A stretch of DNA of 64,000 nt, taken from positions 18,687 through 82,686 of the forward strand of contig CANQHE010000001.1 in the NCBI GenBank assembly GCA_947623735.1, given 5' to 3'. Origin of the DNA: an uncultured Bacilli bacterium (GTDB lineage Bacteria > Bacillota_I > Bacilli_A > RF39 > UBA660). The notes beneath the pieces were generated by a model that was not told where the DNA came from, did not search any database, and worked only from the letters and a program-made list of their open reading frames with translations. Position numbers and translations under genes: made by a program. This document shows, piece by piece, positions 1 to 64,000 of the stretch. Numbering within the stretch: the first letter of the stretch is position 1; every line of letters starts with the position of its first letter.

Positions 1-474
1 TTCTTTAGCTACTCCTTTAAGTTCTGCTAAAGTCATTTTACTATAATCTTTAGCCTTACTTGTACTTTCTTTCTTTTCTTCTTTTTTTACTTCTGCTTTT
101 ACAGTTTTTACTACTTTACCTTCTAAAGCATCATTACTTATCTTAACTAAATTTTTAAAAGCCGCAGGATCATTAATTGCCATTTCACTTAAAACTTTCC
201 GATTAATTTCAATTCCGGCTTTAGATAAGCCATTCATAAATTTTGAATAACTAATACCTTCTTCTCTACAAGCGGCATTAATTCTTGTTATCCAAAGTTT
301 CCGGAAGTTTCTCTTATTAGCTTTTCTATCCCGATAAGCATAAGCTCCACTATGGAAAACTTGTTCTTGGGCTGTCTTATATAATCTATGTTTACTGCCA
401 AAGTAACCTTTAGCTTCCTTTAAAACTTTTCTTCTTCTATTTTTAGAAACAGTTCCACCTTTAACTCTTGTCAT
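1..474 (-). CDS. rplT: 50S ribosomal protein L20, 5' complete, runs off the window start; carries a >=40 aa K/E-rich C-terminal extension ending in a Rho_N-like motif
   Basis: Reverse translation from ATG at 474 gives [18 protein letters not shown]...[26 protein letters not shown], then continues in frame as [38 protein letters not shown] with no stop by position 1. Order infC-rpmI-rplT is the conserved operon. Confidence 0.85.
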
Positions 475-483
475 ATTAACCTC

Positions 484-678
484 CTAGATAACAGATTTTA
501 ATCTGCTAGCTTCTCCTTTTCCTAAAATTCCCTTATTTCTTCTTTGACGTACTTGCTTAGCTGTATCTTTATTAGTTTTATGATTACCATTACTTTTCTT
601 ATAAGTTAATGTTCCATTTTTCTTTTTCTTTAATACTTTACTACTTGCTTTATGTGTTTTTTGTTTACACTTTGCCAT
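484..678 (-). CDS. rpmI: 50S ribosomal protein L35
   Basis: 64 aa basic protein MAKCKQKTHKASSKV... between infC and rplT. Confidence 0.8.
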   Translation of the reverse strand: MAKCKQKTHKASSKVLKKKKNGTLTYKKSNGNHKTNKDTAKQVRQRRNKGILGKGEASRLKSVI

Positions 679-689
679 AATCTTTCCTC

Positions 690-1208
690 CTACTTATTTT
701 TTGGTGCTAAAAGCATAAATATTTGTCGACCATCAATCTTCGGTTGTGCTTCTATTACTGCGACATCTTCTAAAGCTTCATAAAATCGCAATAAGACTTC
801 TTTCCCTAATTCTGGTCTTGCCATTTGACGGCCTTTAAAACGGATAAATGCTTTAATCTTATGTCCTTTAACTAAATAATCTTTCGCATTTCGAACCCGA
901 GTTTCAAAATCATGAACATCAATTGTCACTGACAACCGATATTCTTTTAATTCTTTATTCGATTCTCTTTGTTTCTTTTGGGCTTCTTTTAGTTTCTTTT
1001 GTCTTTCATAACGGTACTTATTATAATCCATAATCTTAGCAACCGCCATATTCCCATTATCATTCATTAAAACTAAATCCAGTCCCGCATACTTGGCTAA
1101 AGTTAAAGCATCTTCACGCATTTTTTGCCCCATCTGTTCTCCATTAGGACCAATAACCATCATTTCTTTTACTTTTATTTGCTCATTTATTGGGAGCTCT
1201 TTACTCAC
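690..1208 (-). CDS. infC: translation initiation factor IF-3
   Basis: 172 aa with IF-3 motifs (VIGPNGEQMG, DLVLMNDNGNMAVAKIMDY, HDFETRVRNA), upstream of rpmI-rplT. Confidence 0.9.
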   Translation of the reverse strand: MSKELPINEQIKVKEMMVIGPNGEQMGQKMREDALTLAKYAGLDLVLMNDNGNMAVAKIMDYNKYRYERQKKLKEAQKKQRESNKELKEYRLSVTIDVHDFETRVRNAKDYLVKGHKIKAFIRFKGRQMARPELGKEVLLRFYEALEDVAVIEAQPKIDGRQIFMLLAPKNK

Positions 1209-1397
1209 ACTTGCTATACCTTTTGCACCTCCATTAAATTAAAAAGGTAGAATACAAATCTATTCCACCTAAAAACCTTATTAAATATTCTTATTCGGCT
1301 TTTTACCCATGAATATCATTCATCAGGTGGAAAAAATTTCGCTTTCCTTTTTCAATTTCTTAATAATTATATATTATTATATGTAATTTGTCAAGAA

Positions 1398-1913
1398 TTA
1401 TTTTTCTACACATTTATAAGAATCTTCACTATCTTTTATATCCTCATAAGACTCCCAAAATGCATCTTCATCAAAATTTCTCTCTTCATCAAAGAATTCT
1501 CCAAATTCAAAAGAATCAAATATCTCATCACTCATTTTGTTAATATCATAAGTTATTGTAATTACAACGGAATAATTCTTCTTATTAGTATCAATATCAA
1601 AGTCTACTCCTTTGTATTTATCTTTATTTTCTTTATACTCCCCTAAATAAGCCTCTTCAAATTGTTCTTCGAAAGTATCAAAATTTTCTTTTACATCTTC
1701 ATTACTTTTATCAAGTACCATTTCAGCTTTTTGAACTATTGTTGTAACTTTTTTATTCTTTCCATAGTTTATCTCAAAACTAGTTTTTGCTGTTTCATAA
1801 ACATCTGTATCTTCCATATCCATACTGCACACAATCTTCTTGTTTCCAAGACTACAACCTGAAAGTAAAACAACCATCATAACCCCTAAAATTGTTTTAA
1901 AAGCTTTTTTCAA
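1398..1913 (-). CDS. acidic lipoprotein, unknown function
   Basis: Signal peptide with lipobox LLSGCS; 171 aa rich in D/E. Confidence 0.6.
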   Translation of the reverse strand: MKKAFKTILGVMMVVLLSGCSLGNKKIVCSMDMEDTDVYETAKTSFEINYGKNKKVTTIVQKAEMVLDKSNEDVKENFDTFEEQFEEAYLGEYKENKDKYKGVDFDIDTNKKNYSVVITITYDINKMSDEIFDSFEFGEFFDEERNFDEDAFWESYEDIKDSEDSYKCVEK

Positions 1914-1989
1914 AACATATCACCTCTATAAACCTTCTAATAATATTATACTATAAAGAATAATTATGGGCAATCAAAAAAAGCTATTT

Positions 1990-2424
1990 CTAGCTTAATT
2001 TCTCTTTTACAAGTCTACTTACCAAACTCATATCAGCATTAGTTATTTTAGCATTTAATTCTTTCATAACCTTGCCCATATCTTTCATACTAGTAGGTTT
2101 AACTTCAAGAAATACTTCTTCTATAACTTTATTAATCTCTTCTTCGCTCATTTCTTCTGGTAAATAAACATTTAATATTTCTACTTCTTGTTCTAACTTC
2201 TCTACTTCTTCAAATTTATTATATTTTTTAAATTCTTCCATTGAATCTTTTCTAACTTTAACTTGCTTCTTTATTACTGCGGTAACTTCTTCATCACTAA
2301 GTTCATGTTTTTTACTAATTTTTTCTAACTGTAAAGCACTCTTAAGCATTCTAAGGACTGATAATTTAAACTTATCGCCACTTTTCATTGCTTCTTTTAA
2401 TTCTTTTGCTATTTTCTCGTTCAT
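1990..2424 (-). CDS. GatB/YqeY domain protein
   Basis: 144 aa MNEKIAKELKEAMKSGDKFKLSVLRMLKSALQ... typical YqeY; sits next to rpsU as in many Firmicutes. Confidence 0.8.
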   Translation of the reverse strand: MNEKIAKELKEAMKSGDKFKLSVLRMLKSALQLEKISKKHELSDEEVTAVIKKQVKVRKDSMEEFKKYNKFEEVEKLEQEVEILNVYLPEEMSEEEINKVIEEVFLEVKPTSMKDMGKVMKELNAKITNADMSLVSRLVKEKLS

Positions 2425-2435
2425 AATTACCTTCC

Positions 2436-2624
2436 TTAATAATTATTTCTGTGTTTCTTCGCATTACGCATTTGTTCTTTCTTTTCATTTCTTCTCCGAA
2501 CGCCAGGTTTTTCATAATGCTTTCTTTTCTTTAACTCAGAAGGGACACCGCTACGAGCAACTTTAGCTTTAAATTTCTTTAAAGCGCCATCAACGTTTCC
2601 ATTTTGAACTACGACTTTAGTCAT
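2436..2624 (-). CDS. rpsU: 30S ribosomal protein S21
   Basis: 62 aa MTKVVVQNGNVDGALKKFKAKVARSGV...RKHYEKPGVRRR. Confidence 0.9.
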   Translation of the reverse strand: MTKVVVQNGNVDGALKKFKAKVARSGVPSELKKRKHYEKPGVRRRNEKKEQMRNAKKHRNNY

Positions 2625-2702
2625 TTATAAATCCCTCCCTTCATTTACTAATTTATAGTATAACACCAGTATTTTTAAATATCAAGTAAATATTTAGATT
2701 TC

Positions 2703-2909
2703 TTATGGTTTTTCCCCGCTTTTTTCCCCATTTTCTAAATCTTGAACCCCTAAATGATATGACATCAATTCTTCTTTTATATCATTTTTAAGTGTATTAA
2801 GAAAATTTTTTTTATAGTTATTAATCATAAATCCTGTAAGCATAACTACAATAAACACTAAAAAAAATGCATAAACTAAATATATTGAAGCAAATCCTTT
2901 ACTTTTCAT
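2703..2909 (-). CDS. small membrane protein, candidate bacteriocin immunity protein
   Basis: 68 aa with one long TM (IYLVYAFFLVFIVVMLTGFMI), immediately downstream of the three-peptide array and its terminator. Function inferred from position only. Confidence 0.35.
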   Translation of the reverse strand: MKSKGFASIYLVYAFFLVFIVVMLTGFMINNYKKNFLNTLKNDIKEELMSYHLGVQDLENGEKSGEKP

Positions 2910-2934
2910 ATTCTTTTCTCCTATTTAAATTATA

Positions 2935-2964
2935 ACAAAAAAAGGGTTAATTTAAAACCCTTTC
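2935..2964 (-). terminator. rho-independent terminator closing the bacteriocin peptide array
   Basis: On the minus strand GAAAGGGTTttaaattAACCCTTT hairpin followed by a T run (TTTTTTG), directly after the TAA of peptide 3. Confidence 0.7.
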
Positions 2965-2971
2965 TATTAGT

Positions 2972-3127
2972 TTAGCAATAGTTTTTTGTTTTAGCGCGTC
3001 TAATAGAAGACCCAATACCTTTTCCAAAATCGATGATAGTAGTAAATACTTTTACTATCGCGGTAAGTAGCGCTGCACTAAAAGCACCACCATAAACCAC
3101 TAGTAATTCTTTATCTTCTAATTTCAT
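2972..3127 (-). CDS. double-glycine-leader bacteriocin prepeptide 3 (leader MKLEDKELLVVYGG; mature AFSAALLTAIVKVFTTIIDFGKGIGSSIRRAKTKNYC)
   Basis: Hand-translated 51-aa ORF missed by the ORF track because it is under 60 aa. Leader fits the LSxxELxxIxGG-type consensus. Mature peptide is cationic and amphipathic with a single C-terminal Cys. ATG overlaps the stop of peptide 2 (TAATG). Confidence 0.75.
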   Translation of the reverse strand: MKLEDKELLVVYGGAFSAALLTAIVKVFTTIIDFGKGIGSSIRRAKTKNYC

Positions 3128-3276
3128 TAGTTGCATTTATTTGGGTGAATATAACCATATATTACTGAAGCAACAAACACACCTACTGCTCCAATCCCAA
3201 ATAATCCTATCTTTAAAGCATTTATAAAACTACCACCATCAGCTGACATTAACTCATTAACTTCTAGTATTTTCAT
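3127..3276 (-). CDS. double-glycine-leader bacteriocin prepeptide 2 (leader MKILEVNELMSADGG; mature SFINALKIGLFGIGAVGVFVASVIYGYIHPNKCN)
   Basis: Hand-translated 49-aa ORF. GxxxG-type motifs (GLFGIGAVG) typical of class IIb two-peptide bacteriocins. Start overlaps the stop of peptide 1 (TAATG); its stop overlaps the start of peptide 3. Confidence 0.75.
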   Translation of the reverse strand: MKILEVNELMSADGGSFINALKIGLFGIGAVGVFVASVIYGYIHPNKCN

Positions 3277-3404
3277 TATCTTCTTCCTTTCACTAACTTA
3301 CAAAAATTTGCTATACTAATTACACTAATTAAAACATGAGTTAAAATTCCAATGAAAGAACCTCCCTCATAATTTAATAATTCTTCTTTTCTTAAAATCT
3401 CCAT
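3276..3404 (-). CDS. double-glycine-leader bacteriocin prepeptide 1 (leader MEILRKEELLNYEGG; mature SFIGILTHVLISVISIANFCKLVKGRR)
   Basis: Hand-translated 42-aa ORF starting 13 nt after an AAAGGAAGG RBS. Leader has E at -8 and hydrophobics at -4/-7/-12 before the GG. Confidence 0.7.
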   Translation of the reverse strand: MEILRKEELLNYEGGSFIGILTHVLISVISIANFCKLVKGRR

Positions 3405-3420
3405 ATTAAAACCTTCCTTT

Positions 3421-3828
3421 CTACCACATTAAATCCTTAACTTTTAATAGGAGGCTTTGTTTATTATAATAAAAAGTCAGAAAAACAATCTCATTCGAAT
3501 TAAGTGTTTTATCAATCTTTAATACCAAGGATTGATAACTTATCATATTTTCTTGGTCCACTTTCATTTCGCTATCAATAATTTCATATTTAACCTTTCT
3601 ATTATTAATTTTTAGAGCATCAATTTCTATATTACTGGGAATTACTGTATTAATAACACATTCTTTATCACAAGTAACATATCCTTTTCCCTGATAGTTA
3701 TCATAAACTTCCTTTTTCATCATATATCCTAGTATTATAAGCATAATTAAAAAACTTAATAAAATTATAATCCAAAATTTTCTTGGTTTTTGATTCAAAA
3801 GAACTAATTTATTATCAGTTAAATTCAT
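3421..3828 (-). CDS. membrane-anchored accessory protein of the bacteriocin export operon (possible short secretion accessory or immunity protein)
   Basis: 135 aa with N-terminal TM (FWIIILLSFLIMLIILGYMM) and a beta-rich C-terminal domain. Overlaps the ABC transporter stop (ATGA coupling). Confidence 0.4.
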   Translation of the reverse strand: MNLTDNKLVLLNQKPRKFWIIILLSFLIMLIILGYMMKKEVYDNYQGKGYVTCDKECVINTVIPSNIEIDALKINNRKVKYEIIDSEMKVDQENMISYQSLVLKIDKTLNSNEIVFLTFYYNKQSLLLKVKDLMW

Positions 3829-5882
3829 TCTGGTAAATCCTCCACCATAATCACATTTTTAAAGCAATCTTTCATATCTTTATGGGAAACATAAATTAAT
3901 ATTTTATCTTTATAATATTTCATAATTTTTTTAAGTATTGCTCTTTCCATTGTAATACTTACTTCACTTAATGCTTCATCAAGCATAATAACACTAGCTT
4001 TTTTAAGTAGAGCTCGAGCCAAAATAATTCTTTGTCTTTCCCCTCCACTTAAATTATTAATACTGGCATTAATAATTGTTTCATACCGGTTAGGTCTTTT
4101 ACTAACTATATCTTCAATTTCACAAATTTTAGTTACTTCAAGAAACTCTTCTTCCCGAATATTTCTAAAACAAATAATATTATCTCTAATTGTTCCTGTA
4201 AATAATCTTTCTTCCTGTCCTACATATAATATATCCCTTCTTATAGCTTCCAAACTGAAATCTTTTTCACTCTGATTGTTTAAAAGTATATTACCATCAT
4301 ATCCTTCAATAATTCGATAAATAAGTTTACAAACTGTACTTTTACCAGCTCCGCTTGGTCCATCAATTAAAACCTTGCTTTTACTATCAAGTTTAAAACT
4401 TACATCTTTTAACACTTTTTTATAAGTATTATAACTAAAACTTACCTTTTTAAATTCCAATTCTTCAATCTTTAAAGTTTTTAATCCCACATCCCGAGCT
4501 TCCTCTTTTATGGCTAAAAACTCACTCAATTTACTAAAAGAAGCCTTTAAATAATTATATTTTGGTATCAGTTCTAAAATTTCTTTTACAGGGTCAAATA
4601 AATAAAGAATAATACTATTAAACGTAACTAAATTTAGAACATCTAACTTTCCCTGATTTATTAAATAAAATCCCAAAGTCATGATAACAAAAAGACCCAT
4701 TTCATAAATAAAATCTTTCATCAAATCAATTCCATTAAGTAAACTTTGTAAATTAAAATTGCATCTTAATAACTTTATAAGTTTACTCTCTAACTTCTGA
4801 AAGAATGTATCTTCCATATTCAAATTTTTAATGCTGGTATTTTGTTCTATCATCTCAATTAGATTAGCATTAAACTCTGTTCCCACTTCGATATTATTCT
4901 TCACTTTCCGATATATAATCTTACTAAAAAGCAAGCCTATTCCTATATAAATACTTACTATTAAACAAAGCACTAAAAATAGTTTCGCATTTATAAAGTA
5001 TAACACCAACGCTGCTCCAATAAGCAACACCGTATTAAGAAGAACACTTGTGAATATTTCTGAAAGTAAATTTTTTACTTGTCCGAGTTCCTCTACCCTT
5101 GATACAATTTCTCCTGTCTCACGGTTTTGCATAAATTTTAAAGGGAGACCAAAAATATGCTTTAAAGTATCATCGTATACCGCAATATCTAAATTCTTAT
5201 TAAAATAATTTAAATAATAACTTCGCATGAATTTACAAATAATTTTTAGTAAAGTGAGAAAGAAAAATATCAAAACCATAAACTTTACTAATCCTAAATC
5301 TTCTCCTTTATTTAACATGGTAATAACTATTTGAAAATAAAAAGTCCCAATAATCGAAAAAATAATTAAAATTAATGTTATAAAACAAATAATAATAAAC
5401 TGTTTTCTATTACTTTTTAACAACTTGAGAAATAAATTATAAATAGATAGTTCTCTATCATATTTTATAATATTATTTACTGGCATAAACAAACCTAAAA
5501 TATTATCCCAAATTTGTAAAAACTCTTTTATTTTCATTTTAACTTTACCACGGGCTGGGTCCATTATATAAATATCATTATTACTAATTTTATATATAAC
5601 TACAAAATGATTTAAACCATTTTTTAAGACTACATGAGCTATCGCGGGTAAATAGATATTTTTATCATGAATATTATCCACTCTGACACCAGTTGCTTCA
5701 AACCCATATTTTACTGCGGCTTTTATGAGTTGATAAAGATTCGTGCCATTACTAGTAGTAATCGTATCATCTCTAATTTTATCTATTGGAACATAACCGC
5801 CATAATATTTTATAATCGACGCCAAAGAACAAGCTCCACAATCTGTAATATCATGTTGTCTTACAACTTCTACTTTTGCTAT
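3825..5882 (-). CDS. bacteriocin-processing ABC transporter with N-terminal C39 peptidase domain; apparent ATA initiation codon (first canonical start TTG at 5825 lies after the catalytic Cys)
   Basis: C-terminal ABC ATPase motifs GPSGAGKST, LSGGERQRIILARAL, IMLDEA; six TM helices. The in-frame extension upstream of the track's TTG start encodes IAKVEVVRQHDITDCGACSLASI, matching the C39 QxxDxxDCGxAC active site. The only stop upstream is TAA at 5886-5888, and GGGAGGG lies 7 nt before the ATA at 5882. Confidence 0.75.
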   Translation of the reverse strand: MAKVEVVRQHDITDCGACSLASIIKYYGGYVPIDKIRDDTITTSNGTNLYQLIKAAVKYGFEATGVRVDNIHDKNIYLPAIAHVVLKNGLNHFVVIYKISNNDIYIMDPARGKVKMKIKEFLQIWDNILGLFMPVNNIIKYDRELSIYNLFLKLLKSNRKQFIIICFITLILIIFSIIGTFYFQIVITMLNKGEDLGLVKFMVLIFFFLTLLKIICKFMRSYYLNYFNKNLDIAVYDDTLKHIFGLPLKFMQNRETGEIVSRVEELGQVKNLLSEIFTSVLLNTVLLIGAALVLYFINAKLFLVLCLIVSIYIGIGLLFSKIIYRKVKNNIEVGTEFNANLIEMIEQNTSIKNLNMEDTFFQKLESKLIKLLRCNFNLQSLLNGIDLMKDFIYEMGLFVIMTLGFYLINQGKLDVLNLVTFNSIILYLFDPVKEILELIPKYNYLKASFSKLSEFLAIKEEARDVGLKTLKIEELEFKKVSFSYNTYKKVLKDVSFKLDSKSKVLIDGPSGAGKSTVCKLIYRIIEGYDGNILLNNQSEKDFSLEAIRRDILYVGQEERLFTGTIRDNIICFRNIREEEFLEVTKICEIEDIVSKRPNRYETIINASINNLSGGERQRIILARALLKKASVIMLDEALSEVSITMERAILKKIMKYYKDKILIYVSHKDMKDCFKNVIMVEDLPE

Positions 5883-6042
5883 ATTTTATCCCTCCCTTCA
5901 CTTCTATTTATTACCGGTTTTTTTCCAATTTCCTTTATTTTTTTGCATTTTGGGTACTTTTTTTTACATTCCCGCCAAAATTCGACAAATTTCCCTATCT
6001 ATCTTGAGTATAATAGCAACCCAAAAGGAAGGGAAAAACTTT

Positions 6043-6489
6043 ATGAAAAATCCCAATATTTTAATAAATTTACGAATCAAACATAATAAAAGTCAGCAAT
6101 TTATAGCTAACCTTTTAGATGTAACTCTTAAAACTTATAAATATTATGAACTAAATATTTATCAAATGAAACTTAGTAAATTATCTATTTTAGCCACTTT
6201 TTACAATGTATCTTTAGATTATTTAACTGGTTTAAGTAAATTTAAAAATCCTAATCTTCCTTCCATTAATTATACAAAATTACAATATAATTTAATTTAC
6301 TATCGCATTTTTTATAATATTCCTAAAAAAGATTTAACAATTATTACTTATCACTCTCGTCCCACTATTGATAAATATGAAAAAACACCTACTTCTGTAA
6401 GTGTTCTCTATCTTTATCTTTATGCTAAACATTTTAACTTATCTCTTGATTACATGTGTGGTAGAACCACAAAAAAAGAAATACTTTAA
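6043..6489 (+). CDS. tandem-HTH XRE-family transcriptional regulator (paralog 1 of 4), divergent from the bacteriocin operon
   Basis: 149 aa from ATG at 6043 (RBS AAGGAAGGG). Two HTH_3-like halves, each ending in a SLDY(L/M)xG motif. Paralogous to 43042-43497, 45457-45906 and 53786-54232. Confidence 0.65.
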   Translation: MKNPNILINLRIKHNKSQQFIANLLDVTLKTYKYYELNIYQMKLSKLSILATFYNVSLDYLTGLSKFKNPNLPSINYTKLQYNLIYYRIFYNIPKKDLTIITYHSRPTIDKYEKTPTSVSVLYLYLYAKHFNLSLDYMCGRTTKKEIL

Positions 6490-7646
6490 TCTTTCAGTAC
6501 TTCTTTTAATAAAACTTCATCATCTTTAAATAAATCATATTTTTTAACAATAAACTTAAATATAACTTTAAGTAAAGCAATACAAGGGGTTGCAATTACC
6601 ATTCCAATTATTCCAAAATAATGCGCAAAAACAAGTAACCCCACAATAATTGTCACTGGATGTAACTGAGTTGTTTTACTCATAATTACCGGTTGTAAAA
6701 TATAATTTTCCACTAATTGTACAACTACACATATTATTAATACAGCAATACCTGTAATTGAACCTTGAGAAAAACCAACAATTAAAGCCATTGCTCCTCC
6801 AATATATGGTCCAATATAAGGAATTAAATCCGTAAGTCCACAAACTAAACCAAATAGAAGTGGAGCATTAAGACCTACTATCATAAACCCAATAGTATCA
6901 CAAACAAATACCATTAAAGCAACAAGTAAAGTCCCACTTATAGTTTTTCTTACTTCTTTTCCAATATCACTTAATAATACTTCAATTTCATATTTATTTT
7001 TAGATGGTACTAATTTTAAAAAGTGGGTTGCTATCGCATCAAAATCAAAAAGCATATATAAACCTACTACTAAACTAATTAAAATAGTTCCTAACCCCGA
7101 TGCGACACTTCCAAGTATACTTACTATTGAATTAGGAAGTGAATTAGTCATATTAACCACATAGTTTCCTACCCCACTAAATAAATTATCTTTAAAACTT
7201 GTTAAATCTACTCCACTAATAGCCACTTGATTAATAAAATCATCCGCAAAACCTCTGAATTTATCAATAATTGATGGCAATATTCCTATTAAATCATTAA
7301 TCTGATTATATAAAGTTGGAATAAGTATTCTTAAGAAAACATACATAAATATTAAAAATATTGCATAAACAAGTAAACTTCCCACAATTCTAGGAATACC
7401 TTTATTATTCATTTTTTTAACTATCGGATTAAGTAACCACGCAATAATAAACCCAATAAATAAAGGTGATAAAACCGATATAAAAGTAAACAAAAAATGC
7501 CAAATATTTAAATTCTTTAAAATAATTGTTCCAAAAAGTACTATAGCAACTATCATAACTATATAAAGTAATTTAAGTATTTTCTTTGTAAAAAGTACTA
7601 CTTCATTTATTTCTTCATTATTAATTTCCTTAAGATTTTTTTTCAT
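6486..7646 (-). CDS. AI-2E family transporter (UPF0118/PerM-like permease)
   Basis: 386 aa, 8 TM, typical C-terminal core (GLLVFAHYFGIIGMVIATP). Confidence 0.7.
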   Translation of the reverse strand: MKKNLKEINNEEINEVVLFTKKILKLLYIVMIVAIVLFGTIILKNLNIWHFLFTFISVLSPLFIGFIIAWLLNPIVKKMNNKGIPRIVGSLLVYAIFLIFMYVFLRILIPTLYNQINDLIGILPSIIDKFRGFADDFINQVAISGVDLTSFKDNLFSGVGNYVVNMTNSLPNSIVSILGSVASGLGTILISLVVGLYMLFDFDAIATHFLKLVPSKNKYEIEVLLSDIGKEVRKTISGTLLVALMVFVCDTIGFMIVGLNAPLLFGLVCGLTDLIPYIGPYIGGAMALIVGFSQGSITGIAVLIICVVVQLVENYILQPVIMSKTTQLHPVTIIVGLLVFAHYFGIIGMVIATPCIALLKVIFKFIVKKYDLFKDDEVLLKEVLKD

Positions 7647-7647
7647 A

Positions 7648-8175
7648 TTAAACCCTCATTAATTCAGTTTCTTTTTCCCTAAATATTTCATCAATCTTTT
7701 TATTATATTTTGTAATTAATTCTTGTACTTGCTCTAACTCTCTTTTTTCTTGGTCTTCTGGTAATTCTTGTTTTTTTATCTCATTATTAACTTCTTGTCT
7801 TATATTTCTTAAAGCAACTCTTGCTTCTTCACATACCATCTTGGCTTGCTTTACATAATCTTTTCTCTTATCTTCAGTAAGCTCTGGTACTGTAAGTGTT
7901 ATAACTTCCCCATTATTTACCGGAGTAATGCCAATATTTGCTTCATTAATTGCTCTTTCTATTTCTTTTAAGGCACTCCTATCAAATGGCTTAATCATTA
8001 AACTTCTTGCCTCTGGAACTGTAATATTTGCTAAACTCTGAATAGGTGTATCTACTCCATAATAACTAGCATTAATTCCATTAAGCATCGCTGGTGTTGC
8101 TCTCCCCGCTCTAATATTAAGTAATCTTGCTTCTAAACTTTCGATAGTTTTTATAAATTTTGCTTCATTATCCAT
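7648..8175 (-). CDS. frr: ribosome recycling factor
   Basis: 175 aa ...LLNIRAGRATPAMLNGI...ITLTVPELTEDKRKDYVKQAK... Confidence 0.9.
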   Translation of the reverse strand: MDNEAKFIKTIESLEARLLNIRAGRATPAMLNGINASYYGVDTPIQSLANITVPEARSLMIKPFDRSALKEIERAINEANIGITPVNNGEVITLTVPELTEDKRKDYVKQAKMVCEEARVALRNIRQEVNNEIKKQELPEDQEKRELEQVQELITKYNKKIDEIFREKETELMRV

Positions 8176-8186
8176 ATTATTCCTCC

Positions 8187-9005
8187 TTAATCAATTACTA
8201 TACTATCATTATAATCTTGTTCAATCGTTTTTACAAGATAAGTAACATTTAAAAAACCACCTTTATCAATAAATAATGTATAATTTTCATCTTTATCTAA
8301 AGCTTTTAATGTTTCATCAATAAGAATAACCTCAACTTCTTCTTCCCCTTTTTCTATTTTTGTTTGTTTATTCTCTAATCTTTCTCTAATTTTAACTTTT
8401 ATATCTTCCATTGTTACTTCATAATTATCTAGTATATCTTTATTACTTAAAATTGTTCCGTTATTAATATCAATTACATAAGATTCCGCTTTAACAAACT
8501 CTTCCCCATCAAAACAATCAAAATCATATTTTAAACTTACTAAAGATGCATAATCTCTTGCAAAATATCTATCAAATCTTAAATAACTAGCTTTATATAT
8601 ATTATCATCTTTATATATAACTTTTTCTTGCTCTTCCTCACTTAAGTTTTGATCACTTAAAACTAAATATGTTTTTTCTAACTCTCCTACTTCATTATTT
8701 ATAGTATTCTCTATTGTTCTAGCATCACTACTATCAATATTTATCGCAACTTCTTTATAACTAATATCTCTATTACTACTCTTTATATTTTCATTTAAAA
8801 AATATATGTAATCTTTATCTTCCCTAATCTTTTTACTTTCATCTTTAGCTACTTCTTCATGAATCTTACTTTCAGGATCATCTTTTTTATTTTTACTCTC
8901 ATCATTAGTAAGCATAACTGTTAAGAAAAAACCACCTACGACTAAAAAAACGATAAAAAAGAAAAATAACATTGCATAAACTTTCCCATTTCTAACATCA
9001 TTCAT
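8187..9005 (-). CDS. membrane-anchored hypothetical protein
   Basis: 272 aa with N-terminal TM (AMLFFFFIVFLVVGGFFLTVML); no recognizable domain. Confidence 0.5.
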   Translation of the reverse strand: MNDVRNGKVYAMLFFFFIVFLVVGGFFLTVMLTNDESKNKKDDPESKIHEEVAKDESKKIREDKDYIYFLNENIKSSNRDISYKEVAINIDSSDARTIENTINNEVGELEKTYLVLSDQNLSEEEQEKVIYKDDNIYKASYLRFDRYFARDYASLVSLKYDFDCFDGEEFVKAESYVIDINNGTILSNKDILDNYEVTMEDIKVKIRERLENKQTKIEKGEEEVEVILIDETLKALDKDENYTLFIDKGGFLNVTYLVKTIEQDYNDSIVID

Positions 9006-9011
9006 AAACTT

Positions 9012-9596
9012 CTAACCTCCAGTTTGATATAACTTCATCATCGCTTTAATATTATTTATCTTAAGCCCCATTTTTAATTGGGTCCAATAATCTTCCGGTT
9101 TTATATTACCAATATTTATTGCTGTCTCATTATCATATGCTAAAACCTTACCATTTTTTACTATTAATAAAGCGGGAGCATATATATTCTGCTTTCCTGT
9201 ATCTAAAACCGGTAAATAAGAAGCCAGTCTAATCACAATACTTTGATATGTTGCATTAGCATTATCTCTATCTTCTTTAAAATCATAGTAATATACTTTT
9301 TCAATTTTAAGTTCTTGAGCCGCATCATTAATCATTTTGGCATAATATCCACTCCACTCATTCGCTGGATATCCCATAAATATTATCCCTGATCCATTCT
9401 TAAGTATTGTATATACTTCATTTGCATTTACATAACTAAAAACATTATCTTTACTTACTAATGAATAATCATGATCAAACTTTGTATTATCATCATTTGT
9501 TTTATCACTAAAATCTTTATTACCTACATAAATAAAAGCAATTATTATTAAAATAAATAATATACTCTGTAAAGTTCTTTTAATACCCTTATTCAT
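9012..9596 (-). CDS. hypothetical exported/membrane-anchored protein
   Basis: 194 aa with N-terminal TM or signal. Confidence 0.5.
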   Translation of the reverse strand: MNKGIKRTLQSILFILIIIAFIYVGNKDFSDKTNDDNTKFDHDYSLVSKDNVFSYVNANEVYTILKNGSGIIFMGYPANEWSGYYAKMINDAAQELKIEKVYYYDFKEDRDNANATYQSIVIRLASYLPVLDTGKQNIYAPALLIVKNGKVLAYDNETAINIGNIKPEDYWTQLKMGLKINNIKAMMKLYQTGG

Positions 9597-9674
9597 ATTT
9601 AAAACCTCTAAAGATATTATAACATTAATTATTCTTTATATTAAGTAAAACTAACTATTTTTGTTAAATAAGTG

Positions 9675-10184
9675 TCAAATACTTTTCTTTCTAATTTTTT
9701 TATAAGCATCACTTGTTGTATCTCCCTGAAGCATATAATTAATATATTCTTTTCTTAAATTAATAATATCTCTTTCCATAATATCAAAATAATCTCCTGG
9801 CAAATATATAACCATATTTTTTTCTTCAAATTCTATAGTTCCTCTTCTTCTAATATAAACATCTTGCATACAATCTAAACAAACATAATGCTTATAACTT
9901 CCAAGTAAATATGAAGAATCAACCCATTTCCCTTCTTCCCTAAAAGCATAACCTACAAAAAGATAAATATCATGATTACAATTATCTTGCATTACTCCAT
10001 TAAGTGTTCTTAAAAATTCTTGAGGTAAAGCCTGCTTTTTAGCATCAATTATTTCTTTTAAAGCAATATATTTTTTAACTACTTCATTTTGTTTTAATAA
10101 TTCTAACTCTTCTTTTTCTTTACTTAATTTTTCTCTTTCTTCTTTAGTTTCTGCTAAAAATAATTTTCTTTGTTCTTCTGTCAT
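9675..10184 (-). CDS. hypothetical cytoplasmic Cys-containing protein
   Basis: 169 aa with a coiled-coil N-terminus and a CNHD...CLDC cysteine cluster. Confidence 0.5.
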   Translation of the reverse strand: MTEEQRKLFLAETKEEREKLSKEKEELELLKQNEVVKKYIALKEIIDAKKQALPQEFLRTLNGVMQDNCNHDIYLFVGYAFREEGKWVDSSYLLGSYKHYVCLDCMQDVYIRRRGTIEFEEKNMVIYLPGDYFDIMERDIINLRKEYINYMLQGDTTSDAYKKIRKKSI

Positions 10185-10250
10185 TTTAAAACCTCCAACC
10201 CTTAAATTGTATCGCTAAAAATAAATTAACGCAATAAAAAAGAACTAAAT

Positions 10251-11129
10251 TTAGTTCCCTTTAACTTGATTCATAACTTCTTCAGCAAAGTTTTCACTTC
10301 TTTTTTCCATACCTTCGCCAACTTCAAAACGAATCATTGAAATAATTTCTCCATTATTTTTCTTTACATAATCTTGTACTGATAAATCATTATCTTTAAC
10401 AAATACTTGTTCCGCAAGACATATTTCTTTTAAGTATTTTTTAATTCGTCCTTCGACCATTTTATCGGCAATTTCGGCTGGTTTGCCTTCAGACATAGCT
10501 AGTTCTTTTTGTACTGCTCTTTCCTTATCTAATACTTCTTCGGGTACATCACTTGCAAATACATATTGTGGTCTCATTGCTGCTGCTTGCATTGATACAT
10601 CTTTAGCTACTTCAGGATTTGCTCCTTTTATCACACTTAATACGGCAATTTTACCACCCATATGTAAATAAGCTCCAAAAACTTCATCATCATTTTTATT
10701 TACTATGGCTATTCTTCTTAAACTTAATTTTTCCCCAATCTTGGCTGTTTTAGCTACTATTAAATCATGAATTGTACCCTCTTCACATTTAAGATTATTA
10801 GCTTCTTCTAAATCTTTAGCATCACTTTTTAAAATAGTGTTACCAATCGTATCAATCATACTTGTAAATTCTTCATTTTTACTAACAAAGTCTGTTTCAC
10901 TATTTACTTCTAAAATAACGGCTTTATTGCCATCTATATAAATATTAGCAAGTCCTTCAGCGGCTATTCTTGATTCTTTTTTAGCACTTTTGGCAATTCC
11001 TTTTTCTCTTAACCATTGAATTGCTTCATCCATATTACCATTAGTTTCGGCTAAAGCTTTTTTGCAATCCATCATACCCGCTCCGGTCATTTCTCTTAAG
11101 TCTTTAACCATACTCGCTGTAACTTCCAT
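10251..11129 (-). CDS. tsf: elongation factor Ts
   Basis: 292 aa MEVTASMVKDLREMTGAGMMDCKKALAETNGNMDEAIQWLREKG... Confidence 0.92.
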   Translation of the reverse strand: MEVTASMVKDLREMTGAGMMDCKKALAETNGNMDEAIQWLREKGIAKSAKKESRIAAEGLANIYIDGNKAVILEVNSETDFVSKNEEFTSMIDTIGNTILKSDAKDLEEANNLKCEEGTIHDLIVAKTAKIGEKLSLRRIAIVNKNDDEVFGAYLHMGGKIAVLSVIKGANPEVAKDVSMQAAAMRPQYVFASDVPEEVLDKERAVQKELAMSEGKPAEIADKMVEGRIKKYLKEICLAEQVFVKDNDLSVQDYVKKNNGEIISMIRFEVGEGMEKRSENFAEEVMNQVKGN

Positions 11130-11147
11130 CTTCGTTCCTCCTCTTCA

Positions 11148-12131
11148 CTATTTTAAATTTTCAATTAATTCATCTTTCTTCATTGATGAATAACCTTTTA
11201 TTCCTTTTTCTTTAGCAATTCCCTTAAGTTCTGCTAAAGTCATTTTACTATAATCTTCTTTGCTTTCTTCTTTATTCTCTACTTTTTCTTCTTTAACTTC
11301 TTCTTTATTTTTAGTTTCCTTATCTTTTTTTACTTCTTCCCCTATATCAACCTTTTTCATATCTTTAGGTTCTTCTTTGATAAGTTCATCCATTGTTTTT
11401 GGTTCACTTTTGGCTTTTTTATCTTCTTCAGATAAATAATCAACCATTTCTAAACCACGGGCTTCACATATTGCATTATTAATTACTCCAAGAATAACTT
11501 TAACACTCCGAACAGCATCATCATTACCTGGAATTACATAATCAACATCATCAGGGTCACAATTTGTATCAACAATTCCAATAACCGGAATTCTAAGTTC
11601 TCTTGCTTCTCTAATTGCATTAATTTCCTTTTTAGGGTCAACTATAATTAAAGCATTTGGAAGTTTAGCCATATCTCTAATACCACTTAATATTTTATTA
11701 AGTTTTTCGTATTCTTTTTTAAGACCAATAACTTCTTTCTTTGGTAACAACTCAAATTTACCACTTTTTTCCATTTCTTCAATTTCTTCTAGACGTTTAA
11801 CTCTTCTTCTAATTGTTCTAAAGTTTGTTAAAGTTCCCCCTAACCATCTTTCAGTAACATAGTAAGAATTACTTCTTAAAGCTTCTTCTTTTGAAGCATC
11901 TTGCGCTTGTTTTTTCGTTCCTACAAATAAGAAAGTTCCACCATTTTGGGCAATTGCTTTAACAGCTTCATAAGCTTCCTCTAATTTTTTTGTTGTTTTT
12001 TCAAGGTCAATAATATAAATATCTTCTCTTGCCCCGAAAATATACTCTTTCATCTTTGGATTCCATCTTTTAGTTTGATGTCCAAAGTGAACTCCTGCTT
12101 CTAATAAATAACTCATAGAAACAACGGCCAT
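11148..12131 (-). CDS. rpsB: 30S ribosomal protein S2 with a ~90 aa K/E-rich C-terminal extension ending in a Rho_N-like motif
   Basis: S2 core [27 protein letters not shown]... to ~aa 235, then a low-complexity K/E-rich stretch ending [36 protein letters not shown]. The same motif ends the rplT extension. Confidence 0.9.
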
Positions 12132-12325
12132 AAATCATCCCATCCTTTCGTTTTTACCTCTTAATGGTTCATCACTTTACTCCACTATTAATTTAGCACT
12201 CGAAGTAAAACTCCCCATTAATGTGTATTTGCAATTTATTTGCCGAGATTATTTTACTATATATTATATAAAAAAACAAGTATTAAATTACCTGTTTTAG
12301 CAAAGTAGTCTTTAAACTACTCATT

Positions 12326-12958
12326 TTAATCATTAAGATTTTCATAATAAGGTTTATCATCAGGTAAAAACATATCATTGTCATCCCCATACATATTTTC
12401 ATTAAAATATAAAATATCACTTGTAGTCGCCGGAAAATAATTCAATGTTTCAATTGGACTTATATTTTCAGTATCAAAATCAATATCAAAAACTGTAATT
12501 GTTAATTTTCCCTCTTCTCTTTCTTCTACTTTATAATAATAACTTTCCATCACTTCAAAAGAAGGTAATGTCTCGCCATTAAATTCAAAAGTATAACCAC
12601 TTTTATAATAATTACAAGAATAATTATCTTTAAATTCATAAGTTTCATAATAATTATCATGCTTCGTCTTCCATACTTTATTTACAATATTAGTTATATT
12701 TCCCCCTGTATATTTTGCAATAATCTCTTGTTCTTTTTTTAATTCTGAACGCTTAACTAATAGCTTTCCTGAAAATAGTATCACCATTCCTATACATACT
12801 ACCCCTAATAATATTAAACCTTTCTGAGTAGTTTGAAAGAGCAATTTTTTTCCCTTCTCTTTGGCTTTTTCTCTTTTTAAAGGATAACCACAATTAGGGC
12901 ACACCCTTGCTTTGTCACTAAATTCTTTCCCACATTCCTTGCATTTAATTAAAGCCAT
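12326..12958 (-). CDS. zinc-ribbon membrane protein, unknown function
   Basis: N-terminal CxxC...CxxC (CKECGK...CPNCG) followed by a TM and an aromatic-rich extracellular domain. Confidence 0.5.
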   Translation of the reverse strand: MALIKCKECGKEFSDKARVCPNCGYPLKREKAKEKGKKLLFQTTQKGLILLGVVCIGMVILFSGKLLVKRSELKKEQEIIAKYTGGNITNIVNKVWKTKHDNYYETYEFKDNYSCNYYKSGYTFEFNGETLPSFEVMESYYYKVEEREEGKLTITVFDIDFDTENISPIETLNYFPATTSDILYFNENMYGDDNDMFLPDDKPYYENLND

Positions 12959-13155
12959 AAATCATACTCCTTAATCGGACTATATATTCTCCAAGTAATA
13001 AATTACATCGCTATTTTAGTCATTTAATTTATCAATAAATAAATTGTATCATAAGAAAAAATCTAAGTCAATAAACGGCCTTAAAATATAAAACAATTTA
13101 TTATTAGTGCTAAATTTAAAAAAGCTAATGGAAAACCATTAACATTTCTTGAAAC

Positions 13156-14004
13156 TTATCTTGCTTGTCTTTTAATTAGTTTGGCATGTAATACTACTTT
13201 TTCTTGATCATTATAACAAGTCGATAAAGTAAGTATTTTATCTCCAGCTTGGACAGTTGTTTTAAAATCATATATACTTCTACCCTTTAAAGTATCTAAA
13301 AACTTTTGTTGAGCTTCATCTGTTCCAAAATTAGTTGTTAAATAATAAGTTTCCGTTTTAATTTTATATACCGAAAATACTTGCCATAATGTATTTTCAG
13401 CTTCCGTAGATAAGTTAACTACATAATTATCAGTATTTTCATACCAATTATTTTTAACAATATTTTTAAGCGAACCAAACATTGTTGTATCCATTCTTCC
13501 ATGAGCATATATAATAGTATTAGCATCTAAATCTTTAATATTATTGCGATAATCCATAAATACCCATCCAGCCCCATTAATTGTTTTATTAAAAGATCTA
13601 TTTAAATAATAACTATTATCTTCAGCTTGGACTACAGGATAATTAATAGTGGTTCCATTAACTTTTAAATATGCAACCGTATCACTATTTAAAGCCTTTA
13701 GCTCGTTAAAATCCACACTATATAAAGGAAGTTTAATATATTTCCAGTAATCATCTTCTACTGAAGCATCTGGCGGATTTACAAGTTCATCTTTATCATC
13801 AGCCGGTATTTCTTCTACTTTAATTTCTCCTAAATCCTCAATTTGTTCTCTTGTTTCTTTATTATCTTTACTCCAAAGGAATATATGTAAAGAAGAATAT
13901 ATAAGGGCTCCTAAACTAATTAAAGCAACAACTATCCATACCCAAGATTTAAATCTAAGTTTTTTCTTTTTTGGTTTATTACTTTTATTTTTTTTATCAC
14001 TCAT
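13156..14004 (-). CDS. srtB: class B sortase
   Basis: 282 aa with N-terminal signal anchor, catalytic TLSTC motif near the C-terminus and a conserved His (IIYAHGR). Sits at the 3' end of the array of sorting-signal proteins. Confidence 0.8.
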   Translation of the reverse strand: MSDKKNKSNKPKKKKLRFKSWVWIVVALISLGALIYSSLHIFLWSKDNKETREQIEDLGEIKVEEIPADDKDELVNPPDASVEDDYWKYIKLPLYSVDFNELKALNSDTVAYLKVNGTTINYPVVQAEDNSYYLNRSFNKTINGAGWVFMDYRNNIKDLDANTIIYAHGRMDTTMFGSLKNIVKNNWYENTDNYVVNLSTEAENTLWQVFSVYKIKTETYYLTTNFGTDEAQQKFLDTLKGRSIYDFKTTVQAGDKILTLSTCYNDQEKVVLHAKLIKRQAR

Positions 14005-14100
14005 CTTGTTGATTCCTCCCTAAAAGGTACTAATATTATATCATATTTTCTATCTTAAAGATATTCTTTTTACTATATTTTTATCTTAAACTTAAACTAA

Positions 14101-14126
14101 AAAAGCGATCAACTCGCTTTTTAATA
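14101..14126. terminator. bidirectional intrinsic terminator between adhesin paralog 1 and srtB
   Basis: AAAAAGCGAtcaacTCGCTTTTT hairpin flanked by A and T runs. Confidence 0.6.
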
Positions 14127-14133
14127 AATTATT

Positions 14134-15837
14134 TTATTCTCTTACAAATTTCTTTCTAAGAGCAAGAACGATACCACCTAAACTTACAGCACCAATACCA
14201 ACATAAGTTAGAATATTATCACCAGTCTCTGGACTTACTAAAACTAATTGTAATTCCATACCATCAGTAATTTCTGTATCAAGGCTAAGTTCTTTACCAT
14301 CTTTATCTAAGAATTTCTCTACATCATATACATCTTTTATATTTTTCTTATAATCTGCTAAAGTTGTTCCTTTAGTAACAACATCTTCATAACCAGAATT
14401 ATCAATTGTAACTATAAAAGTTACTAAATCTTTAGCATCAATTAAGAATTGTAAAGCATTTTCAATATCACTTGTTGCTTTATTTAAAGTAGCAACTGCA
14501 TCATCTATTTCTGCTTGACTTTTATATTCTCCTTCTTCAATTTTAGAATATTTTTCAAATATTTCTAATAATTCTTGAAGAGCTCTAATTTCAGCAATAT
14601 TAAGATTTTCATCGTCATCATATTCTGCAGTTTTTTCTGTCACTTCGGCCAATGCTTTTTCTAAAGCACTACTTGCTTTCTCTAATTCACTATAATTTAA
14701 TACTTCGGCTTTTGAGTTTTCAGCAAGTAATGATCTATCTATTTCACTAGCAAAAGCACCACCTTTAATAGAATTTTTAAACGCATTAGCAGTATTATTT
14801 TCAATAGCTAATGAGCCATTTTTTCCTTCAAAATAACCACCAGTTATCTCAAAACTATTTACAGCGGTTTCAGTGGCATCAGCCTTAGTTTCAAATACAG
14901 CAACACCATTTTCACTATAAACTTCTGTTCCTTCACCTATAGTGATTTCAATCTTTTTATCATATGTATCATTAGCAGTTATACTTATACCTGCTCCAGT
15001 TGCTGTCGGATAACCAGATCTTTCTGTAGGGTTTTCTACATAAGCACCCATACCAGTAATTATCGCATTTTTAATATTAAATTTACCAGACTTAATACCT
15101 ATACCTTCTCTACCAGAGATTTCACCACCAGTTATATTCCATTTTGCATAACCAGCTGCATAAATTCCTTGACCACCATTAGCTTTAGCTTTTATTAAAG
15201 CTCCTTCAAATATGTTAATTTCTGGCGCATTTTCTCCATCTTGTTTAACATTTCCATTTACTGTTAAAGCATCACTATTAAATGGATGATCAATAGTTCC
15301 TTTAACATTTAAGGTAACTCCATTAGCTTTTGTTGGATCAGCCTTTCCCCAAATTGCAACTGTACCTTTTACAGTAGCTCCAGCATTAATATTAACTATT
15401 GTCTCTTTACTAGTATCGTCTGAACCATAAATAGTAAAAGTTGAAACATTATCACCGGTCTTTGTTTCTAAAATAGCACCTTCATCAAGTGTTACTTTAC
15501 TACCAGCTTGAGCCACTATAATAATACTTCTATCACTTCTTGCTAAAGTACCATTACTTACAGTTAAGCTAGCATTATCAGAAACAGTGATTTTACTTTT
15601 TAATTCTACTGTTTTACCGCCTAAATCTAAAGTGATATTTTTCGTAACAGTAATATCTTCTGTACCAGCAGTAATAGTTCCTTCGCCTACTGTACAAGTC
15701 TTGTCACCATCACTAGCAGTAAGACAACTTTTAAAAGTTTCCCAAGATGTAATCTCATCGGCACTTACCATTCCAGTAAATCCAAAAGTTGCAATAGCCA
15801 TAACCATAAACCCCATTATTCTTTTGAGATTCTTCAT
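14134..15837 (-). CDS. sortase-anchored beta-helix surface protein, paralog 1 (signal peptide, PbH1-like repeats, ubiquitin-like C-terminal domain, SPETGDN sorting signal)
   Basis: True start is MKNLKRIMGF at 15837 (RBS AGGAGGGAG); the track's upstream extension to 15933 reads through the promoter. Repeated NITGG.I.G.EGIG.KSG motifs. C-terminus SPETGDNILTYVGIGAVSLGGIVLALRKKFVRE is a sorting motif plus TM plus basic tail. Confidence 0.8.
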   Translation of the reverse strand: MKNLKRIMGFMVMAIATFGFTGMVSADEITSWETFKSCLTASDGDKTCTVGEGTITAGTEDITVTKNITLDLGGKTVELKSKITVSDNASLTVSNGTLARSDRSIIIVAQAGSKVTLDEGAILETKTGDNVSTFTIYGSDDTSKETIVNINAGATVKGTVAIWGKADPTKANGVTLNVKGTIDHPFNSDALTVNGNVKQDGENAPEINIFEGALIKAKANGGQGIYAAGYAKWNITGGEISGREGIGIKSGKFNIKNAIITGMGAYVENPTERSGYPTATGAGISITANDTYDKKIEITIGEGTEVYSENGVAVFETKADATETAVNSFEITGGYFEGKNGSLAIENNTANAFKNSIKGGAFASEIDRSLLAENSKAEVLNYSELEKASSALEKALAEVTEKTAEYDDDENLNIAEIRALQELLEIFEKYSKIEEGEYKSQAEIDDAVATLNKATSDIENALQFLIDAKDLVTFIVTIDNSGYEDVVTKGTTLADYKKNIKDVYDVEKFLDKDGKELSLDTEITDGMELQLVLVSPETGDNILTYVGIGAVSLGGIVLALRKKFVRE

Positions 15838-15859
15838 AATCTCCCTCCTTCTAACAAAG

Positions 15860-15890
15860 ATTATAACATAATACCCCCCCCCCACGTCAA
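15860..15890 (-). promoter_or_regulatory. sigma-A-like promoter with a G10 homopolymer in the spacer (candidate phase-variation switch) for paralog 1
   Basis: Minus strand reads TTGACG-T-G10-TATTATGT-TATAAT (extended TGn -10) with a 19-nt spacer. The C10 run on the plus strand is 15874-15883, ~25 nt upstream of the RBS. Confidence 0.65.
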
Positions 15891-15985
15891 TATATGCTAT
15901 TAACCTTTTTACAATTTTACGTCTAAATTCCAAAAAAAAGAAGCGATGAAATTTAATTCATCACTTCCATAAAAAATTTAATTAA

Positions 15986-17650
15986 TTAGTTTCTTGCATA
16001 TCTTTTCTTTAAAGCTATACCTAAGCCTAAAGTTCCAACAGCAGCTACACCAGCATAAGTTAAGATATTATCACCAGTTTCTGGACTAATAACAATTGCT
16101 TCAAAATACATACCTTCAGTAATTTCTGTATCAAGACTAAGTTCTTTTCCGTCTTTATCTACAAACTTTTCAATATCATAGTCATCTTTTAGAAGTTTCT
16201 TATAATCTCCTAAAGTCATACCTTTCTCAAGTTCTATTGAAATTTCTTCATCATCTATTACTAATGTAAATGTAACAAGATCTTTTGCTTCATTAACTAA
16301 TTTTATGGCATTGCTTAGTTCTTCAGTAGATTTAATTGTTGCTTCTGTTGCTTCATCAATAGCAGCTTGAGTAGTTAATAAATCACCAGCACCAAGCCCA
16401 TAATTACTTAATATTTTCTCTAGATTTTTTAATGCTTTAGTTTGCGCCGCATTTAATTTTTTATCTTGTAAACTTTCTGCTAATTTGTGTCCCTCTTCTA
16501 AAGTTTTAGAAAATTCCTCACTAGCCTCATTTAGTTTATCAAAATTTAAAACTTCAGCTTTAGAATTTGCCGCAAGTAATGATTCGTCTATTTGTGATGT
16601 AAAAGCTCCTCCGGTAATTGAGTTTTTAAAAGCTTCTTTATCTTTAGAAATAATATTTAAAGAACCTTTTGCACCTTCAAAATAACCATCACTTATTTCA
16701 AATTCTTTAACTGCTGTATCTTCTATTCCCGTAGGTCCTTCATAAATAGCATAAGCATTCGTACTATATACTTCTGTATCACCACTTATAGAGATTTCTA
16801 CATCTCCAGCATAAGCTTCATTAGTTGTAATACTTATAGCTGATCCAGTTGCTGTAACCTTTCCAGACTCTTCAACTGGATTTGGCACATATTCTCCGTT
16901 TCCATATATATATCCTCCAGTAATATTAAATTTACCAGATTTAATACCTATACCTTCATTTCCTGAGATCATTCCACCTTCAATATTCCAAGTACCATAT
17001 CCAGCGGCATATATACCTTGAACATTAGAAGAAATAATAGCGGTATCATAAATATTTACTACTGGTCCATTAGTAGATATCCCAACATTACCATTAATTG
17101 TAACACCATCACTGTTATTACCATTAATTGTACCACGTATATTTAAAACTACCCCATCAGCTTTACCATTGTTGTCAGCAATACCAACTGTACCATTTAC
17201 AGTTGCATTAGCATTAATGTTAACTGTAGTCTTATCATTACCACTATCAGCGCCAACAATTCCGATAACTGTTACATTATCATCAATACCTGTTAAACTA
17301 ACATTTTCAAGTGTTAATGTTGTTCCCTTTCTAACTGTAACAATTGTACTTCTATCATCTCTATGAAGATTACCATTTTTAATTGTTAAATTTCCAGTAT
17401 CATCAAGTATAATTCTGTTAAGTAACTCAAAATCAATTTTATTTAAATCAAGTGTAATATTACCTTTAACAGTTAACTCTTCATTTACTGCTACAACTGT
17501 CGAATCCAAAGTACAACTTTTTGTACCACTATCTTGCATACAAGTTTTAAAAGTATCCCAAGCAGTAGTATCAGCTTTTGCTACACTCACAAATCCTAAA
17601 GATGCAAGAGTAACACCAAATAACCCCATCATTCTTTTGAGATTCTTCAT
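15986..17650 (-). CDS. sortase-anchored beta-helix surface protein, paralog 2
   Basis: True start MKNLKRMMGL at 17650. Same architecture as paralog 1; C-terminus SPETGDNILTYAGVAAVGTLGLGIALKKRYARN. Confidence 0.8.
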   Translation of the reverse strand: MKNLKRMMGLFGVTLASLGFVSVAKADTTAWDTFKTCMQDSGTKSCTLDSTVVAVNEELTVKGNITLDLNKIDFELLNRIILDDTGNLTIKNGNLHRDDRSTIVTVRKGTTLTLENVSLTGIDDNVTVIGIVGADSGNDKTTVNINANATVNGTVGIADNNGKADGVVLNIRGTINGNNSDGVTINGNVGISTNGPVVNIYDTAIISSNVQGIYAAGYGTWNIEGGMISGNEGIGIKSGKFNITGGYIYGNGEYVPNPVEESGKVTATGSAISITTNEAYAGDVEISISGDTEVYSTNAYAIYEGPTGIEDTAVKEFEISDGYFEGAKGSLNIISKDKEAFKNSITGGAFTSQIDESLLAANSKAEVLNFDKLNEASEEFSKTLEEGHKLAESLQDKKLNAAQTKALKNLEKILSNYGLGAGDLLTTQAAIDEATEATIKSTEELSNAIKLVNEAKDLVTFTLVIDDEEISIELEKGMTLGDYKKLLKDDYDIEKFVDKDGKELSLDTEITEGMYFEAIVISPETGDNILTYAGVAAVGTLGLGIALKKRYARN

Positions 17651-17672
17651 AATCTCCCTCCTTCTAACAAAG

Positions 17673-17703
17673 ATTATAGCATAATACCCCCCCCCCAGGT
17701 CAA
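17673..17703 (-). promoter_or_regulatory. promoter with G10 tract in the spacer for paralog 2
   Basis: TTGACC-T-G10-TATTATGC-TATAAT, 19-nt spacer. C10 run at 17687-17696. Confidence 0.65.
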
Positions 17704-17798
17704 TATATGCTATTAATCTTTTTACAATTTTACGTCTAAACATCAAAAAAAAGAAGTAATGAAAATTTATTCATCACTTCCAGAAAAAACTTAATTAA

Positions 17799-19580
17799 TT
17801 AGTTTCTTGCATATCTTTTCTTTAAAGCAAATCCAAGACCTAAAACACTTATTGCTCCAACACCCACAAATGTTAAGATATTATCTCCCGTTTCTGGACT
17901 ACTAAGAACAACATTAACTTCAGTATCTTCAGTATACTTCTTATCTAAATCTGTAATTTCTTTACCATCTTTATCTAAGAATTTTTCAATATCATAATCA
18001 CCTTTAACAAGCTTTTTAAGATTGTTTAAAGTAGCTTTTTCTTTTTCTAACTCAAAATCTTCTTTAATGGTTTTTTTACCATCTTTAATAACTAAAGTGA
18101 AAGTAACTCTATTTCCAGCTGCTACTAAATCATCAAATGCAAAGTTAGTTTGTTCAACTAAGTCATTTATCAAAGCTGTATAATCATCAATAGCTTTTTG
18201 AGTTGTAGGTCTTTCATCAAAAGATATATTACTAAAAGCTTCAGCTAATCCTTTAATTTTTTCAACTACTTTTTTCTCAGCTTTATTAAGAACAGACTCA
18301 TCACCATAATCTTTAATCTTATCAAGTTCATCTGCTTTACCTTCTAAAGCTAAGAAACTTTCATAAGCTTTTTCTAACTCGCTATAATCCAAAATTTCAG
18401 CTTTAGAATTTGTTGCAAGTAAAGCTTCATCTACATTACCATTATAAGTACCACCAGTTACTTTATTCTTGATATTCGCATCATCTTTAGATTGGATATT
18501 AAGTGCATCTTTATCTACAGCACTTTCAAAGTAACCATCACTAATATTTAAACCTTTAACAGCAGTACCAGTACTACCATCAGTTTTATATTCCATAACG
18601 GCATTTCCTTGTTTACTTACTAATTTACCACCTGAAATAGATACTGTGACTCTACCATTTCCATAACTATTAGTTACACTTAAAGCAGCACCAGTATTTT
18701 CAGCAGCACTATCCTCTTTTCTTGGAGTTCCATTATATTCTCCATTACCAGTTATATCTCCACCAGTAATATTAATATTACCAGCTTTAGCAGATATACC
18801 TTCAGAACCAGTAATAGTTCCACCAGTTATATTCCATTTTGCATAACCTGCGGCATATATAGCTGGACCATCAGAAGTAATTGTAGCTCCTTCACCAACA
18901 TTAAATTCTGGAGCTTTATCATCATCATCAGTCTTTAAATTACCATGAGCATATAAGCCAAATCTAGTAGCTTTTATTGTCCCATTAACGGTTACATTTA
19001 CACCTTTTGCTCCTTCGTCATTAAATACAGCAATACCAACTTCACCAATTAAAGTTGCATTTTCTCCAATTGTTACACTTGTTGTACTTGTTCCTGTTGC
19101 GGCCTTATCACCCCAAACTGAAATGACTTGAACATCATCAGTTTCTGTTGTTTTTAAAGTTCCCTTAACTACATCAACAGTTGAACCTACTCTTACATTT
19201 ACTATGGCAATACCACTACTTTCAATAGAACCATTACCAACACTACTAGTATCAGTAATCGTAAACTTTGCTGTACTATTATTCCCATCAGTATCTTGAC
19301 CAACTGAAATACGATTTTTCAAAGTTAACTTATGACCATTTAAATCCAAAGTAATATTATTTTTAACAACAATATCTGTACTACTAGGACTTGGTTCGCC
19401 ATCTGTTTCACTAAAATCGCCATTAAGTTTACAAACCTTATTTCCAGTTTCATCTTCTAAACAAGTTTTTAAATCAGCAAAACTACTAATTAAGGAATCT
19501 TCTGCTCTAACAGTCATCGTAAATGCAAATGCCATGACTGTTATAACCAATAACCCACTTATTCTTTTGAGATTCTTCAT
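17799..19580 (-). CDS. sortase-anchored beta-helix surface protein, paralog 3
   Basis: 593 aa starting MKNLKRISGLLVITVMAFAFTMTVRA; C-terminus SPETGDNILTFVGVGAISVLGLGFALKKRYARN. Confidence 0.8.
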   Translation of the reverse strand: MKNLKRISGLLVITVMAFAFTMTVRAEDSLISSFADLKTCLEDETGNKVCKLNGDFSETDGEPSPSSTDIVVKNNITLDLNGHKLTLKNRISVGQDTDGNNSTAKFTITDTSSVGNGSIESSGIAIVNVRVGSTVDVVKGTLKTTETDDVQVISVWGDKAATGTSTTSVTIGENATLIGEVGIAVFNDEGAKGVNVTVNGTIKATRFGLYAHGNLKTDDDDKAPEFNVGEGATITSDGPAIYAAGYAKWNITGGTITGSEGISAKAGNINITGGDITGNGEYNGTPRKEDSAAENTGAALSVTNSYGNGRVTVSISGGKLVSKQGNAVMEYKTDGSTGTAVKGLNISDGYFESAVDKDALNIQSKDDANIKNKVTGGTYNGNVDEALLATNSKAEILDYSELEKAYESFLALEGKADELDKIKDYGDESVLNKAEKKVVEKIKGLAEAFSNISFDERPTTQKAIDDYTALINDLVEQTNFAFDDLVAAGNRVTFTLVIKDGKKTIKEDFELEKEKATLNNLKKLVKGDYDIEKFLDKDGKEITDLDKKYTEDTEVNVVLSSPETGDNILTFVGVGAISVLGLGFALKKRYARN

Positions 19581-19602
19581 AATCTCCCTCCTTCTACAAA
19601 AG

Positions 19603-19633
19603 ATTATAACATGATACCCCCCCCCCAGGTCAA
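19603..19633 (-). promoter_or_regulatory. promoter with G10 tract in the spacer for paralog 3
   Basis: TTGACC-T-G10-TATCATGT-TATAAT, 19-nt spacer. C10 run at 19617-19626. Confidence 0.65.
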
Positions 19634-19677
19634 TATATAGCCATCAAATTTACACATATCTTATTTAATTTTACTAT

Positions 19678-20211
19678 TTAAAACTTTTTAGTCCTTTTTA
19701 AAATTATAAAAATGCCTCCACTAATTAATATTAAAATTACTACAAGATATCCATATGATTTACTACTAACTTCTTCATATATTCCTTTATTTTCTTCTAA
19801 ACATTCTTTAGTATTTTCTTTATTTTCTATTTTAGCTACTAAATCACAATAATTACTTTCTTTTTCATAAGCATCTATAGCTTTCATTATTTTATCTTTT
19901 ACTTCATCATCATATCCAACAAAATAATTAGAACCAATTATAACAAGAGGTAATTTATTTTTCTTAATATCTAATGTTTTTCTAACATCATTAAATAAAT
20001 CTGGATAATCTTCAATATTAATATATTCTACATTTATAAATTTATCTTTTTTATATTCTTCAAGCCAATTTTTTTCAGTTTTACATTCTTCACATTCTTC
20101 TTCATAAAAAACATTAATTTTAATATTATATTCTGAATTCGTTATAACAGCATAGGAAGTTATCGGAAAACATAAAATCATAATTAATAATAACATAAAT
20201 AAAACTTTTTT
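19678..20211 (-). CDS. membrane-anchored thioredoxin/glutaredoxin-like protein, last gene of the giant-protein operon
   Basis: Start MKKVLFML at 20211 (RBS GGGGAGG). Signal peptide, CEEC redox-like motif, C-terminal TM YLVVILILISGGIFIILKRTKKF. Confidence 0.5.
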   Translation of the reverse strand, partial: KKVLFMLLLIMILCFPITSYAVITNSEYNIKINVFYEEECEECKTEKNWLEEYKKDKFINVEYINIEDYPDLFNDVRKTLDIKKNKLPLVIIGSNYFVGYDDEVKDKIMKAIDAYEKESNYCDLVAKIENKENTKECLEENKGIYEEVSSKSYGYLVVILILISGGIFIILKRTKKF

Positions 20212-20284
20212 CATTATTTCCTCCCCAATATTGTTTAAAGGTGTGATTATCAATTATCACACCTTTAAAACTTGTTTTTAATTT

Positions 20285-23200
20285 TTACTGTGTGTCCGCA
20301 ATAACATTAATGCCTTTTTCTAATTCTTCTGTTTCTGTATCATCTTTAATATATTTTATATCAACTAATGATGGATCTTTCGTTTTTACAGTTATATTAC
20401 TAAAATCATCACTATCATTAGAATAATTAACTCCAATTTTCATCGATTGTGATACTATTGTAGCCGAATTATTTGCGACACTTTCTAATCTTAAATTATA
20501 TTTATTACTACTTAATGTATTTGCAGCATTTCTTATTTCAGCATTTGTATCAAAAGCCTTCATGATTACATCACTATTTTTGCCACTACTTTGGGCATCA
20601 TCTTTAGCAAAAGTATTAAGATATAAATCTGTTCCAGACGCTACATTTCCATTAAGATAAACATAATTCTCTATTTTAGAAGCTTCAAATCTATTCCATC
20701 TTATATCACCAATTACTTTAGTACTATGACTAATTAAAATACCATACGTTGCATTTCCAGCCCCTATATTACTTACTTTAGAATCCCAAAGAGTAAATTT
20801 AGCTTTTTCCCCTGAAGTAATATTGACATTTATAATCGCATTACCATTTTCTGAATAATCACTACTATTTCCTTGAATATTTAATCTTTGGAAGAATATT
20901 TCATCAGCCGTAATATTAATTCCTTTAACTTTTAAAATAGATGTTTCTTTTTTATCTCCTATAATAGTCATTGATTTATTAATTGTTAATATTTTATCAC
21001 TTAGATCAATAGTAGAATTTTCATTTATGTATATTTCATCGACTTCAGGTTTTGCTAATGCTTTTTCAAATTGATCAGCATTAGAAACATGCTCAGCCCC
21101 TTCTTTTACACTAACACAAAATGCAGTATAATAAGTTGCATCGCCCGTCACATTTACTTGTTCTTTAACCGAAGCCGACATTTCACAACTTGTTCCCTCT
21201 CCAGAAGCTGTCTTCGTATCGTTATAATTTAAAGAGTAGCCCTTCAAATTATAAATATGACCCTTGTATTCTAATTTTTTCAAAGATGCAAATACTTCTC
21301 CTTCATCAGTTGGTGGTGTTACATTTGATCCATATATTGCATACCTTATGAATGAAGCTTTTGAACCAGCCTCAACATTTTGGAAAGTTATTTTATAAAT
21401 TTTAGAATTTTCTTCTTTATTATAATAATTATAGTAGTCATAATCTTCATCAAATGCTTTAGTATCTCCACGAGTTCCTTTTGTAGCCGGTGTTATTTTT
21501 TCTTTTGTTATTTTTTGAGCCTTTTTATTATCATTAATCGTTAAATTTACAACAGAATTATCATTTTTCGGAGTTTTAATTGCCGGCAAATTATAATTCT
21601 CATTATTCATAGTAAGTTTATCACCACTTACTGTACTTGTATCTTTTACTAAAATTCCAGCTTCAGTATTATCACTAACATCTAGACTACTAAATGTTAA
21701 TCCTCCCGCATTAGATACAACAATAGCTTCTTTAGCTCCCGTTAATTTAAGATTTTCCATACTAACACTTGGAGTTTTAATTGTAAAAATATTTGTTAAA
21801 TTTTTATCACTTTTTGCCGTAATAGTATATGCATCACCATTACTAGATATATTAACCGGATTATTTACCTCCAATGTATTTTCAACATCGAAGCTTTTCA
21901 TTATTTGAATTTTTTTAATACTTTTATTTGCTAAAGCCGCGGTTAATTCTGCTTCATTTTGAACAGGAGCAATATCTGTTTCAAACTTGAATGTATATTC
22001 TTTTGTTACCTCATCATTAAGTTTTACTGAATCATCAAGACTACCAATTATTAATTTAAACTCTTTATTTTCAACAGCCATTTTATTTAAAGTCATATTA
22101 CTTTCAGCTTCTTCGCCACCTAAAACTTTTTTAAATAATGCTTGTGCTCCAACTTGAATTTTTTCTTTTAAAGCTGAACCAATAGGATCTAAACTAGCTG
22201 TTTGCACTTCATAACTACTTGCATCCTTAGTAAATACTACCTTTTTGTCCCCGAAAAATAATGTGATATCTTTTATTTCTCCTCTTTGAAGAATATAAGC
22301 AATAGTACCAGGGATAGAAGTTCTATTCATATCACTTAATTTAGTAGTTGTATCTTTTACTTTAAATGTAATCGTATTGCCATCTTGATTAACTTCGAAA
22401 ATATCTGAAAAATCTGTTGAAAAATGACTATCTTTATTTTTCAAATCCTCAACTACATCAACTAAGAATTTATCTATATTTAATGTATAGTGAGCTTTCA
22501 AAGTAATATCTTCATCTTTATTTGTACTAGCAGATCCAAAAGCAAATTGAACACTTGAGCCTTTCTCCTTATCATACCAATAATCAAGACTATGATATTT
22601 ATAACTATCTAAACTTGGAGCTATTGAAGACTCTATAGTTTCTCCTTGATATACAATTTTAGCTTCAGATTGCACTGTTCCAGTAGACTCATCAAAATAT
22701 TCAAATATTACTTTATTTTCTGATAAGAAAGTAAATGTAGTATTTATAGTTATCTCTTCTGAAGGTAAAAATTCTTTATCGGCATTGCCATCATAATCTA
22801 TTTTATAATGAATACCTTGATTACCATCTTTCATTTTAAATAACACAATAATATATCCATTTTCATAATCAGTTGGTGATGGATGTTTTTCAACATAATT
22901 GCCTTCGCTATCTTTTAAACTGATAGTCCATTTATTATGATATTCTGCTGGTAAATCATCAATAGGAACTGTAATTTTTACAGGAACATAATATCCTTCA
23001 TCTTCACTAAATCCAGCTGCTGGATCTAAAGTTTGTTCCTTTACCGTACCAGTTAAACCATTATGATAGCTTCCAGTTTCTTCTTGCATTCCAGTTGAAT
23101 ATTTAACATCAACCTTACTAAAATCAAAATGCCAACTATTTTCTAATGTTTGCTTATCTATTTCATTTAATTCATTTTCTTTAACTGGTTCATAATCACT

Positions 23201-25276
23201 ACCAGAATTTGAATCTCCCTGAAATTTTAGTTTACTCCAATTAATTGTAATTGAATATTCTCCATATTCTTCATCAGTTCCATCTAAATCAACTTTAATT
23301 TCAAATGTTTTATTATTATCTTTAGGATTAATATATTTAAGTACATACATTATCTTAGATCCATCAAAATCTTTACTTGTAATAGCTTTTCCATTAGAAG
23401 AATTATCAGTTGTTTCTTCCTCATCACCATGAAGAAATTTAACAATTATATTATCTTTATTTTCACTAACAGGTAATTTTTCATCTAATTTAATTATAAA
23501 TCCTAAATAATATGGACCATATCCCGTATTAAATGGATCACTATTCCAGTCATTATTGTCAAAAATTGGTAATAATCCCGTAACTTCTAATTTTTGAGGA
23601 TTATCATTTATCTTACTAAATGTAGTTTTATATCCATCTTTTGCTTCCCAACCATAAGGTGTATTAAATGGATCGCTACTATCATCTATATTATCAATTG
23701 TAAAAGTTGATGCTTTACGACACTTTAATTCGCTGAAATCTATTCTTATTTTAGTTGGAACCCCATCAATTTCAATAATAATATCCCGATATTTTGTTAC
23801 CTCTTTTTCTTCAACTTCCATCAATAATGTTAGCTTATTATCTGTAAAATCACTTTTTGTAGCTACATTATATTCATCTCCATCACCAGGTCCTTTAGGA
23901 AGTTTAACATTTACTTCATTTATACCATCATTTAAAGTTAGTGTAAATGCAAAATAATAATTTGATGGACTACTTCCAAAGCCTTTTACACCTTTTTGTT
24001 CTGTTATATAGCCACTAATCTTATAGCCATCTTCATTTTTTTCAATTTTATATGTATCCTCCGGTGTATAATTAAGTTCTTTTAACTCTTGTAATCCTTT
24101 TTCAGGAATAGTTTTATCTATTTCCGCTTGTGAAGTATAAGCAAATTTTATATCGTACTGTTCTTCAATTTTATCATTTTGGGAACGAGCATTCTTATCA
24201 TCCACTTTTATAGTTAAAGTAAGCTTATCCTTGATATTAACTAAATCTCCCAAAGTTACATTTTTAAACTTTGTTAAAGCATCAGTCCCATCACGTACTT
24301 CAATTCCTGTTAATTTACATAGTAATAATGCAAATTGTTGCCATGCTGGCGATAATGGTCCCGCACCCCCACTTACGTCATCATCATCAAATTCAACACT
24401 TTCCGTACCATTAGAAATAGTTAATGACGTAACGTTTTGAGCATTTACTATATTAACAATATCACCAATTAACCCCGTATTAGATATTTCACTATTTTTC
24501 TTATTTAAGTCATAAACATTAAATGTTATTACTCCATCTTTAAAGTCAACATCATAATAATAGCCATTTGTCTTAGTATTTTTATTAATTGTCTCTTTAG
24601 CTGTATTTATAAGATTATCTGTATTAACTTCATCATACCAAGTTGCTTTTAATTTTATATTTTTAGTAACAGTGTCACTATCAAAATCCCAAGTTCCATT
24701 GCCATCTTCAGTTTTAATCCATTCTTTGAATCTCTTTTCCTCTCTTGTAGGAGCATTTTCACCCGTAATTAGATTTCTATCTATTTTTCCATTTTCTTCA
24801 ACATAAATATGATCTTTTCCATCTTTAAATGAACCTTCATCTAATTCAAATTCTACTTTATAAAGTTCTTTTACATATTTATAATCAACATATCGTATGT
24901 TAATCTTTTGACTTGCATCTAACTTTATACTATCTGTTCCTAAAAATGGTGTAGTTACTTCCCAACCAGCTCGCTCATGATTTGCGTATTTTACTTTTAA
25001 TCTATAAATAGTCATTTTACTATAATCTGTATCACCAGCTGAAGGAATTCCATTTTTACTCTTATTCGCTGCTAATATTATATCTTGAATATTTATTTTA
25101 TGCTCGCTTGTAAAAACATATTCGCCAATTATTAATGCTTCATCAGCATTAGGAACAAGTGAATCAATTACATCTCCTAATTCTTCTAAATTTACTTCTC
25201 TTGCATTTACTTGAAAAATTGATACGAAGAAACTCATAAACAAGATAATCAATAATTTACAATATTTATTTTTCAT
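20285..25276 (-). CDS. giant secreted surface protein (1663 aa) with Listeria-Bacteroides (Flg_new) repeats and beta-helix regions; no sorting signal
   Basis: N-terminal signal peptide MKNKYCKLLIILFMSFFVSIFQVNA; Flg_new-like GW...YxxW segments; no LPXTG-like C-terminus. Stop-start spacing to flanking genes suggests co-transcription from the 27.05 kb promoter. Confidence 0.7.
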   Translation of the reverse strand: MKNKYCKLLIILFMSFFVSIFQVNAREVNLEELGDVIDSLVPNADEALIIGEYVFTSEHKINIQDIILAANKSKNGIPSAGDTDYSKMTIYRLKVKYANHERAGWEVTTPFLGTDSIKLDASQKINIRYVDYKYVKELYKVEFELDEGSFKDGKDHIYVEENGKIDRNLITGENAPTREEKRFKEWIKTEDGNGTWDFDSDTVTKNIKLKATWYDEVNTDNLINTAKETINKNTKTNGYYYDVDFKDGVITFNVYDLNKKNSEISNTGLIGDIVNIVNAQNVTSLTISNGTESVEFDDDDVSGGAGPLSPAWQQFALLLCKLTGIEVRDGTDALTKFKNVTLGDLVNIKDKLTLTIKVDDKNARSQNDKIEEQYDIKFAYTSQAEIDKTIPEKGLQELKELNYTPEDTYKIEKNEDGYKISGYITEQKGVKGFGSSPSNYYFAFTLTLNDGINEVNVKLPKGPGDGDEYNVATKSDFTDNKLTLLMEVEEKEVTKYRDIIIEIDGVPTKIRIDFSELKCRKASTFTIDNIDDSSDPFNTPYGWEAKDGYKTTFSKINDNPQKLEVTGLLPIFDNNDWNSDPFNTGYGPYYLGFIIKLDEKLPVSENKDNIIVKFLHGDEEETTDNSSNGKAITSKDFDGSKIMYVLKYINPKDNNKTFEIKVDLDGTDEEYGEYSITINWSKLKFQGDSNSGSDYEPVKENELNEIDKQTLENSWHFDFSKVDVKYSTGMQEETGSYHNGLTGTVKEQTLDPAAGFSEDEGYYVPVKITVPIDDLPAEYHNKWTISLKDSEGNYVEKHPSPTDYENGYIIVLFKMKDGNQGIHYKIDYDGNADKEFLPSEEITINTTFTFLSENKVIFEYFDESTGTVQSEAKIVYQGETIESSIAPSLDSYKYHSLDYWYDKEKGSSVQFAFGSASTNKDEDITLKAHYTLNIDKFLVDVVEDLKNKDSHFSTDFSDIFEVNQDGNTITFKVKDTTTKLSDMNRTSIPGTIAYILQRGEIKDITLFFGDKKVVFTKDASSYEVQTASLDPIGSALKEKIQVGAQALFKKVLGGEEAESNMTLNKMAVENKEFKLIIGSLDDSVKLNDEVTKEYTFKFETDIAPVQNEAELTAALANKSIKKIQIMKSFDVENTLEVNNPVNISSNGDAYTITAKSDKNLTNIFTIKTPSVSMENLKLTGAKEAIVVSNAGGLTFSSLDVSDNTEAGILVKDTSTVSGDKLTMNNENYNLPAIKTPKNDNSVVNLTINDNKKAQKITKEKITPATKGTRGDTKAFDEDYDYYNYYNKEENSKIYKITFQNVEAGSKASFIRYAIYGSNVTPPTDEGEVFASLKKLEYKGHIYNLKGYSLNYNDTKTASGEGTSCEMSASVKEQVNVTGDATYYTAFCVSVKEGAEHVSNADQFEKALAKPEVDEIYINENSTIDLSDKILTINKSMTIIGDKKETSILKVKGINITADEIFFQRLNIQGNSSDYSENGNAIINVNITSGEKAKFTLWDSKVSNIGAGNATYGILISHSTKVIGDIRWNRFEASKIENYVYLNGNVASGTDLYLNTFAKDDAQSSGKNSDVIMKAFDTNAEIRNAANTLSSNKYNLRLESVANNSATIVSQSMKIGVNYSNDSDDFSNITVKTKDPSLVDIKYIKDDTETEELEKGINVIADTQ

Positions 25277-25290
25277 AATTCTACTCCTTT

Positions 25291-26886
25291 TTAACTATAT
25301 TCGACTGTAACATTAGCCTCTGTCCCGTCACTTAAATAAATTGTTGCATTACGTACATTTAAATTTACATTAGTAATATACTTATTATTTCCTTTAAAAG
25401 TACGCTCTGTACCATTATAAAGAATTGTTTTATAATCACTATCATTGATTGGAGAACCATTCTTATAAATAATTCCCTCATATTGAATAGTTGAATGCAA
25501 TTCATTATCAATTTTTCGCAATTTAAGAACATATGTGGCTGGTTTTTCTTTAATCGTTATTGTATGGGTATCAGTTTTTCCATTTTTGCTCGTAACTTTT
25601 ACAGTAACCGTTCCTACTTTGTTTGCTGTTACTTTACCATTTTGCGTTATACTAGCATTGCCACTTCCATTAGTAATACTCCAAGTAACCGTCTTATCTG
25701 TTGCATTACTAGGATTAATTGTCACTTTTAAACTTACAGTATCTCCCACATACATTTCACTGCTTCCTGTTATTTTAACGCTTTTTACTTCCACTACAGT
25801 TGGTTTAGGATTAGATTTTTTCTTAACACTTATTTCTTTACTAGCAGTTTTACCACCGTCTTCTGTTTTTACCGTAATTTTAACAGTACCAGTATTTTTC
25901 CCAGTTACTCGACCATTTTGATCAACTGTAGCTATATTACTATCACTACTAGACCATGATACATTTTTATTTGTCGCATTACCTGGCTTTATTACAGCCT
26001 CTAATTTAATTGTATCTCCAACATATACTTCTTTATCCCCATTTATAGATACTCCTGTAACATTTATGACTGGTGCTTTTTTCACAGTTATAGTTTTCGA
26101 AGACTTTTTACCATTACTAGTAGTAGCACTTATTACTACTGTTCCTTCACTTCTTCCTGTTACTCTTCCATAACTATCTACAGTTGCGACATACTGATTA
26201 CTACTTGTCCATGTTACATTTTTATCGGTAGCTTCATCAGGTTTTACTATAGCTTGCAATATTATCGTATCCCCAATCGTTACCTCTTCATAACCGTTAA
26301 TCGTAACACTTTCAGCATCAATCTTTTCTTTTGTAACTTTAACTTTGCAAGTAGCTGTATATTTCCCATCTTTAGTTTTTATAGTTATTATAGCTTCACC
26401 TTCACTTAAAGCTTTAATCTTCCCATTTTCAAGCATAGTAACTATTTTATCATTACTTGATGTCCAAACAAATTGATCAAGACTAACTCCTGAAGGTAAA
26501 CTAATTACATCTATTTTTTCTTCTTTATCAATTAAAATATTTAAACTTGTAACATTTAGCTCTAATTTTTCTAATGCACTCCATCCGGCATATAAAGTAA
26601 TATCATTAGTTATTTCACTATTAAAATTAAATTCTTTCTTTAACTCTTTATCAGTGTACCAACCTAAAAAATTATAACCTTCTTTTACCGGATCTTTTGG
26701 CTTTGAAACTTGCTCATGAGCTCGCACTTTTACACTAGCAACAGCTGTACCTCCATTACTCTCAAAAGTAACCACATATTCTTTTACTGTACAACCTTTA
26801 ATTAAAAATATTAAAATTATACAAAGTAATAATATTCCCAAAATAATTCCAATTAAAATTTTATTATCGGATACCTTTTCCATCAT
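25291..26886 (-). CDS. membrane-anchored Big_2 (bacterial Ig-like group 2) repeat protein with an N-terminal Flg_new repeat
   Basis: 531 aa with N-terminal TM and at least three Big_2 repeats (VTWTSSN..ATVD.NGRVTG...GT..I). RBS AAAGGAAG. First gene downstream of the poly-G promoter at 27051-27081. Confidence 0.75.
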   Translation of the reverse strand: MMEKVSDNKILIGIILGILLLCIILIFLIKGCTVKEYVVTFESNGGTAVASVKVRAHEQVSKPKDPVKEGYNFLGWYTDKELKKEFNFNSEITNDITLYAGWSALEKLELNVTSLNILIDKEEKIDVISLPSGVSLDQFVWTSSNDKIVTMLENGKIKALSEGEAIITIKTKDGKYTATCKVKVTKEKIDAESVTINGYEEVTIGDTIILQAIVKPDEATDKNVTWTSSNQYVATVDSYGRVTGRSEGTVVISATTSNGKKSSKTITVKKAPVINVTGVSINGDKEVYVGDTIKLEAVIKPGNATNKNVSWSSSDSNIATVDQNGRVTGKNTGTVKITVKTEDGGKTASKEISVKKKSNPKPTVVEVKSVKITGSSEMYVGDTVSLKVTINPSNATDKTVTWSITNGSGNASITQNGKVTANKVGTVTVKVTSKNGKTDTHTITIKEKPATYVLKLRKIDNELHSTIQYEGIIYKNGSPINDSDYKTILYNGTERTFKGNNKYITNVNLNVRNATIYLSDGTEANVTVEYS

Positions 26887-27050
26887 TTTATATACTTCCT
26901 TTCTAACTTGCTATTCAAAAAAAACATTTTAAACCTAGCTTCGTTTAAAATGTACAACAACTCCATTCTAACTCAACTCCTTTATTATAAAATTAACTCA
27001 TAACAAACAATATTAGATAACTATTTTTTATTTATTATTCTACTAAAAAA

Positions 27051-27081
27051 ATTATACCATATAACCCCCCCCCCAAGTCAA
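27051..27081 (-). promoter_or_regulatory. promoter with G10 tract in the spacer for the Big_2 / giant-protein / thioredoxin-like operon
   Basis: TTGACT-T-G10-TTATATGG-TATAAT, 19-nt spacer. C10 run at 27065-27074. Roughly 160-nt 5' UTR before the Big_2 gene. The paralog-5 terminator hairpin (AAAGAGAGGtttcaaaGCTTCTCTTTTTTT) lies just upstream at ~27100-27140. Confidence 0.6.
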
Positions 27082-27145
27082 TAAAAAATGTCACTTTTAA
27101 GCACAAAAAAAGAGAAGCTTTGAAACCTCTCTTTAGATCTTACTC

Positions 27146-28873
27146 TTAGTTAGTAAATCTTTTCTTTAAAGCAAATCCAAGACCTAAAACACTTATTGCT
27201 CCAACACCCACAAATGTTAAGATATTATCTCCAGTTTCTGGGCTACCAAGAACAACAGTAACTTCAGTATCTTCAGTATACTTCTTATCTAAATCGGTAA
27301 TTTCTTTACCATCTTTATCTAAGAATTTTACAATATCATAATCTTCTTTCGCAGCTTTTTTAAGATCATTTAATGATGCTTTTTTATCAAATTCATAATC
27401 TCTAGTTTCTTTAACTTTATCCCCATCTTTAACTACTACTGTAAGTGTTACTACATTTTTAGCAGCTTGTAATTCTTGTAAAGCTAAAGTCATTTCATCA
27501 GCAAGGCCTTGCATAGCATTAGCATACTCTTCAATTTCAGCTTGAGTTTTAGGTTGCTTATCAAAATCAAATTTATCATATTTTAAAGCAATTGCATTAA
27601 TTTTGTTAGTTACTTTTTCCTCAGCTTTATTATACTTATAATCTTCAGTATATACACTATCTAAATCTTCAATTTCTTTAGAAACTTTTTGTAAATTTGC
27701 TAAAGCTTTTTCTATAGCTGTATAATCTAATTCTTCAGCTTTAGAACCTTCTTTAATTAAACCTTCACTTACAATATCCGCAAAAGAGCCACCGGTAATT
27801 TTATTTTTGAATACTGACTCAGTTGCATTATTAATTATAGCTGAACCTTCAGCACCTTCAAAGTATCCTCCAGTAACTGCAAATTCTTCTACAGCTGTAC
27901 TAGTAGTACTAAATTCAAATAAAGCAACACCATTAGCACTATAGAATTCACCGCCAGTAATATTCATTTTAACTTTACCATTTTTACTAGCATATGTATC
28001 AGTAATACTTATTGCTGCTCCAGTAGGTTCACTTCCGCTTCCGTTAGGTTCAGGATCATCATCATATTCCCCAGTACCAGTGAAAATACCACCTTTAATA
28101 TTATAAGCACCAGATTTAACACCTAAAGCTTCACGTCCTGTAATAGTTCCACCTTCAATAGTCCAGTCAGCATAACCAGCACCATAAAGAGCAACACCAT
28201 TTTCACTTGTAATTTCAGCAGTATCTCTAATTATAACTTTAGGCACAGTTGCATCAGTAGTACCATCTTTTTTAATTCTACCATCTACAGAAACCGCATC
28301 AGAATTAGTAGTATTAACTGTACCAGCAATATCTACAGTTACGCCATTTGCGTATGTAGCATCATTACTAGCTGCAACATTTATGTTACCATTTATAATT
28401 GCACCCTCTTTAATTACAACAGATGTTTTAGTATTAGTATCATTTGATCCCCAAATACCTATTGAAGATACATTATCAGGAGCTGTTGAAGTAAGTGTAA
28501 CACCACTTTCTACAACTAAACTAGTTCCCTTTCTAACTGTAACAATTGTACTTTCTGTAGCAGTCTCAATTTTACCACCATTTCCTTTAATAGTTAGAGC
28601 ACCTTTTGATGTACTTTCATTAACATCTAATATTAAACGATTATTACCCTCCAATGTTAAAGTATAACCACCTAAATTTAATTCCTTAGTAGTTTTAATA
28701 GTAACATCACTATTTGAAGTAACATCACCAGTTAATGTACAAACAGTACTTTCGCCTTGCTCTAAGCAATTTTTTAAAGTCGTCCAAGCATCATCGGCTT
28801 TAGCCATACCTGTAAATCCAAAAGCTGCGATAGATATACCAATTATTCCTGATATTCTTTTGAGATTTATCAT
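27146..28873 (-). CDS. sortase-anchored beta-helix surface protein, paralog 4
   Basis: 575 aa starting MINLKRISGIIGISIAAFGFTGMAKA; C-terminus SPETGDNILTFVGVGAISVLGLGFALKKRFTN. Confidence 0.8.
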   Translation of the reverse strand: MINLKRISGIIGISIAAFGFTGMAKADDAWTTLKNCLEQGESTVCTLTGDVTSNSDVTIKTTKELNLGGYTLTLEGNNRLILDVNESTSKGALTIKGNGGKIETATESTIVTVRKGTSLVVESGVTLTSTAPDNVSSIGIWGSNDTNTKTSVVIKEGAIINGNINVAASNDATYANGVTVDIAGTVNTTNSDAVSVDGRIKKDGTTDATVPKVIIRDTAEITSENGVALYGAGYADWTIEGGTITGREALGVKSGAYNIKGGIFTGTGEYDDDPEPNGSGSEPTGAAISITDTYASKNGKVKMNITGGEFYSANGVALFEFSTTSTAVEEFAVTGGYFEGAEGSAIINNATESVFKNKITGGSFADIVSEGLIKEGSKAEELDYTAIEKALANLQKVSKEIEDLDSVYTEDYKYNKAEEKVTNKINAIALKYDKFDFDKQPKTQAEIEEYANAMQGLADEMTLALQELQAAKNVVTLTVVVKDGDKVKETRDYEFDKKASLNDLKKAAKEDYDIVKFLDKDGKEITDLDKKYTEDTEVTVVLGSPETGDNILTFVGVGAISVLGLGFALKKRFTN

Positions 28874-28897
28874 AAATCTTTCCTCCTTCTACTAAAC

Positions 28898-28928
28898 ATT
28901 GTAACATAATACCCCCCCCCCACGTCAA
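28898..28928 (-). promoter_or_regulatory. promoter with G10 tract in the spacer for paralog 4
   Basis: TTGACG-T-G10-TATTATGT-TACAAT, 19-nt spacer. C10 run at 28912-28921. Confidence 0.65.
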
Positions 28929-28996
28929 TATCAAAGCCAAAGGTTTACAACAAAAAAGACAATCTTTAAATCAGATTGCCTTAATTTATTATTTTA

Positions 28997-30448
28997 TTAG
29001 TTTCTTTTTAAAGCTTTTCTTGTTGTAAAACCAACTACTCCTAAACTAATTATTGCCATACCTACATAAGTTAAGATATTATCTAATGTTTCCGGTGCTT
29101 CTTTTACAACTACTAAATGCATATCAGCTTCAACTAAAGTATCTAAATCTAAATTTTTACCATCTTTATTTTTAAATCCAGTTGCATCTTTGTAATTTTC
29201 TAATAAATCTGCTAAAGTAGTACCAGCATCAACTGTTAAAGTAGTTTCTTTACCATCTTCTTCAACTACAATATCATATTGTATTTTTTCAAAAATTACT
29301 TTAACTGTTACTTCACTATCAGGCATTGTAAATTTATTTACTTTAACAGGAACATCCTTACCATTTGCATCAGTTACTATAACTTCAATAGCTTTATAAC
29401 CTTCATTACCTTTATAAGTAATTGTTACTTCTTCACCTTTTTTAGCTACAGCTTTATCAGTTGAAACTGTACCATTTTCAGTCTTTTCTATATTTACAGC
29501 ATATTTAACAACTTTATCAGGTGCATAAACTACATTAGTACCACTTATAGTAGCACCACTTTCTAATGTAACATTTCCTTTAAATTCAAGTTTAGCACTA
29601 CCATTAGTTTTAATTGTCATACCTACTGGAATATCAACATCATCATTAACTGTAGTATCATTATTAATAACAATATTATCTACACCTGTTTTACTAGCTT
29701 CCTCTAATGCTTGTTCCATAGTTAAATAATAATAAGATCTTTCACCATTTGAAGCAGTTATTGGAAATTCAATATCATAAGTAACTCTTACATAAGTATA
29801 AGAAACATTACTATCAACACTACCTGAATCAGATAATCTCCATACCCAAATAGTATCACTTTCTGGTACTGTAAAAATATAGTCTTCACCATATACTAAA
29901 TCATCAACATCACTTTTTCCAGTTAAATCTTTTATTTTATCACCAATACTTGTGCCACCATTACTTAAATCAGTTATTGTAGTCCAAACACCATCTTTAT
30001 TATATTGAATTTGAACACCTAACGTCCAAGCCGGAATATTATCATCATGTTCAGTTCCTTTGCTTTGAGCATCAGCATTAGCTTTAGCTTGGGCTTTTGC
30101 ACATTCGATATCACAAGAATCAGATGTATAAGCATAATGTTTATCTAAAGTTTTATTTTCCTTTGTTAAACCAGTAGGTGCTACACTAACATAGAATATA
30201 CCTAAACTAGCTTTGCCAACCTCACCTGATCCGTATCCTGGTGTTTGAGCTAAAATTGAATCAATAGTATCTTGATTAACTTTAACAGTTACTTTTGCTG
30301 CATAATCATCACCAACAGAAATATCTTCAACCTTAAGTAAATTTGCATCTAAACCACCATTACTTAAAGTTAAACCTGTTGCATTAACTGTTACTACTGC
30401 TACAAACATAGCAACAAATGTCATTACAAATAATTTTAATTTTTTCAT
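28997..30448 (-). CDS. sortase-anchored surface protein, paralog 5 (divergent N-terminal region, same ubiquitin-like C-terminal domain, APETLDN sorting motif)
   Basis: 483 aa with signal peptide MKKLKLFVMTFVAMFVAVVTVNA. C-terminal YDIVVEEDGKETTLTVDAGTTL...VVVKEAPETLDNILTYVGMAIISLGVVGFTTRKALKRN. Confidence 0.75.
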   Translation of the reverse strand: MKKLKLFVMTFVAMFVAVVTVNATGLTLSNGGLDANLLKVEDISVGDDYAAKVTVKVNQDTIDSILAQTPGYGSGEVGKASLGIFYVSVAPTGLTKENKTLDKHYAYTSDSCDIECAKAQAKANADAQSKGTEHDDNIPAWTLGVQIQYNKDGVWTTITDLSNGGTSIGDKIKDLTGKSDVDDLVYGEDYIFTVPESDTIWVWRLSDSGSVDSNVSYTYVRVTYDIEFPITASNGERSYYYLTMEQALEEASKTGVDNIVINNDTTVNDDVDIPVGMTIKTNGSAKLEFKGNVTLESGATISGTNVVYAPDKVVKYAVNIEKTENGTVSTDKAVAKKGEEVTITYKGNEGYKAIEVIVTDANGKDVPVKVNKFTMPDSEVTVKVIFEKIQYDIVVEEDGKETTLTVDAGTTLADLLENYKDATGFKNKDGKNLDLDTLVEADMHLVVVKEAPETLDNILTYVGMAIISLGVVGFTTRKALKRN

Positions 30449-30514
30449 AATATCATTCTTCCTTTCTAAAATTAATTGTTTGCTTTAAACAAAATTTTCT
30501 CCTTTCTTAAATCC

Positions 30515-30545
30515 ATTGTAACATAATACCCCCCCCCCACGTCAA
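30515..30545 (-). promoter_or_regulatory. promoter with G10 tract in the spacer for paralog 5
   Basis: TTGACG-T-G10-TATTATGT-TACAAT, 19-nt spacer. C10 run at 30529-30538. Confidence 0.65.
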
Positions 30546-30611
30546 TATTGAATCTAAAATTATACATCAAAAAAGACAACCTTTTAATTAGATTGCCTTA
30601 AATTAATTTTA

Positions 30612-32663
30612 TTAGTTTCTTTTTAATACTTTTCTTGTTGTAAAACCAACAAAACCTAAACTTAATACAGCTACACTTATATATGTTAATATATTATCAA
30701 GTGTATTAGGTGATTCCTTTACTACAACTAAATACATACCATCTTGAACAGGTGTATCTAAATCTAAATCTTTACCATCTTTATCTTTAAATCCTGTGGC
30801 TCCTTTATAATTATCTAATAAATCTTTTAAAGTTGTTCCAGCATCAGTCGTTAAAGTACTCTCTTTACCATCTTCTTCAACTACAATATCATATTGAACT
30901 TTTTTAAATGATACTTTAACAGTTACAGCACCTTCTGGCATTGTAAATATAAATCCAGTTTTAATAGCTTCAAATGGTAATTCTTCTCCAGCCTCATTTA
31001 AAATTTTAATTTCTGCAATTTCATAACCTTTATCTGGAGTAACAGTAGCCATTACACTTTCTCCTTTAGCCGCATTTTTAGGTAATTTAATACTACCACT
31101 TTTAGGTTTATCAAATGTAATATCACTAACTTTACCAACTACCCCATTTTCAGATTGTTCTACATCAGTATCTAAATATTTTAAAGCAACATCTTGATCA
31201 AAACTTCCAAAGGTTACAATAATATCTTTATTTAAATTTTCTTCATCACCATAAGTTAAAAGTGGTTCTTTTTTACTTTCAAATTCTCCTCCATCAATTG
31301 TAACTTTGGCCTCATCTTCATAACCTGCTTCTGTATTATCAACTATTACCGCAACACCACTAGGTAATTGCACTCTGCCACTTGTATCGCCTTCATCTTT
31401 AGCATCACCAATAGTTATATTATCACCAGTTCCGGTTGCTTTTATTTTACCACCAGTAATTGCAACATCTCCTTGACGAGCAACAATACCAGATTTTCCT
31501 TCAATTATCGCATCTCCTGAAATATTTAGTTTTCCTTTTTGAGGATGATAAATACCAACAATACCACCTTTTAGGCTTCCACCAGTAACATTAATTGTTG
31601 TATCCGCACTTGGATCAGATCCGTTACCAGCAACTGCTGCCGCATCACCAGTAATTTCTCCACCACTAATAGTAGTCTTAACACCATCATAAGCAACTAC
31701 ACCATATCTACCATCAATAGTACCATTTTTAACATCAACTGTTTTCCCTTGAGAGTAAACACCTGCTTCTGCTCCAGTTATATTTCCACCATTAATAACT
31801 ATTGTAGAATTATCAACGCCATCAACACCATATTGAGTCCCAGTAACTTCAGCCTTATTTATGGTAATATCACCATTGCTAGTCGCATAAATTCCAGCCC
31901 AACCTGTAAATTTACCACCATCAACAGTTGTTATCGTTCTTCCATGTACTGCAAGTCCAATTCCGTCATTATCATTTGATTTAATTGTTCCCCCAGTAAT
32001 TGTCGCATTAACATTTCCAGTTGTGTTACCATTTACAACCACAGCTGCTCCAACTGTACCTTCTATAGTTCCACCAGAAACTATTAATTTTCCAGTTCCA
32101 TTTGTATTAAGGTTAATACCTTGTGTACCTTTTACTATACCACTTTTTATTTCTATCGTATTAGCTTTATCATTTTGAGCACTAGTATTAAGATCAGATC
32201 CAATAGCTCCTCCAGTAATTAATCCACCTGGCCCTATAGCTGTAGTATATTTATTTTCAATTGTAGGTCCATCAACAGTTAAATAGTTACCAGTTGCATA
32301 TAATTGTATTGTAGGATATTCTCTATTATTAGAAATTGAGCCTGTTCCTTTAATTGTTAAGTTAGCATCCCCCCATAACGCTATTTGACAATCATCTTGT
32401 AACTTAATATTATAACTTCCTAAATCAAGAATTATAGGCTCTGAAGTTGAACCGATAAATAAATCAGGAAAATTATCAATAGATTGTTTTAAAGTTACAG
32501 TATTACCACTAGCCTCGGCATAACTATCTCCACCAAGAGCTTCAACAATCTCAGCCGCAGTTTTAGCAGGATTTCCATAAACTCCAACATTTGCAGCATT
32601 AACTGTTACTACTGCTACAAACATAGCAACAAATGTCATTACAAATAATTTTAATTTTTTCAT
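30612..32663 (-). CDS. sortase-anchored Gly/Thr-rich beta-helix surface protein, paralog 6 (SPNTLDN sorting motif)
   Basis: 683 aa with the same signal peptide as paralog 5 and dense GG.I.G/TGG repeats. C-terminal ...VVVKESPNTLDNILTYISVAVLSLGFVGFTTRKVLKRN. Confidence 0.75.
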   Translation of the reverse strand: MKKLKLFVMTFVAMFVAVVTVNAANVGVYGNPAKTAAEIVEALGGDSYAEASGNTVTLKQSIDNFPDLFIGSTSEPIILDLGSYNIKLQDDCQIALWGDANLTIKGTGSISNNREYPTIQLYATGNYLTVDGPTIENKYTTAIGPGGLITGGAIGSDLNTSAQNDKANTIEIKSGIVKGTQGINLNTNGTGKLIVSGGTIEGTVGAAVVVNGNTTGNVNATITGGTIKSNDNDGIGLAVHGRTITTVDGGKFTGWAGIYATSNGDITINKAEVTGTQYGVDGVDNSTIVINGGNITGAEAGVYSQGKTVDVKNGTIDGRYGVVAYDGVKTTISGGEITGDAAAVAGNGSDPSADTTINVTGGSLKGGIVGIYHPQKGKLNISGDAIIEGKSGIVARQGDVAITGGKIKATGTGDNITIGDAKDEGDTSGRVQLPSGVAVIVDNTEAGYEDEAKVTIDGGEFESKKEPLLTYGDEENLNKDIIVTFGSFDQDVALKYLDTDVEQSENGVVGKVSDITFDKPKSGSIKLPKNAAKGESVMATVTPDKGYEIAEIKILNEAGEELPFEAIKTGFIFTMPEGAVTVKVSFKKVQYDIVVEEDGKESTLTTDAGTTLKDLLDNYKGATGFKDKDGKDLDLDTPVQDGMYLVVVKESPNTLDNILTYISVAVLSLGFVGFTTRKVLKRN

Positions 32664-32726
32664 AATATCATTCTTCCTTTCTAAAATTAATTGCTTTAAA
32701 CAAAACCTTTCTCCTTTCTTAAAGCC

Positions 32727-32757
32727 ATTATAACATATAACCCCCCCCCTTCGTCAA
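32727..32757 (-). promoter_or_regulatory. promoter with G9 tract in the spacer for paralog 6
   Basis: TTGACG-AA-G9-TTATATGT-TATAAT. The spacer is still 19 nt, the shorter tract being compensated by AA. C9 run at 32741-32749. Confidence 0.65.
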
Positions 32758-32873
32758 TATCAAAAATACAAATAGACGTCAAGAAAATAAATCTTTCAAA
32801 AATCATGAAAAAAATTCCCATCAAAACTCGATGAGAACTTTTTATTTTTAAAATAATATTTTACTTTTATTTA

Positions 32874-34238
32874 TTAATCTTCTGACTCATATAAAGCTTC
32901 AAATGCTGGAACTGTAATTGTTACACCATCTCTAACATAAATTTCAGGATCAATAGGTTTCCAACCAACAAACTTAAACCCATCTCTTGCATCAGGCGCT
33001 GTCATTTCAATACTTGATGTATCAGCCCGTCTACCTACATTAACAGCACTTTTTCCTCCATCAAATCCTACACAATAAGTTGTATTACATGTAAAGCGTG
33101 CAAACCAAATAAGTCCTCTTCCATCAACACCATATTTCTTTAATGTTTCATTATCTATTCCATTTAATGTTAAATATGAATTAGATGTAACTCCAATCGT
33201 ATCTTTTAAAGTAATAGTTGGTATTGAAGCAATCGTCCGATTCGTAGAAACAATTTTCGCTCTTTCAGAAGCTGATAATTTAAATACTTGTTTAGGCTTA
33301 CTTGTTTCTTCTTGTGTTTTCTTTTCTTCTGTTGCATTTTGTTTATTAGCTTCCGCTTGTTTTAAACTATCTTCCGATTCTCTTTGTCTTCTAGCTTCGG
33401 CATCCGCTTCAGCCTGAGCCGCTTCTGCTTCCACTTTGGCAGCTCTTTCAGCTTTAGCTGCATCTCCGGCTTCTTTTTGGGTTTTAAGTAACTCTTCGTA
33501 TGCTTTATTGTTAGCTTCTTCAGCTCTAGCAGCCGCATCTAATGCCCATTGTGGTAAACTACTTACAGATTGTTCTGCTTCTTCTTTTTCCTTTTCTTTT
33601 TTTGCCTGCTCTTCTTGAACTCTCAATTGTTCAGCTTCAGCTTTTGCTTTTTCATCTTGGGCTTTTTTAGCAGCTTCTTCGGCCGCTTTCTTAGCTTCAT
33701 CAGCGATTCTTTTCTCCTCAGCCGCTTTAGCCGCCGCTCTATTAGCAGCCTCTACTTCTGCTTGAGCTTCTTCCTTAGCTTTTGTTGCTTGTCTAACTTC
33801 TTCTTCGGCTTTTTCAATTTTAGCCATCGCTGCTTGTTTTTCAGTTTCATTCTTAGCTGATTTTAATTCGGCTTCAGCCGCTTTTTTAGCTTCAGTCGCT
33901 CTAATTACCTCTTTTTGAGCAGTTTCTTCTTTGGCTTTGGCTTCCTTAACTGTTGCCTCTGCCTTTTCAAACTTCTCTTGAGCCGCTAAAACTGATTTTT
34001 CCGCTTTCACAACTTCTTCTTTAGTTTTTTCTACCTTTTCTTCAGCTTGTTCTACTTCTTTTTGTGCTTCTTCAACTGTCTTTTCAGCATAACTTAAAGT
34101 ATTTCCTTTATCTACCACACTAGTATAAGCTTTATTTACATTATCATTATTTACAGCAACTATATATGCTCCTGTTGCCACTAATCCCGATGTTAAAACT
34201 AAACCAGTAACAGCTTTAAAAGATAATAATTTCTTCAT
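32874..34238 (-). CDS. M-protein-like A/E/K-rich coiled-coil surface protein with a C-terminal Flg_new-like globular domain
   Basis: True start MKKLLSF at 34238 (RBS AAAGGAGA). N-terminal signal anchor, ~250 aa of AEEKVEKTKEE-type heptad-like low complexity, C-terminal GFKFVGWKPIDPEIY. No poly-G promoter upstream. Confidence 0.65.
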   Translation of the reverse strand: MKKLLSFKAVTGLVLTSGLVATGAYIVAVNNDNVNKAYTSVVDKGNTLSYAEKTVEEAQKEVEQAEEKVEKTKEEVVKAEKSVLAAQEKFEKAEATVKEAKAKEETAQKEVIRATEAKKAAEAELKSAKNETEKQAAMAKIEKAEEEVRQATKAKEEAQAEVEAANRAAAKAAEEKRIADEAKKAAEEAAKKAQDEKAKAEAEQLRVQEEQAKKEKEKEEAEQSVSSLPQWALDAAARAEEANNKAYEELLKTQKEAGDAAKAERAAKVEAEAAQAEADAEARRQRESEDSLKQAEANKQNATEEKKTQEETSKPKQVFKLSASERAKIVSTNRTIASIPTITLKDTIGVTSNSYLTLNGIDNETLKKYGVDGRGLIWFARFTCNTTYCVGFDGGKSAVNVGRRADTSSIEMTAPDARDGFKFVGWKPIDPEIYVRDGVTITVPAFEALYESED

Positions 34239-34380
34239 ATTATAATGTCTCCTTTCTTCCAATAAATATTAAGAAATATTTATACGTATATTATATGCAT
34301 AAAACTCCCAATTAGTCAAGCCCAAAATAAAAAGTGTTAATCCTTTTTGAAAATGTCAGTACAAGATTTTTTGAAAATGT

Positions 34381-34640
34381 CAGTACTATCATATGATAGA
34401 ATATATCTTCGGAACAACTGTTGAAGTATGGCAAGGTGTATTTAATCCTAATTTAGTAGAATATTCAAAAGACATATTGAAGGTCATAGAAGTGATCCTG
34501 TTAAAAGAGAGCAAAAAAGAATTGATGATTAAAAGATATTAGAACAGCTTATAAGAGAAAGAGATGAAAGATTAAAAGCAAGGGCGAAACATAGTTGAGT
34601 TCATCTTGACCCTTGCTTTTTAGATTTCATTAATCATAAT
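34381..34640 (+). other. degenerate insert: 50-aa orphan ORF (MIEYIFGTTVEVWQGVFNPNLVEYSKDILKVIEVILLKESKKELMIKRY) followed by a long imperfect hairpin; flanked by 14-nt direct repeats and an inverted copy
   Basis: GAAAATGTCAGTAC occurs at 34343-34356 and 34371-34384, with an inverted copy (GACATTTTCAAAAAA) at 34706-34720. Hairpin AAGCAAGGG...CCCTTGCTT at ~34589-34622. No similarity to other genes in the window. Confidence 0.25.
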
Positions 34641-34780
34641 ATTTTCACAAATAAAGCTCGTCTTTATTTGTTACTAATTCACTTGCATCGCAAAATACAA
34701 AAACTGACATTTTCAAAAAATCTTAACAGCCCAAAATAAAAAGACAACCTTTAATTAGATTGCCTTAATTTACCATTTAA

Positions 34781-36529
34781 TTAGTTTCTTTTTAATGTTT
34801 TTCTTATTGTAAAACCTAAAGTTCCTAAACTAATTAATCCTAAACTTACATAACTCATAACTGGATCTAAAGTTTCAACAGCTTCAATACTAACAACTTT
34901 AACATACATACCATCAGTAAGTTTTACATCAGATTTTAATTCTTTACCATCTTTATCAGTTATTTTAAGGAATTCTACACCTGACATACTTAACATTTCT
35001 TCAATGTCTTTAACAGTTGAACCTTCCCAGAAGCCCATATCCTCAGCTTCACCATCAACTTCTATAGTAACGGTATAAACATCTTTATAAACTACTGTAA
35101 TTTTAGTATCAGCATTAAGTGGTGTCTTATCATTAAGATCAATAGTTTTCTTACCCATTAAGAATTGTTTAATAATATTAGAATCTCTATATTCATCTAA
35201 AGCTATATCTTTTAAAGCTTTACCTTTAAGAACTTCAAATGATTCAATTTCTTCTCCATCAACATCTACCAAAGTAATTTTAATAGTTTCAACAGTACTT
35301 GAAGTATTACTATTATTTTTAACTAATGTAAGGTTATCATCGCCAACTTTAACATTTACTGCTTTAGCTGATTTATTAAGTAAAATAGCTCCTTCTTCAG
35401 CACTAATAGTTAATTTTGTTGCATCAGCATCTTCTTCAATAACTAATTCTTGACCTTTAGCAACATTAATATTATTAGCGGATACATCTCCTTTAACAGT
35501 TATTGTATTATTGTTAATGACAACACCTTGAGTAAAGTCTACGTTTGCTCCAGCTGATTCATCAACTGTTTCATATTCAAATACAACACCAGCACCAGTT
35601 ACAGTTAGTTTATTATTTTCTCCTGGAACTGAACCAATCTTAGTAGCAGTCACATTGGCAGAACTACTAATAATTGCATTTCCATCTAAAGAAATATCTT
35701 TTCCACTTGATGTTGCATTACCTGTTGCATTAACCTTAGTAGTACCTCCAATATTTGAATCTCCCACTAAAGTAATACCAGTACTAGTATTACCAGTTAC
35801 AGTTATAGTTGAATCACCCTCTGAAGTAATTTTACCTTTAACTCCTGATACCCCATTAGTAACAGTTAAATTACCATTATTTAATGTAATATCTTTATCT
35901 CCAGTAATACCAAATCCCATACTATTTGTTACTTTTACAGAACCATTATCTTTAATATCTAGCTTATTAAGCCCTTGCATACCACATTCCATTTTGGTGA
36001 TATTTAATGCTGAACCTTCGCCACTTACAGTTACAGTTCCTTGATAGTATGCTGATCCATTATAACCAGTAATACCTCCTGTGTTAGATGTACTACTTGT
36101 AGTATAGTTTCCTGTAATATTTACTTTACCACCATTAGTAATATTTAAAGCTGAATTAGCTCCTTTTAAAACTATGGCATAATTTCTTGGCATATTAGAA
36201 CCAGTTACAAATTGGGTTGTAGTTGTATTAGTAAATACTAATTCCCCACCATTTACTGTAACCTTTCCATTCTCTCCAATAATTAAAGTCCGATCACCAA
36301 AATCGACTTTACTAGCAATTGTAATTTCACCATCAATTTCAATCGCTTCGCATTTTGCATCTGAAGCACTACCATTATACCCTAAGGCCGTAGTTAAATC
36401 AGTTGTATCAGTAACTTTACAAATCTTGGCATTAGAATCTCTAGTTACTTCCGCATTAGCTGTCATGTTAAATGCTAAAGACATAACAGCAATCATCAAA
36501 AACCCACTTATTCTTTTAAGATTTTTCAT
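34781..36529 (-). CDS. sortase-anchored beta-helix surface protein, paralog 7 (AVETLDP sorting motif)
   Basis: 582 aa with signal peptide MKNLKRISGFLMIAVMSLAFNMTANA, NITNGG/VTGN repeats, C-terminal ...VVSIEAVETLDPVMSYVSLGLISLGTLGFTIRKTLKRN. Confidence 0.75.
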   Translation of the reverse strand: MKNLKRISGFLMIAVMSLAFNMTANAEVTRDSNAKICKVTDTTDLTTALGYNGSASDAKCEAIEIDGEITIASKVDFGDRTLIIGENGKVTVNGGELVFTNTTTTQFVTGSNMPRNYAIVLKGANSALNITNGGKVNITGNYTTSSTSNTGGITGYNGSAYYQGTVTVSGEGSALNITKMECGMQGLNKLDIKDNGSVKVTNSMGFGITGDKDITLNNGNLTVTNGVSGVKGKITSEGDSTITVTGNTSTGITLVGDSNIGGTTKVNATGNATSSGKDISLDGNAIISSSANVTATKIGSVPGENNKLTVTGAGVVFEYETVDESAGANVDFTQGVVINNNTITVKGDVSANNINVAKGQELVIEEDADATKLTISAEEGAILLNKSAKAVNVKVGDDNLTLVKNNSNTSSTVETIKITLVDVDGEEIESFEVLKGKALKDIALDEYRDSNIIKQFLMGKKTIDLNDKTPLNADTKITVVYKDVYTVTIEVDGEAEDMGFWEGSTVKDIEEMLSMSGVEFLKITDKDGKELKSDVKLTDGMYVKVVSIEAVETLDPVMSYVSLGLISLGTLGFTIRKTLKRN

Positions 36530-36552
36530 CTATCATTCTCCTTTCATCATTA

Positions 36553-36583
36553 ATTCTAACATGATACCCCCCCCCCACGTCAA
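36553..36583 (-). promoter_or_regulatory. promoter with G10 tract in the spacer for paralog 7
   Basis: TTGACG-T-G10-TATCATGT-TAGAAT, 19-nt spacer. C10 run at 36567-36576. Confidence 0.6.
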
Positions 36584-36692
36584 CAATTTAACATTAAATT
36601 GACAAAAAAAGACAAAAAAGAAACATAAAAGAAAGAACTTACCCTCGCACTTTATCTAGCATTTATTATTTATTCATGATAAAATAAACCTG

Positions 36693-36917
36693 ATGTTTAT
36701 GAAAAAAATTCTAATTAAACTAATAAAACTTTATCAATCTATACCCGGAGATTTCCACAATCACTGTCGCTTTTATCCCACTTGTAGTAATTATGCGATT
36801 GAATCTTTAGAAACCCACGGCTTATTTAAAGGCTTATATTTAACTATTAAAAGACTTTTAAGATGTAACCCTTTTAACAAAAAAGGTGGTATTGACCTAG
36901 TTCCACCTAAAAAATAA
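36693..36917 (+). CDS. yidD: membrane protein insertion efficiency factor YidD
   Basis: 74 aa ...[34 protein letters not shown]... is the diagnostic YidD motif. Confidence 0.85.
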
Positions 36918-36991
36918 TCCTTTATATTTTTTTCTTAAAACTTAAACTTTTCCATAGAAAAAAGTCCATCTCTGGACTATATAATCTTAAA

Positions 36992-37084
36992 TGGCGGAGT
37001 AGAGAGGATTTGAACCTCCGCGCCAGCATTCGCCGACCTAGATCCTTAGCAGGGACCCCTCTTCAGCCTCTTGAGTACTACTCC
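36992..37084 (-). tRNA. tRNA-Ser (anticodon GCU), class II with long variable arm
   Basis: Reverse complement GGAGTAGTACTCAAGAGGCTGAAGAGGGGTCCCTGCTAAGGATCTAGGTCGGCGAATGCTGGCGCGGAGGTTCAAATCCTCTCTACTCCGCCA is 93 nt with anticodon loop CTGCTAA and encoded CCA. Confidence 0.85.
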
Positions 37085-37214
37085 AAATTGCCATTACTAC
37101 TAGAGTATACACTAAATACTATTTTAAGTCAAGTAACTCTTTTAAACTTTTCTTCTCTTTTAGTATTAGTTAATTATAGAATATTATTCCTATTTTTTCC
37201 AATACTAATTATAG

Positions 37215-38657
37215 GTGAATAACATGGAAAATAAAATAATCAAACGACTAAAAAAAGAATTTACAAGTGTTCCCGACTTAACCATCAAAAAAATTAAAAT
37301 TTCGTTATTTACAACGGTATATGTCGCCTACATTGAAACTGTTTCATCTTCCGATAAAGTAAATGACTATATCTTAAAAAACTTAAGTCACTTAAGTATA
37401 TCTAAAAATCCTAAAATATATAACTTAGATAGTATTATTCCCGGTCCCAACAGTATTACAATTAAAAACTTAGATGAAATGGAATATTACATTACTAATG
37501 GTTTTACTCTTGTAATATTAAATGACTCTCTTATTGCTGTCGAAACTAAAGCCGATATAAATCGAGGTATTCCCACTCCTGATACCGAACCCGCCACCAA
37601 TGGTCCCAAAGATGCTTTCACGGAAAATTATCAAATAAACATGGGTTTAATTAAAAGACGTCTTAAAAGTAGTACTCTAAAAACTACCGAATTTACTGTC
37701 GGTCGTATTACTAAAACCAAAGTTGGTTTATTATACTTATCAGATATTGCTGATGAAACTCTTATTAATGATATCTCAAATCGTATTTCTAAAATCGATA
37801 TTGATGGTATTATTGATAGTTCCACTCTCGGTCAACTTATTTGTGCTGAAAATAAAGCTCATTTCCCTATTTATGTTATTACCGAAAGACCTGATAACGT
37901 TTCTAAAGCTTTACTTGAAGGTAAAATTGCAATTGTTGTTGATACTTCTCCTTTTGTCATATTATTGCCGGCTTTTTTTGCGGATTTCATTAATCCTGGT
38001 GTCGATAGTTATCATAAAAGTACCAATATTAATTTTTTAAAAATTCTTCGTCTCGCTTGTTTTTTCTTATCGATGACTATCCCGGCTATCTATATTGCTT
38101 TAGTAAATTACAATCAAGAAACAATCCCGACTCCTCTCTTAGTCAGTTTTAGCATTCAAAGAGATGGCGTTCCCTTCCCCGCAATAATTGAAGCCTTTAT
38201 TATGTTATTTATTTGTGAAATGATGCGTGAATCAGACCTTAGATTTCCCAACTCTTATGGTAGTGCTATTTCTATTCTTGGCGCTTTAGTTTTAGGTGAT
38301 GCCGCGGTTACTGCCGGAATTGTTTCCCCTATCATGATTATTATTATTGCGCTAACTTTTATCGCAAGTCTTATCTTTACAGAAATTGAGGTTTATAATG
38401 CTCTTCGTTTTAGTCGTTTTGCCTTTTTATTATTTGCCTCTTTCTATGGTATTTTAGGTATTGTTTTTGGTATGTTTTACTTTTTAATAAAAATATGTGA
38501 TATCAAATCATTTAATAAACCTTACTTCTATCCTATCTCTCCTTATGATAAAACTTACTTCTTCAAAACTATCCTTAAAAAACCAACCGCGAAAGATACT
38601 AAAAGAAGTTCGATGTTAACCCATAAAAACTTTACTAAAAAAGGTGAATCGCTATGA
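37215..38657 (+). CDS. spore germination protein, GerA (A-subunit) family
   Basis: 480 aa with N-terminal soluble domain plus C-terminal TM region containing ...GVPFPAIIEAFIMLFICEMMRESDLRFPNSYGSAISILGALVLGDAAV..., typical of GerAA/GerKA. Confidence 0.85.
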   Translation: MNNMENKIIKRLKKEFTSVPDLTIKKIKISLFTTVYVAYIETVSSSDKVNDYILKNLSHLSISKNPKIYNLDSIIPGPNSITIKNLDEMEYYITNGFTLVILNDSLIAVETKADINRGIPTPDTEPATNGPKDAFTENYQINMGLIKRRLKSSTLKTTEFTVGRITKTKVGLLYLSDIADETLINDISNRISKIDIDGIIDSSTLGQLICAENKAHFPIYVITERPDNVSKALLEGKIAIVVDTSPFVILLPAFFADFINPGVDSYHKSTNINFLKILRLACFFLSMTIPAIYIALVNYNQETIPTPLLVSFSIQRDGVPFPAIIEAFIMLFICEMMRESDLRFPNSYGSAISILGALVLGDAAVTAGIVSPIMIIIIALTFIASLIFTEIEVYNALRFSRFAFLLFASFYGILGIVFGMFYFLIKICDIKSFNKPYFYPISPYDKTYFFKTILKKPTAKDTKRSSMLTHKNFTKKGESL

Positions 38658-39733
38658 AAAAAATATTTCTTTTATTTATTCTAACTTTTCTTCTATCAGG
38701 CTGTTATGACTATAATGAACTTAATGATTTAGCCATCATATCCGGAATTGGCATTGACTATACAAATGATAAATATGAAGTAACCTTTGAAATTATGAGT
38801 ACTAAAAAAGAAGGTGACTCATCTAGTGCTTCCACATCTAGTTATACGGTCTCATCTAAAGGTAAAACTGTCTTTGAAGCCTTTTCTAACAATGGTAATA
38901 TCATGGATAAAGTTCCCTATTATGACCATGTTGAAGTTGTTGTAATCGATGAAGAAGTAGCCAAAAATCATTTAGAAGAAGTCGCTGAATTTTTAATTCG
39001 GAACTCTAAATTCCGTAATGAAGTTTATCTAACCATCAGTAGTAATACTAAAGCCAAAGATTTATTATCGGCTTCTTTTAAAGAAAAACCTGATGCTAGT
39101 TCCTTTATTGTCGGTCTCCTTGAACATAGTTCTAACTCATCAAGCGCGGGCTATTATGATATCTTTACCGAAACTCTAAATAACATTTTAACTAAAGGTA
39201 AAGATGCTCGTCTCCCTGTTTTTACTTTAAAAGATAAAAAAATATCTTTAATCGGTATTGGTCTTTTTAAAGATTTTAAATTACAAACTATATTAGATAA
39301 TAAATCTTCAGTTATTCTAAATATTTTAAGTAACTTTAATGTTGAAACAGCTCTATTTGAAAAATCATGTGCCAGTAATAATAAAACTGTGATAAGTATT
39401 TATGAATCTAATATATCTATCGAACCTAATAATAAAAATACGATTATCTCTGGTAATATAAGTGCTCGGATAAATGAAGATACTTGTAATTATGACTTAA
39501 AAAAAACTAATACTTACGAACTATTAGAAGACCAATTTACTAAAGTTATTACCGAAGATTTTAATAATACGATTAATAATTTAAAACTATATCAAACTGA
39601 TATCTTAAGTATAGGTAAAAGTTATTATAATAAATATCGTAAACCCTATTATAATCTTTGGATTAATCAAGATTTTATCTATGATATTGATTTAAAAATA
39701 AATAAGAAAGGTTTAATATTTGAGGTGAATTAA
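38654..39733 (+). CDS. spore germination lipoprotein, GerAC (C-subunit) family
   Basis: Lipobox FLLSGCYDY plus Ger(x)C-type domain. Overlaps the A-subunit stop (ATGA). Confidence 0.8.
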   Translation: MKKIFLLFILTFLLSGCYDYNELNDLAIISGIGIDYTNDKYEVTFEIMSTKKEGDSSSASTSSYTVSSKGKTVFEAFSNNGNIMDKVPYYDHVEVVVIDEEVAKNHLEEVAEFLIRNSKFRNEVYLTISSNTKAKDLLSASFKEKPDASSFIVGLLEHSSNSSSAGYYDIFTETLNNILTKGKDARLPVFTLKDKKISLIGIGLFKDFKLQTILDNKSSVILNILSNFNVETALFEKSCASNNKTVISIYESNISIEPNNKNTIISGNISARINEDTCNYDLKKTNTYELLEDQFTKVITEDFNNTINNLKLYQTDILSIGKSYYNKYRKPYYNLWINQDFIYDIDLKINKKGLIFEVN

Positions 39734-40770
39734 TGAAACAAATATCTAGTATTAATTATTTTTTAACTCGTAGTTTATTTTTAGGTTTTGGTATATCTCT
39801 TATTCTAAACTATGGTAAAGATTCTTACTTAGGCGCTTTACTTGGCATATTTATTGGTTTAATTATTAATTATTTTTATAAATATATTATTAATAATAAA
39901 CCTTCTACTAATTTAGATACTCTCTATCAAAAAAATAAAAAACTAGGCCTTATCGCCAAAACATCTCTTTTTATTGTAAGTTACCTCATTCTTCTTTATA
40001 CTCTAATTTTATATATTACTTTTGTAATTAGTTTCCTCTTAGTTAGTTCTCCCGAATATTATTGTTTAATTCCTTTTATTATTCTCTCTCTCATGCTTGC
40101 TTTTAAAGGTTTAACTAATATTTCCCGAGTATCTTTTGTTTTATTATTTTTTAGTCTTATTTTTACCCTTCTTGGTTTTTTAGGTCTCTTAGGTTTATTT
40201 AACACCCAAAGCTTTCTCCCCATTCTTACTAATACTCCTCTAAATTTTTTAAAAGCCACTTTAACTTTCGCGGGTATTAGTACGTTTCCGAGTATTTTAA
40301 CTCTTCATTTTCCCCCAAATCCCAAGCATTATCAAAAATCTTATCTTCTATCCTCTCTAACTATTCTTTTTACGATAATCTTTATCATCGGTGTTTATGG
40401 TGAACCCTTAATGAATATTTTTCGCTTTCCTGAATATACCATCTTAAAACAAATTAAAATGTTTAACTTCATCGAAAAAGTTGAAAACATCTTCTCTGTT
40501 GTCTGGATATTTGATTTATTTATAACTACTACAATGGCAATATATTCAATAAATAAAGCATTACCCCCTAAAAATAATAAATTAATAACTATTATTATTC
40601 TTATTGTAACATCAATTATTATTGATACGATATTTTCTTATAACTATGTAAATGAACTCCGTCTTTATTATCTTCTTCCCATCTTATCCTTAACTTTTTC
40701 CATAGTAATACTAATTATATATCTAATTCTCATTAAGAAAACTCACACTAAATCATCATCTACTATATAA
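39733..40770 (+). CDS. spore germination protein, GerAB (B-subunit) family permease
   Basis: 345 aa polytopic membrane protein; its start overlaps the C-subunit stop (TAATG). Confidence 0.75.
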   Translation: MKQISSINYFLTRSLFLGFGISLILNYGKDSYLGALLGIFIGLIINYFYKYIINNKPSTNLDTLYQKNKKLGLIAKTSLFIVSYLILLYTLILYITFVISFLLVSSPEYYCLIPFIILSLMLAFKGLTNISRVSFVLLFFSLIFTLLGFLGLLGLFNTQSFLPILTNTPLNFLKATLTFAGISTFPSILTLHFPPNPKHYQKSYLLSSLTILFTIIFIIGVYGEPLMNIFRFPEYTILKQIKMFNFIEKVENIFSVVWIFDLFITTTMAIYSINKALPPKNNKLITIIILIVTSIIIDTIFSYNYVNELRLYYLLPILSLTFSIVILIIYLILIKKTHTKSSSTI

Positions 40771-41336
40771 TATACATCTTTATATATAAACTTATCTTTC
40801 TTATTTATTGCATACAAAAATACTTCTATTCCTCTATTTTTAAAACTATCAATTATTCTATTTGAAGCAACATCATATAATAACCCAATAAAATCATAAG
40901 TATAAGTACTACTACTATTTAAAACATAATTTAATACTCCTACTTTAAAATTATTACTTTTAAACTTTCTAATTACACTATTAAAGAAACTCATAACATA
41001 TATTTTTTTATTTTTATATTTATTTAATAACTTCGTTAATTTATCAATATCTATATTTATATCTTTAATTTCAATTAAAATAATTTTATCAGTTGCGAGT
41101 TTAAGTATATCCTCTAACTTTATTAAACCCTCTTTTTTTAAAGTTTTATAATCACTCTTCCAAATAAACTTCCCTTTAACTAATGGATTATGATGAATAA
41201 CAAACTCACCATCTTTACTGGTATAAACATCTAACTCAAAACCAACATATTTATCACTATTAATAGCTTTTAAAAAGGCTGGTATTGTATTTTCTTTTGT
41301 ATAACTAGTTACTACTCCCCTATGTGCAATAAACAT
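40743..41336 (-). CDS. glycerophosphodiester phosphodiesterase family protein
   Basis: MFIAHRGVVTSYTKENTIPAFLKAI...GFELDVYTSKDGEFVIHHNP is the GDPD catalytic N-terminus (HR..E.D..H). Confidence 0.75.
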   Translation of the reverse strand: MFIAHRGVVTSYTKENTIPAFLKAINSDKYVGFELDVYTSKDGEFVIHHNPLVKGKFIWKSDYKTLKKEGLIKLEDILKLATDKIILIEIKDINIDIDKLTKLLNKYKNKKIYVMSFFNSVIRKFKSNNFKVGVLNYVLNSSSTYTYDFIGLLYDVASNRIIDSFKNRGIEVFLYAINKKDKFIYKDVYYIVDDDLV

Positions 41337-41388
41337 TTTAACACTCCCTATAAAATTATATTAAATAATATCTAATTTAATACAAAAC

Positions 41389-41462
41389 AAAAAAGATAGA
41401 GAGTAACCTCTATCATGGAGTTTCTTCCTGCCCATATATAAATTCGAAAGCAATATGAGCAA
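41389..41462 (-). terminator. conserved 3' module with intrinsic terminator (copy 1), shared with 43636-43712
   Basis: On the coding (minus) strand ...CATGATAGAGgttactCTCTATCTTTT is a 7-bp stem plus T run. ~70 nt are near-identical at both loci. Confidence 0.6.
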
Positions 41463-41469
41463 GTTATTA

Positions 41470-42885
41470 TTATTCAGCACCCTCTACAACAAATGGATCA
41501 GAAACAGTTCCTATCCCACTTAACTTAACAGTACTAGCTAAATTTATTACAGGGCGTACACCTTGAGATCCCGAAGTTCCATTCAGATTATAACTATTAT
41601 CTGCAAAAAACAACATTGCACTACCCTGACTATAAGAAAATGGAGACATGGTCCAAAACTGTTGACCAGTATAAATATAATAACTAGTATTTTTATTATA
41701 TCCTTGATTTCCACCCGCATATATTATTTCATCAGAAGTTATTAAGCCTATTGGATATGTAAGTTTATGATTACCTATAAGTTCACCAGAAGTGTTTTTT
41801 GCATCCTTTAAAGTAAATAAATCCTGTTCTTTTTGTTTGCACATAAGTGTAGGGCTTTGAATAGTTCTATAACTACCATTAAGAAAAGTTCTTCCCATTG
41901 GCCCATATGCCGTTGCATTTTTTCCATAACCTAACCTTGAATCTGACCATACACTATTACTCACCCAAACCTCTGAAGTAGTATTTAAGCTTCTATCATT
42001 GCAAAAGCCACTATCTTTATCTATCATAGCTGAATATTTTTCAAGATTTTCTTTATACCAATTATCAACAGCAATTTTTACAGTACTATCATATTCATTA
42101 GTATGAGTTTCCTTATATGAATTTTTATTTTGATTACCATACATATATCCAACAAAAGTATTATCTCCAAGAGAAGAATTAAATGCTACTTTTTCACTCA
42201 ATATACTATCTTCAGCCATTTGCTCTGATGACTTTCCATTATAAATAATTCTAATTGAACCATTGCCATTTATTCGAATAATTCGCCAATAAAACCCAGC
42301 AAATTTTACCCAATTATCTTTAATAGCACCCCGGAAATAATAACTTCTACCATAATCATCTTCAGTCTCATATAATTTTCCACTTCCATCAGCGGTTTCT
42401 ATGCTATCAAAACTTGTTTTACTTTTTTCAATAATTTTATTAGCCACTACTTTTTTACATGCTATAGCCGAAGCATCACAATACTTATTTATTTCATTGA
42501 ACCAAACATAACATTTATCCTGTTTGGCCAAATTAGCCATAATATGGTTACCATTTTCTGTTTTTAAAATAACTTCTTGATCTCTACTATCACCATTAAC
42601 ACAATAACTTTTTTCTGTGTTAATTAAATAAGAATTAGCATCTGGCATTCTTTCTATTGATGATTCATTTCCTTCATCATCTATGGTGTACATAGCCATA
42701 ATTTTAAAATCATAAGCTTTTGCATTAATTGTTCCTCTTACTATAGGAATACTTTCTGTTAGTTGATATTTAGCTTTTGTTAAAAATAAATTTATAATAA
42801 CAAATACTAAAGCACATAATACAAAACCAACTATCATACCTCTTTTTAAATTATTGCCTCCATAATTTACTTTCTCAAACTTCAA
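41470..42885 (-). CDS. N-terminally anchored extracytoplasmic protein of unknown family, paralog A
   Basis: 471 aa with N-in signal anchor (IVGFVLCALVFVIINLF). Shares motifs with 43734-45293: YYFRG..KDNWV.F...YWRIIRINGNGSIR(I/L)IY, HTNE, GLITSDE..(Y/F)AGG, WTMSP(F/Y)S, GVRPVINL. Confidence 0.65.
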   Translation of the reverse strand: MKFEKVNYGGNNLKRGMIVGFVLCALVFVIINLFLTKAKYQLTESIPIVRGTINAKAYDFKIMAMYTIDDEGNESSIERMPDANSYLINTEKSYCVNGDSRDQEVILKTENGNHIMANLAKQDKCYVWFNEINKYCDASAIACKKVVANKIIEKSKTSFDSIETADGSGKLYETEDDYGRSYYFRGAIKDNWVKFAGFYWRIIRINGNGSIRIIYNGKSSEQMAEDSILSEKVAFNSSLGDNTFVGYMYGNQNKNSYKETHTNEYDSTVKIAVDNWYKENLEKYSAMIDKDSGFCNDRSLNTTSEVWVSNSVWSDSRLGYGKNATAYGPMGRTFLNGSYRTIQSPTLMCKQKEQDLFTLKDAKNTSGELIGNHKLTYPIGLITSDEIIYAGGNQGYNKNTSYYIYTGQQFWTMSPFSYSQGSAMLFFADNSYNLNGTSGSQGVRPVINLASTVKLSGIGTVSDPFVVEGAE

Positions 42886-43041
42886 TATTCTACTTCCTTT
42901 CTATAATTAATTATCAATTATATTAGAAATTTCTAACTTACAAATAAATTATAATATGTGCTAGTGTAAATGTCAAGAAAAATATCATTATTTCACGCAC
43001 TTTTACTAATAAAACATAAAGTCATGAGAAAATACTAATAG

Positions 43042-43497
43042 GTGATAAAGATGTACAAAGATAGAATAAAATTTTTAAGAGAAAGATATGGTTACACTCA
43101 AAAAAATATTGCTGATATCTTAAAAATAGACCGCGGTTTATATGCTCAATATGAAATTGAATACTCTATCATTCCCATTAAACATCTTATAAAAATAGCC
43201 AACTATTTCAAAGTATCTATCGACTATATATTTTCTTTTACAGATAAAATGGAAAAAGTAATTCCTAAAGAAATAGATAAAAAACTATCAGGAAAAAGAA
43301 TAAAAGAATTACGAAAAAGTTTAAAACTAACTCAAACTGAATTTGTAAATCATCTTAATATAAACCAATCAACCATCGCCGAATACGAACGTGGTACTAA
43401 TCTAATCGCCACCTACTCTTTATATTCCATTTGTAAAAAATACAATATATCAGCCGACTATCTTCTAGGTAGAATTGATAAAAATACTATAAACTAA
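43042..43497 (+). CDS. tandem-HTH XRE-family regulator (paralog 2 of 4), divergent from 41470-42885
   Basis: 151 aa ...YTQKNIADILKIDRGLYAQYE...VSIDYIFSF... then ...LTQTEFVNHLNINQSTIAEYERG...ISADYLLGRIDKNTIN. Confidence 0.7.
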   Translation: MIKMYKDRIKFLRERYGYTQKNIADILKIDRGLYAQYEIEYSIIPIKHLIKIANYFKVSIDYIFSFTDKMEKVIPKEIDKKLSGKRIKELRKSLKLTQTEFVNHLNINQSTIAEYERGTNLIATYSLYSICKKYNISADYLLGRIDKNTIN

Positions 43498-43635
43498 TTA
43501 TATATTAATGATGTAAAAATAACATCATCATACAAAAATGAGGAAATATTTTTTGTATGCCCTAATTTCCCGACTTTATATCTTAATTATTGTTCCAATT
43601 CCATATTTTTAGCACTTCTTATATCGAATCTATTC

Positions 43636-43712
43636 AAAACTAAAAGATAGAGAGTAACCTCTATCATGGAGTTTCTTCCTGCCCATATATAAATTCGAAA
43701 GCAATATGAGCA
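43636..43712 (-). terminator. conserved 3' module with intrinsic terminator (copy 2)
   Basis: Same sequence as 41389-41462, including GATAGAGgttactCTCTATC plus T run. Confidence 0.6.
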
Positions 43713-43733
43713 AGCGATACTTTATTTTTAATA

Positions 43734-45293
43734 TTACAATGTTTGGACTACGTATGGATTAGTACCTGTTCCTGGATCTCCTTTTTCATCAAGTGTAAAT
43801 TTTGTACCAGCTTTCAGATTTATTACTGGGCGCACACCAGTAATTTCGTTGGGCACGTAGTTGCTGGTGAGGTCGCCATCATTATTCACAAGGAACACAT
43901 AAGCAAAGGCGCCGTAAAAGCTATACGGAGACATTGTCCAATAATACCTATTAGTATATAGCCAATAACCATGGTTTGATGTTCCTCCAAAACCTCCTGC
44001 AAATACTACTTCATCACTTGTTATTAAGCCGACGGGCACTGGTAACTTATTATTCCCTTTTACCATTTCTCCATTGCTTCCTTTTGTTCCACTTGTATTA
44101 GCACTCGGACCTGTATACAAGTCTCTTTCTTGTGCTGTTTTATCTGTTGAGCTTCCATTATATCCACACTTCAATGTCGGTGTTTGAGTTTTCTTCCAAC
44201 CGTTAGTATAAATTCTTCCCCATGGGGCATAGCCTGTATATTGGTTTCCGTATCCATCGCCTGGAGCGCTTTGATCTGCTGTTTTATCTACCTGCCTATC
44301 TCCACAAAAGCCGGTATCTACATCTATGTAACCATTTGCTAATGTTCCTAAGTTTGTATTATTTGTATACCAATTTACTATTTCATCTAATACTGTACTA
44401 TTACTTGCATTTGTATGGGTTTCTTCGTATTTGCTTTTGCCTATTCCTCCTGTCATATAACCTACGTATGTATTATCATTATAACTTTGATTAAAATACA
44501 CAGCTCGGGGATATGAACTACCACCAATATTTTGTCGTGGCGTTATCATTGTTGTTTCTCCAGTTGCGCTTGGAGCCTTTTTAGTATCTTTACTTGTCCC
44601 AGCATAGATTAATCGTATTGTTCCATTTCCATTAATTCGGATGATTCGCCACCAGATATATTGGTTGTTTGTGGTGTCTTTTCCAAACACTAACCAGTTA
44701 TTATCGATTGTTCCCCTATAATAATAACTTATTCCAAAATCATCTTCCGCTTCATATACTCCATTTTCTCTTAATGTACAACCCCCATCACATGATGTTC
44801 CTGTAAATTTGGCACTTCCGTTTGAAGTTAAACCTAAATCATTAAGTACATCTTCACTAGTTATTATTTTTTCTTCATCAAAAAACAAATAACATTTAGT
44901 CCCCTTTTTACTATATGGTTTGACACTTATTGTTTTATTTTCTTTATCAAAATTTATTGTTAAACTAGTACTCTTTACATCTTCAAAACTATTACTTTCA
45001 TTGGTGTATTTTTCTGTACAATAACTTTCATTTTCATTAAATACATAATTATCTTGTATAGTATCCACATCTTCATAAGTTTGACTACCATTTGCTTTAA
45101 ATTTTATTCCTGCTAACTCAAAATCCACTAATGTATAATTTATTGTTCCATTTGCTAATTTTCTACTTTCCACTAATTTATACTTTGCTCTCGTAAAAAA
45201 TAAATTAATTACTATTACTAATACAAATGCTATTACAAAGCCTATTAATATTCCCTTTTTCCCATTTACATAATTTATTTTCTCAAACTTCAA
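43734..45293 (-). CDS. N-terminally anchored extracytoplasmic protein of unknown family, paralog B
   Basis: 519 aa with signal anchor ILIGFVIAFVLVIVINLFF. Same motif set as paralog A; C-terminal ...FLVNNDGDLTSNYVPNEITGVRPVINLKAGTKFTLDEKGDPGTGTNPYVVQTL. Confidence 0.65.
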   Translation of the reverse strand: MKFEKINYVNGKKGILIGFVIAFVLVIVINLFFTRAKYKLVESRKLANGTINYTLVDFELAGIKFKANGSQTYEDVDTIQDNYVFNENESYCTEKYTNESNSFEDVKSTSLTINFDKENKTISVKPYSKKGTKCYLFFDEEKIITSEDVLNDLGLTSNGSAKFTGTSCDGGCTLRENGVYEAEDDFGISYYYRGTIDNNWLVFGKDTTNNQYIWWRIIRINGNGTIRLIYAGTSKDTKKAPSATGETTMITPRQNIGGSSYPRAVYFNQSYNDNTYVGYMTGGIGKSKYEETHTNASNSTVLDEIVNWYTNNTNLGTLANGYIDVDTGFCGDRQVDKTADQSAPGDGYGNQYTGYAPWGRIYTNGWKKTQTPTLKCGYNGSSTDKTAQERDLYTGPSANTSGTKGSNGEMVKGNNKLPVPVGLITSDEVVFAGGFGGTSNHGYWLYTNRYYWTMSPYSFYGAFAYVFLVNNDGDLTSNYVPNEITGVRPVINLKAGTKFTLDEKGDPGTGTNPYVVQTL

Positions 45294-45456
45294 GTTTATC
45301 TCCCTTTCTATTCTATCAAATATATTAGTTTTTTCTAACTTACAAATAAATTATAGTCTAGTAAATGTCAAAAGTCAAGAGAAAACTCAGCATTTCCGGC
45401 ACTATATTCAAATGCTTTTTAATTAATGAGAAAATTATATCGAGGAGAAAAGCGAT

Positions 45457-45906
45457 ATGTTTGATAACAATAATATTAAAAGTATAAGAGAACAAGCAAA
45501 CTTAACCCAGGATGAAATGGCCAAAAAATTAGGAGTTAAAAGAAGTACCTATTCCATGTGGGAAAGTAATAATGAATGTATTCCCATAAAAAGATTAATT
45601 AAACTTGTTAATTTGTTTAATCTTTCTATTGATTATGTTTTTAACTTTACAAGCCAAAAGCAATACCCTAATTGCAAAGAAATTAATATCAAAGAAAGTG
45701 GTAAAAGATTAAAAGAATTTAGAAAGAATCTTAATTTAACTCAAATAGAACTGGGAGAAATTTTAAAAATAGCACCTACGATGGTTTTAGAATACGAAAA
45801 AGGTAGATACATAATATCTACTGGTACATTATATTTATTATGTAAAAAATACCATATATCCGCCGACTATCTTTTAGGTAGAATTGATAAAAATACTTTA
45901 AAATAA
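45457..45906 (+). CDS. tandem-HTH XRE-family regulator (paralog 3 of 4), divergent from 43734-45293
   Basis: 149 aa ...LTQDEMAKKLGVKRSTYSMWE...LSIDYVFNF... then ...LTQIELGEILKIAPTMVLEYEKG...ISADYLLGRIDKNTLK. Confidence 0.7.
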   Translation: MFDNNNIKSIREQANLTQDEMAKKLGVKRSTYSMWESNNECIPIKRLIKLVNLFNLSIDYVFNFTSQKQYPNCKEINIKESGKRLKEFRKNLNLTQIELGEILKIAPTMVLEYEKGRYIISTGTLYLLCKKYHISADYLLGRIDKNTLK

Positions 45907-46039
45907 AAAGATGTTGTTCTAATTTTATATTCCAGATATAAAATATCAACATCATTTATTTTAAGTAAAACTTAAGGAATAGTCTTGTATCCTAATTCTA
46001 TTATACTAAACCTTAATCAAGTATATAAGTTCTAAAAGG

Positions 46040-46140
46040 ATATTGGGCGCACACCAAAGATATTGTTGTTCACGTTGTTGTTGAGCTGGCCATCATTATA
46101 CACAACGAACACGCCAAACCAACTAAAAGAAATATTACTT
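46040..46140 (-). pseudogene. orphan 3' cassette 1, homologous to the C-terminal ~30 aa of 43734-45293
   Basis: Minus-strand translation FSWFGVFVVYNDGQLNNNVNNNIFGVRPISF* aligns to FAYVFLVNNDGDLTSNYVPNEITGVRPVINL of the full gene. No start, no upstream ORF. Preceded (in plus coordinates) by a ~95-nt conserved flank at 45943-46037. Confidence 0.55.
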
Positions 46141-46360
46141 AATCTAAACTATCCCTCATTTATTATATCATAAATTTTTTAAAAACAAATGGATTCATTT
46201 ACCATTTGTTTTTTAATTTAAAAAGATATTGTCCTAGCATTAAACACGAAGATTTAAAGCATCAATATCATTTATTTTAAGTAAAACTTAAGGATTAATC
46301 TTGTATCCTAATTCTTTTCTACTAAACCTTAATCAAGTATATAAGTTTTAAAAGGATATT

Positions 46361-46440
46361 GGGCGCACACCAGGTCTATCCCAGTTCACATTGTTGTTGG
46401 TGAGGTAGCCATCATCACGCACAAAAAATCACAAAATAGA
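46361..46440 (-). pseudogene. orphan 3' cassette 2, a second divergent copy
   Basis: Minus-strand translation ...VRDDGYLTNNNVNWDRPGVRPISF*. The same ~95-nt flank sits at 46264-46358 with ~90% identity to copy 1, so the unit is tandem with a ~321 nt period. Confidence 0.55.
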
Positions 46441-46451
46441 CTAACCCTAAA

Positions 46452-47573
46452 TTAAATATCTAATCTTAAAACTATATCACTTTCAGGATAACTAACACAA
46501 GGATGAATATAATCATTTTCATTCATAGCCTTAACCATACTACTTCCAATCATTTTTACATTACCTTCAAGTAAAATACTTCTACAATATCCACATATTC
46601 CTACTCTACACATTGAAGGTGCCTTAATATTTGCTTTTTCCATTGCAACTAATAATGTTTCATCACTCTTACAAGTAGTTTCTACTAAATCATCTTTTAA
46701 TATTACTTTAAGACTATATTTTTTTATTTCTGAAGGTGTATAATCTACTTGAAAATTTTCATAATGCACACATTTCTTTGGAATATCAAATTCCATTAAA
46801 ATTTCATTCATTGTTTTATATAAAGTTTTAGGTCCACACATCAAAACTGTATTAAATTCTTTAATATATGGTTCTAACATTTCTTTATTTATATGTCCAT
46901 ATAAATATTCATCAGCCTCTTCTCTTGTTAAAGTAATAACAAACTTAACCTTTCTACTTTTCTTATTAATACTTTCTATTTCATTTCTAAAAATTATATC
47001 ATCTTTAGTTTTCGCTGAATAAAATACTGTTAAATTAGCATCTATCTCTTTATCTATTATTGAATATGCGATGGCCATAAAAGGTGTAATTCCACTACCC
47101 CCAGCAATACCAATAATATTTTTTTCATCTCTTATTTCATTATAACCAAACTCTCCCATCGGTCTAGATATCGTAAGACCATCTCCTACTTTCATATTAT
47201 CTAACATAATATTACTTACAAGACCATTTTCTACTCTTTTAATTGTAATTCGATATTCCCCTTTTTTTGCTAAACTTGGTCTTGAAGATAACGAATAAGC
47301 TCTTGTTGCATACTCTTCATCAATAAACATTTTAAGACTAATGTATTGTCCTGCTTTAAAAGGTTCTAAACTATCTGTTCCTTTACTTTTATCTGGTATT
47401 AAAATAAAAGATTTAGTATCTTTAGTCTCACTAATAATATCTTTAATAATTACATATTGTAAATCTTTACTATCTTTAACTAAAGTATCAATATTAGTAT
47501 CTTTAATATCTCTCCCACTATAATCTTTAATAATATCATTCCGTACTTTCTTTAATTTTTCAATCTTATCCAT
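46452..47573 (-). CDS. oxidoreductase with FAD/NAD(P)-binding domain and C-terminal 2Fe-2S ferredoxin domain
   Basis: 373 aa with ferredoxin-reductase-type fold motifs (GIAGGSGITPFMAI) and C-terminal ...SMCRVGICGYCRS... plant-type [2Fe-2S] cysteine pattern. Confidence 0.65.
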   Translation of the reverse strand: MDKIEKLKKVRNDIIKDYSGRDIKDTNIDTLVKDSKDLQYVIIKDIISETKDTKSFILIPDKSKGTDSLEPFKAGQYISLKMFIDEEYATRAYSLSSRPSLAKKGEYRITIKRVENGLVSNIMLDNMKVGDGLTISRPMGEFGYNEIRDEKNIIGIAGGSGITPFMAIAYSIIDKEIDANLTVFYSAKTKDDIIFRNEIESINKKSRKVKFVITLTREEADEYLYGHINKEMLEPYIKEFNTVLMCGPKTLYKTMNEILMEFDIPKKCVHYENFQVDYTPSEIKKYSLKVILKDDLVETTCKSDETLLVAMEKANIKAPSMCRVGICGYCRSILLEGNVKMIGSSMVKAMNENDYIHPCVSYPESDIVLRLDI

Positions 47574-49080
47574 GTTTTACCTCTCTATTTAATTTATCCT
47601 GAGTTACATAAATTCCACTATAAAAAGCATTATCAACTCCTGATGCAAATAAACTACTACCTCCCACAAAACTTATTTTATCCATTACTTCATCTGGATA
47701 AGCAAGTATTCTATTAATACTATTATCATAACCTTTACGCATATATCCAAACCACGAACCATTAATATTATTTGTATATCTTTCTATAGTAAAAGGAGTT
47801 GCTATTTCTATTTCTTCAATATATTCAGTTATATCAATACCCAAATTTTCTTCAAAACTATTAATCATTTCTTTTGCCATATCTTCTTTAAACTTTTGAT
47901 AATCATATTTATTTATATTCTTAAATATATCTTTAAAAAACATTTTTTCTAAAACTAAAATTGTGGTATTTTTAGGACTAGCATCTATATTTACTACATT
48001 AGGTACTATTCCCATAATTGTATTATGATTTTTATTCATCATATATTTAACATTAATATCACTACTTAAATTATCAACTAATAAATATTTATGATGTTTT
48101 AATCCTAATTCTTGATAACTTTTATTTAACCCCAAATAAACAATTACTCCATTAGCCCCTATAGTTCGGGCATTTTCAAGTTTCTTAATGTCTTTAGCCG
48201 CATCTTTAATTAATTCTTTAAAAACATATCTTTTAGATACATCAAATACTACTTCTTTTGCTTTATATATAAGTCCATCTTCCGTTTTTAATATCATTAA
48301 ATTATTTTCTTTAGTTACCTCTATAACATTTGAATTATATAAAATTTTACCACCCATACTTTGATATTTATTAATCATATTTAAAACAAATTCTAAACTT
48401 TTACAAGTTAAAACTACTTCTTTTTTAAAAATTAATTTATACATATATTCTGCATAATCAATAAAACTAAGTTTATTTAAAGGACTTCCCAAATTAAGCC
48501 AAACAAAACTAAGTTTATTTATAACTTCTCTTTTTAAACCCAAAAGATTTAACCCATCTATTGCCATTAAATCTACAAACTTATAAAAATTAGGATATTC
48601 ATTTTCTTCTACTTTTCCTTTATCTAATAAAACTTTTAAAGCTTCATGAATTTCTTTTACTATTTTTAAAAGTTTTTTTAATTTTTCCATTGAACCAGGA
48701 TATTCTTCCTCTAATTGTACAATTATATCTTCAGCTTCCCCCTTAATTATAAAATCTTTTTTACTACTTACTTCTTTAATTTCTATATCTAATGGTATTC
48801 TAACTGTTGGAACATCTATTTCCCATTTATCTAATATTTTTTTTAAATCCCCTGTTATTTCTTCATCGCCATAATTAGCCAAAGTATGTAAAGTTGTATC
48901 AAATTCAAATCTTCCTCTTTTAAAAGTTGTAACTAACCCTCCCGGTAAACTATTTTTTTCTAATATCAGTACTTTTTTATCATTACTCGCAAGATTAAGA
49001 CCAGCGGCTATTCCCCCCATACCAGAACCAACTACTATATAATCATATATCACTATAATCATCCTCTCAAATAATATCAA
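47566..49080 (-). CDS. FAD-dependent oxidoreductase (amine oxidase / phytoene desaturase-like family)
   Basis: N-terminal dinucleotide-binding motif DYIVVGSGMGGIAAGLNLASNDKKVLILEKNSLPGG. Overlaps the downstream reductase gene (operon). Confidence 0.65.
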   Translation of the reverse strand: MILFERMIIVIYDYIVVGSGMGGIAAGLNLASNDKKVLILEKNSLPGGLVTTFKRGRFEFDTTLHTLANYGDEEITGDLKKILDKWEIDVPTVRIPLDIEIKEVSSKKDFIIKGEAEDIIVQLEEEYPGSMEKLKKLLKIVKEIHEALKVLLDKGKVEENEYPNFYKFVDLMAIDGLNLLGLKREVINKLSFVWLNLGSPLNKLSFIDYAEYMYKLIFKKEVVLTCKSLEFVLNMINKYQSMGGKILYNSNVIEVTKENNLMILKTEDGLIYKAKEVVFDVSKRYVFKELIKDAAKDIKKLENARTIGANGVIVYLGLNKSYQELGLKHHKYLLVDNLSSDINVKYMMNKNHNTIMGIVPNVVNIDASPKNTTILVLEKMFFKDIFKNINKYDYQKFKEDMAKEMINSFEENLGIDITEYIEEIEIATPFTIERYTNNINGSWFGYMRKGYDNSINRILAYPDEVMDKISFVGGSSLFASGVDNAFYSGIYVTQDKLNREVKHG

Positions 49081-51428
49081 ATATTAAACATATTTTCTAT
49101 TTCATCCATGTCTACTCCATTTTGATAAATATATTCTTTATGTTTTTTAAGACTATCTAAACAATACTTTTTAACTTCTTCTTTTTGTAATTCATAACCC
49201 TTAATATATTTTAAAGCTAAAAGTACTAAATTAAACCTATCTATTTCATTTAATACTCGCATATCAAAAGCTGTTGTAATAGCTCCTTCTTCTTTATAAC
49301 CCCTAACATGTAAATTATTATTATGTCTCTTATAAGTAAGTTCATGAATTAAATTAGCATACCCATGAAAAGCAAAAATAATTGGTTTATCTTGAGTAAA
49401 TAAATTATCGTAATCTTCATCACTTAGCCCATGTGGATGAATTAAATTACTTTGAAGGCGCATTAAATCTACTACATTTATTACTCTTATTCTTAAATCA
49501 GGGATATATTTATGTAAAATGAGTGAAGCCCCAATAATCTCCGTATTAGGGGTATCTCCGGCACTTGCTAAAACAATATCTACTCCTGTATCATCATTGC
49601 TAACAAACTTAAGAACACCTATCCCTTTTCGGCAATGTTCGATAGCATCTCTCTTATCTAACCATTGTCTTGTTAAATGTTTACTTGCAACTACTACATT
49701 TATATAATTTTTAGTTTTGGCAATATGGTCAAAAGTTGATAAAAGTGTATTCGTATCTATTGGTAAATATATTCTTACTGTATCGGCTTTTTTGGTTACA
49801 ATATGATTTAAAAATCCCGGATCTTGATGCGTATATCCATTATGGTCTTGTTGCCAGACATGGCTAGTAAGAATAATATTTAAACTCGAAATATCTTTTC
49901 GCCAAGGTAATTCTCGACATATTTTAAGCCATTTTGCATGTTGTGAAACCATACTATCAATAATTCTACTAAAAGCTTCATAAGTATGAATAAAACCATG
50001 TCTTCCTGTAAGCAAATATCCTTCAAGCATTCCCTCACAAGCATGTTCAGAAAGTATCGAATCAATTATGGCCCCATCAGTATTTAAAAATTCATCACCT
50101 TTAATCGTCTCGCCATTCCATTTTCTATTTGTTACTTCAAAAACATGAGTGAGTCTATTTGATAAAGCTTCATCTGGTCCAAATATCCGATAATTATTTT
50201 TATTTAATTTTACAATATCCCGAATAAAAGCACCTAAAACGGTCATATCACTTTCTTTTATTGTTCCTGGTTTTTTTATATCTAACATATAATCTTTAAA
50301 ATCCGGCATATTAAGCTCTTTTAATAATAAGCCCCCATTAGCACTCTTATTAGCGCCCATTCTATATTCTTTATCAGGTATTAACTCTTGTAACCCTCTT
50401 TTTAAAGTTCCATTACTATCAAATAATTCTTCGGGATGATAACTTTTAAGCCAAGCTTCTAATATTTCCAAATTATTAGGATGATCTTCATCTACTAAAA
50501 CGGGTACTTGATGGGCTCTAAAAGTTCCTTCCACAATCTTTTCTTCGACAATCTTTGGCCCTGTCCATCCTTTTGGGGTTTCTAAAATAATCATTGGCCA
50601 TCTTGGTCTTGATGTATCTTTATTTTTTAAAGCCTTCTCTTTAATTTCTTTAATTTTTAAAACAACTGTTTCTAAAGCTTCTGCCATTTCTTCATGAATT
50701 AAAGCCATATCTCCCTTATAACTTACCATAATTGGATCATAGCCCATTCCCCTAAAATACATTTCTAATTCTTCTTTACTTATTCTCGCTAGAATAGTAG
50801 GATTAGCAATTTTATAACCATTTAAATGTAATATTGGAATCACAACTCCATCACTAATTGGATTAATAAATTTATTTAATTGCCAACTAGTCGCACATGG
50901 ACCTGTTTCTGCCTCTCCATCACCCACGACACAAGTAACCCACAAATCAGGATTATCTAAAACCGCCCCATAAGCATGAGCTAAACTATATCCGAGTTCT
51001 CCTCCTTCATTAATACTCCCTGGCATTTCGGGAGCTACGTGACTAGAAGTTCCTCCCGGAAAACTAAATCTTTTAAATAAAGATTTAAGCCCATCTTCAT
51101 CATAAGTTATATCGGGATAAAATTCACTATAAGTTTTTTCTAAATAAACATTAGAGTAAAAAGCTCCGCCCCCATGTCCCGGACCACTTACATATATCAT
51201 ATTTAAATTATATTTCTTTATTATCCTATTTAAATGAACATAACAAAAATTTTGACCAGGAGTCGTTCCCCAATGTCCTACAATTTTCTTTTTAATATGT
51301 TCCAATTTTAATGGTTCTCTAAGTAATGGATTATCTTTTAAATAAAGTTCTGCTGCTGCAAGATAATTAGTCGCTCTAAAATAAGCATCTATTTTTTCTA
51401 ATTCTTTATCCTTTAATATTCTTTCCAT
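49077..51428 (-). CDS. xfp: xylulose-5-phosphate/fructose-6-phosphate phosphoketolase
   Basis: 783 aa with ...GHWGTTPGQNFCYVHLNRIIKKY... and ...EGGELGYSLAHAYGAVLDNPDL...; TPP-dependent phosphoketolase signature and length. Confidence 0.9.
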   Translation of the reverse strand: MERILKDKELEKIDAYFRATNYLAAAELYLKDNPLLREPLKLEHIKKKIVGHWGTTPGQNFCYVHLNRIIKKYNLNMIYVSGPGHGGGAFYSNVYLEKTYSEFYPDITYDEDGLKSLFKRFSFPGGTSSHVAPEMPGSINEGGELGYSLAHAYGAVLDNPDLWVTCVVGDGEAETGPCATSWQLNKFINPISDGVVIPILHLNGYKIANPTILARISKEELEMYFRGMGYDPIMVSYKGDMALIHEEMAEALETVVLKIKEIKEKALKNKDTSRPRWPMIILETPKGWTGPKIVEEKIVEGTFRAHQVPVLVDEDHPNNLEILEAWLKSYHPEELFDSNGTLKRGLQELIPDKEYRMGANKSANGGLLLKELNMPDFKDYMLDIKKPGTIKESDMTVLGAFIRDIVKLNKNNYRIFGPDEALSNRLTHVFEVTNRKWNGETIKGDEFLNTDGAIIDSILSEHACEGMLEGYLLTGRHGFIHTYEAFSRIIDSMVSQHAKWLKICRELPWRKDISSLNIILTSHVWQQDHNGYTHQDPGFLNHIVTKKADTVRIYLPIDTNTLLSTFDHIAKTKNYINVVVASKHLTRQWLDKRDAIEHCRKGIGVLKFVSNDDTGVDIVLASAGDTPNTEIIGASLILHKYIPDLRIRVINVVDLMRLQSNLIHPHGLSDEDYDNLFTQDKPIIFAFHGYANLIHELTYKRHNNNLHVRGYKEEGAITTAFDMRVLNEIDRFNLVLLALKYIKGYELQKEEVKKYCLDSLKKHKEYIYQNGVDMDEIENMFNI

Positions 51429-51946
51429 TAATGATCACTCTATCCTATTATCCATTATATCAAATAATAAGAAAAAAAACTATATAAGAAATATAGTTTC
51501 AAGCTAATTTTAACTAAAACAAATAATCAAGTTTATTTTCTAAACTGACAAATATACCAATTAAAATCTATAGAAATTATATCATAAATTAAAATATTTT
51601 AAAACCCGAATATCTTACACTTTTTATTTAACTCGTTATTATAACAAAATTCAAAAGAAAAATAACCCTTTCGAGTTACTTTTCTTGCCCGAGGGATCCC
51701 GTACTTAACATACGATTAGAACATTCGCATATAAAATGCTTGGTTCGATACACCTCAAAGGTCTTCTAACAAAATTATACTACATTTTTACGAATTTACA
51801 ACCAATTTTTCTTCATTATTAAGGAGTGATAAATTATGTATTCATGCAAAAATTACTATTAAATACATTTAAAATATTAAAGTCGTAGTAATTTTAAGAG
51901 TAATAAATAAAAAATCCCCATATTTATGGGGATAAAATATCTAAAT

Positions 51947-52023
51947 TGGTGGAGAATGTGGGATTCGAACCCGCGACCCTCTGCGTGCAGGGCAGATGCT
52001 CTAGCCAGCTGAGCTAATTCCCC
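51947..52023 (-). tRNA. tRNA-Ala (anticodon UGC)
   Basis: Reverse complement GGGGAATTAGCTCAGCTGGCTAGAGCATCTGCCCTGCACGCAGAGGGTCGCGGGTTCGAATCCCACATTCTCCACCA has the G3:U70 identity pair and anticodon loop CCTGCAC. Confidence 0.9.
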
Positions 52024-52080
52024 AAAGAACATAACTATCTTATCATATGAGATAGCCAAAATCAAGAGTTTTTTTAAAAA

Positions 52081-52275
52081 TTATAAAACTTTTACTAAAC
52101 CCTTCTCAATTTCCTCTAATGCTCTTCCAAGTTCTTTCTTATTCACATAGTCTTTCTCTCGCATTTGAAAATGTTTATTCTCAAGCATTTGTTTACTTCT
52201 CATTGAAGCCACATGAACTAAAATATACTTTGAATCTACCACATTAAGTAATTTATCGATTGAGGGGTATAACAT
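52081..52275 (-). CDS. rpoZ: DNA-directed RNA polymerase subunit omega
   Basis: 64 aa MLYPSIDKLLNVVDSKYILVHVASMRSKQM... matches the RpoZ N-terminus. Confidence 0.8.
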   Translation of the reverse strand: MLYPSIDKLLNVVDSKYILVHVASMRSKQMLENKHFQMREKDYVNKKELGRALEEIEKGLVKVL

Positions 52276-52363
52276 ACTCTTCCACTTCCTTTACAATAAT
52301 ATCATACTAAATATTTCTAAAACTTAGAAGTATAAAGAAAATATTTTGACAAAACCTTTACAT

Positions 52364-53059
52364 TTAAAATAATTTCATTTGTCCTTCAATTTCCCAACTA
52401 GTTTCTTCTCTTTTATCTTTACTATCTATTACTTCTTTTTTAACTTCAACTCTTCGTTTTTCTTTATCTTCATATAATTTTAAAGCCTCTTCTACTTTTA
52501 TCGCTGTAAAAGCAACATTATAAAGATTTAAAAAACTAAAAAATCTTCCCTTTTTTTCTCTTCGATAGCATTCTTTACTTAAAAACTTTCTCACTAAATC
52601 ATAAAGTTCCAATTCATCAACATAACTACCCCTATTTCTTAATTGATAAAATTCTTCCGATGGAAATTTTTTAAAATTTTCGTTATAATACATTTCATAG
52701 CTACTCAAAAATAATTTTAAAAAAGCCGGATATTTTAAACATCTACTAACTATTACTCCTGCAAGATCAAAATAACTTAAATACTTTTCCTGTTTTTTAT
52801 ATGGCACATCTAAACAATAGCTATACATCTTCCCTTTATATTTCCTTCGATAAACTATCTCTATATCTAACTTAGAAATATCTCGATTAACTATTTTTTT
52901 AGCCATTAAAAACTGTTTTAAATCATATTCACTATTAAAAGTCATCGTATATGTACAAAGAGCTCTCAAATTATTATTAACATTAACCCTCTCATCTAAT
53001 TTATCAAGTGGAATAAACTCATGCTTTGCTCCATTCTTAATTCCTAAAAAATACTTCAT
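52364..53059 (-). CDS. hypothetical protein
   Basis: 231 aa basic cytoplasmic protein with no recognizable motif; second gene of an operon divergent from regulator paralog 4. Confidence 0.45.
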   Translation of the reverse strand: MKYFLGIKNGAKHEFIPLDKLDERVNVNNNLRALCTYTMTFNSEYDLKQFLMAKKIVNRDISKLDIEIVYRRKYKGKMYSYCLDVPYKKQEKYLSYFDLAGVIVSRCLKYPAFLKLFLSSYEMYYNENFKKFPSEEFYQLRNRGSYVDELELYDLVRKFLSKECYRREKKGRFFSFLNLYNVAFTAIKVEEALKLYEDKEKRRVEVKKEVIDSKDKREETSWEIEGQMKLF

Positions 53060-53092
53060 AAAATCCCCTCTAAAAATATTATACCCTTAAAA

Positions 53093-53674
53093 TTAAATAT
53101 AATCAATAATTAAAGCCTTTAATAATGCTTTTGCCTTATCATTTCTTCCCATATCAGTTATTTTTAATAAAACCCTTTTATTTATATAATTATTATTAAT
53201 ATATGCTTTTATAACTTCTTCTAAAAAACTATCAAAATCTAAAATATTTTCTTTTATTTCTTCCATCTTAATATCTTCAATTAACCTTAAAACCTCTTTA
53301 TCATTCTTTTCTCTTATGCCATCTAAAATAATACTCATTATCGCCAAGTCATCATATATATTAAAAACATTTATCAAAACTATAAAAACATTATCTTTAT
53401 TTACATCATTTAAAATATTTATAAAATCCTTAATTCCCCTCTTTTTAATTAATAAAACTGGATAATCTCTAACTAATGGTAAAAAATCTATATCTCGTCT
53501 TAAATTTTTAATATCATATTTATTAACAATATCCTTAAACCATTCTATACTCTTATCTATATTTACCTCACTTGCTTTTCTAAGTATATTGTAAACAGCA
53601 TCAACATCACTATCACTACAGATATTATCTTTTAAATTTAAAAATAACCCCTCCAAAAAAAGAATCTTATCCAT
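53093..53674 (-). CDS. hypothetical protein
   Basis: 193 aa with no recognizable motif; first gene of the operon divergent from 53786-54232. Confidence 0.45.
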   Translation of the reverse strand: MDKILFLEGLFLNLKDNICSDSDVDAVYNILRKASEVNIDKSIEWFKDIVNKYDIKNLRRDIDFLPLVRDYPVLLIKKRGIKDFINILNDVNKDNVFIVLINVFNIYDDLAIMSIILDGIREKNDKEVLRLIEDIKMEEIKENILDFDSFLEEVIKAYINNNYINKRVLLKITDMGRNDKAKALLKALIIDYI

Positions 53675-53785
53675 AAATGACCACCTAAGATAATTTTATC
53701 ATATAATTAGCAAATTGTAAAATGCTATACAAATAAACTCCAAAAAGTCCATTATAACTCATTTTTTGAGAAAATATATCTACAG

Positions 53786-54232
53786 GTGATGAAAATGCAA
53801 TTTCCAAGAATGAAAGAAATTAGAGAAGAAAAAGGATTAAAACAAAAAGACGTTGCTCAAGCTTTAGGCGTTACTAAAGGTTCATATAGTATGTGGGAGT
53901 GTGGAGCCGACACTATCCCTTTAAGAAGATTAAATGAATTTTGTAATTTATTTGATGTATCTATTGATTATGTTGTTGGTTTCAATAATAAAAAGAAATA
54001 TACCAATTCTAAACCCGACATCAAACTCAAAATAACTGGTGAAAACTTAAAAAAGATTCGCCTTAAAAAATCTTTAACCCAAGTTAAAATAGCTGAAGAA
54101 TTAAAAATCAATCAACCAACTTGGAATCGTTATGAAAACAGTAAAACTTTAATTCTAACTGTAGTTTTAGTCGAACTTGCCAAAAAATATCATTATTCTA
54201 TTGATAAAATATTAGGTAAAAATAAAGATTAA
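53786..54232 (+). CDS. tandem-HTH XRE-family regulator (paralog 4 of 4)
   Basis: 148 aa ...LKQKDVAQALGVTKGSYSMWE...VSIDYVVGF... then ...LTQVKIAEELKINQPTWNRYEN...YSIDKILGKNKD. Confidence 0.7.
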   Translation: MMKMQFPRMKEIREEKGLKQKDVAQALGVTKGSYSMWECGADTIPLRRLNEFCNLFDVSIDYVVGFNNKKKYTNSKPDIKLKITGENLKKIRLKKSLTQVKIAEELKINQPTWNRYENSKTLILTVVLVELAKKYHYSIDKILGKNKD

Positions 54233-54307
54233 TGTAGTTATTCCTACATTTTTTTATGCTTAAATATAAGAAAAAAGCTCCAAAACAGAAGCTTTATAAT
54301 CAAAAAA

Positions 54308-54385
54308 TGGTCGAGAAGACAGGATTTGAACCTGCGACCCCTTGGTCCCAAGCCAAGTGCACTACCAAATTGTGCTACTTCTCGA
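54308..54385 (-). tRNA. tRNA-Pro (anticodon UGG)
   Basis: Reverse complement TCGAGAAGTAGCACAATTTGGTAGTGCACTTGGCTTGGGACCAAGGGGTCGCAGGTTCAAATCCTGTCTTCTCGACCA has anticodon loop CTTGGGA. Confidence 0.8.
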
Positions 54386-54389
54386 TAAC

Positions 54390-54466
54390 TGGTGCACCCT
54401 AAGGGAGTCGAACCCCTAACCTTTAGATCCGTAGTCTAACGCTCTATCCAATTGAGCTAAGGGTGC
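54390..54466 (-). tRNA. tRNA-Arg (anticodon ACG)
   Basis: Reverse complement GCACCCTTAGCTCAATTGGATAGAGCGTTAGACTACGGATCTAAAGGTTAGGGGTTCGACTCCCTTAGGGTGCACCA has anticodon loop CTACGGA. Confidence 0.8.
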
Positions 54467-54568
54467 GTCCCCAAAAGTCTGCACTTTTTCCAAAATGCAT
54501 ATTAATTATATTATAATTATATGCAAAAATCAAGACTTTTTAACCTTTATCCTTTAAAAAATCACCTT

Positions 54569-55381
54569 TTAAATATATAATTTATTTAAATTATAATCCT
54601 GTATTTCAAAACTAGTTCCTTTATCAATAACTTTTCCTTTAAAAACTCCACTTCTTGCTATTACAACTTTAAAAGTAATTCTAATATATCCATCACTAAT
54701 TAATTTAATAAATGTCTCAAAATCTATTAAATTCTTAAACTGATAATCATAAAATTTATAACTAACATCTAAATTCTCAGTTTTTTCCCAAGCTTTTACT
54801 AATAATAACTTTTTCTTTTTACTCTCAAATCTTTCTTTTACCAATTTAAAACTCCAATAACTTTTATCTTCGATTAAAGAATTATTCTTATCATAAACTA
54901 GTAAACTAATTCTTTCTCTTTCATAATCAACTTCTAATCTAAATAAAAATCTATTTCCCACAAAAGTTGCTGTATTAGCTTGAACTGAAAAGTTAAATAT
55001 CTTTTTTCGCATATCATCTTTTTTATAATATCCATATTTATCTTTAAGTCTTTTTAACTCATCATTACTTTTTCCTTCAACTGGAGCATTAAACAATACT
55101 AAATAATTACCTATAGCTTCCTTTTTAACTTTAATATCGATATCTTTATATGTCTTTTTAGGTAATAAACTTAAATAAGTCTTTAATGCTCCATTCTTAC
55201 CCATCTTTAAATCAGATATATACCCCCTTTCTTTAATATCATTTACAGCATTTTTTAATTCTTTTAATTCATCTAATTTCACCAAAAACATCCCTTTCTT
55301 TAAAAGAATGTTTCCTACTATAGCACAACCGAAGGGCGAAATTTGTCGAATTATGGGAGCAAACTCAAAAAAAAAGAACAA
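54569..55381 (-). CDS. hypothetical protein
   Basis: 270 aa; the true start is probably internal (MFLVKLDELKEL...). No recognizable motif. Confidence 0.4.
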   Translation of the reverse strand: MFFFFEFAPIIRQISPFGCAIVGNILLKKGMFLVKLDELKELKNAVNDIKERGYISDLKMGKNGALKTYLSLLPKKTYKDIDIKVKKEAIGNYLVLFNAPVEGKSNDELKRLKDKYGYYKKDDMRKKIFNFSVQANTATFVGNRFLFRLEVDYERERISLLVYDKNNSLIEDKSYWSFKLVKERFESKKKKLLLVKAWEKTENLDVSYKFYDYQFKNLIDFETFIKLISDGYIRITFKVVIARSGVFKGKVIDKGTSFEIQDYNLNKLYI

Positions 55382-55408
55382 ATTTTCAATTTTTGTTCTA
55401 ATTTTTAC

Positions 55409-56026
55409 TTATTTTAAGTATTTATTGAATATTTCTTTCATGGCATCAGCTGATCTATAACCAATAAAACCATCAACTACTTTACCATTTTCTATGACTA
55501 CAACTACTGGTGTATAACCATGAGCTTCAAACAAACCACCTAAAGTGCCATCTTCCCCATTAACTGTTGCATCAACATCTTTCATCGCATCGATTAAATT
55601 TCTCATATAAGTAACCCAAGTAGAGAAAGCATGACCCTCACCTGAATCAGACTCACTATTCTTAAGTTCTAAAGGAATATAATCTAATGTAAATCCAAGA
55701 TCACTTTGGACTTGGTTAAGTACTGGTACTGTTTGAACACATACTGAACAAGTACTACGACCAATATAAACTATATGTGTTTTTTTATCGCTGAGTAAAG
55801 TATCAATCTCATCTTCAGCAATTGCATTCATTTTACTTACGTCATAACTTGATGATGAACTACTTCCCCCTTGACTTGTTCCAGTATTACTACTTCCACT
55901 ATCTGAACTACCACCTTTAATGTATAATCCAATAAGAAGCATAAATACAATCACAAAACCTAAAACAACGATAAAAGTTAAGTTTCTTATTTTTTCCGCT
56001 AGCATTACTTTGTCTTCGTTTTTCAT
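55409..56026 (-). CDS. membrane-anchored thioredoxin-fold thiol-disulfide oxidoreductase
   Basis: N-terminal TM, Ser/Gly-rich linker, then CxxC active site (IGRSTCSVCVQ) in a thioredoxin-like context. Confidence 0.65.
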   Translation of the reverse strand: MKNEDKVMLAEKIRNLTFIVVLGFVIVFMLLIGLYIKGGSSDSGSSNTGTSQGGSSSSSSYDVSKMNAIAEDEIDTLLSDKKTHIVYIGRSTCSVCVQTVPVLNQVQSDLGFTLDYIPLELKNSESDSGEGHAFSTWVTYMRNLIDAMKDVDATVNGEDGTLGGLFEAHGYTPVVVVIENGKVVDGFIGYRSADAMKEIFNKYLK

Positions 56027-56092
56027 TTTTTTCCCTCCTTAAAAACAAGTAGTATTATACATCTACTTCTAAAAAAAATCAAGTCCCCGCTT

Positions 56093-56467
56093 CTAAGCGA
56101 TTAAAGTAGCTACTACTTTTTCCTTTTTTTTATCATATTCTAGCTTGATTTTATTATCATTATAACTTTCTTTAGTCTCAGGATTAACGACTATTCCTTC
56201 ATTATTTCCAAACATATAACCATTTTCTACTAAATCATTTACCGTTATATATGTTGTATCAGCTTCATCAAACAACTTTTTATTATTTATAGCGTATGCT
56301 TCTGCTTGTTCTTCAATTATATTTTTAACTTCACTTACAGATATTTCATTATCAATTTGAAATGCATAACTTGTTTTATTTATCATAATAAAAGCTACTA
56401 TTCCTACTAAAATAATAACTATAATTAATTCCACTTTTGTATATCCAAACTTATTTAAATTCTTCAT
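56093..56467 (-). CDS. prepilin-type (type IV pilin / pseudopilin-like) protein
   Basis: MKNLNKFG|YTKVELIIVIILVGIVAF: class III leader, G at the cleavage site, Glu at +5 and a hydrophobic helix. Confidence 0.55.
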   Translation of the reverse strand: MKNLNKFGYTKVELIIVIILVGIVAFIMINKTSYAFQIDNEISVSEVKNIIEEQAEAYAINNKKLFDEADTTYITVNDLVENGYMFGNNEGIVVNPETKESYNDNKIKLEYDKKKEKVVATLIA

Positions 56468-56527
56468 TCCTTTACCACCTTAACTATAAGTATATCACAC
56501 TAAAAAAAAAGAAAAAAGTCTTTTTCT

Positions 56528-57013
56528 TTAATCTTTTACATATTTTTGCAATATTCTATATTCTTCCACCAATCGCTCTAAACTAAATGTCGCATTCGCG
56601 GGACTTGTACTCGGTAAACATATTGCCTCTATTCCAATGTTATCTCTAATATACTTATTATATAAATTATAAGCTGTCTTCCCATCAACAAAAATGGTTT
56701 TAACTTTACTATTATGTATAATCACACCTATATCATTAGGAATTACATTTTTAATTGAAGCATCACTTGAACCTTTAATCTCACAAGAGGCACAAACATC
56801 AAATAAGGAAATATGATGCTTAGTTAAAAACTTCTTTTTACTTGCAATATCTGTTATTTCTTCGTCAAATAATATCCCTAAAACTTTCCAAAATCTATTT
56901 TGGGGATGATGATAATAAAACCCGGCTTCTCTTGATTTAATACTCGGAAAAGAACCTAATATTAATACTTCGGAATTTTCATCATAAAAAGGTTCGATTG
57001 TATGTTTTTCCAT
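56528..57013 (-). CDS. uracil-DNA glycosylase superfamily protein (deoxyinosine / mismatch glycosylase-like)
   Basis: LILGSFPS...FYYHHPQNRFW near the N-terminus is the UDG-superfamily motif A context. Confidence 0.55.
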   Translation of the reverse strand: MEKHTIEPFYDENSEVLILGSFPSIKSREAGFYYHHPQNRFWKVLGILFDEEITDIASKKKFLTKHHISLFDVCASCEIKGSSDASIKNVIPNDIGVIIHNSKVKTIFVDGKTAYNLYNKYIRDNIGIEAICLPSTSPANATFSLERLVEEYRILQKYVKD

Positions 57014-57036
57014 CTTATATTTTTAAAAAAGTAGTC

Positions 57037-58497
57037 TTAACTAACTACTTTCTTTCTAATTATCATTAATACTCCCCCACTTACTAAAAATAAACCTATA
57101 TACTTCCCAATATTATCTATAGTAGGTGGTACATCACTAGTAGTTTCATCTCCCGGTTTTTCTGAAAGTGTATAGACACTAAAGTGATTTGTATTAAATG
57201 TTGCCATACCATTTTCTACTTTTACCGTATACTCTACTACTTTATTATCATCATTTACATAATAAACAATTAAATCTTTATCCTTTAATTCTTCTGTTAT
57301 TGGAATACTAACTTTAAAATTACCATCATCTAATTTAGTTATATAACTATCCGCGGTTTTAGAATAAAGTTTTAAATCATACATTTGCGGATTAATAAGT
57401 TTTAAAACATCATTAATCTCTTTATATTCTTTACTATTTTCATCTAAAACATTAACACTTAAATTTGTATCAAGCGGAATATTTGCACTATCACTAGAGA
57501 TAGCTACTTCTGTTTGCATATCAATATTACTATAACGTGGTACTTCCATTTTTTTACTATTGCGTTCAATTACAAAATTTTTACTTATTCCATTTATTGT
57601 AATTGTATAATAGTAATCCCCCATTTTAGCTTCATCGCCCATAACAGACCAATCAAACAAAATATCTTCGCCCATATCTTGGTAATATTCACCAATATAA
57701 CCTTCTCTTTTTCCAGCTACCTCTATTTTTGTATCATTATTTCCTAAATAATCATCTATTCTTTTTTTCGCGGCTGCTATATAAGCTTCAGGCGTATTCT
57801 CTGTTTTATCTGGAATATAAATAACACTAATTTGTCTAAAAGCTAAAACATCATATATATCATAAACTATTCCATTATATATAATTGAAAAAGGACCAAA
57901 AGTAACATCATACATCGGGTCAATATCTCCACCCGCTCTTACATCTAAATAATAATTAAAATTACTATTTTCAAAAGCTTTTCTTAATACTGGAGCAAAA
58001 TAAGCTATCTTATTAATATCATTAATATTATTTATATCTTTAATATTCGCTAAATAATTAATAAGATTTAAATCCTTTACTTCAAAATAAGTTTTATAAG
58101 TATCTTCTTTATCAAATACTAGACCATATTTATTTATTCGGTCTATATACTTTTCTACTTTCTTCATGATTTTAGCATCACTTTTTGCCCAAACAACCTT
58201 TACTTTCTTTTCAATAGTTCGAAAATCTCCCGTTCTCTCAGCAACCGCTAAAGTACACTCGCTAGCATCATCATTACACTCCCCTAGATAACCTATCGCC
58301 TCTGAATTATTATACTTATCATAAAAATATCCCGCTGAAACAAATTCGACATTACTAATATCATCCGGTTTAACTGCCCCAATTTTAAATACCCCATCAA
58401 CAACTTCTTTTTCCATAATTTCTTCTATGGTAAGGGCTTTAACATTTAAAGATAAACTAAATAAGCAAACAATTCCCAATAATAATTTCTTCATCAC
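57037..58497 (-). CDS. secreted surface protein with a degenerate sorting-signal-like C-terminus
   Basis: Signal peptide, 486 aa. C-terminal SDVPPTIDNIGKYIGLFLVSGGVLMIIRKKVVS resembles the island's SPETGDNILTYVG...RKK tails. Confidence 0.55.
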   Translation of the reverse strand: MMKKLLLGIVCLFSLSLNVKALTIEEIMEKEVVDGVFKIGAVKPDDISNVEFVSAGYFYDKYNNSEAIGYLGECNDDASECTLAVAERTGDFRTIEKKVKVVWAKSDAKIMKKVEKYIDRINKYGLVFDKEDTYKTYFEVKDLNLINYLANIKDINNINDINKIAYFAPVLRKAFENSNFNYYLDVRAGGDIDPMYDVTFGPFSIIYNGIVYDIYDVLAFRQISVIYIPDKTENTPEAYIAAAKKRIDDYLGNNDTKIEVAGKREGYIGEYYQDMGEDILFDWSVMGDEAKMGDYYYTITINGISKNFVIERNSKKMEVPRYSNIDMQTEVAISSDSANIPLDTNLSVNVLDENSKEYKEINDVLKLINPQMYDLKLYSKTADSYITKLDDGNFKVSIPITEELKDKDLIVYYVNDDNKVVEYTVKVENGMATFNTNHFSVYTLSEKPGDETTSDVPPTIDNIGKYIGLFLVSGGVLMIIRKKVVS

Positions 58498-58567
58498 AAC
58501 TTCACTCTCCTAATACAATTTTATCATAATAAATTATATATTTCTACTATATTTTAAAAAAGATAAG

Positions 58568-59464
58568 TTATTTCTTATCTTTCATTATTTCACTAAGCGC
58601 GGCCCCAAAAGTTGCTACATCCCCTAAATTCGCGGGAATTATTAATTTTGTTGCTTGCCCATCAGCTACTTTACCTAAAGCATCTAAACTTTTTAACGTA
58701 AGTACGGCATTATCAGCTTTAGCACCTTTAAGTAGTTCTATTCCTTTAGCTTCGGCTTCTTTTATTTTAAGCATCGCCTCCGCTTCTCCTTCAGCAATCT
58801 TAATTTGACTCTCTTTTTGAGCTTCAGCTCGCAGAATAGCACTTTCTTTTTCACCTTCGGCAATTAAAATACTTGATTTCTTCTCTCCTTCAGCTTGTAA
58901 TATTTTTTCTCTTCGCTCTCTTTCAGCCCGCATTTGTTTTTCCATCGCTTCTTGAATATCTCTAGGAGGAATTATATTTTTAACTTCCACTCTATTTACT
59001 TTTATTCCCCAAGGGTCTGTGGCTTCATCTAATATTGACCTCATTTTCCCATTAATAATATCTCTACTAGTAAGGGTTTGATCAAGCTCTAACTCGCCAA
59101 TAATATTTCTAAGGGTTGTCGCGGTCAAATTTTCAATCGCTGATACGGGAGCATCCACCCCATAAGTATATAACTTTGGGTCTGTAATTTGAAAATATAC
59201 TACTGTATCTATCTGCATCGTTACATTATCTTTAGTTATTACTGGTTGGGGAGCGAAATCTTTCACTGTTTCTTTTAAACTAACTACTTTTGCTACCCTA
59301 TCTATAAAAGGCATTTTAAAATGTAACCCATTTTGCCACGTTGTATAATAACTTCCTAATCTTTCAATAACATATGCCTTTGCTTGAGGCACAATTTTGA
59401 TATTTGGTATAACAATAATTGCTACTATTACTAAAATTGCAATAAATACTTCCATTTTATTCAT
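58568..59464 (-). CDS. SPFH/band 7 (stomatin-prohibitin-like) membrane protein
   Basis: N-terminal TM plus SPFH domain and a C-terminal coiled coil (AEGEKESAILRAEAQKESQIKIAEGEAEA). Confidence 0.8.
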   Translation of the reverse strand: MNKMEVFIAILVIVAIIVIPNIKIVPQAKAYVIERLGSYYTTWQNGLHFKMPFIDRVAKVVSLKETVKDFAPQPVITKDNVTMQIDTVVYFQITDPKLYTYGVDAPVSAIENLTATTLRNIIGELELDQTLTSRDIINGKMRSILDEATDPWGIKVNRVEVKNIIPPRDIQEAMEKQMRAERERREKILQAEGEKKSSILIAEGEKESAILRAEAQKESQIKIAEGEAEAMLKIKEAEAKGIELLKGAKADNAVLTLKSLDALGKVADGQATKLIIPANLGDVATFGAALSEIMKDKK

Positions 59465-59897
59465 CCTTCCTTACTACTAATTTTACACCATCGATAGCCA
59501 TTATTATGACTTCTTCGCCTTCTTTTATTACACTATCACTTAAAGCACTCCATCTTTTGCCATCGACTTTTACTTCGCCAACTTTATTCTTTTTTATCTC
59601 TTCGGTTACAATTCCTCGCATTCCCACCACTCTATCAAGATTGGTTTTAACTTCATCTCTTGTAAGTCTTTTAACTAAAAATGGTCTTGTAATAAGCATT
59701 AAAGCTAAACCTAAAGAAACAAAAACTGCGAATTGAATATAAAACTGACTGACAAAAAACGACAAAAATAAACTAACTAAAGCACTAGCAATAAACCATA
59801 CACTAACTAAATTTATTGTCATCGCTTCTATTATTGTTAAAAGTATCACTATAACTAGCCATAACACCCACATCATATAATCACCTCTTAACCCCAT
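59457..59897 (-). CDS. NfeD-family membrane protein, partner of the SPFH protein
   Basis: 146 aa with 3 TM plus a C-terminal OB-fold-like domain. Overlaps the SPFH gene start. Confidence 0.7.
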   Translation of the reverse strand: MGLRGDYMMWVLWLVIVILLTIIEAMTINLVSVWFIASALVSLFLSFFVSQFYIQFAVFVSLGLALMLITRPFLVKRLTRDEVKTNLDRVVGMRGIVTEEIKKNKVGEVKVDGKRWSALSDSVIKEGEEVIIMAIDGVKLVVRKDE

Positions 59898-59951
59898 TAT
59901 ACGTTACAAACCTTAAAAAAACAAGTATATTTTCTTATACTTGCTTAAAAT

Positions 59952-61715
59952 TTATTTTATGACTTTTTTATAAATAAATGGTATAGCAACAAGTATTACA
60001 TTACATACTACTAACCCATACATATACCGATATTCATTATATACTGGTGCCGCGATCATATTTGTAAACCATAACCCAAATAAAGGTAAATATATAGCAA
60101 ATATTCTTTTATCGACTTTCGTATATAGTGATAACATAAAACTAAGTATTAAAAGAACAAAGGAAAATCCTAAACTCCAAACCATCATTACAAGTGGTAA
60201 ATTTTTAGAGGTACTACTCATAATTGCTCTTCTAACAATTGAAGGAGCTAAACTCTTTTTATAAATTCCATACTGGGTAACATCATATACTTCTAAAGTC
60301 GTATCACTACTTTCTCTAACACTTACATAAGCTGAATCAGGATACCAATATCCCAAAGTTGATGTAAGATAAGCTTCTACATAAGTTGTCGGATTATTTA
60401 GAAATGTTTTAAACCAATATTTAAAGAAATCTTTTTGAGTTTCTTTTAAGATAGTACTATCTGTTAAATCTTTAACTGGATCTGCTATCCAAGTTTTATA
60501 TTCTTCCTCTAAATTATCAGTATTAATTAATTTTTTAAAATATTCATCACTTTCTTTATCAACATACCCTTTATTTACATATACTCTTCCTACTTGTTGT
60601 AATAAAATCGAATAAGATTCGGCTGTTCTACTATAAGTAACCCCTATCATTTTATAAATAGGTCCCGTAATAATATAAAAAGCACTAACTAACACTAACG
60701 CACTTATAGGAATAATTTTATGTTTTTTAAAATAAACAAGTAAGAATACTAATAAAGCTAAAATATATACATATATCCCATTATTTCTAAAGAATAATAT
60801 CATCATGGAACTTAGAAGAAATACTATATAATTACCTCTAGTTACTTTATCTTTATCAACGATATTTAAAATAGCTAAACTAAAAGGAATAAAAGCTACT
60901 CCAAATAAAACATCTTTCCATAAAGTAACACTCATATATCCAAAATCCGGGGCAAAACTAAAATATAAAACTAAAATATAAGTTATAATTTTAGGTACTC
61001 CTTTTTTATTTAAATAAGTTATTACACTCGTAAGTATTACCGCGATAATAATTATTTGGACAATTATATAAAAACATATTCCCATTGTTCCACTATTAAA
61101 TAAAGTTTTTCCTATTTTATAAATAGTTCCAAAAAAGTAAGTAAAAGCAAGCGGATGATGATTAATTAATAATCCTTTTTCATACCAATTTATAATATCT
61201 AAAGAATCTATTGTCATTACTCCGGGGAAAAAGGTAAGTAAATAAGGTATTTTCCCGAGTACTATTAAAATAAAAGAATATAATGCTAACTTTTTACTAT
61301 TAATGACTTCCTTTTTATCTAACTTATAATTCATAACAAATTTTATTAAATAACAAATTAAAACATATATAAATGGTATTAAAAATATTGTAAAACCAAA
61401 TCCTAAAAAGACATTTTTAAAATTAATAAAATTTGCTGTTGCACTCCCCAAATATTTTTTTACTGTTCTTCCTAAAATAAGAATAATTGCTAAAACAACT
61501 GATGTTCCTAAAGCATACTTTTTCCCTCTCTTATCCAAAGTTTTATTATCAAACCTTTTAAATAAAATATATATTCCTACAAAAGCGATTAAATATAATA
61601 TCTTATAACTATTAAAGTCATGATAAGCATCAATTTGATATAATATGGCACTATAAGAAAGTAATGCTATAACTAAAGGATTCATTATTAATTCTTTTAT
61701 TTTATTTTTCATCTT
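59952..61715 (-). CDS. large polytopic membrane protein (possible YfhO/ArnT-like glycosyltransferase); function unassigned
   Basis: Likely start is MKNKIKELIMNPL (~61715); the track's extension to 61817 overlaps ogt. More than 12 TM helices with a C-terminal extracytoplasmic domain. Confidence 0.45.
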   Translation of the reverse strand, partial: KMKNKIKELIMNPLVIALLSYSAILYQIDAYHDFNSYKILYLIAFVGIYILFKRFDNKTLDKRGKKYALGTSVVLAIILILGRTVKKYLGSATANFINFKNVFLGFGFTIFLIPFIYVLICYLIKFVMNYKLDKKEVINSKKLALYSFILIVLGKIPYLLTFFPGVMTIDSLDIINWYEKGLLINHHPLAFTYFFGTIYKIGKTLFNSGTMGICFYIIVQIIIIAVILTSVITYLNKKGVPKIITYILVLYFSFAPDFGYMSVTLWKDVLFGVAFIPFSLAILNIVDKDKVTRGNYIVFLLSSMMILFFRNNGIYVYILALLVFLLVYFKKHKIIPISALVLVSAFYIITGPIYKMIGVTYSRTAESYSILLQQVGRVYVNKGYVDKESDEYFKKLINTDNLEEEYKTWIADPVKDLTDSTILKETQKDFFKYWFKTFLNNPTTYVEAYLTSTLGYWYPDSAYVSVRESSDTTLEVYDVTQYGIYKKSLAPSIVRRAIMSSTSKNLPLVMMVWSLGFSFVLLILSFMLSLYTKVDKRIFAIYLPLFGLWFTNMIAAPVYNEYRYMYGLVVCNVILVAIPFIYKKVIK

Positions 61716-62191
61716 CCAAAAACTCCTTCCGCATTTTCTAATTCTAATAAATTTATTTTGATTCCAATATCTTTTCCAAAACCCCCAATCCCATGCGAAG
61801 CCACTACTCTGTGGCAAGGCACAATTATTAAGATTCTATTTTTATGACAAACATTTCCAACAGCTCTCATCGCTTTAGGACTCCCACTTAAGGCTGCTAA
61901 ATCTCCATAACTTACTGTTTTCCCGTAAGGTATCTTTCGCATTTTATTCCAAACTTTCTTTTGAAAAAGCGTTCCCTTTAATTTTATTGGAATATCAAAA
62001 CTTTTTCTTTTCCCTAAAAAATATTCTTCCAACTCTCTTTTGGTTTTTATTATTAGTTCCGTTTCTTTTAATTTATACCCATCGATTTCTTTATCCAAAG
62101 TAATATCGGTAATAAAACCTTTATCTTCGGCGATTAAAAATTCATAACCCCCAATTACATATTTATAATAATACATATCTTTTTCCCTCAA
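61709..62191 (-). CDS. ogt: methylated-DNA--protein-cysteine methyltransferase
   Basis: 160 aa with the PCHRVV active-site motif and YGDLAALSGSPKAMRAVG. Confidence 0.85.
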   Translation of the reverse strand: MREKDMYYYKYVIGGYEFLIAEDKGFITDITLDKEIDGYKLKETELIIKTKRELEEYFLGKRKSFDIPIKLKGTLFQKKVWNKMRKIPYGKTVSYGDLAALSGSPKAMRAVGNVCHKNRILIIVPCHRVVASHGIGGFGKDIGIKINLLELENAEGVFGR

Positions 62192-63077
62192 CTAAAGGTT
62201 TTATTTCCCTTTTCTTTATGATTGGCATACTTATATCTGGTATATCTTCTTTCTTAATATTTAAAAATATATCCAATAACTCTCTTAATTCACAATCATA
62301 TCTTGCCATACTCTTAACAATCTCCATAGCCCTACTTTCTCCTATTTTATATAAATCATCATAACTTATTTTCTTTAAAATAAATTTTCTTGTAATATCT
62401 GCCAAAATAAGCATCATATAAGTATCATCTTTCGTATGACAATATAAATCAATTTTTCTATTAAGTTCATACACCATCTTGCATACTTCTCTACTTTTAA
62501 AACTAAGTTCTTCTTCCCCATTTTCATTTATAACAACTATCATATCATTTAAAATCTTATCAACATCTTCTAATTTTAAATCTTTAGTCCAAGCAAGACT
62601 TGTTAAAATAATACCATCAATTCTATCAGCACATAACTTTGGTCTTTCATTATCTACAATTGAATACTTTTTAAAATCTATTTCCGAAAGAGTTAAATTA
62701 TCTTCTTTAAGTAATTCTCTTAACTTTAAATCATTCGCGAGTATTTCCCCCGTTTTCTCTTCCGTTGATTCTTGTACTACAAAATCTTGATTCATATAAT
62801 CAATTACATGCGAAAATATCGGAGTTGCAATATCATGGAATAAAGCGGCTATTGTCGCTTTTTTATTTTTACTATAACGCCAAGTAATTAAAGCCGTTGA
62901 AAGAGAATGATGATATCTACTAATATAGATAGAAAAATTATATATATCTAAAGATGCATAATCCATTCCACAGAAATACCCAATATCTTTAAGTCTTAAT
63001 AAACATGGTACATCTAAATATTTCTTTAAAAAATCTGGTATTTCCCCTATTTTATTTATATAATCTTCTATTTTCAT
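62163..63077 (-). CDS. HD-domain phosphohydrolase
   Basis: HDIATPIFSH motif (H...HD) near the N-terminus. Confidence 0.6.
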   Translation of the reverse strand: MKIEDYINKIGEIPDFLKKYLDVPCLLRLKDIGYFCGMDYASLDIYNFSIYISRYHHSLSTALITWRYSKNKKATIAALFHDIATPIFSHVIDYMNQDFVVQESTEEKTGEILANDLKLRELLKEDNLTLSEIDFKKYSIVDNERPKLCADRIDGIILTSLAWTKDLKLEDVDKILNDMIVVINENGEEELSFKSREVCKMVYELNRKIDLYCHTKDDTYMMLILADITRKFILKKISYDDLYKIGESRAMEIVKSMARYDCELRELLDIFLNIKKEDIPDISMPIIKKREIKPLVEGKRYVLL

Positions 63078-63092
63078 AATACGCCTATAAAA

Positions 63093-64000
63093 CTATGACC
63101 TTTTTACACTTATATTAACCGCATGACCATTAATATCTACTAAAGCTTTTAATTCTTCATTATAATTTATTTCTACTGCCAAAGTTTCTTTCGCAACATA
63201 ATCTTTAAATACTTTTAAAGCTTCTTTAATATCTTCGTCCCCATTATAATCAATAATTATTCTATCACTGACATTATAATCTTCTGTTTTCCGCATATTT
63301 TGGACTTTAGATACTATTTCTCTTGCTATTCCCTCAAGTACTAATTCATGACTTAATTCGGTATTTAAAATAATAAAATTATTATCTTCCATCCCCACAT
63401 TAAATCCTTCTTTTGAAGATATTCTAATATCTACCATCTCTCTATTTACTTCTACTTTTTCTCCGGCAATATCCATTATAATTACTTCATTATTATTAAG
63501 TTTCGTAATATCTTCTTTCTTTAAATCATTTAATTTTTCGCCAAACTCTTTTATCTTAGCTCCCATTGTTTTTCCAACTACTTTAAAGTTAGGTTTAATA
63601 GTAAAATCCATATACTCTTCTAAATTATTTACAAATACTACTTCTTTAACATTTAATTCTTCTTTTATTAAAGGTACTAAATCTTTTAAAATAGCTTCAT
63701 TACTACCATCTATTAATGCTTCTTTAAGTGGTTGTCTAACCTTTATTTTAGCTTCTTCTCTAACCATTCTCCCCACACTTATAAGTAACCGTACTAAATC
63801 CATCTTATCTTCTAATTCTTTATCAATATATTTTTCTACAACTTCCGGATAATCAGCTAAATGAACTGATTCTTCATTGGTTAAATTGCGATACATTTCT
63901 TCACTTAAGAAGGGAACAATCGGTGCCATTAATTTAGCTAAGCCCACTAAAACTTCATAAGTTGTAATATAAACAGCTTTTTTCGAATCATCTAAACTAT
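63093..64000 (-). CDS. ileS: isoleucyl-tRNA synthetase, C-terminal part only (runs off the window end); type-2-like C-terminus without Zn finger
   Basis: ...KLMAPIVPFLSEEMYRNL... is the anticodon-binding-domain motif. C-terminal ELSHELVLEGIAREIVSKVQNMRKTEDYNVSDRII resembles IleRS C-terminal junction domains. The reading frame continues open past 63947 to the window end. Confidence 0.6.
   Translation of the reverse strand, partial: SLDDSKKAVYITTYEVLVGLAKLMAPIVPFLSEEMYRNLTNEESVHLADYPEVVEKYIDKELEDKMDLVRLLISVGRMVREEAKIKVRQPLKEALIDGSNEAILKDLVPLIKEELNVKEVVFVNNLEEYMDFTIKPNFKVVGKTMGAKIKEFGEKLNDLKKEDITKLNNNEVIIMDIAGEKVEVNREMVDIRISSKEGFNVGMEDNNFIILNTELSHELVLEGIAREIVSKVQNMRKTEDYNVSDRIIIDYNGDEDIKEALKVFKDYVAKETLAVEINYNEELKALVDINGHAVNISVKRS

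Follow-up and report, generated by a model that had tools for sequence, protein, structure and literature searches.

A fast-evolving chromosomal locus of probable class II bacteriocin type, with three double-glycine prepeptides, in uncultured low-GC Bacilli

What three short double-glycine (GG) prepeptides, encoded next to a peptidase-containing ABC exporter on the chromosome of an uncultured low-GC gut bacterium, might be made for is the question raised by a locus within a 64-kb stretch of DNA (the window). We consider it on balance probable that this is a class II bacteriocin-type locus, passed on vertically and changing rapidly within a genus-level group of uncultured low-GC Bacilli, and that it acts by the export and two-peptide mechanism proposed below. 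The features referred to are the following.

6043-6489, plus strand: divergent regulator of 148 aa, a single chain bearing a pair of XRE-type HTH domains (Pfam HTH_3 in two stretches, E=1.4e-11)
5883-6042, unstranded: shared regulatory region, with invariant columns in an alignment of 7 lineages
5882-3825, minus strand: peptidase-containing ABC exporter (PCAT), 685 aa if the ATA is taken as its start (Pfam Peptidase_C39, ABC_membrane, ABC_tran)
3828-3421, minus strand: 135-aa accessory protein with one TM segment, its start overlapping the exporter stop by 4 nt
3404-3276, minus strand: peptide 1 precursor, 42 aa, leader MEILRKEELLNYEGG, mature part 27 aa, the variable third GG peptide
3276-3127, minus strand: peptide 2 precursor, 49 aa, leader MKILEVNELMSADGG, mature part 34 aa, hydrophobic
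3127-2972, minus strand: peptide 3 precursor, 51 aa, leader MKLEDKELLVVYGG, mature part 37 aa
2965-2939, minus strand: intrinsic terminator, a terminator-like hairpin with a T-run, at the end of the exporter-peptide operon
2956-2929, minus strand: extended -10 promoter of the 68-aa gene, TTTAAA-16-TGTTATAAT, overlapping the terminator tail
2909-2703, minus strand: 68-aa one-TM protein, candidate immunity protein, with the pilin-like N-terminus MKSKGFASIYLVY...

The operon thus runs on the minus strand from the exporter through the 135-aa gene and peptides 1, 2, and 3 to the terminator. Most of the original prediction has held: the three prepeptides with GG leaders lie at 3404-2972 with the translations it gave, stop and start share one base at both peptide junctions (TAATG), and the one-TM accessory protein, the C39 ABC exporter, the 68-aa one-TM ORF, the divergent tandem-HTH regulator, and a terminator after the peptides were all found as described. 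The coupled expression that it proposed is borne out as well, the peptide genes being co-transcribed and tightly coupled with no space for separate promoters. Its description of the peptides as unannotated applies to the ORF list from which it had worked but not to the public assemblies, in which they are called as genes, and the run of three GG-peptide genes that it singled out is in itself not unusual.

GG leaders of peptides handled by peptidase-containing ABC transporters are about 15-30 residues long. A leader pattern consisting of hydrophobic residues at -12, -7, and -4 followed by GG, screened on all 35-80-aa ORFs of the window, matched these peptides only (shuffled mean 0.05, 20 shuffles), and it is kept in all compiled family members (12 of peptide 1, 17 of peptide 2, and 14 of peptide 3). 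With dN/dS ratios of 0.09-0.60 across lineages for all small genes of the island, the peptide ORFs are real genes, and their assignment as genuine GG-leader prepeptides is upheld by these values below 1. The mature peptides are hydrophobic, cationic, and of transmembrane length, with net charges of +4, +2, and +5 and one Cys apiece in window peptides 1, 2, and 3. The same locus recurs in 13 or more related lineages, flanked by an AI-2E permease gene and rpsU, at a single chromosomal site in all lineages examined, and the gene order is kept in 10/10 contigs that were reached via the neighboring S21 gene, i.e., independently of the island. Divergence within the island runs far ahead of that in its flanks, at two to four times the level (protein identity between lineages 36-67% vs 75-98%).

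In the proposed mechanism, a promoter upstream of the exporter would give one transcript that carries the exporter, its 135-aa partner, and the three prepeptides and stops at the terminator; the C39 domain would cleave each prepeptide after Gly-Gly, and the exporter would pump out mature peptides of 27, 34, and 37 residues. The exporter carries a C39 domain (PF03412, E=2.3e-27) and matches PCAT1 (4RY2) over its full length (E=2.4e-101) with the Cys/His/Asp triad aligned; homology to ComA (8HF4) is likewise full-length (E=6.6e-84), while the score against TIGR01193 is 381 bits, under the 524 cut-off, and the protein also falls under the cut-off of the Mbov_0121 family (NCBIfam). Its motifs comprise the catalytic Cys15 (codon 5840-5838), His92, Asp108, a Walker A motif at residue 508, and the signature motif at 611. 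The triad includes the catalytic Cys only if translation begins at ATA 5882-5880, which is the sole in-frame candidate start after the upstream stop; the first canonical start, TTG 5825, lies downstream of the Cys codon. ATA is found in three independent assemblies of the window species and aligns with the exporter ATG of lineages L023 and L026; L014 and L015 also start with ATG and L019 with TTG.

This start codon bears on an alternative according to which the window species holds a decaying or "cheater" locus, with the peptides and protection genes kept and the export crippled. This is compatible with the bacteriocin reading for the genus as a whole, and we regard it as possible, if on the doubtful side. 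AUA initiation in E. coli reaches roughly 0.02-3% of that at AUG (10.1101/063800), and with ATA as the exporter start, export in the window species is probably low; in addition, a deletion of 7 bp shifts the exporter reading frame in strain L003, the regulatory region of strain L002 has lost 21 bp, and a pneumococcal precedent exists in blpA, which is frameshifted in ~60% of strains (PMC7595303). With the ATA start and the exporter disrupted in one strain, production in the window species may be weak or lost. The remainder of the 685-codon frame is nevertheless intact with all motifs present, and a very strong ribosome-binding site, GAAGGGAGGG (5899-5890), identical to the rpsU site, lies 7 nt ahead of the ATA, which makes low-level initiation plausible. 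Since L019 also uses a weak start, TTG, such starts may be a normal way of limiting the exporter level, and the L002 and L003 contigs are covered only ~3x.

The 135-aa protein gives no Pfam or NCBIfam match even at E=10 and nothing significant in Foldseek. Its predicted model consists of an N-terminal TM helix and a six-strand β-barrel, i.e., the membrane anchor and β-barrel by which HlyD/membrane fusion proteins of the ComB/LcnD type are recognized, and in this modeled form it looks like a mini membrane-fusion-protein-like export partner.

Returning to the bacteriocin reading, peptides 2 and 3 would be the core class IIb-like pair, packing via SxxxG and GxxxG in the target membrane. Class IIb is defined by GxxxG motifs and paired adjacent genes, with AxxxA and SxxxS counted as GxxxG-like motifs (PMC2850506); the two peptides are encoded by adjacent, distinct genes in one operon, each with a GxxxG or GxxxG-like motif, and judged by sequence they look like such a pair. 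The GxxxG-like motifs pointed out in the original prediction are real and, in these two peptides, invariant: peptide 2 (dN/dS 0.16-0.37) keeps S37xxxG41 (17/17), P45, and C48 (Cys 17/17), and peptide 3 (dN/dS 0.09-0.24) keeps G35xxxG39 (14/14), RR, and the C-terminal Cys51 (14/14). Their genes overlap or abut in 9/9 lineages, and a ribosome-binding site of its own is absent from peptide 3 in 9/9, an in-frame ATG at 3136 being its second possible start. Peptide 3 would be made solely by re-initiation after peptide 2, for which reason matched amounts of the two are expected. The invariant C-terminal Cys residues suggest either a disulfide between the two peptides or a thiol required for activity.

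Searched exhaustively, 1.84 billion representatives yielded only 7 relatives of peptide 2. Family members match no NCBIfam models other than those for class IIb or GG-leader bacteriocins, and every such match falls below the curated cut-off. The lactococcin G-beta model matches peptide 3 weakly in 6/7 members, and for NF038034 (lactococcin G-beta/enterocin 1071B) window peptide 3 scores 17.7 bits vs the cut-off of 37; the best family-member E-values for NF038034 and TIGR03949 (lactobin A/cerein 7B) are 6.4e-4 and 1.1e-6, all sub-threshold. These matches are probably driven by the leader.

It is unlikely, in our view, that the GG peptides are instead exported signaling, biofilm, or envelope peptides with a conserved lineage-specific function and no antimicrobial one. 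Such non-killing roles, of which pneumococcal BriC and VP1 and cyanobacterial EbfG are examples, are documented for GG peptides (PMC7595303; PMC4997328). The presence of the locus in every lineage examined, at one fixed site, is atypical and counts against the bacteriocin reading, bacteriocins usually being patchy; moreover, no known immunity family is recognizable among the locus proteins, and no two-component system or quorum-sensing circuit is visible at the locus. What speaks against a non-killing function is that the hydrophobic, TM-length, cationic mature peptides carry invariant GxxxG-type motifs, that their weak model matches are solely to class IIb bacteriocins, that the island holds no receptor gene, and that its two- to four-fold faster evolution fits antagonistic co-evolution.

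In the bacteriocin reading, the 68-aa membrane protein, with a constitutive-looking promoter of its own, would be the most likely immunity factor, a role that is plausible. Class IIb systems have the immunity gene in one operon with the two peptide genes. That the candidate here is placed apart from the operon and resembles a pilin counts against the bacteriocin reading. Its gene lies behind a conserved terminator whose hairpin and T-run are kept in 7/7 lineages compared (the stem sequences differ in some), followed by a TATAAT-like -10 box in 7/7 and by an extended TG before that box in 6/7; the in-operon 135-aa gene resembles an export partner. The rival view, that the 68-aa protein is of minor pseudopilin type and unrelated to the peptides, with immunity coming from the 135-aa protein or nothing, seems to us quite improbable. 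It draws on the separate promoter behind the terminator, on the conserved KKGFA N-terminus, on the L014 ortholog MKKGFALLETIIAI with its canonical G|FALLE prepilin motif (Pfam N_methyl E=0.018), and on a class IIb review that sees a possible contribution of accessory proteins to immunity (PMC2850506). The window protein, however, reads KG|FASIY, with Tyr at +5 of the type IV pilin motif G|F-x-x-x-E and no N_methyl match, and in all lineages except one this position is Tyr or Met rather than Glu; the proteins, at 56-73 aa, have no globular pilin domain, and neither the window nor the compared loci showed further ORFs with a pilin motif or any com genes. The gene also follows peptide 3 in every lineage and evolves at the rate of the island, unlike the flanks (identity 54-62%, dN/dS 0.09-0.25).

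The tandem-HTH protein would control the divergent promoters through a conserved TGTCGAA repeat, one copy of which (5987-5981) is invariant in 7 lineages, with a degenerate second copy ~10 bp downstream. The regulator has a -10 box, TATAAT, on the plus strand at 6009-6015, and the promoter-like blocks AAGGAAAT (5935-5928) and GGTAATAAAT (5915-5906) also lie in the regulatory region; going by sequence, these blocks may serve the roles that their positions suggest. A regulator start at TTG 5950 was rejected, the real start being ATG 6043 (148 aa); in all lineages the called gene is 148-151 aa long, and identity between lineages is only 43-44%.

Peptide 1 appears from its sequence to behave unlike peptides 2 and 3, being much more variable: across orthologs in 12 lineages the leader is conserved and the mature region varies (dN/dS 0.15-0.60). 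Its ribosome-binding site is strong and conserved, and its gene holds the ribosome-binding site of peptide 2 within its 3′ end, where it is overlapped by the basic tail of peptide 1. The original claim of a single conserved Cys per peptide stands for peptide 2 (17/17) and peptide 3 (14/14) and fails for peptide 1, in which a mature-region Cys occurs in 6/12 lineages at shifting positions. The obligate three-component bacteriocin joined by intermolecular disulfides, which the original prediction drew from exactly one Cys in each window peptide and which the tight coupling of all three genes in every lineage would also suit, is for that reason highly improbable, all the more as mature peptide 1 is poorly conserved and pairwise disulfides among three thiols would always leave one thiol over. 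Peptide 1 may join the pair as a third component or act as a toxin in its own right.

Among known systems, the class IIb bacteriocins (lactococcin G, enterocin 1071, plantaricin EF/JK) are alike in having adjacent genes for two cationic, helical-hydrophobic GG-leader peptides of ~30-40 residues, each with a GxxxG or GxxxG-like motif, and a dedicated C39 ABC exporter with a small accessory protein, which in lactococcin G share the operon (PMC2850506). They differ in that the sequence similarity is not significant (NF038034 and TIGR03949 below cut-offs, PDB sequence searches empty), that this locus couples a third GG peptide to the pair, has an unpaired, invariant Cys close to the C-terminus of each of peptides 2 and 3, and keeps its immunity candidate outside the operon, and that its regulator is a tandem-HTH protein rather than a peptide-sensing two-component system.

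PCAT1 of Clostridium thermocellum (4RY2) and ComA (8HF4) share the Cys-His-Asp peptidase triad and the ABC motifs; PCAT1 functions without an accessory protein and ComA with the long ComB, whereas the present exporter is translationally coupled to the 135-aa protein with its modeled TM helix and β-barrel. The BlpB/ComB accessory is full-length, at about 450 aa, as opposed to 135 aa here. Unlike HlyD/membrane fusion proteins (AcrA, MacA, EmrA, Spr0693), the 135-aa protein has ~one third of the usual length, no Pfam HlyD match, and neither the lipoyl (barrel-sandwich) domain nor the α-helical coiled-coil hairpin, for which 135 aa leave no room.

The pneumococcal blp locus (BlpAB and the bacteriocin-immunity region) is similarly a syntenic chromosomal locus with peptides and immunity genes that vary between strains and an exporter that is often disrupted, and in the competence-induced CibAB/CibC system two peptides kill together and a small transmembrane peptide gives immunity (PMC7595303); blp, however, has the BlpC/BlpHR pheromone circuit, none being visible here, and the variation in the present locus is between species rather than in the presence or absence of cassettes. 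Garvicin KS also has three small peptides of related size, whose genes lie together and which work as a single bacteriocin (PMC6412029), but these lack leaders and undergo no processing by a C39 exporter, and a leaderless multi-peptide bacteriocin of this type is rejected because all three peptides here carry GG leaders. Taken together with these systems, the locus would be a recognizable yet previously undescribed relative of the two-peptide bacteriocins.

Anatomy, conservation and selection give good support to the reading of the locus as one of class II bacteriocin type that exports GG-leader peptides; killing, leader cleavage, immunity and a disulfide at this locus are predictions only. 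The three consecutive GG-leader ORFs described in the original prediction were recovered between 3404 and 2972 of the minus strand with the same translations and with the TAATG overlap at both junctions, and the short membrane accessory protein placed upstream of them was found as well:

3404-3276, minus strand: peptide 1 ORF, translated as leader MEILRKEELLNYEGG followed by SFIGILTHVLISVISIANFCKLVKGRR
3276-3127, minus strand: peptide 2 ORF, translated as leader MKILEVNELMSADGG followed by SFINALKIGLFGIGAVGVFVASVIYGYIHPNKCN
3127-2972, minus strand: peptide 3 ORF, translated as leader MKLEDKELLVVYGG followed by AFSAALLTAIVKVFTTIIDFGKGIGSSIRRAKTKNYC
3828-3421, minus strand: 135-aa ORF with one TM segment, its start overlapping the exporter stop

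When all ORFs of 35-80 residues in the 64-kb window were screened for an initial leader ending in GG and hydrophobic at positions -4, -7 and -12, peptides 1-3 alone matched, against a mean of 0.05 matches in 20 shuffles. The predicted mature peptides 1, 2 and 3 are 27, 34 and 37 residues long and cationic, as had been proposed, with net charges of +4, +2 and +5, calculated monoisotopic masses of 2983.75, 3580.93 and 3960.20 Da, GRAVY values of 0.5-1.1 and one Cys each. They had also been called unannotated, which is correct for the ORF track on which that description was based and incorrect for public assemblies, where all three peptides and the 135-aa and 68-aa proteins are held as called genes. 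Searches of these five proteins against Pfam and NCBIfam gave no match reaching a curated cut-off; the models touched by the peptide families were those for lactococcin G alpha and beta, lactobin A/cerein 7B and a generic bacteriocin leader, all of them below cut-off and probably driven by the leaders. The profiles of peptides 2 and 3, run against PDB sequences, returned no significant match, the sole suggestive row being the leader of the PCAT1 substrate (E=0.71).

Other lineages were reached via three independent routes, the families of peptide 3, peptide 2 and the 135-aa protein, with one further lineage coming from a JGI metagenome contig, and every lineage reached has the same gene order, i.e. 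frr, AI-2E permease, divergent HTH regulator, C39-ABC exporter, ~135-aa protein, peptides 1, 2 and 3, terminator/promoter, a ~56-73-aa protein, rpsU and yqeY. Peptide 1 or peptide 3 is sometimes skipped by the gene caller, yet is present in the DNA; the omissions concern peptide 1 in locus L019 and peptide 3 in loci L023 and L035. In a less biased test, the query was an S21 variant that shares a 90% cluster with the neighbouring S21 of the window, and in 10 of 10 contigs retrieved, which stem from different sequencing runs, the island lies upstream of rpsU. The dN/dS values show purifying selection on all five small genes, which are real genes of a conserved locus.

dN/dS between lineages (Nei-Gojobori estimates)
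Peptide 1: 0.15-0.60
Peptide 2: 0.16-0.37
Peptide 3: 0.09-0.24
68-aa protein: 0.09-0.25
135-aa protein: 0.20-0.45

Protein identity between lineages
RRF, flank: 79-81%
AI-2E, flank: 81-82%
S21, flank: 94-98%
YqeY, flank: 75-79%
Exporter, island: 57-59%
Regulator, island: 43-44%
135-aa protein, island: 36-41%
Peptides, island: 36-67%
68-aa protein, island: 54-62%

The island thus diverges much faster than its flanks, and by this rate its two ends are the regulator and the 68-aa gene, which is the strongest indication in these data that the 68-aa gene is a member. A phage or plasmid origin was rejected, there being no relatives in viral contigs or plasmids and the island GC being 26% against 28-29% in the flanks. 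The host has 28.8% GC, with a sortase and large surface proteins within the window: behind the sortase gene stand several large ORFs in succession, 483-1663 aa in size (13156-32663, minus strand), which probably encode a set of surface proteins anchored to the cell wall, and of four scanned against Pfam three gave no match and one gave Big_2 and Listeria-Bacteroides repeats. One further group of genes lies closer to the island:

8187-10184, minus strand: three syntenic ORFs of 272, 194 and 169 aa between frr and tsf, also present in sister lineages

Pfam searches matched none of these three.

The three peptides are not equivalent. The peptide 2 family is very small, with seven matches when 1.84 billion representatives were searched exhaustively with HMMER, and has an essentially invariant S-(V/I)-x-Y-G-(Y/F)-x-x-P-x-x-C (17 sequences), which contains SxxxG and places the Cys 1-4 residues from the C-terminal end, and in peptide 3 G35xxxG39 and RR are invariant (14 sequences), with a single Cys at the C-terminus or at most 4 residues from it. 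The GxxxG-like motifs that had been predicted are therefore borne out by this pair, adjacent genes and GxxxG-type motifs in both partners being the hallmarks of class IIb (PMC2850506). Peptide 1 keeps its leader across the family (ME.L....LL.C.GG), and its mature part is poorly conserved, a Cys occurring there in just 6 of the 12 lineages and at differing positions. Consequently, the claim of one conserved Cys per peptide stands for peptides 2 and 3 and fails for peptide 1, and the intermolecular disulfides suggested on that basis are reasonable for the peptide 2-peptide 3 pair and not for all three. One peptide 1 family member faintly matches the EntF-induction-factor model (E=0.089); a pheromone role for peptide 1 was considered and set aside, as the island has neither a kinase nor a TPR-type receptor.

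Translation signals also separate the three genes. Peptide 1 has its own strong and conserved ribosome-binding site (its start in L019 is GTG, L019 7864), and that of peptide 2 is embedded in the final codons of peptide 1 in every lineage (window 3300-3276 and eight others), which partly explains the Lys/Arg/Gly-rich tail of peptide 1 and places this basic tail under a dual constraint of coding and translation signal. Peptide 3 has no ribosome-binding site in any of nine lineages and so must be translated via re-initiation after peptide 2.

The C39-ABC exporter predicted upstream of the peptides is present on the minus strand with Peptidase_C39, ABC_membrane and ABC_tran domains. Read from ATA 5882, it gives full-length alignments to PCAT1 (4RY2, E=2.4e-101) and ComA (E=6.6e-84), with RQHDITDCGACSL opposite RQYDLTDCGAACL, NHFVVIY opposite AHFVVIY and IMDPARG opposite VADPGKG, so that the exporter has the Gln/Cys/His/Asp set; Walker A, signature and Walker B motifs are present too. 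It scores 381 bits against TIGR01193 (cut-off 524) and 347 bits against the mycoplasma Mbov_0121 family (cut-off 500), and is a divergent member of the family. When a genome collection was queried with it, the matches were remote ABC ATPases from unrelated phyla and nothing closer, and an exact look-up of the protein returned no record.

In the window species the codon for the catalytic Cys lies upstream of the frame's first ATG/GTG/TTG (TTG 5825), and public calls therefore begin at this TTG and omit the active-site Cys. The only plausible initiator after the upstream TAA would be ATA 5882-5880 (minus strand), which lies 7 nt downstream of GAAGGGAGGG and aligns to the ATG of L023 and L026, two of the related lineages' loci; the start elsewhere is ATG in L014 and L015 and TTG in L019 (L019 5394). 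The ATA is seen in three independent assemblies of the species and is hence no sequencing error. In E. coli, AUA initiation reaches ~1-2% of that from AUG, with a range of 0.02-3% (10.1101/063800), and the exporter may be barely translated in the window species. Two same-species strains carry lesions, each on a contig of ~3x coverage: in L003 a 7-bp deletion (~window 5195-5189) shifts the exporter frame and leaves 218-aa and 435-aa pieces, and L002 lacks 21 bp of the regulatory region (~window 5972-5952) beside the conserved TGTCGAA. They resemble pneumococcal blpA, which is frequently disrupted (PMC7595303). It has to be noted that the exporter (5899-5890) and rpsU (2642-2633), both on the minus strand, carry GAAGGGAGGG as their ribosome-binding-site block, identical in all 10 nt, and the sequence on either side of it is similar as well.

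The divergent tandem-HTH regulator was likewise found, as a plus-strand ORF with two HTH_3 stretches, and its likely start is ATG 6043, giving 148 aa and matching the gene calls in other assemblies. The divergent region spans 160 bp, in which comparison of seven lineages shows as invariant the regulator's -10 box and TGTCGAA, with a degenerate G(A/T)CGAA-like copy ~10 bp on, a direct-repeat arrangement to which one chain carrying two HTH domains would be suited; the repeat pattern has no further match elsewhere in the window. Also invariant in the seven lineages is AAGGA followed, after 16-17 bp, by G(T/C)AATA..TA and then the ribosome-binding site. The corresponding promoter-like pair upstream of the exporter, AAAGGAAAT ... 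GGTAATAAAT (window 5935-5906, minus strand), is unlike sigma-70 -35/-10 boxes; the AAAGGAAAT block resembles a sigma-H-type -35 box, and the block downstream of it does not match GAAT. A wider regulon for AAGGA...G[TC]AATA was rejected, the sole other match in the window lying inside a gene.

Neither Pfam nor NCBIfam gave a match to the 135-aa protein even at E=10, and a word-based homology search with this protein alone returned only itself. A profile search yielded about 20 clusters, mostly of 122-144 residues with a few shorter, probably fragmentary ones, and none of them has a Pfam domain. The AlphaFold2 model, built with 17 family members (mean pLDDT 84), shows a short helix at the N-terminus, then a TM helix at residues 18-38 and a beta domain of six strands. 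Foldseek with this model against the PDB found nothing below E=0.009. With moderate confidence, the model suggests a minimal relative of HlyD/ComB-type accessory proteins, consisting of anchor and beta-barrel only, and the 4-nt overlap with the exporter gene would fit a stoichiometric exporter partner.

The intrinsic terminator expected after the peptides is present as a hairpin and T-run at 2965-2939, directly overlapped by a promoter-like TTTAAA-16-TGTTATAAT. Hairpin and T-run follow peptide 3 in all seven lineages compared, with a stem that differs in sequence in some, and a TATAAT-like -10 box comes immediately after the terminator in 7/7, preceded by an extended TG in 6/7, so that the 68-aa gene (2909-2703) is transcribed on its own. 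Its product is best conserved at the N-terminus, MKKGFASMY(M/L/I)VYSFFL, which is prepilin-signal-like but without the Glu at +5. In a single lineage, the L014 ortholog (7692-7826) reads MKKGFALLETIIAI, a canonical prepilin motif (Pfam N_methyl, E=0.018). Between L014 and L015 the other island genes show 68-86% identity, and the DNA similarity to the L015 small gene (6318-6521) stops just past the shared first codons and returns after the TM segment, at MINN.KKN, which looks like segmental replacement of the TM helix. A motif search of the window and the related loci examined found no further pilin-motif ORFs or competence genes. Immunity is our best guess for the 68-aa gene, since immunity peptides that are small TM proteins are known, CibC among them (PMC7595303), and the gene co-diversifies with the island and always stands after peptide 3.

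Taken together, these features can be joined into one reading, which as a whole we consider improbable: peptides 2 and 3 would form a covalent heterodimer, expected at 7539.1 Da, through their invariant C-terminal cysteines after export by a PCAT (peptidase-containing ABC exporter) with a minimal, beta-barrel-only membrane-fusion protein, a mini-pilin-like membrane protein, perhaps processed by prepilin peptidase, would protect the producer, and the whole would act as a core-genome, species-specific device of kin discrimination and not as an accessory weapon. To our knowledge, no class IIb bacteriocin has such a disulfide linkage, and the invariant single cysteines pose the simple question of a disulfide-linked pair versus thiol-dependent activity. 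Should the peptides be active, they would represent three new peptide families, absent from Pfam and NCBIfam, and the class II repertoire would gain, from an uncultured gut lineage, a very small exporter partner of a new type. Residence at one site in every lineage together with fast divergence provides a natural series of matched variants of peptide, protection gene and exporter, which could serve studies of specificity and co-evolution. The locus leaves the current understanding of how such systems work unchanged.

Compared with the textbook class II layout, the island differs in its third coupled peptide, in the roughly 135-aa accessory protein with a beta-barrel only, in the invariant single cysteines of the peptide 2-peptide 3 core pair, in a pilin-like, separately transcribed candidate immunity gene, in the tandem-HTH regulator, and in combining fixed core-genome residence with fast divergence. 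Three tandem GG-peptide genes are not unusual in streptococcal blp-type loci. The confirmed active blp products are blpIJ, blpMN and blpK (PMC7595303). Garvicin KS, a known three-peptide bacteriocin, is leaderless (PMC6412029), whereas the three peptides of the island have GG leaders.

Follow-up and report, generated by a model that had tools for sequence, protein, structure and literature searches.

The 64-kb stretch of DNA analysed here (the window) probably carries a chromosomal contingency locus of an uncultured, low-GC (28.8%) gut Bacilli bacterium, in which sortase-anchored proteins are individually switched by poly-G promoters. Seven paralogs, all on the minus strand, were located upstream of a single class B sortase gene; each encodes a signal peptide, a ubiquitin-like module near the C terminus and a sorting signal. 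Eight units (the seven paralogs and a Big_2/giant protein operon) shared one promoter cassette composed of a -35 TTGAC, a run of 9 or 10 G and an extended -10 (TGnTAnAAT). Judged from these sequences, one sortase appears to anchor the array proteins, recognising a signal in which Asp, not the textbook Gly, is the key residue, and the G run probably allows each protein to be turned up or down stochastically by the cell.

Organization of the array and its paralogs

The seven paralog ORFs proposed in an earlier sequence-only reading were found at the same coordinates and all on the minus strand (Table 1). Alignment revealed a C-terminal block common to the seven, with KDGK, T, D and K invariant, and the paralogs were split into group A (A1 to A4; mutual identity 41-51%), group B (B1 and B2) and the ungrouped paralog C (about 25% identity). 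The 3′ ends of the A4 and A3 genes were 92% identical across 228 nt. Two types of signal peptide, previously described as near-identical, were found: MKNLKRI... and MKKLKLFVMTFVAMFVAVVTVNA, the latter in an identical pair. A promoter and a terminator had been assigned to every paralog; the promoter was confirmed for all seven, and a terminator-like hairpin followed most of them (9 hairpins found versus 3.5 expected, further ones being seen by eye). The seven genes and the Big_2/giant/glutaredoxin-like operon are predicted to be eight separate transcription units.

Table 1 Features of the array and its surroundings in the window
Feature	Position	Strand	Basis
Class B sortase, 282 aa, N-terminal membrane anchor, TLSTC	13156..14004	-	TIGR03064, PDB match
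Sortase extended -10 promoter TGaTATAAT, no G run	14035-14043	-	direct reading
A1 terminator hairpin (~14099-14120), then sortase promoter	14035..14120	-	direct reading
Paralog A1, 567 aa, SPETGDN	14134..15837	-	ORF list, alignment, tail reading
A1 cassette TTGACG-T-G10-TATTATGT-TATAAT, spacer 19, G run 15874-15883	15860..15890	-	
Paralog A2, 554 aa, SPETGDN	15986..17650	-	ORF list, alignment, tail reading
Cassette, G10 at 17687-17696, spacer 19	17673..17703	-	
Paralog A3, 593 aa, SPETGDN	17799..19580	-	ORF list, alignment, tail reading
Cassette, G10 at 19617-19626, spacer 19	19603..19633	-	
Three-gene unit, Big_2/giant/glutaredoxin-like	19678..26886	-	ORF list, profile searches, tail reading
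Glutaredoxin-like protein, 191 aa, C-terminal TM	19678..20253	-	
Secreted protein with Flg_new, 1663 aa	20285..25276	-	profile search
Big_2 (x4) and Flg_new protein, N-terminal TM	25291..26886	-	profile search
Eighth cassette TTGACT-T-G10-TTATATGG-TATAAT, spacer 19, G run 27065-27074	27051..27081	-	
Paralog A4, 575 aa, SPETGDN	27146..28873	-	ORF list, alignment
A4 cassette, G10 at 28912-28921, spacer 19	28898..28928	-	
Paralog B1, 483 aa, different head, Flg_new_2, ubiquitin-like module, APETLDN	28997..30448	-	Pfam, tail reading
Cassette, G10 at 30529-30538, spacer 19	30515..30545	-	
Paralog B2, 683 aa, Gly-rich repeat head, Flg_new_2, ubiquitin-like module, SPNTLDN	30612..32663	-	Pfam, tail reading
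Cassette TTGACG-AA-G9-TTATATGT-TATAAT, spacer 19, G run 32741-32749	32727..32757	-	
Ala/Glu/Lys-rich, coiled-coil-like protein, N-terminal TM	32874..34238	-	ORF list, tail reading
'Locked' cassette relative TTGACT-18 bp-TATAAT, AATTGGGAG replacing the G run	34290..34319	-	direct reading
Paralog C, 582 aa, Gly-rich repeat head, ubiquitin-like module, AVETLDP	34781..36529	-	ORF list, alignment, tail reading
Paralog C cassette, G10 at 36567-36576, spacer 19	36553..36583	-	
tRNA-Ser(GCT) adjoining the array	36992..37084	-	
Eighth candidate sortase substrate, 486 aa, unrelated head, VPPTIDNI	57037..58497	-	

The AF2 model of A1 (pLDDT 88.3, pTM 0.80) consisted of a signal peptide, a beta-solenoid (27-360), three helices (383-468) and the ubiquitin-like module (471-533), followed by SPETGDN, a TM helix and a basic tail. 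The same order would recur in all seven array proteins: the signal peptide and variable head come first, then a stalk of helices (modelled for A1) and the beta-grasp module, and last the sorting signal xPxT-x-D-(N/P) with its TM helix and basic tail. Heads resembling a beta-helix had been proposed, and the group-A head appears beta-solenoid-like in the AF2 model (pLDDT 88), which matched 'right handed beta helix' proteins weakly; Pfam PbH1/Beta_helix, however, gave zero matches on any head domain, and nothing was found when a profile of 44 homologs was compared with PDB sequences. Paralog C scored 22.9 against the TIGR04393 T5SS repeat model (cutoff 23). The C-terminal module is predicted to have a ubiquitin-like beta-grasp fold of the order beta-beta-alpha-beta-beta (AF2 pLDDT 90), with Foldseek matches to ubiquitin, SUMO and bacterial Ubl domains (probability 1.0, TM 0.6-0.7); the fold assigned previously was therefore retained, whereas the length came to about 65-72 aa instead of about 80. 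No Pfam family reached its cutoff on the module. Its identification as a Flg_new/InlB B-repeat was rejected on the lack of a Pfam match and an hhalign probability of 13%; a true Flg_new_2 domain was located just upstream of the module in the group B proteins (Pfam).

The sortase and the sorting signals

The last gene of the array, named srtB earlier for its TLSTC motif, was verified to encode a class B sortase by TIGR03064 (179.7 bits, cutoff 153.75) and by its best PDB match, B. anthracis SrtB (1rz2, 1.6e-39). The TLSTC Cys was present and the His of IIYAHGR aligned to ILYGHRM of 1rz2, but a Lys aligned to the catalytic Arg, which counts against the reading that we prefer. About half of 79 related sortases had this Lys and, because the curated TIGR03064 model was passed, we treated it as a variant of the class B family and not as an exclusion. 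The gene had its own terminator and promoter and carried the sole sortase signature within the window; since the window covers 64 kb of the genome, a second sortase may be present elsewhere.

Tail reading confirmed the motifs quoted previously, namely four SPETGDN, APETLDN, SPNTLDN and AVETLDP, each followed in all seven paralogs by about 20 hydrophobic residues and a K/R tail. The ILTY(V/A)G said always to follow them was instead ILTYVG (twice), ILTYAG, ILTFVG (twice), ILTYIS or VMSYVS, and "ILTY" is simply the start of the membrane helix; on sequence comparison, the conserved extension is Asp-Asn/Gly-Ile/Val. This was deduced from 81 non-redundant signals adjoining related sortases or carried by homologs, collected with only xPxT imposed on the search, which had the consensus (N/V/S/A)PxT-x-D-(N/G)-(I/V). 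Asp occupied P2′ in 77 of the 81, P3′ was N in 36 and G in 26, and P4′ was I in 50 and V in 16, while P1′ varied (G 26, S 21, F 10, Y 7, L 4, A 4, I 4, N 3, V 2). Recognition in this subfamily would rest on P-x-T together with P2′ Asp and P3′ Asn/Gly, leaving P1′ unconstrained, and the sortase would cleave after Thr and join the protein to peptidoglycan.

The signal had been regarded as unusual. SPETGDN is not exotic, being in line with (S/P)PxTG, the motif tested for C. difficile SrtB: that enzyme cleaves the peptide SDSPKTGDN, and native downstream residues improve cleavage (PMC4155245). The role of P2′ Asp was also known already, from B. anthracis SrtB, which requires it for full activity (PMC11987632). 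P2′ Asp with a free P1′ is unusual, but it is a property of the whole subfamily.

It is possible, though on balance unlikely, that the sortase acts on the four SPETGDN proteins alone, and that the T-L-D and AVETLDP proteins are held in the membrane by their C-terminal helix or use another sortase encoded elsewhere in the genome. The curated models recognised the SPETGDN tail alone (in isolation, 21.4 versus a cutoff of 15.9 for LPXTG_anchor, TIGR01167, and 23.5 versus 23.5 for NPXTG-anchored, NF033846), with no match at E<=10 for the T-L tails or the T-Y, T-F and T-S tails of relatives. The combination of (S/P)PxTG, hydrophobic stretch, basic tail and signal peptide was found in 4/7 paralogs (SPETG), since APETL, SPNTL and AVETL deviate at Gly and AVETL(DP) also lacks the Pro at P3. 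All tested SrtB enzymes cleave between Thr and Gly or between Thr and Asn (PMC4155245, PMC11987632), NVQTG was not cleaved by C. difficile SrtB in vitro (PMC4155245), and our sortase survey extended over 64 kb. Against this restriction, P1′ was other than Gly in 55/81 signals of related sortases with Asp retained at P2′, and mixed P1′ residues occurred at single-sortase loci (L049, L052, L053 and the window). Furthermore, selection on xPxT-x-D would be left unexplained if these signals were never processed, and the class B system reading LPKTxAVK indicates that P1′ can be free (NF040525; PMC4974636). These results support a sortase-B-linked family of secreted proteins. The eighth candidate substrate lies outside the array, and its promoter is of the ordinary extended -10 type, lacking any G run.

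Poly-G promoter cassettes

Conserved promoters had been noted before; the conservation was confirmed as a shared cassette, but the run of 9 or 10 G inside each had been missed. In 8/8 cassettes the layout was TTGACN-(1-2 nt)-G9-10-8 nt-TAnAAT with a 19-bp spacer between -35 and -10, and their runs were the only G/C runs of at least 7 within the 64 kb. TTGACNNG9 had 7 matches versus 0.00 in shuffles and G8 had 23 versus 0.18. The leader from cassette 27051..27081 to the Big_2 gene was about 150 nt long, and that after cassette 30515..30545 measured about 60 nt and contained two SD-like boxes.

Such an arrangement is typical of slipped-strand phase variation, and G runs of 9-10 readily undergo slippage. 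An extended -10 can make -35 spacing less critical; volume control instead of an on/off switch is therefore possible. In the tp0126/tpr promoters of T. pallidum, 8 G or fewer are permissive, 10 G are off and 17 nt is optimal, with porA and opc behaving similarly (PMC7864442). Slipped-strand mispairing would alter the run by single bases and each unit would drift independently between weak transcription at 19-20 bp and strong transcription at 17-18 bp, so that a population could hold up to 2^8 surface types. None of the eight reference promoters was at the predicted optimum. Because the spacers of L027, measured by eye, span 18-23 bp, the simple 17-bp rule may not transfer.

Across five same-species assemblies, run length differed at 3/8 promoters between identical flanks, being G10 or G11 (L001) for A1, G10 or G7 (L084) for paralog C and G10 or G9 (L089) for A4; these differences trace to four assemblies of low coverage (about 3) whose accessions fall in the consecutive range ERZ272491xx-6xx, possibly from one project. 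One same-species contig ended inside a G run. The same design was found upstream of PxTxD substrates in other species (four genes in L027, three tandem paralogs in L220, and L221), and the one such G10 promoter of L024 preceded a gene whose product is anchored by its N terminus and is no sortase substrate. Relatives carried both G-run and 'locked' cassettes, and single-copy homologs had promoters without a G run.

Alternatively, the G run could be a fixed promoter element (a regulator-binding site or structural spacer), the family being co-regulated by a factor and not switched stochastically. An identical 19-bp spacer in every cassette is what a co-regulated regulon would show, most assemblies had G10, and opc-type tracts can act via a regulator (PMC7864442). 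We consider this improbable, since lengths of 7, 9 and 11 occur between identical flanks in a sequence type that is slippage-prone by nature, and since relatives replace the run. The run-less cassettes, located at the coiled-coil gene, at L027 gene 10932 and in L217-219, have non-repetitive sequence whose length restores a 17-18 bp spacer, which argues that the spacing matters and not the sequence. The earlier interpretation of the array as antigenically variable surface proteins is strengthened by the putative poly-G switches and the run lengths that differ between assemblies, and the proteins may serve as adhesins or in immune or phage evasion.

Neighbouring genes and genomic context

The three further proteins reported earlier, of 1663 aa, of Big_2/Flg_new type and of Ala/Glu/Lys-rich composition, were all present in the array (ORF list, profile search). 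A sorting signal was absent from all three products of the three-gene unit. The coiled-coil-like protein ends in ...FEALYESED with neither motif nor TM, and its sole profile match, SEC10/PgrA, was sub-threshold; as regards anchoring, the label "M-like protein" was not upheld.

A horizontally acquired genomic island integrated by tRNA-Ser is highly improbable. Although the last paralog and tRNA-Ser are 460 bp apart and the sortase neighbourhood differs among relatives, the GC content of 0.28-0.35 resembled that of the flanks (0.25-0.31) with unchanged skew, no integrase-size ORF was present, no att-like repeat of the tRNA-Ser end was found, and the rpsB-tsf side was housekeeping. The tRNA-bounded mobile island, raised previously as a point to check, was thus not supported; the context was also unconserved in relatives. 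It is scarcely credible that the paralogs are pilus subunits which the class B sortase polymerises, as happens in S. pyogenes: pilin polymerases with VPxTG-like signals do exist among class B sortases (PMC3019223), but the model has a beta-solenoid, helical stalk and Ubl module instead of CnaB/Ig pilin folds, and a switchable promoter for each gene does not fit stoichiometric assembly.

Comparison with known systems

C. difficile SrtB, with (S/P)PxTG substrates CD0386, CD2831, CD3392 and others, is likewise a class B general anchoring enzyme, and its signals SPKTGDN/DE/DS resemble SPETGDN (PMC4155245). In contrast, P1′ is L or I instead of Gly in 3/7 array signals and in the one at 57037, the window sortase is only moderately similar (5gyj, 3.5e-30) with Lys for the catalytic Arg, and the array is predicted to be regulated by poly-G promoters, no c-di-GMP riboswitch being found in an Rfam gathering scan. 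B. anthracis SrtB, the closest solved sortase, has the catalytic Arg and a single haem-uptake substrate, IsdC (DNPKTGDE), in which P1′ is fixed as Gly, whereas many adhesin-like substrates with free P1′ occur here. Oral streptococcal SrtB/AbpA (LPKTxAVK), also class B, has a curated signal with free P1′ and conserved downstream residues (NF040525), but these are AVK there and D-(N/G) here, and our sortase scored 74.8 against the NF040525 cutoff of 200.

As for the promoters, surface-protein genes such as T. pallidum tpr/tp0126 and Neisseria porA/opc, a paralog family among them, have a homopolymeric G (or C) run within the -35/-10 spacer or adjacent to it (PMC7864442). These are diderm pathogens and outer-membrane proteins, whereas here a Gram-positive-type commensal has sortase substrates, and eight near-identical cassettes are packed in one 23-kb array. 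Each promoter spacer of Mycoplasma hyorhinis Vlp contains a homopolymer (poly-A). Combinatorial ON/OFF of a tandem surface-protein family, as predicted for the array, is described there (cited in PMC11868660). Unlike the array proteins, Vlp are lipoproteins with repeat-length size variation and involve no wall or sortase. In Bifidobacterium breve, slippage reportedly occurs at a homopolymeric G run within the coding sequence and acts by frameshift, whereas the run here is in the promoter spacer of eight units. This species is also a gut commensal, and its sortase-dependent pili are switched by replication slippage (PMC9187656).

Implications

A wider reading, on which we are evenly divided, is that a class B sortase subfamily widespread in uncultured gut Bacilli, about half of it with Lys for Arg, reads P-x-T-x-D-(N/G) with any P1′, recognising the leaving-group side via P2′ Asp, and that its substrates in several species have expanded into arrays switched individually by poly-G spacers, as a Gram-positive sortase counterpart of Opa, Tpr and Vlp. 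If true, the rules for sortase signals would be extended, and a free P1′ with obligatory P2′ Asp would predict substrates missed by the current curated models, which found none of the non-Gly tails. The enzyme might also find use in sortase-mediated ligation where the junction is not glycine. Surveys of phase variation in the gut have largely focused on invertible promoters; uncultured gut commensals of Bacilli/"Tenericutes-like" lineages would use simple-sequence contingency loci for wall proteins. Run lengths would be readable directly in metagenomic reads, so that selection by host IgA or phage on surface variants would become testable without cultivation.

Paralog array and sortase gene

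Every gene of the region is encoded on the minus strand, and the seven ORFs that the sequence-only reading had put forward as paralogs were found in the ORF list with the same boundaries (Table). They form a family of three groups, namely group A (41-51% identity within the group), group B (signal peptide identical in both members) and paralog C, which stands alone. In alignment they have a C-terminal block in common, in which KDGK, Thr, Asp and Lys are invariant. All seven 3' ends encoded a short motif (SPETGDN in four genes, and APETLDN, SPNTLDN and AVETLDP), then a hydrophobic segment of about 20 residues with a K/R tail after it. Exact-protein look-ups for A3 and B1 found no record.

The last gene of the array encodes a class B sortase (TIGR03064, 179.7 bits versus a cutoff of 153.75), which carries the single sortase signature within the window and has SrtB of B. 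anthracis, S. aureus and C. difficile as its best solved relatives. It is separated from A1 by a terminator hairpin and is served by an extended -10 promoter of its own, in which there is no G run. At the catalytic Arg site of the His-Cys-Arg triad this enzyme has Lys (TLSTC-YNDQE-K-VVLHAKL versus ...AG-R-LVVHAKL in 1rz2), and the loop from Cys to this site is 6 residues long, compared with 10 in the B. anthracis enzyme.

Features of the window and of contigs from other species
Feature	Sequence	Position	Strand	Description
rpsB	window	11148-12131	-	ribosomal protein S2
Sortase	window	13156-14004	-	class B sortase
A1	window	14134-15837	-	group A paralog
A2	window	15986-17650	-	group A paralog
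A3	window	17799-19580	-	group A paralog
A4	window	27146-28873	-	group A paralog
B1	window	28997-30448	-	group B paralog
B1 leader	window	30449-30514	-	two-box leader
B2	window	30612-32663	-	group B paralog
B2 leader	window	32664-32726	-	two-box leader
Spacer	window	34262-34781		500 bp between paralog C and coiled-coil gene
C	window	34781-36529	-	paralog C
Eighth candidate	window	57037-58497	-	candidate sortase substrate, 486 aa
458-aa paralog	L024	17826-18956	-	paralog of the 458-aa protein
458-aa protein	L024	19270-20646	-	N-terminally membrane-anchored
RVT_1 region	L213	2309-3848		three small ORFs and short reverse-transcriptase gene

An eighth candidate substrate, outside the seven-paralog array, ends in a VPPTIDNI signal; the protein has an unrelated head and no Pfam match, and its gene has an ordinary extended -10 promoter with no G run.

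Poly-G promoters

Alignment of the upstream regions revealed that one cassette, ATATTGAC-N-T-G10-TAT(T/C)ATG(T/C)-TA(T/C/G)AAT, precedes all seven paralogs, and that an eighth copy is located upstream of the Big_2/1663-aa/glutaredoxin-like unit. Seven of the runs are G10 and one is G9; they are the sole runs of at least seven G or C in the window, which has 28.8% GC. TTGACNNG9 had 7 matches versus 0.00 in shuffled sequences, and G8 had 23 occurrences versus 0.18. The distance from TTGACN to TAnAAT was 19 bp, with TG at the extended -10 position, in 8/8 cassettes. In group A, a Shine-Dalgarno sequence and an ATG follow within about 25 nt of the cassette, and therefore the longer TTG-started ORFs of the mechanical list are artefacts. 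A scan of the leaders for riboswitches (e.g. the c-di-GMP type of C. difficile) at Rfam gathering thresholds returned tRNAs only.

It was also noticed that the group B leaders (about 60 nt) contain two Shine-Dalgarno-like boxes, AAGAAAGGAG ... AAGAAAGGAAGAGGATAnT-ATG, an arrangement also present in relatives of these genes from three other species (L027, L217 and L220); the 5'-proximal box might be an mRNA stabiliser. Between paralog C and the coiled-coil gene, the 500-bp spacer contains several hairpins and lacks any ORF of 80 aa or longer; it could be the remains of a decayed gene or have a regulatory role.

Run lengths were compared with same-species contigs from four other assemblies, in which the flanks were identical (40/40). 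The A1 run was G11 in L001 and G10 elsewhere, that of paralog C was G7 in L084 and G10 elsewhere, and that of A4 was G9 in L089 and G10 elsewhere; one of the contigs stopped within a run. Relatives of the cassette that lack the run had spacers of 17-18 bp: 1) the promoter of the coiled-coil gene is TTGACT-18-TATAAT, with GGGAG where the run would be, 2) gene 10932 of L027, from another species, has a 17-bp spacer, and 3) L217-219 have a decayed run, GTGGGAAGGG, with an 18-bp spacer. The differences in run length and the spacers of the run-less relatives are evidence for mutable runs and for the importance of spacing. Several of the independent assemblies of this species (L001-L003, L084-L092) break at or beside poly-G promoters; L092 starts within a G run, and several short contigs have their start or end less than about 500 bp from one. 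Such breaks fit read-level heterogeneity or poor coverage there.

The same promoter design was found upstream of PxTxD substrates in other species, namely in L027 (four genes), L220 (three tandem paralogs; G8, spacer 18) and L221 (G8, spacer 18). Single-copy homologs of the paralog heads had no G run. A metagenome scan with the promoter pattern gave at least 120 loci; none of the 120 listed matched the cassette of this species, and the scan revealed other organisms with the same design. One unrelated family (L094, L095, L099, L100, L108, L110, L116-L118, L120, L123 and about 40 more metagenome loci, with GC mostly about 0.5-0.65) encodes lipoproteins of 210-270 aa (MKLKKIASLMLAGVMAVSMLAGC...) whose bodies are hypervariable; the promoter CTTGACACC-G7..9-TATGCTATAATGC is located 80 nt upstream, and its run length varies between contigs. 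L096, L126, L131, L192 and L211 form a further poly-G spacer promoter family, with TTGACT-G7..8-ACnnGATGCTATAAT upstream of 750-1100-aa proteins ending in ...NAGVRWSF; these resemble autotransporters from a diderm Firmicute. In L024, from a related species, a G10 promoter of this kind precedes the 458-aa protein, which is not a sortase substrate; a paralog with an identical N-terminus, 1.4 kb away, has no run.

Sorting signal

SPETGDN is not an exotic signal, as it resembles the native substrates of C. difficile SrtB, SPKTGDN, SPKTGDE and PPKTGDS; the two native downstream residues raise cleavage by that enzyme at least 2-fold (PMC4155245). B. anthracis SrtB, the closest solved relative of the window sortase, is fully active only when DNPKTGDE retains its P2' Asp (PMC11987632). 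The isolated SPETGDN tail scored above the LPXTG_anchor cutoff and equal to the NPXTG cutoff, and the T-L tails gave no match to the same profiles.

A set of 80 loci around related sortases (50-65% identity) was fetched; the source MAGs are from the gut and carry the labels uncultured Bacilli, Tenericutes or Mollicutes. Every ORF whose C-terminus combined xPxT with a hydrophobic stretch and a basic tail was gathered, plus head homologs, giving 81 non-redundant signals. Numbered from a presumed cut after Thr, P4 was N in 51, V in 12, S in 8, A in 4, P in 3 and T in 3; P1' was G in 26, S in 21, F in 10, Y in 7, L, A and I in 4 each, N in 3 and V in 2; P2' was Asp in 77/81; P3' was N in 36 and G in 26; and P4' was I in 50 and V in 16. 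Mixed P1' residues were present within single-sortase loci (L049, L052, L053 and the window). The peculiarity is therefore family-wide and consists of a free P1' and a nearly invariant P2' Asp, and sortases of this subfamily would recognise P-x-T plus D-(N/G), with the caveats that AVETLDP has no Pro at P3 and that NVQTG was not accepted by C. difficile SrtB in vitro (PMC4155245). The "ILTY" extension, previously taken as a conserved part of the signal, simply marks where the TM helix begins, and it is not conserved outside this species. A literature search found no account of a PxTxD signal with free P1' or of this family. Among 79 related sortases (loci L004-L083), roughly half have Lys and half Arg at the catalytic Arg site, with no clean correlation to the P1' residue.

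Protein folds and mosaic genes

An AlphaFold2 model of A1 built with 44 homologs (pLDDT 88.3, pTM 0.80) consisted of a beta-rich solenoid (27-360), three long helices (383-468) and a beta-beta-alpha-beta-beta module (471-533), followed by the signal and a TM helix. The module modelled alone (pLDDT 90) matched ubiquitin, SUMO and bacterial Ubl domains (TM 0.6-0.7, probability 1.0), and thus the earlier guess of a ubiquitin-like C-terminal module holds at the fold level. No Pfam family reached its cutoff on the module, the sub-threshold matches being all to ubiquitin-like families. The module is rare: its profile gave 2 matches in a word-index search and just 38 among 1.84 billion representatives (E<=1e-3) in a full HMMER scan, the good ones being orthologous 520-580-aa proteins of the same architecture and the weak ones Flg_new repeat proteins. 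An hhalign comparison with a Flg_new protein gave a probability of only 13%.

Pfam and NCBIfam searches of all paralogs matched no head domain; the matches were confined to Flg_new_2 in group B and, close to the cutoff, a T5SS repeat in paralog C. The profile of the 44 homologs had no match among PDB sequences, and no beta-helix was among the best 50 Foldseek PDB matches listed. A beta-solenoid without family membership is supported by the strand pattern and by weak matches to viral proteins annotated "right handed beta helix". Homologs of the head elsewhere are fused to different anchors (e.g. SLH domains), which makes the head a portable surface module. In another species, the RVT_1 region of L213, close to a single-copy head homolog, might be a retroelement or a diversity-generating element.

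DNA identity in the 5' ends (promoter and signal peptide) and 3' ends (module and anchor) was far above that of the middles: the two group B genes agree at 99% over 101 nt, and A3 and A4 at 92% over 228 nt. This mosaic fits gene conversion or cassette exchange.

A mobile island bounded by tRNA-Ser is not supported: GC and skew match those of the flanks, no att-like repeats of the tRNA-Ser were found, the ORF list of the region contains no ORF of integrase size, and in relatives the sortase lies in other genomic contexts, with rpsB, tsf or gerA beside it in 0/80 related loci. The Ala/Glu/Lys-rich protein has an N-terminal TM segment and no sorting signal, and is therefore, contrary to the earlier suggestion, not M-like in its anchoring. 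The C-terminus of ribosomal protein S2 of this region is extended by a long Lys/Glu-rich stretch, at the end of which is a Rho_N-like domain (PF07498 match on the identical gene in L003).

Proposed switching model

The closest described mechanism is that of the T. pallidum tp0126 and tpr promoters, in which runs of 8 or fewer G are permissive and runs of 10 G are off, the optimum being 17 nt; porA and opc of Neisseria behave in a similar way (PMC7864442). By the T. pallidum rule, all eight window promoters would be weak in the consensus, and G8-G9 would be strong. The L027 spacers, which we read as 18-23 bp, and the extended -10 warn that the relation of length to activity may be graded or species-dependent.

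Overall, the observations of the sequence-only reading were confirmed, and its interpretation found partial support. The region is best read as a contingency locus, in which eight transcription units for surface proteins would be independently switchable and the products of seven would be anchored by a class B sortase of a subfamily reading P-x-T-x-D-(N/G). Each element has known relatives, in the SrtB signals of C. difficile and B. anthracis and in poly-G promoter phase variation; what sets this locus apart is their combination, the pairing of a free P1' with an invariant P2' Asp, and its occurrence in uncultured gut Bacilli.

Follow-up and report, generated by a model that had tools for sequence, protein, structure and literature searches.

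Why do eight promoters in the genome of an uncultured member of the Bacilli each carry a long G tract between their -35 and -10 elements, ahead of genes for surface proteins? The reading that we favor, and consider probable, is that these promoters (P1-P8) act as slipped-strand switches of the porA/vlp type, whose spacer length changes independently for each gene, and whose prevailing state, G10 with a 19-nt spacer, is most likely weak or OFF.

Architecture of the G-tract promoters

All eight promoters lie on the minus strand of the window, i.e., the whole 64-kb stretch of DNA that was analyzed, and follow one design: TTGAC(G/C/T), 1-2 nt, G10 (in one case A plus G9), 8 nt carrying TRTGn, and TA(T/C/G)AAT.

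P1, 15860..15890, minus strand: TTGACG-T-G10-TATTATGT-TATAAT; C run 15874-15883; terminator of the upstream gene 15968-15939
P2, 17673..17703, minus strand: TTGACC-T-G10-TATTATGC-TATAAT; tract 17687-17696; terminator 17781-17752
P3, 19603..19633, minus strand: TTGACC-T-G10-TATCATGT-TATAAT; tract 19617-19626
P4, 27051..27081, minus strand: TTGACT-T-G10-TTATATGG-TATAAT; tract 27065-27074; terminator 27134-27109
P5, 28898..28928, minus strand: TTGACG-T-G10-TATTATGT-TACAAT; tract 28912-28921; terminator 28982-28956
P6, 30515..30545, minus strand: TTGACG-T-G10-TATTATGT-TACAAT; tract 30529-30538; terminator 30599-30573
P7, 32727..32757, minus strand: TTGACG-AA-G9-TTATATGT-TATAAT; tract 32741-32749
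P8, 36553..36583, minus strand: TTGACG-T-G10-TATCATGT-TAGAAT; tract 36567-36576

The finding is delimited by 15860, the last base of the P1 -10 element, and 36583, the first base of the P8 -35 element. A preliminary description of this DNA had reported eight plus-strand C runs, seven of C10 and one of C9 (32741-32749), and a 19-nt spacer throughout; all of the runs are present, and direct reading gives a -35/-10 distance of exactly 19 nt in 8/8. The homopolymer falls within this spacer in every promoter, as in switches of the porA/opc/vlp type. The segment said to follow the tract is indeed 8 nt long, but it ends in TGn rather than in TG, and this TGn is the extended -10, or Gram-positive -16 TRTG, motif. 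With their TTGACN -35, TRTG -16 and TAnAAT -10 elements, P1-P8 are predicted to be promoters of sigma-A type. Five other promoters of the form TTGACN-Nx-TAnAAT, none with a G tract, precede genes in the window; their spacers measure 17 nt in four cases and 18 nt in one, so that 19 nt departs from the organism's own norm.

The promoters are less uniform in their leaders and less diverse in their core than had been proposed. A ribosome-binding site about 20 nt past the -10 element is confirmed for P1, P2, P3, P5 and P8, where the gene's own Shine-Dalgarno sequence and start codon lie 22-24 nt past the -10. It is not found for P6 and P7, whose leaders of 66 and 63 nt place the first AAGGAG 5' of a mini-ORF, nor for P4, whose leader spans 164 nt. 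Since P1, P2, P4, P5 and P6 lie directly 3' of intrinsic terminators, and the leaders of P1, P2, P3, P5 and P8 are short, there is no room for an alternative promoter at P1, P2, P3, P5 and P8. Hexamers and flanks were said to differ between copies; alignment bears this out for the flanks of P3, P4 and P8, which are unrelated to the rest, whereas the core T-TTGAC..G9..T..ATG.TA.AAT is invariant. Nor does P7 need a compensating A: its TTGACG-A-A-G9, compared with TTGACG-T-G10 in the G10 form, is most simply a G-to-A substitution at the first G of G10, and P7 is thus uninformative on selection for spacing.

The tracts stand out against the composition of the window. For runs of nine C's, dinucleotide shuffles give an expectation of 0.04 and a Markov simulation one of 0.03, and eight G/C runs of at least 9 are observed, each of them between the -35 and -10 of a promoter that is otherwise close to consensus; within the 64-kb window, no G/C run of at least 7 occurs outside these eight tracts. 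Conversely, A/T runs of at least 9 number 2 versus 16.7 expected, and those of at least 10 number 0 versus 6.6. Slippery tracts are purged elsewhere in the sequence while the G10 tracts, over-represented and tied to surface-protein genes, are kept.

Two other kinds of switch were considered and rejected. Open reading frames run through the tract at P1 and P2 only, and at none of the other six promoters; they begin at TTG in the tail of the upstream terminator, lack a ribosome-binding site, and do not sustain a frameshift switch. The 599-aa ORF with a TTG start at the P1 gene is spurious, as it reads through the promoter. Invertible promoters were dismissed because, among the 25 longest pairs of inverted repeats, there is no pair that flanks one of P1-P8. 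A separate inverted-repeat (inverton) candidate lies at 34363-34724.

Genes controlled by the G-tract promoters

Seven predicted class B sortase substrates and one Big_2/giant-protein operon lie downstream of P1-P8, next to a sortase gene.

13156..14004, minus strand: class B sortase (TIGR03064, 179.7 bits, cut-off 153.75; PF04203)
14134..15837, minus strand: P1 gene, 567 aa, secreted; C-terminal SPETGDN sorting signal, TM segment, basic tail
15986..17650, minus strand: P2 gene, 554-aa paralog, SPETGDN
17799..19580, minus strand: P3 gene, 593-aa paralog, SPETGDN
19678..26886, minus strand: P4 operon, three genes
25291-26886, minus strand: P4 operon gene, 531 aa, Big_2 x4/Flg_new
20285-25276, minus strand: P4 operon gene, 1663 aa
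19678-20253, minus strand: P4 operon gene, small glutaredoxin-like membrane protein
27146..28873, minus strand: P5 gene, 575-aa paralog, SPETGDN
28997..30448, minus strand: P6 gene, 483 aa, Flg_new_2 domain, APETLDN anchor
30612..32663, minus strand: P7 gene, 683 aa, Flg_new_2 domain, SPNTLDN anchor
34781..36529, minus strand: P8 gene, 582 aa, AVETLDP anchor

Behind each of the sorting motifs (SPETGDN in four proteins, APETLDN, SPNTLDN and AVETLDP) come a TM segment and an R/K tail. Given a signal peptide, motif, TM segment, basic tail and a nearby SrtB, the seven proteins are predicted SrtB substrates, and the class B sortase encoded at 13156..14004 is likely the enzyme that anchors them. The model of the P3 protein (pLDDT 84, pTM 0.78) comprises a beta-solenoid at residues ~45-390, three helices at 400-488 and a beta-grasp domain at 491-559, followed by the anchor. 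The P4 targets are not homologous to the genes of the other promoters.

Tract-length variation and its possible readings

Tract lengths were compared with those in four sibling ENA metagenome assemblies, which are 99.8-100% identical across most of the 59 kb aligned. At a sibling coverage of only ~3x, tracts are polymorphic in length between these close relatives: 4/21 orthologous sibling tracts differ, in length only (flanks 97-100% identical), and no two of the four share a locus or a sample. P1 is G11 in sibling L001; P3 is G13 in L124, together with a TTGACC>TTGAAC change; P5 is G9 (18-nt spacer) in L131; and P8 is G7 (16-nt spacer) in L126 and G10 in three others. P2 and P4 are G10 in three and four siblings, respectively, and P7 is G9 in both siblings. 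Outside the tracts, indel density is ~5e-5 per base, which predicts ~0.01 indels in the 210 tract bases observed. The concern that consensus calling had collapsed tract lengths is answered by the presence of G7, G9, G11 and G13. Illumina reads are error-prone at G tracts and tend to stop there, the "G's end" effect (PMC9187656), and at ~3x coverage variants of +/-1 and contig breaks could therefore be technical; variants of +/-3 are harder to dismiss in this way. Three contig ends fall inside tracts (L131 and L132 end in that of P3, L133 starts in that of P5), which could reflect either reversible length change in a clone or a technical effect.

A scan of a genome collection recovered at least 122 matches to the same promoter design in at least 120 stretches of DNA, from many uncultured gut Bacilli and from other MAGs. 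Among the matches listed, tract length varies in 7/14 clusters of homologous promoters (e.g., G10/9/11, G19/13 and G9/16), and the single G7 cluster is invariant. By a crude regex, 56/83 downstream ORFs among the matches listed encode a signal peptide, lipobox, prepilin or TM segment, versus 131/389 in the background (Fisher p = 2.6e-8), i.e., an enrichment for secreted, pilin or anchored proteins; SrtB homologs adjoin such promoters in L119 and L011. The mechanism had been called rare in Firmicutes, which is true of the searched literature, where we found it described neither for Firmicutes nor for uncultured Bacilli, but not of genomes, since the design is common in MAGs of uncultured gut Bacilli.

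The proposal of slippage-prone spacer tracts that switch surface genes independently is now supported by comparative evidence, beyond position alone: tract length varies among siblings and among homologs, other promoters keep to 17-18 nt, and long A/T runs are purged. Since populations that are nearly identical have G runs of different length, replication slippage probably switches expression on a random basis. Slipped-strand mispairing at replication would add G's to, or remove them from, the hypermutable G10 that makes up most of the spacer. The -35 and -10 elements, 19 nt apart at G10, would thereby move closer together or further apart, and the promoter would gain or lose strength. Expression would increase when the tract contracts to G9-G7 (18-16 nt), which may make the repertoire default-off and occasionally-on. 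As each gene appears to have its own terminator-bounded promoter and a tract that may mutate independently, a population would mix cells that each express a different selection from the Big_2/giant-protein operon and the seven beta-solenoid surface proteins predicted to be SrtB-anchored. The extended -10 present in all eight promoters can work without a -35, and spacer changes might thus give only modest modulation.

The polarity of the switch could also be the opposite, which we regard as possible though rather unlikely. Here G10/19 nt would be the normal expressed state of the same hypermutable tract, with help from the extended -10 and, perhaps, from an A-like geometry of G:C tracts; slippage in either direction would lower expression, and the variants that it yields would be escape forms, not rare ON forms. 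In favor of this polarity, the spacer is 19 nt in 25/29 observations across the five assemblies, modal spacers in related low-GC MAGs are 19-20 nt with 18 nt in 1/56 (among the matches listed), all elements other than the spacing are near consensus, TRTG included, and the consensus of many independent populations should show the ON state at least sometimes. Against this, the organism's own non-G promoters keep to 17-18 nt, and in a large family of variable surface proteins most members are, as a rule, not expressed. The 11G form of porA has a canonical 17-bp spacer, which would speak against a shift of the optimum through the geometry of G:C tracts. Expression of porA also peaks at 11G and drops as the tract shortens (PMC3639595).

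It is improbable that G10 is a fixed cis-element, i.e., a regulator site or structural spacer of a co-regulated surface-protein regulon, with length variants as errors. Such a role would fit the uniform 19-nt spacing of the eight promoters, the ~3x coverage of the siblings, and the modal G10 of low-GC MAG matches whatever their spacer (28/56 among the matches listed); this mode and the constancy of the 19-nt spacer could reflect stabilizing selection on G10 as opposed to free switching. It would leave unexplained the +3 and -3 variants with 100% identical flanks and the range from G8 to G19 at homologous promoters elsewhere (among the matches listed), and, with long A/T runs purged from this genome, a hypermutable 10-mer would be ill suited as a fixed site. 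MerR-type promoters have a 19-20-bp spacer and are activated by DNA distortion; no inverted repeat was found in the spacer N-T-G10-TATTATGT and no palindrome was reported at the promoters, and this lack of dyad symmetry rules out a MerR-type operator.

That the tract is a passive relic without a role, copied from one ancestral G-run promoter by duplication or gene conversion, is highly improbable. The substrates are paralogs, long identical flanks are common to P1/P2 and to P5/P6, and P6/P7 have a common leader; P1/P2 and P5/P6 are related by duplication, and P1-P8 are accordingly not eight independent inventions. Yet P3, P4 and P8 retain the core within unrelated flanks, P4 has unrelated targets, an unselected G10 should quickly decay in a 28% GC genome, and in distant phyla, too, the design occurs 5' of surface genes that are unrelated, those for pilins and lipoproteins. 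An artefact of sequencing or assembly, such as homopolymer miscalling or the spurious poly-G of two-colour Illumina chemistry, is hardly conceivable. Poly-G artefacts are known, and some tracts coincide with contig breaks, but four independent assemblies reproduce all eight tracts at identical positions, inside contigs and between conserved -35 and -10 elements, and many MAG projects unrelated to one another show the design.

Comparison with known switches

The slipped-strand switching that we propose for P1-P8 resembles that of Neisseria meningitidis porA (and opc), where a G/C tract of ~9-13 nt likewise occupies the -35/-10 spacer and slippage alters the promoter strength of a surface gene. 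In porA, 11G gives high expression, 10G 2.2-fold less and 9G 13-fold less (PMC3639595). The outcome is thus graded, not strictly ON/OFF. The common expressed state of porA is the high-expression 11G, whereas P1-P8 all have a 19-nt spacer, longer than the 17-18 nt that the other promoters in the window show. Moreover, porA belongs to a Gram-negative pathogen with a single locus per gene family, in contrast to eight promoters in an uncultured spore-forming member of the Bacilli, with targets predicted to be SrtB-anchored.

In Mycoplasma hyorhinis vlp (poly-A) and M. mycoides Vmm (TA repeats), each member of a multigene family of surface proteins has a repeat tract in its -35/-10 spacer, and expression is combinatorial, a likeness to what we propose for P1-P8. 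As Mollicutes lie within or next to Bacilli, these systems are the phylogenetically nearest precedent; they differ in having poly-A or TA tracts, lipoproteins and wall-less hosts, as opposed to poly-G and sortase substrates. Haemophilus influenzae hifA/hifB differs from P1-P8 in its dinucleotide repeat, divergent promoter pair and single locus. The number of (TA)n repeats in the overlapping hifA/hifB promoter spacers governs fimbrial expression; PMC5084427 cites this system (its reference 18).

In the gut commensal Bifidobacterium breve, G10-G12 tracts control sortase-dependent pilus surface structures, and their length heterogeneity, established by error-corrected sequencing, is enriched in vivo; the authors point as well to additional G tracts that lie in the spacers of promoters (PMC9187656). 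The B. breve tracts are intragenic, with frameshift ON/OFF control, and belong to two loci of an actinobacterium, unlike P1-P8. Clostridioides difficile is, as here, a low-GC spore-forming Firmicute, with phase variation of the cell wall and surface (cwpV, flgB, cmrRST) such as we infer for P1-P8, and its SrtB recognizes SPxTG-like signals, which the sorting motifs described above resemble. Its switches operate by site-specific inversion, whereas P1-P8, which no flanking inverted repeats bracket among the 25 longest pairs, would operate by slippage. Random switching based on slippage is well known in pathogens; here, a mechanism of this known type would be at work in an unstudied lineage of uncultured Gram-positive Bacilli.

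Architecture of the eight promoters

A search of the window for C9 returned 15 overlapping matches, which resolve into eight separate runs located where the preliminary description had placed them. Each run lies within the -35/-10 spacer of a minus-strand promoter (P1 to P8) upstream of surface-protein genes:

15874-15883, plus-strand C10 run, G tract of P1
17687-17696, plus-strand C10 run, G tract of P2
19617-19626, plus-strand C10 run, G tract of P3
27065-27074, plus-strand C10 run, G tract of P4
28912-28921, plus-strand C10 run, G tract of P5
30529-30538, plus-strand C10 run, G tract of P6
32741-32749, plus-strand C9 run, G tract of P7
36567-36576, plus-strand C10 run, G tract of P8

Against these eight, 0.04 C runs are expected in the window from shuffles and 0.03 from a first-order Markov simulation, and no further G or C run of 7 nt or more was found in the 64 kb. 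On the minus strand, all copies conform to the consensus TTGAC(G/C/T), 1-2 nt, G10 (or A plus G9), 8 nt including TRTGn, and TA(T/C/G)AAT. The regular expression TTGACN-Nx-TAnAAT retrieved 8/8 promoters, all having TG at the extended -10 position and precisely 19 nt of spacer, which bears out the uniform spacing claimed earlier. In an alignment of the eight regions, the invariant block comprises T-TTGAC, nine G's, T, ATG, TA and AAT. Upstream of this block, P3, P4 and P8 bear no relation to the remaining promoters, and the long flanks common to P1 and P2 and to P5 and P6 reflect recent duplication. P7 reads TTGACG-A-A-G9 where others read TTGACG-T-G10; its extra A had been taken as a compensation of the spacing, an assumption that is unneeded, as replacement of the first G by A suffices.

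The same expression identified five further promoters ahead of window genes, with spacers of 17 nt (at 1394, 13071, 42976 and 45378) or 18 nt (at 34319), and the G tract is absent from all five. Because the window's other promoters have 17-18 nt, the 19 nt of the G-tract promoters is unusual and too long for this organism, exceeding its own norm by 1-2 nt. In the window, which is 72% A+T, A/T runs of 9 nt or more number two versus 16.7 expected, and those of 10 nt or more zero versus 6.6 expected. Slippage-prone tracts are selected against generally and kept in these eight promoters only, a pattern that is classical for contingency loci.

Several other arrangements were considered and discarded. 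An inverton at P1-P8 was rejected, as the 25 longest inverted-repeat pairs include none that flanks one of the eight promoters, and so was MerR-type activation, as the spacer contains no dyad. The alternative register TTGATA-17-TATTAT occurs in P5 and P7 only and is thus not conserved.

Genes, transcription units and leaders

The genes of P1-P8 all lie on the minus strand. Those of P1, P2, P3 and P5 are paralogs of 554-593 aa (40-46% identical), whose products begin with an MKNLKRI-type signal peptide and end in SPETGDN, a TM segment and a basic tail; the products of P6, P7 and P8 are remoter relatives with the anchors APETLDN, SPNTLDN and AVETLDP. P4 precedes genes for a Big_2 x4/Flg_new protein, a 1663-aa protein and a small membrane protein. 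ORFs, anchor motifs and domains therefore agree with the targets named previously, seven sortase-substrate paralogs and a Big_2/giant-protein operon. A class B sortase (SrtB) is encoded at 13156-14004 (TIGR03064, 179.7 bits, cut-off 153.75). In the P3 protein as modelled by AlphaFold (pLDDT 84, pTM 0.78), a beta-solenoid is followed by a segment of three helices, a beta-grasp domain and the anchor. A PDB fold search with this model gave no match at E <=0.001, and weak hints of the L. reuteri SRRP adhesin 5nxk (beta-solenoid, E = 0.075) and of ubiquitin-like beta-grasp domains. Exact-protein look-ups with the products of the P3 gene, rpsB and the P6 gene returned no record.

Since intrinsic terminators lie directly 5' of P1, P2, P4, P5 and P6, and since the -10 is only 22-24 nt from the start codon in P1, P2, P3, P5 and P8, each gene is predicted to form a separate transcription unit with the G-tract promoter as its sole candidate promoter. 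Mechanical ORF calls at 14134-15933 (P1, 599 aa) and 15986-17746 (P2, 586 aa) span the promoter and read G10 as GGG. These extensions are artefacts of a TTG in the terminator tail, and an intragenic frameshift switch was rejected; automatic annotation could nonetheless mistake the P1 and P2 tracts for intragenic ones.

At the gathering threshold, Rfam detected three tRNAs and nothing else in the window, hence no riboswitch in the leaders. The 164-nt leader that separates P4 from the start of the Big_2 gene contains an AT-rich terminator-like hairpin without Rfam match (26924-26953, minus strand; 11-bp stem, -10.3 kcal/mol, then U8), which suggests an attenuation layer over the G tract. The leaders of P6 and P7 (30449-30514 and 32664-32726, minus strand) are homologous to each other, and in both, AAGGAG and then a mini-ORF starting with TTG (6 codons in P6, 11 in P7) come before the true RBS and ATG.

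Perfect 22-nt inverted repeats (ACTGACATTTTCAAAAAATCTT; 0 expected by chance) occur at 34363-34384 and 34703-34724 with 318 nt between them, and a third, degenerate copy lies at 34339-34360. The corresponding element (34335-34728) is placed between the P8 gene and a gene for a 454-aa coiled-coil surface protein (32874-34238), which alone among the genes of the island lacks a G-tract promoter. It contains a bidirectional hairpin (34564-34630) and three contig ends (34389, 34607 and 34675) of the sibling assemblies described below, and two siblings show it in the window's orientation. A recombinase, a convincing internal promoter and an inverted copy were sought for this element and none was found; a promoter at 34363-34402 was dropped, its spacer being 20 or 15 nt. 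The element could be an inverton or MITE-like.

With gerA/B/C and ytvI in the window, the organism is an uncultured spore-former. Its EF-Ts shares no more than 83% identity with any outside match, the closest named one (83%) being 'MAG: Bacilli bacterium'. Ribosomal protein S2 (11148-12131) has 327 aa with a C-terminal extension, and precomputed annotation of a sibling copy reports a Rho_N-like domain.

Tract length in sibling assemblies and other genomes

Four near-identical metagenome assemblies, hereafter siblings (ERZ27249187, ERZ27249651, ERZ27249657 and ERZ27249662; ~3x coverage), whose records include proteins of the window, align with it over 59,286 nt; of the 50 mismatches, 29 fall in one divergent contig end. 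They provide 21 orthologous tract observations (210 tract bases), with flanks 97-100% identical.

Tract lengths in the 21 sibling observations
G10: 15/21, as in the window
G9: 2/21, P7, native G9
G9, 18-nt spacer: 1/21, P5, ERZ27249657
G11: 1/21, P1, ERZ27249662
G13: 1/21, P3, ERZ27249651 (contig L124, 9435-9475), with TTGACC changed to TTGAAC
G7, 16-nt spacer: 1/21, P8, ERZ27249187

Comparison of tract lengths across related strains, suggested in the preliminary description as a check, thus reveals variation in 4/21 sibling tracts. The four variants affect four different loci in four different samples, a scatter that independent switches would be expected to produce. Beyond the tracts, the 59 kb contain three clean internal indels: a 21-nt in-frame deletion (contig L126, ~33418) in the Ala/Glu/Lys-rich repetitive gene at 32874-34238, an 11-nt deletion (contig L128, at 36626) in a T-rich stretch upstream of P8, and a 3-nt insertion. 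At this density, ~0.01 indels would be expected over 210 bases versus the four seen in tracts. With coverage this low, errors could account for the +/-1 variants; for the +/-3 variants this is unlikely. The P3 gene of L124 is 95% identical to that of the window and 26 aa shorter, and its promoter (G13 with TTGAAC) may represent a locked-off or diverging allele. In addition, two sibling contigs terminate within a tract and another begins in one, which fits length heterogeneity and also the known propensity of Illumina reads to break off at G tracts (PMC9187656).

Scanning 185,579 species-representative genomes with the pattern TTGAC-N2-3-G7-N3-13-ATGnTAnAAT yielded at least 122 matches in at least 120 DNA stretches. 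Among the matches listed, many come from gut MAGs (rabbit, mouse and human) labelled 'uncultured Bacilli' or 'Tenericutes', the remaining taxa being Clostridia, Negativicutes, Elusimicrobiota and Spirochaetales; G length ranges from 7 to 19 and the spacer from 15 to 25 nt. For the 56 low-GC matches listed, G10 is modal (28/56) and the spacers fall into two classes, of 16-17 and 19-21 nt, with hardly any of 18 nt. Flank clustering of the matches listed produced 14 groups of homologous promoters, and the comparison across genomes, likewise suggested beforehand, found that 7/14 differ in tract length (G10/9/11, G9/10/9, G19/13, G9/16, G11/9 and G8/10 in varying groups), the sole G7 group being invariant. 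Still among the matches listed, signal-peptide, lipobox, prepilin or TM features were found by a crude regular expression in 56/83 downstream ORFs versus 131/389 of the same-loci background (Fisher p = 2.6e-8), and several downstream genes encode GFTLIELL-type pilins. As SrtB homologs adjoin G-tract promoters of anchored-protein genes within a few kb in two matched stretches, L119 (55% identical) and L011 (48%), a module of SrtB and G-tract promoters recurs in other uncultured Bacilli.

Like-flanked promoters, paralogous or orthologous, drive type IV pilin-like genes with GFTLIELL N-termini in the Elusimicrobiota MAG JAISHT01 (L045, L064 and L071, with G9/G16/G12) and in uncultured Bacilli MAGs (L014, L092 and L114, with G19/G13/G16). 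Phascolarctobacterium MAGs (L005, L029, L039, L074 and L078) share a conserved TTGAC-G9/G10-ACAACATGCTATAAT with a 17-nt spacer at G9 and no obvious downstream ORF, which may drive a small RNA; L074, from a record labelled Escherichia coli, looks like a mis-binned contig. In JGI metagenomes, a clade-specific pattern gave 0 matches and a semi-specific one a single match, adding no strain-level data.

Proposed switch model, alternatives and known systems

A switch of the type of Neisseria porA and Mycoplasma vlp, with a slipped-strand tract in the promoter spacer, is the best-supported model. Slipped-strand mispairing would alter the G count and thereby shift the -35/-10 distance, which promoter strength would follow. 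In porA, 11G is high, 10G 2.2-fold lower and 9G 13-fold lower (PMC3639595). Because porA is graded, and all the more because P1-P8 have an extended -10, graded control would be as likely here as strict ON/OFF.

Provided that the switch is real, we lean towards 19 nt being the weak state, given the 17-18 nt of the window's other promoters and the fact that large surface-protein families are as a rule mostly silent. The uniform G10 would then stem from shared ancestry and from a mutational attractor near G9-G10, such as that of Campylobacter. With the opposite polarity, 19 nt may be ON, in line with the consensus states of the window and related MAGs, nearly all of which are 19-20 nt. Far less probability attaches to the remaining readings, in which the tract would be a regulatory G10 element of fixed length, a passive relic or an artefact.

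If confirmed, this switch would make tract length a population variable, with consequences for the reading of MAG consensus sequences, the modelling of commensal IgA or phage escape, and the prediction of surface-gene expression states from metagenomes; eight switches over a sortase-anchored repertoire would allow up to 2^8 surface states. The hypothesis is directly testable with existing read data. The design appears common in uncultured gut lineages, and we tentatively propose, with considerable reserve, that the window is one case of a broad, undescribed design in uncultured host-associated bacteria (many gut 'Bacilli'/'Tenericutes' MAGs; Elusimicrobiota, Spirochaetales, Negativicutes), in which a ~G10 mutational attractor would occupy the -35/-10 spacer of adhesin, type IV pilin-like and lipoprotein genes, typically poised-off at a supra-optimal 19-20 nt. 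If so, commensal gut Gram-positives would owe a large part of their surface variation to slippage contingency loci, and not to invertons alone.

DNA inversion has been the subject of nearly all work on phase variation in gut commensals, and in Firmicutes at large, and the textbook cases of homopolymer promoter switches are those of Neisseria, Haemophilus, Mycoplasma and Campylobacter. The class of mechanism is thus already well known and not mechanistically surprising; new are the host, an uncultured, spore-forming member of the Bacilli with SrtB substrates, and the scale, eight candidate switches of identical architecture in 21 kb. The literature searched contained no account of promoters with poly-G spacers from Firmicutes or uncultured Bacilli. 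The closest commensal parallel is provided by the pilus genes of Bifidobacterium breve (PMC9187656), whose tracts are intragenic, whereas those described here lie in promoter spacers.
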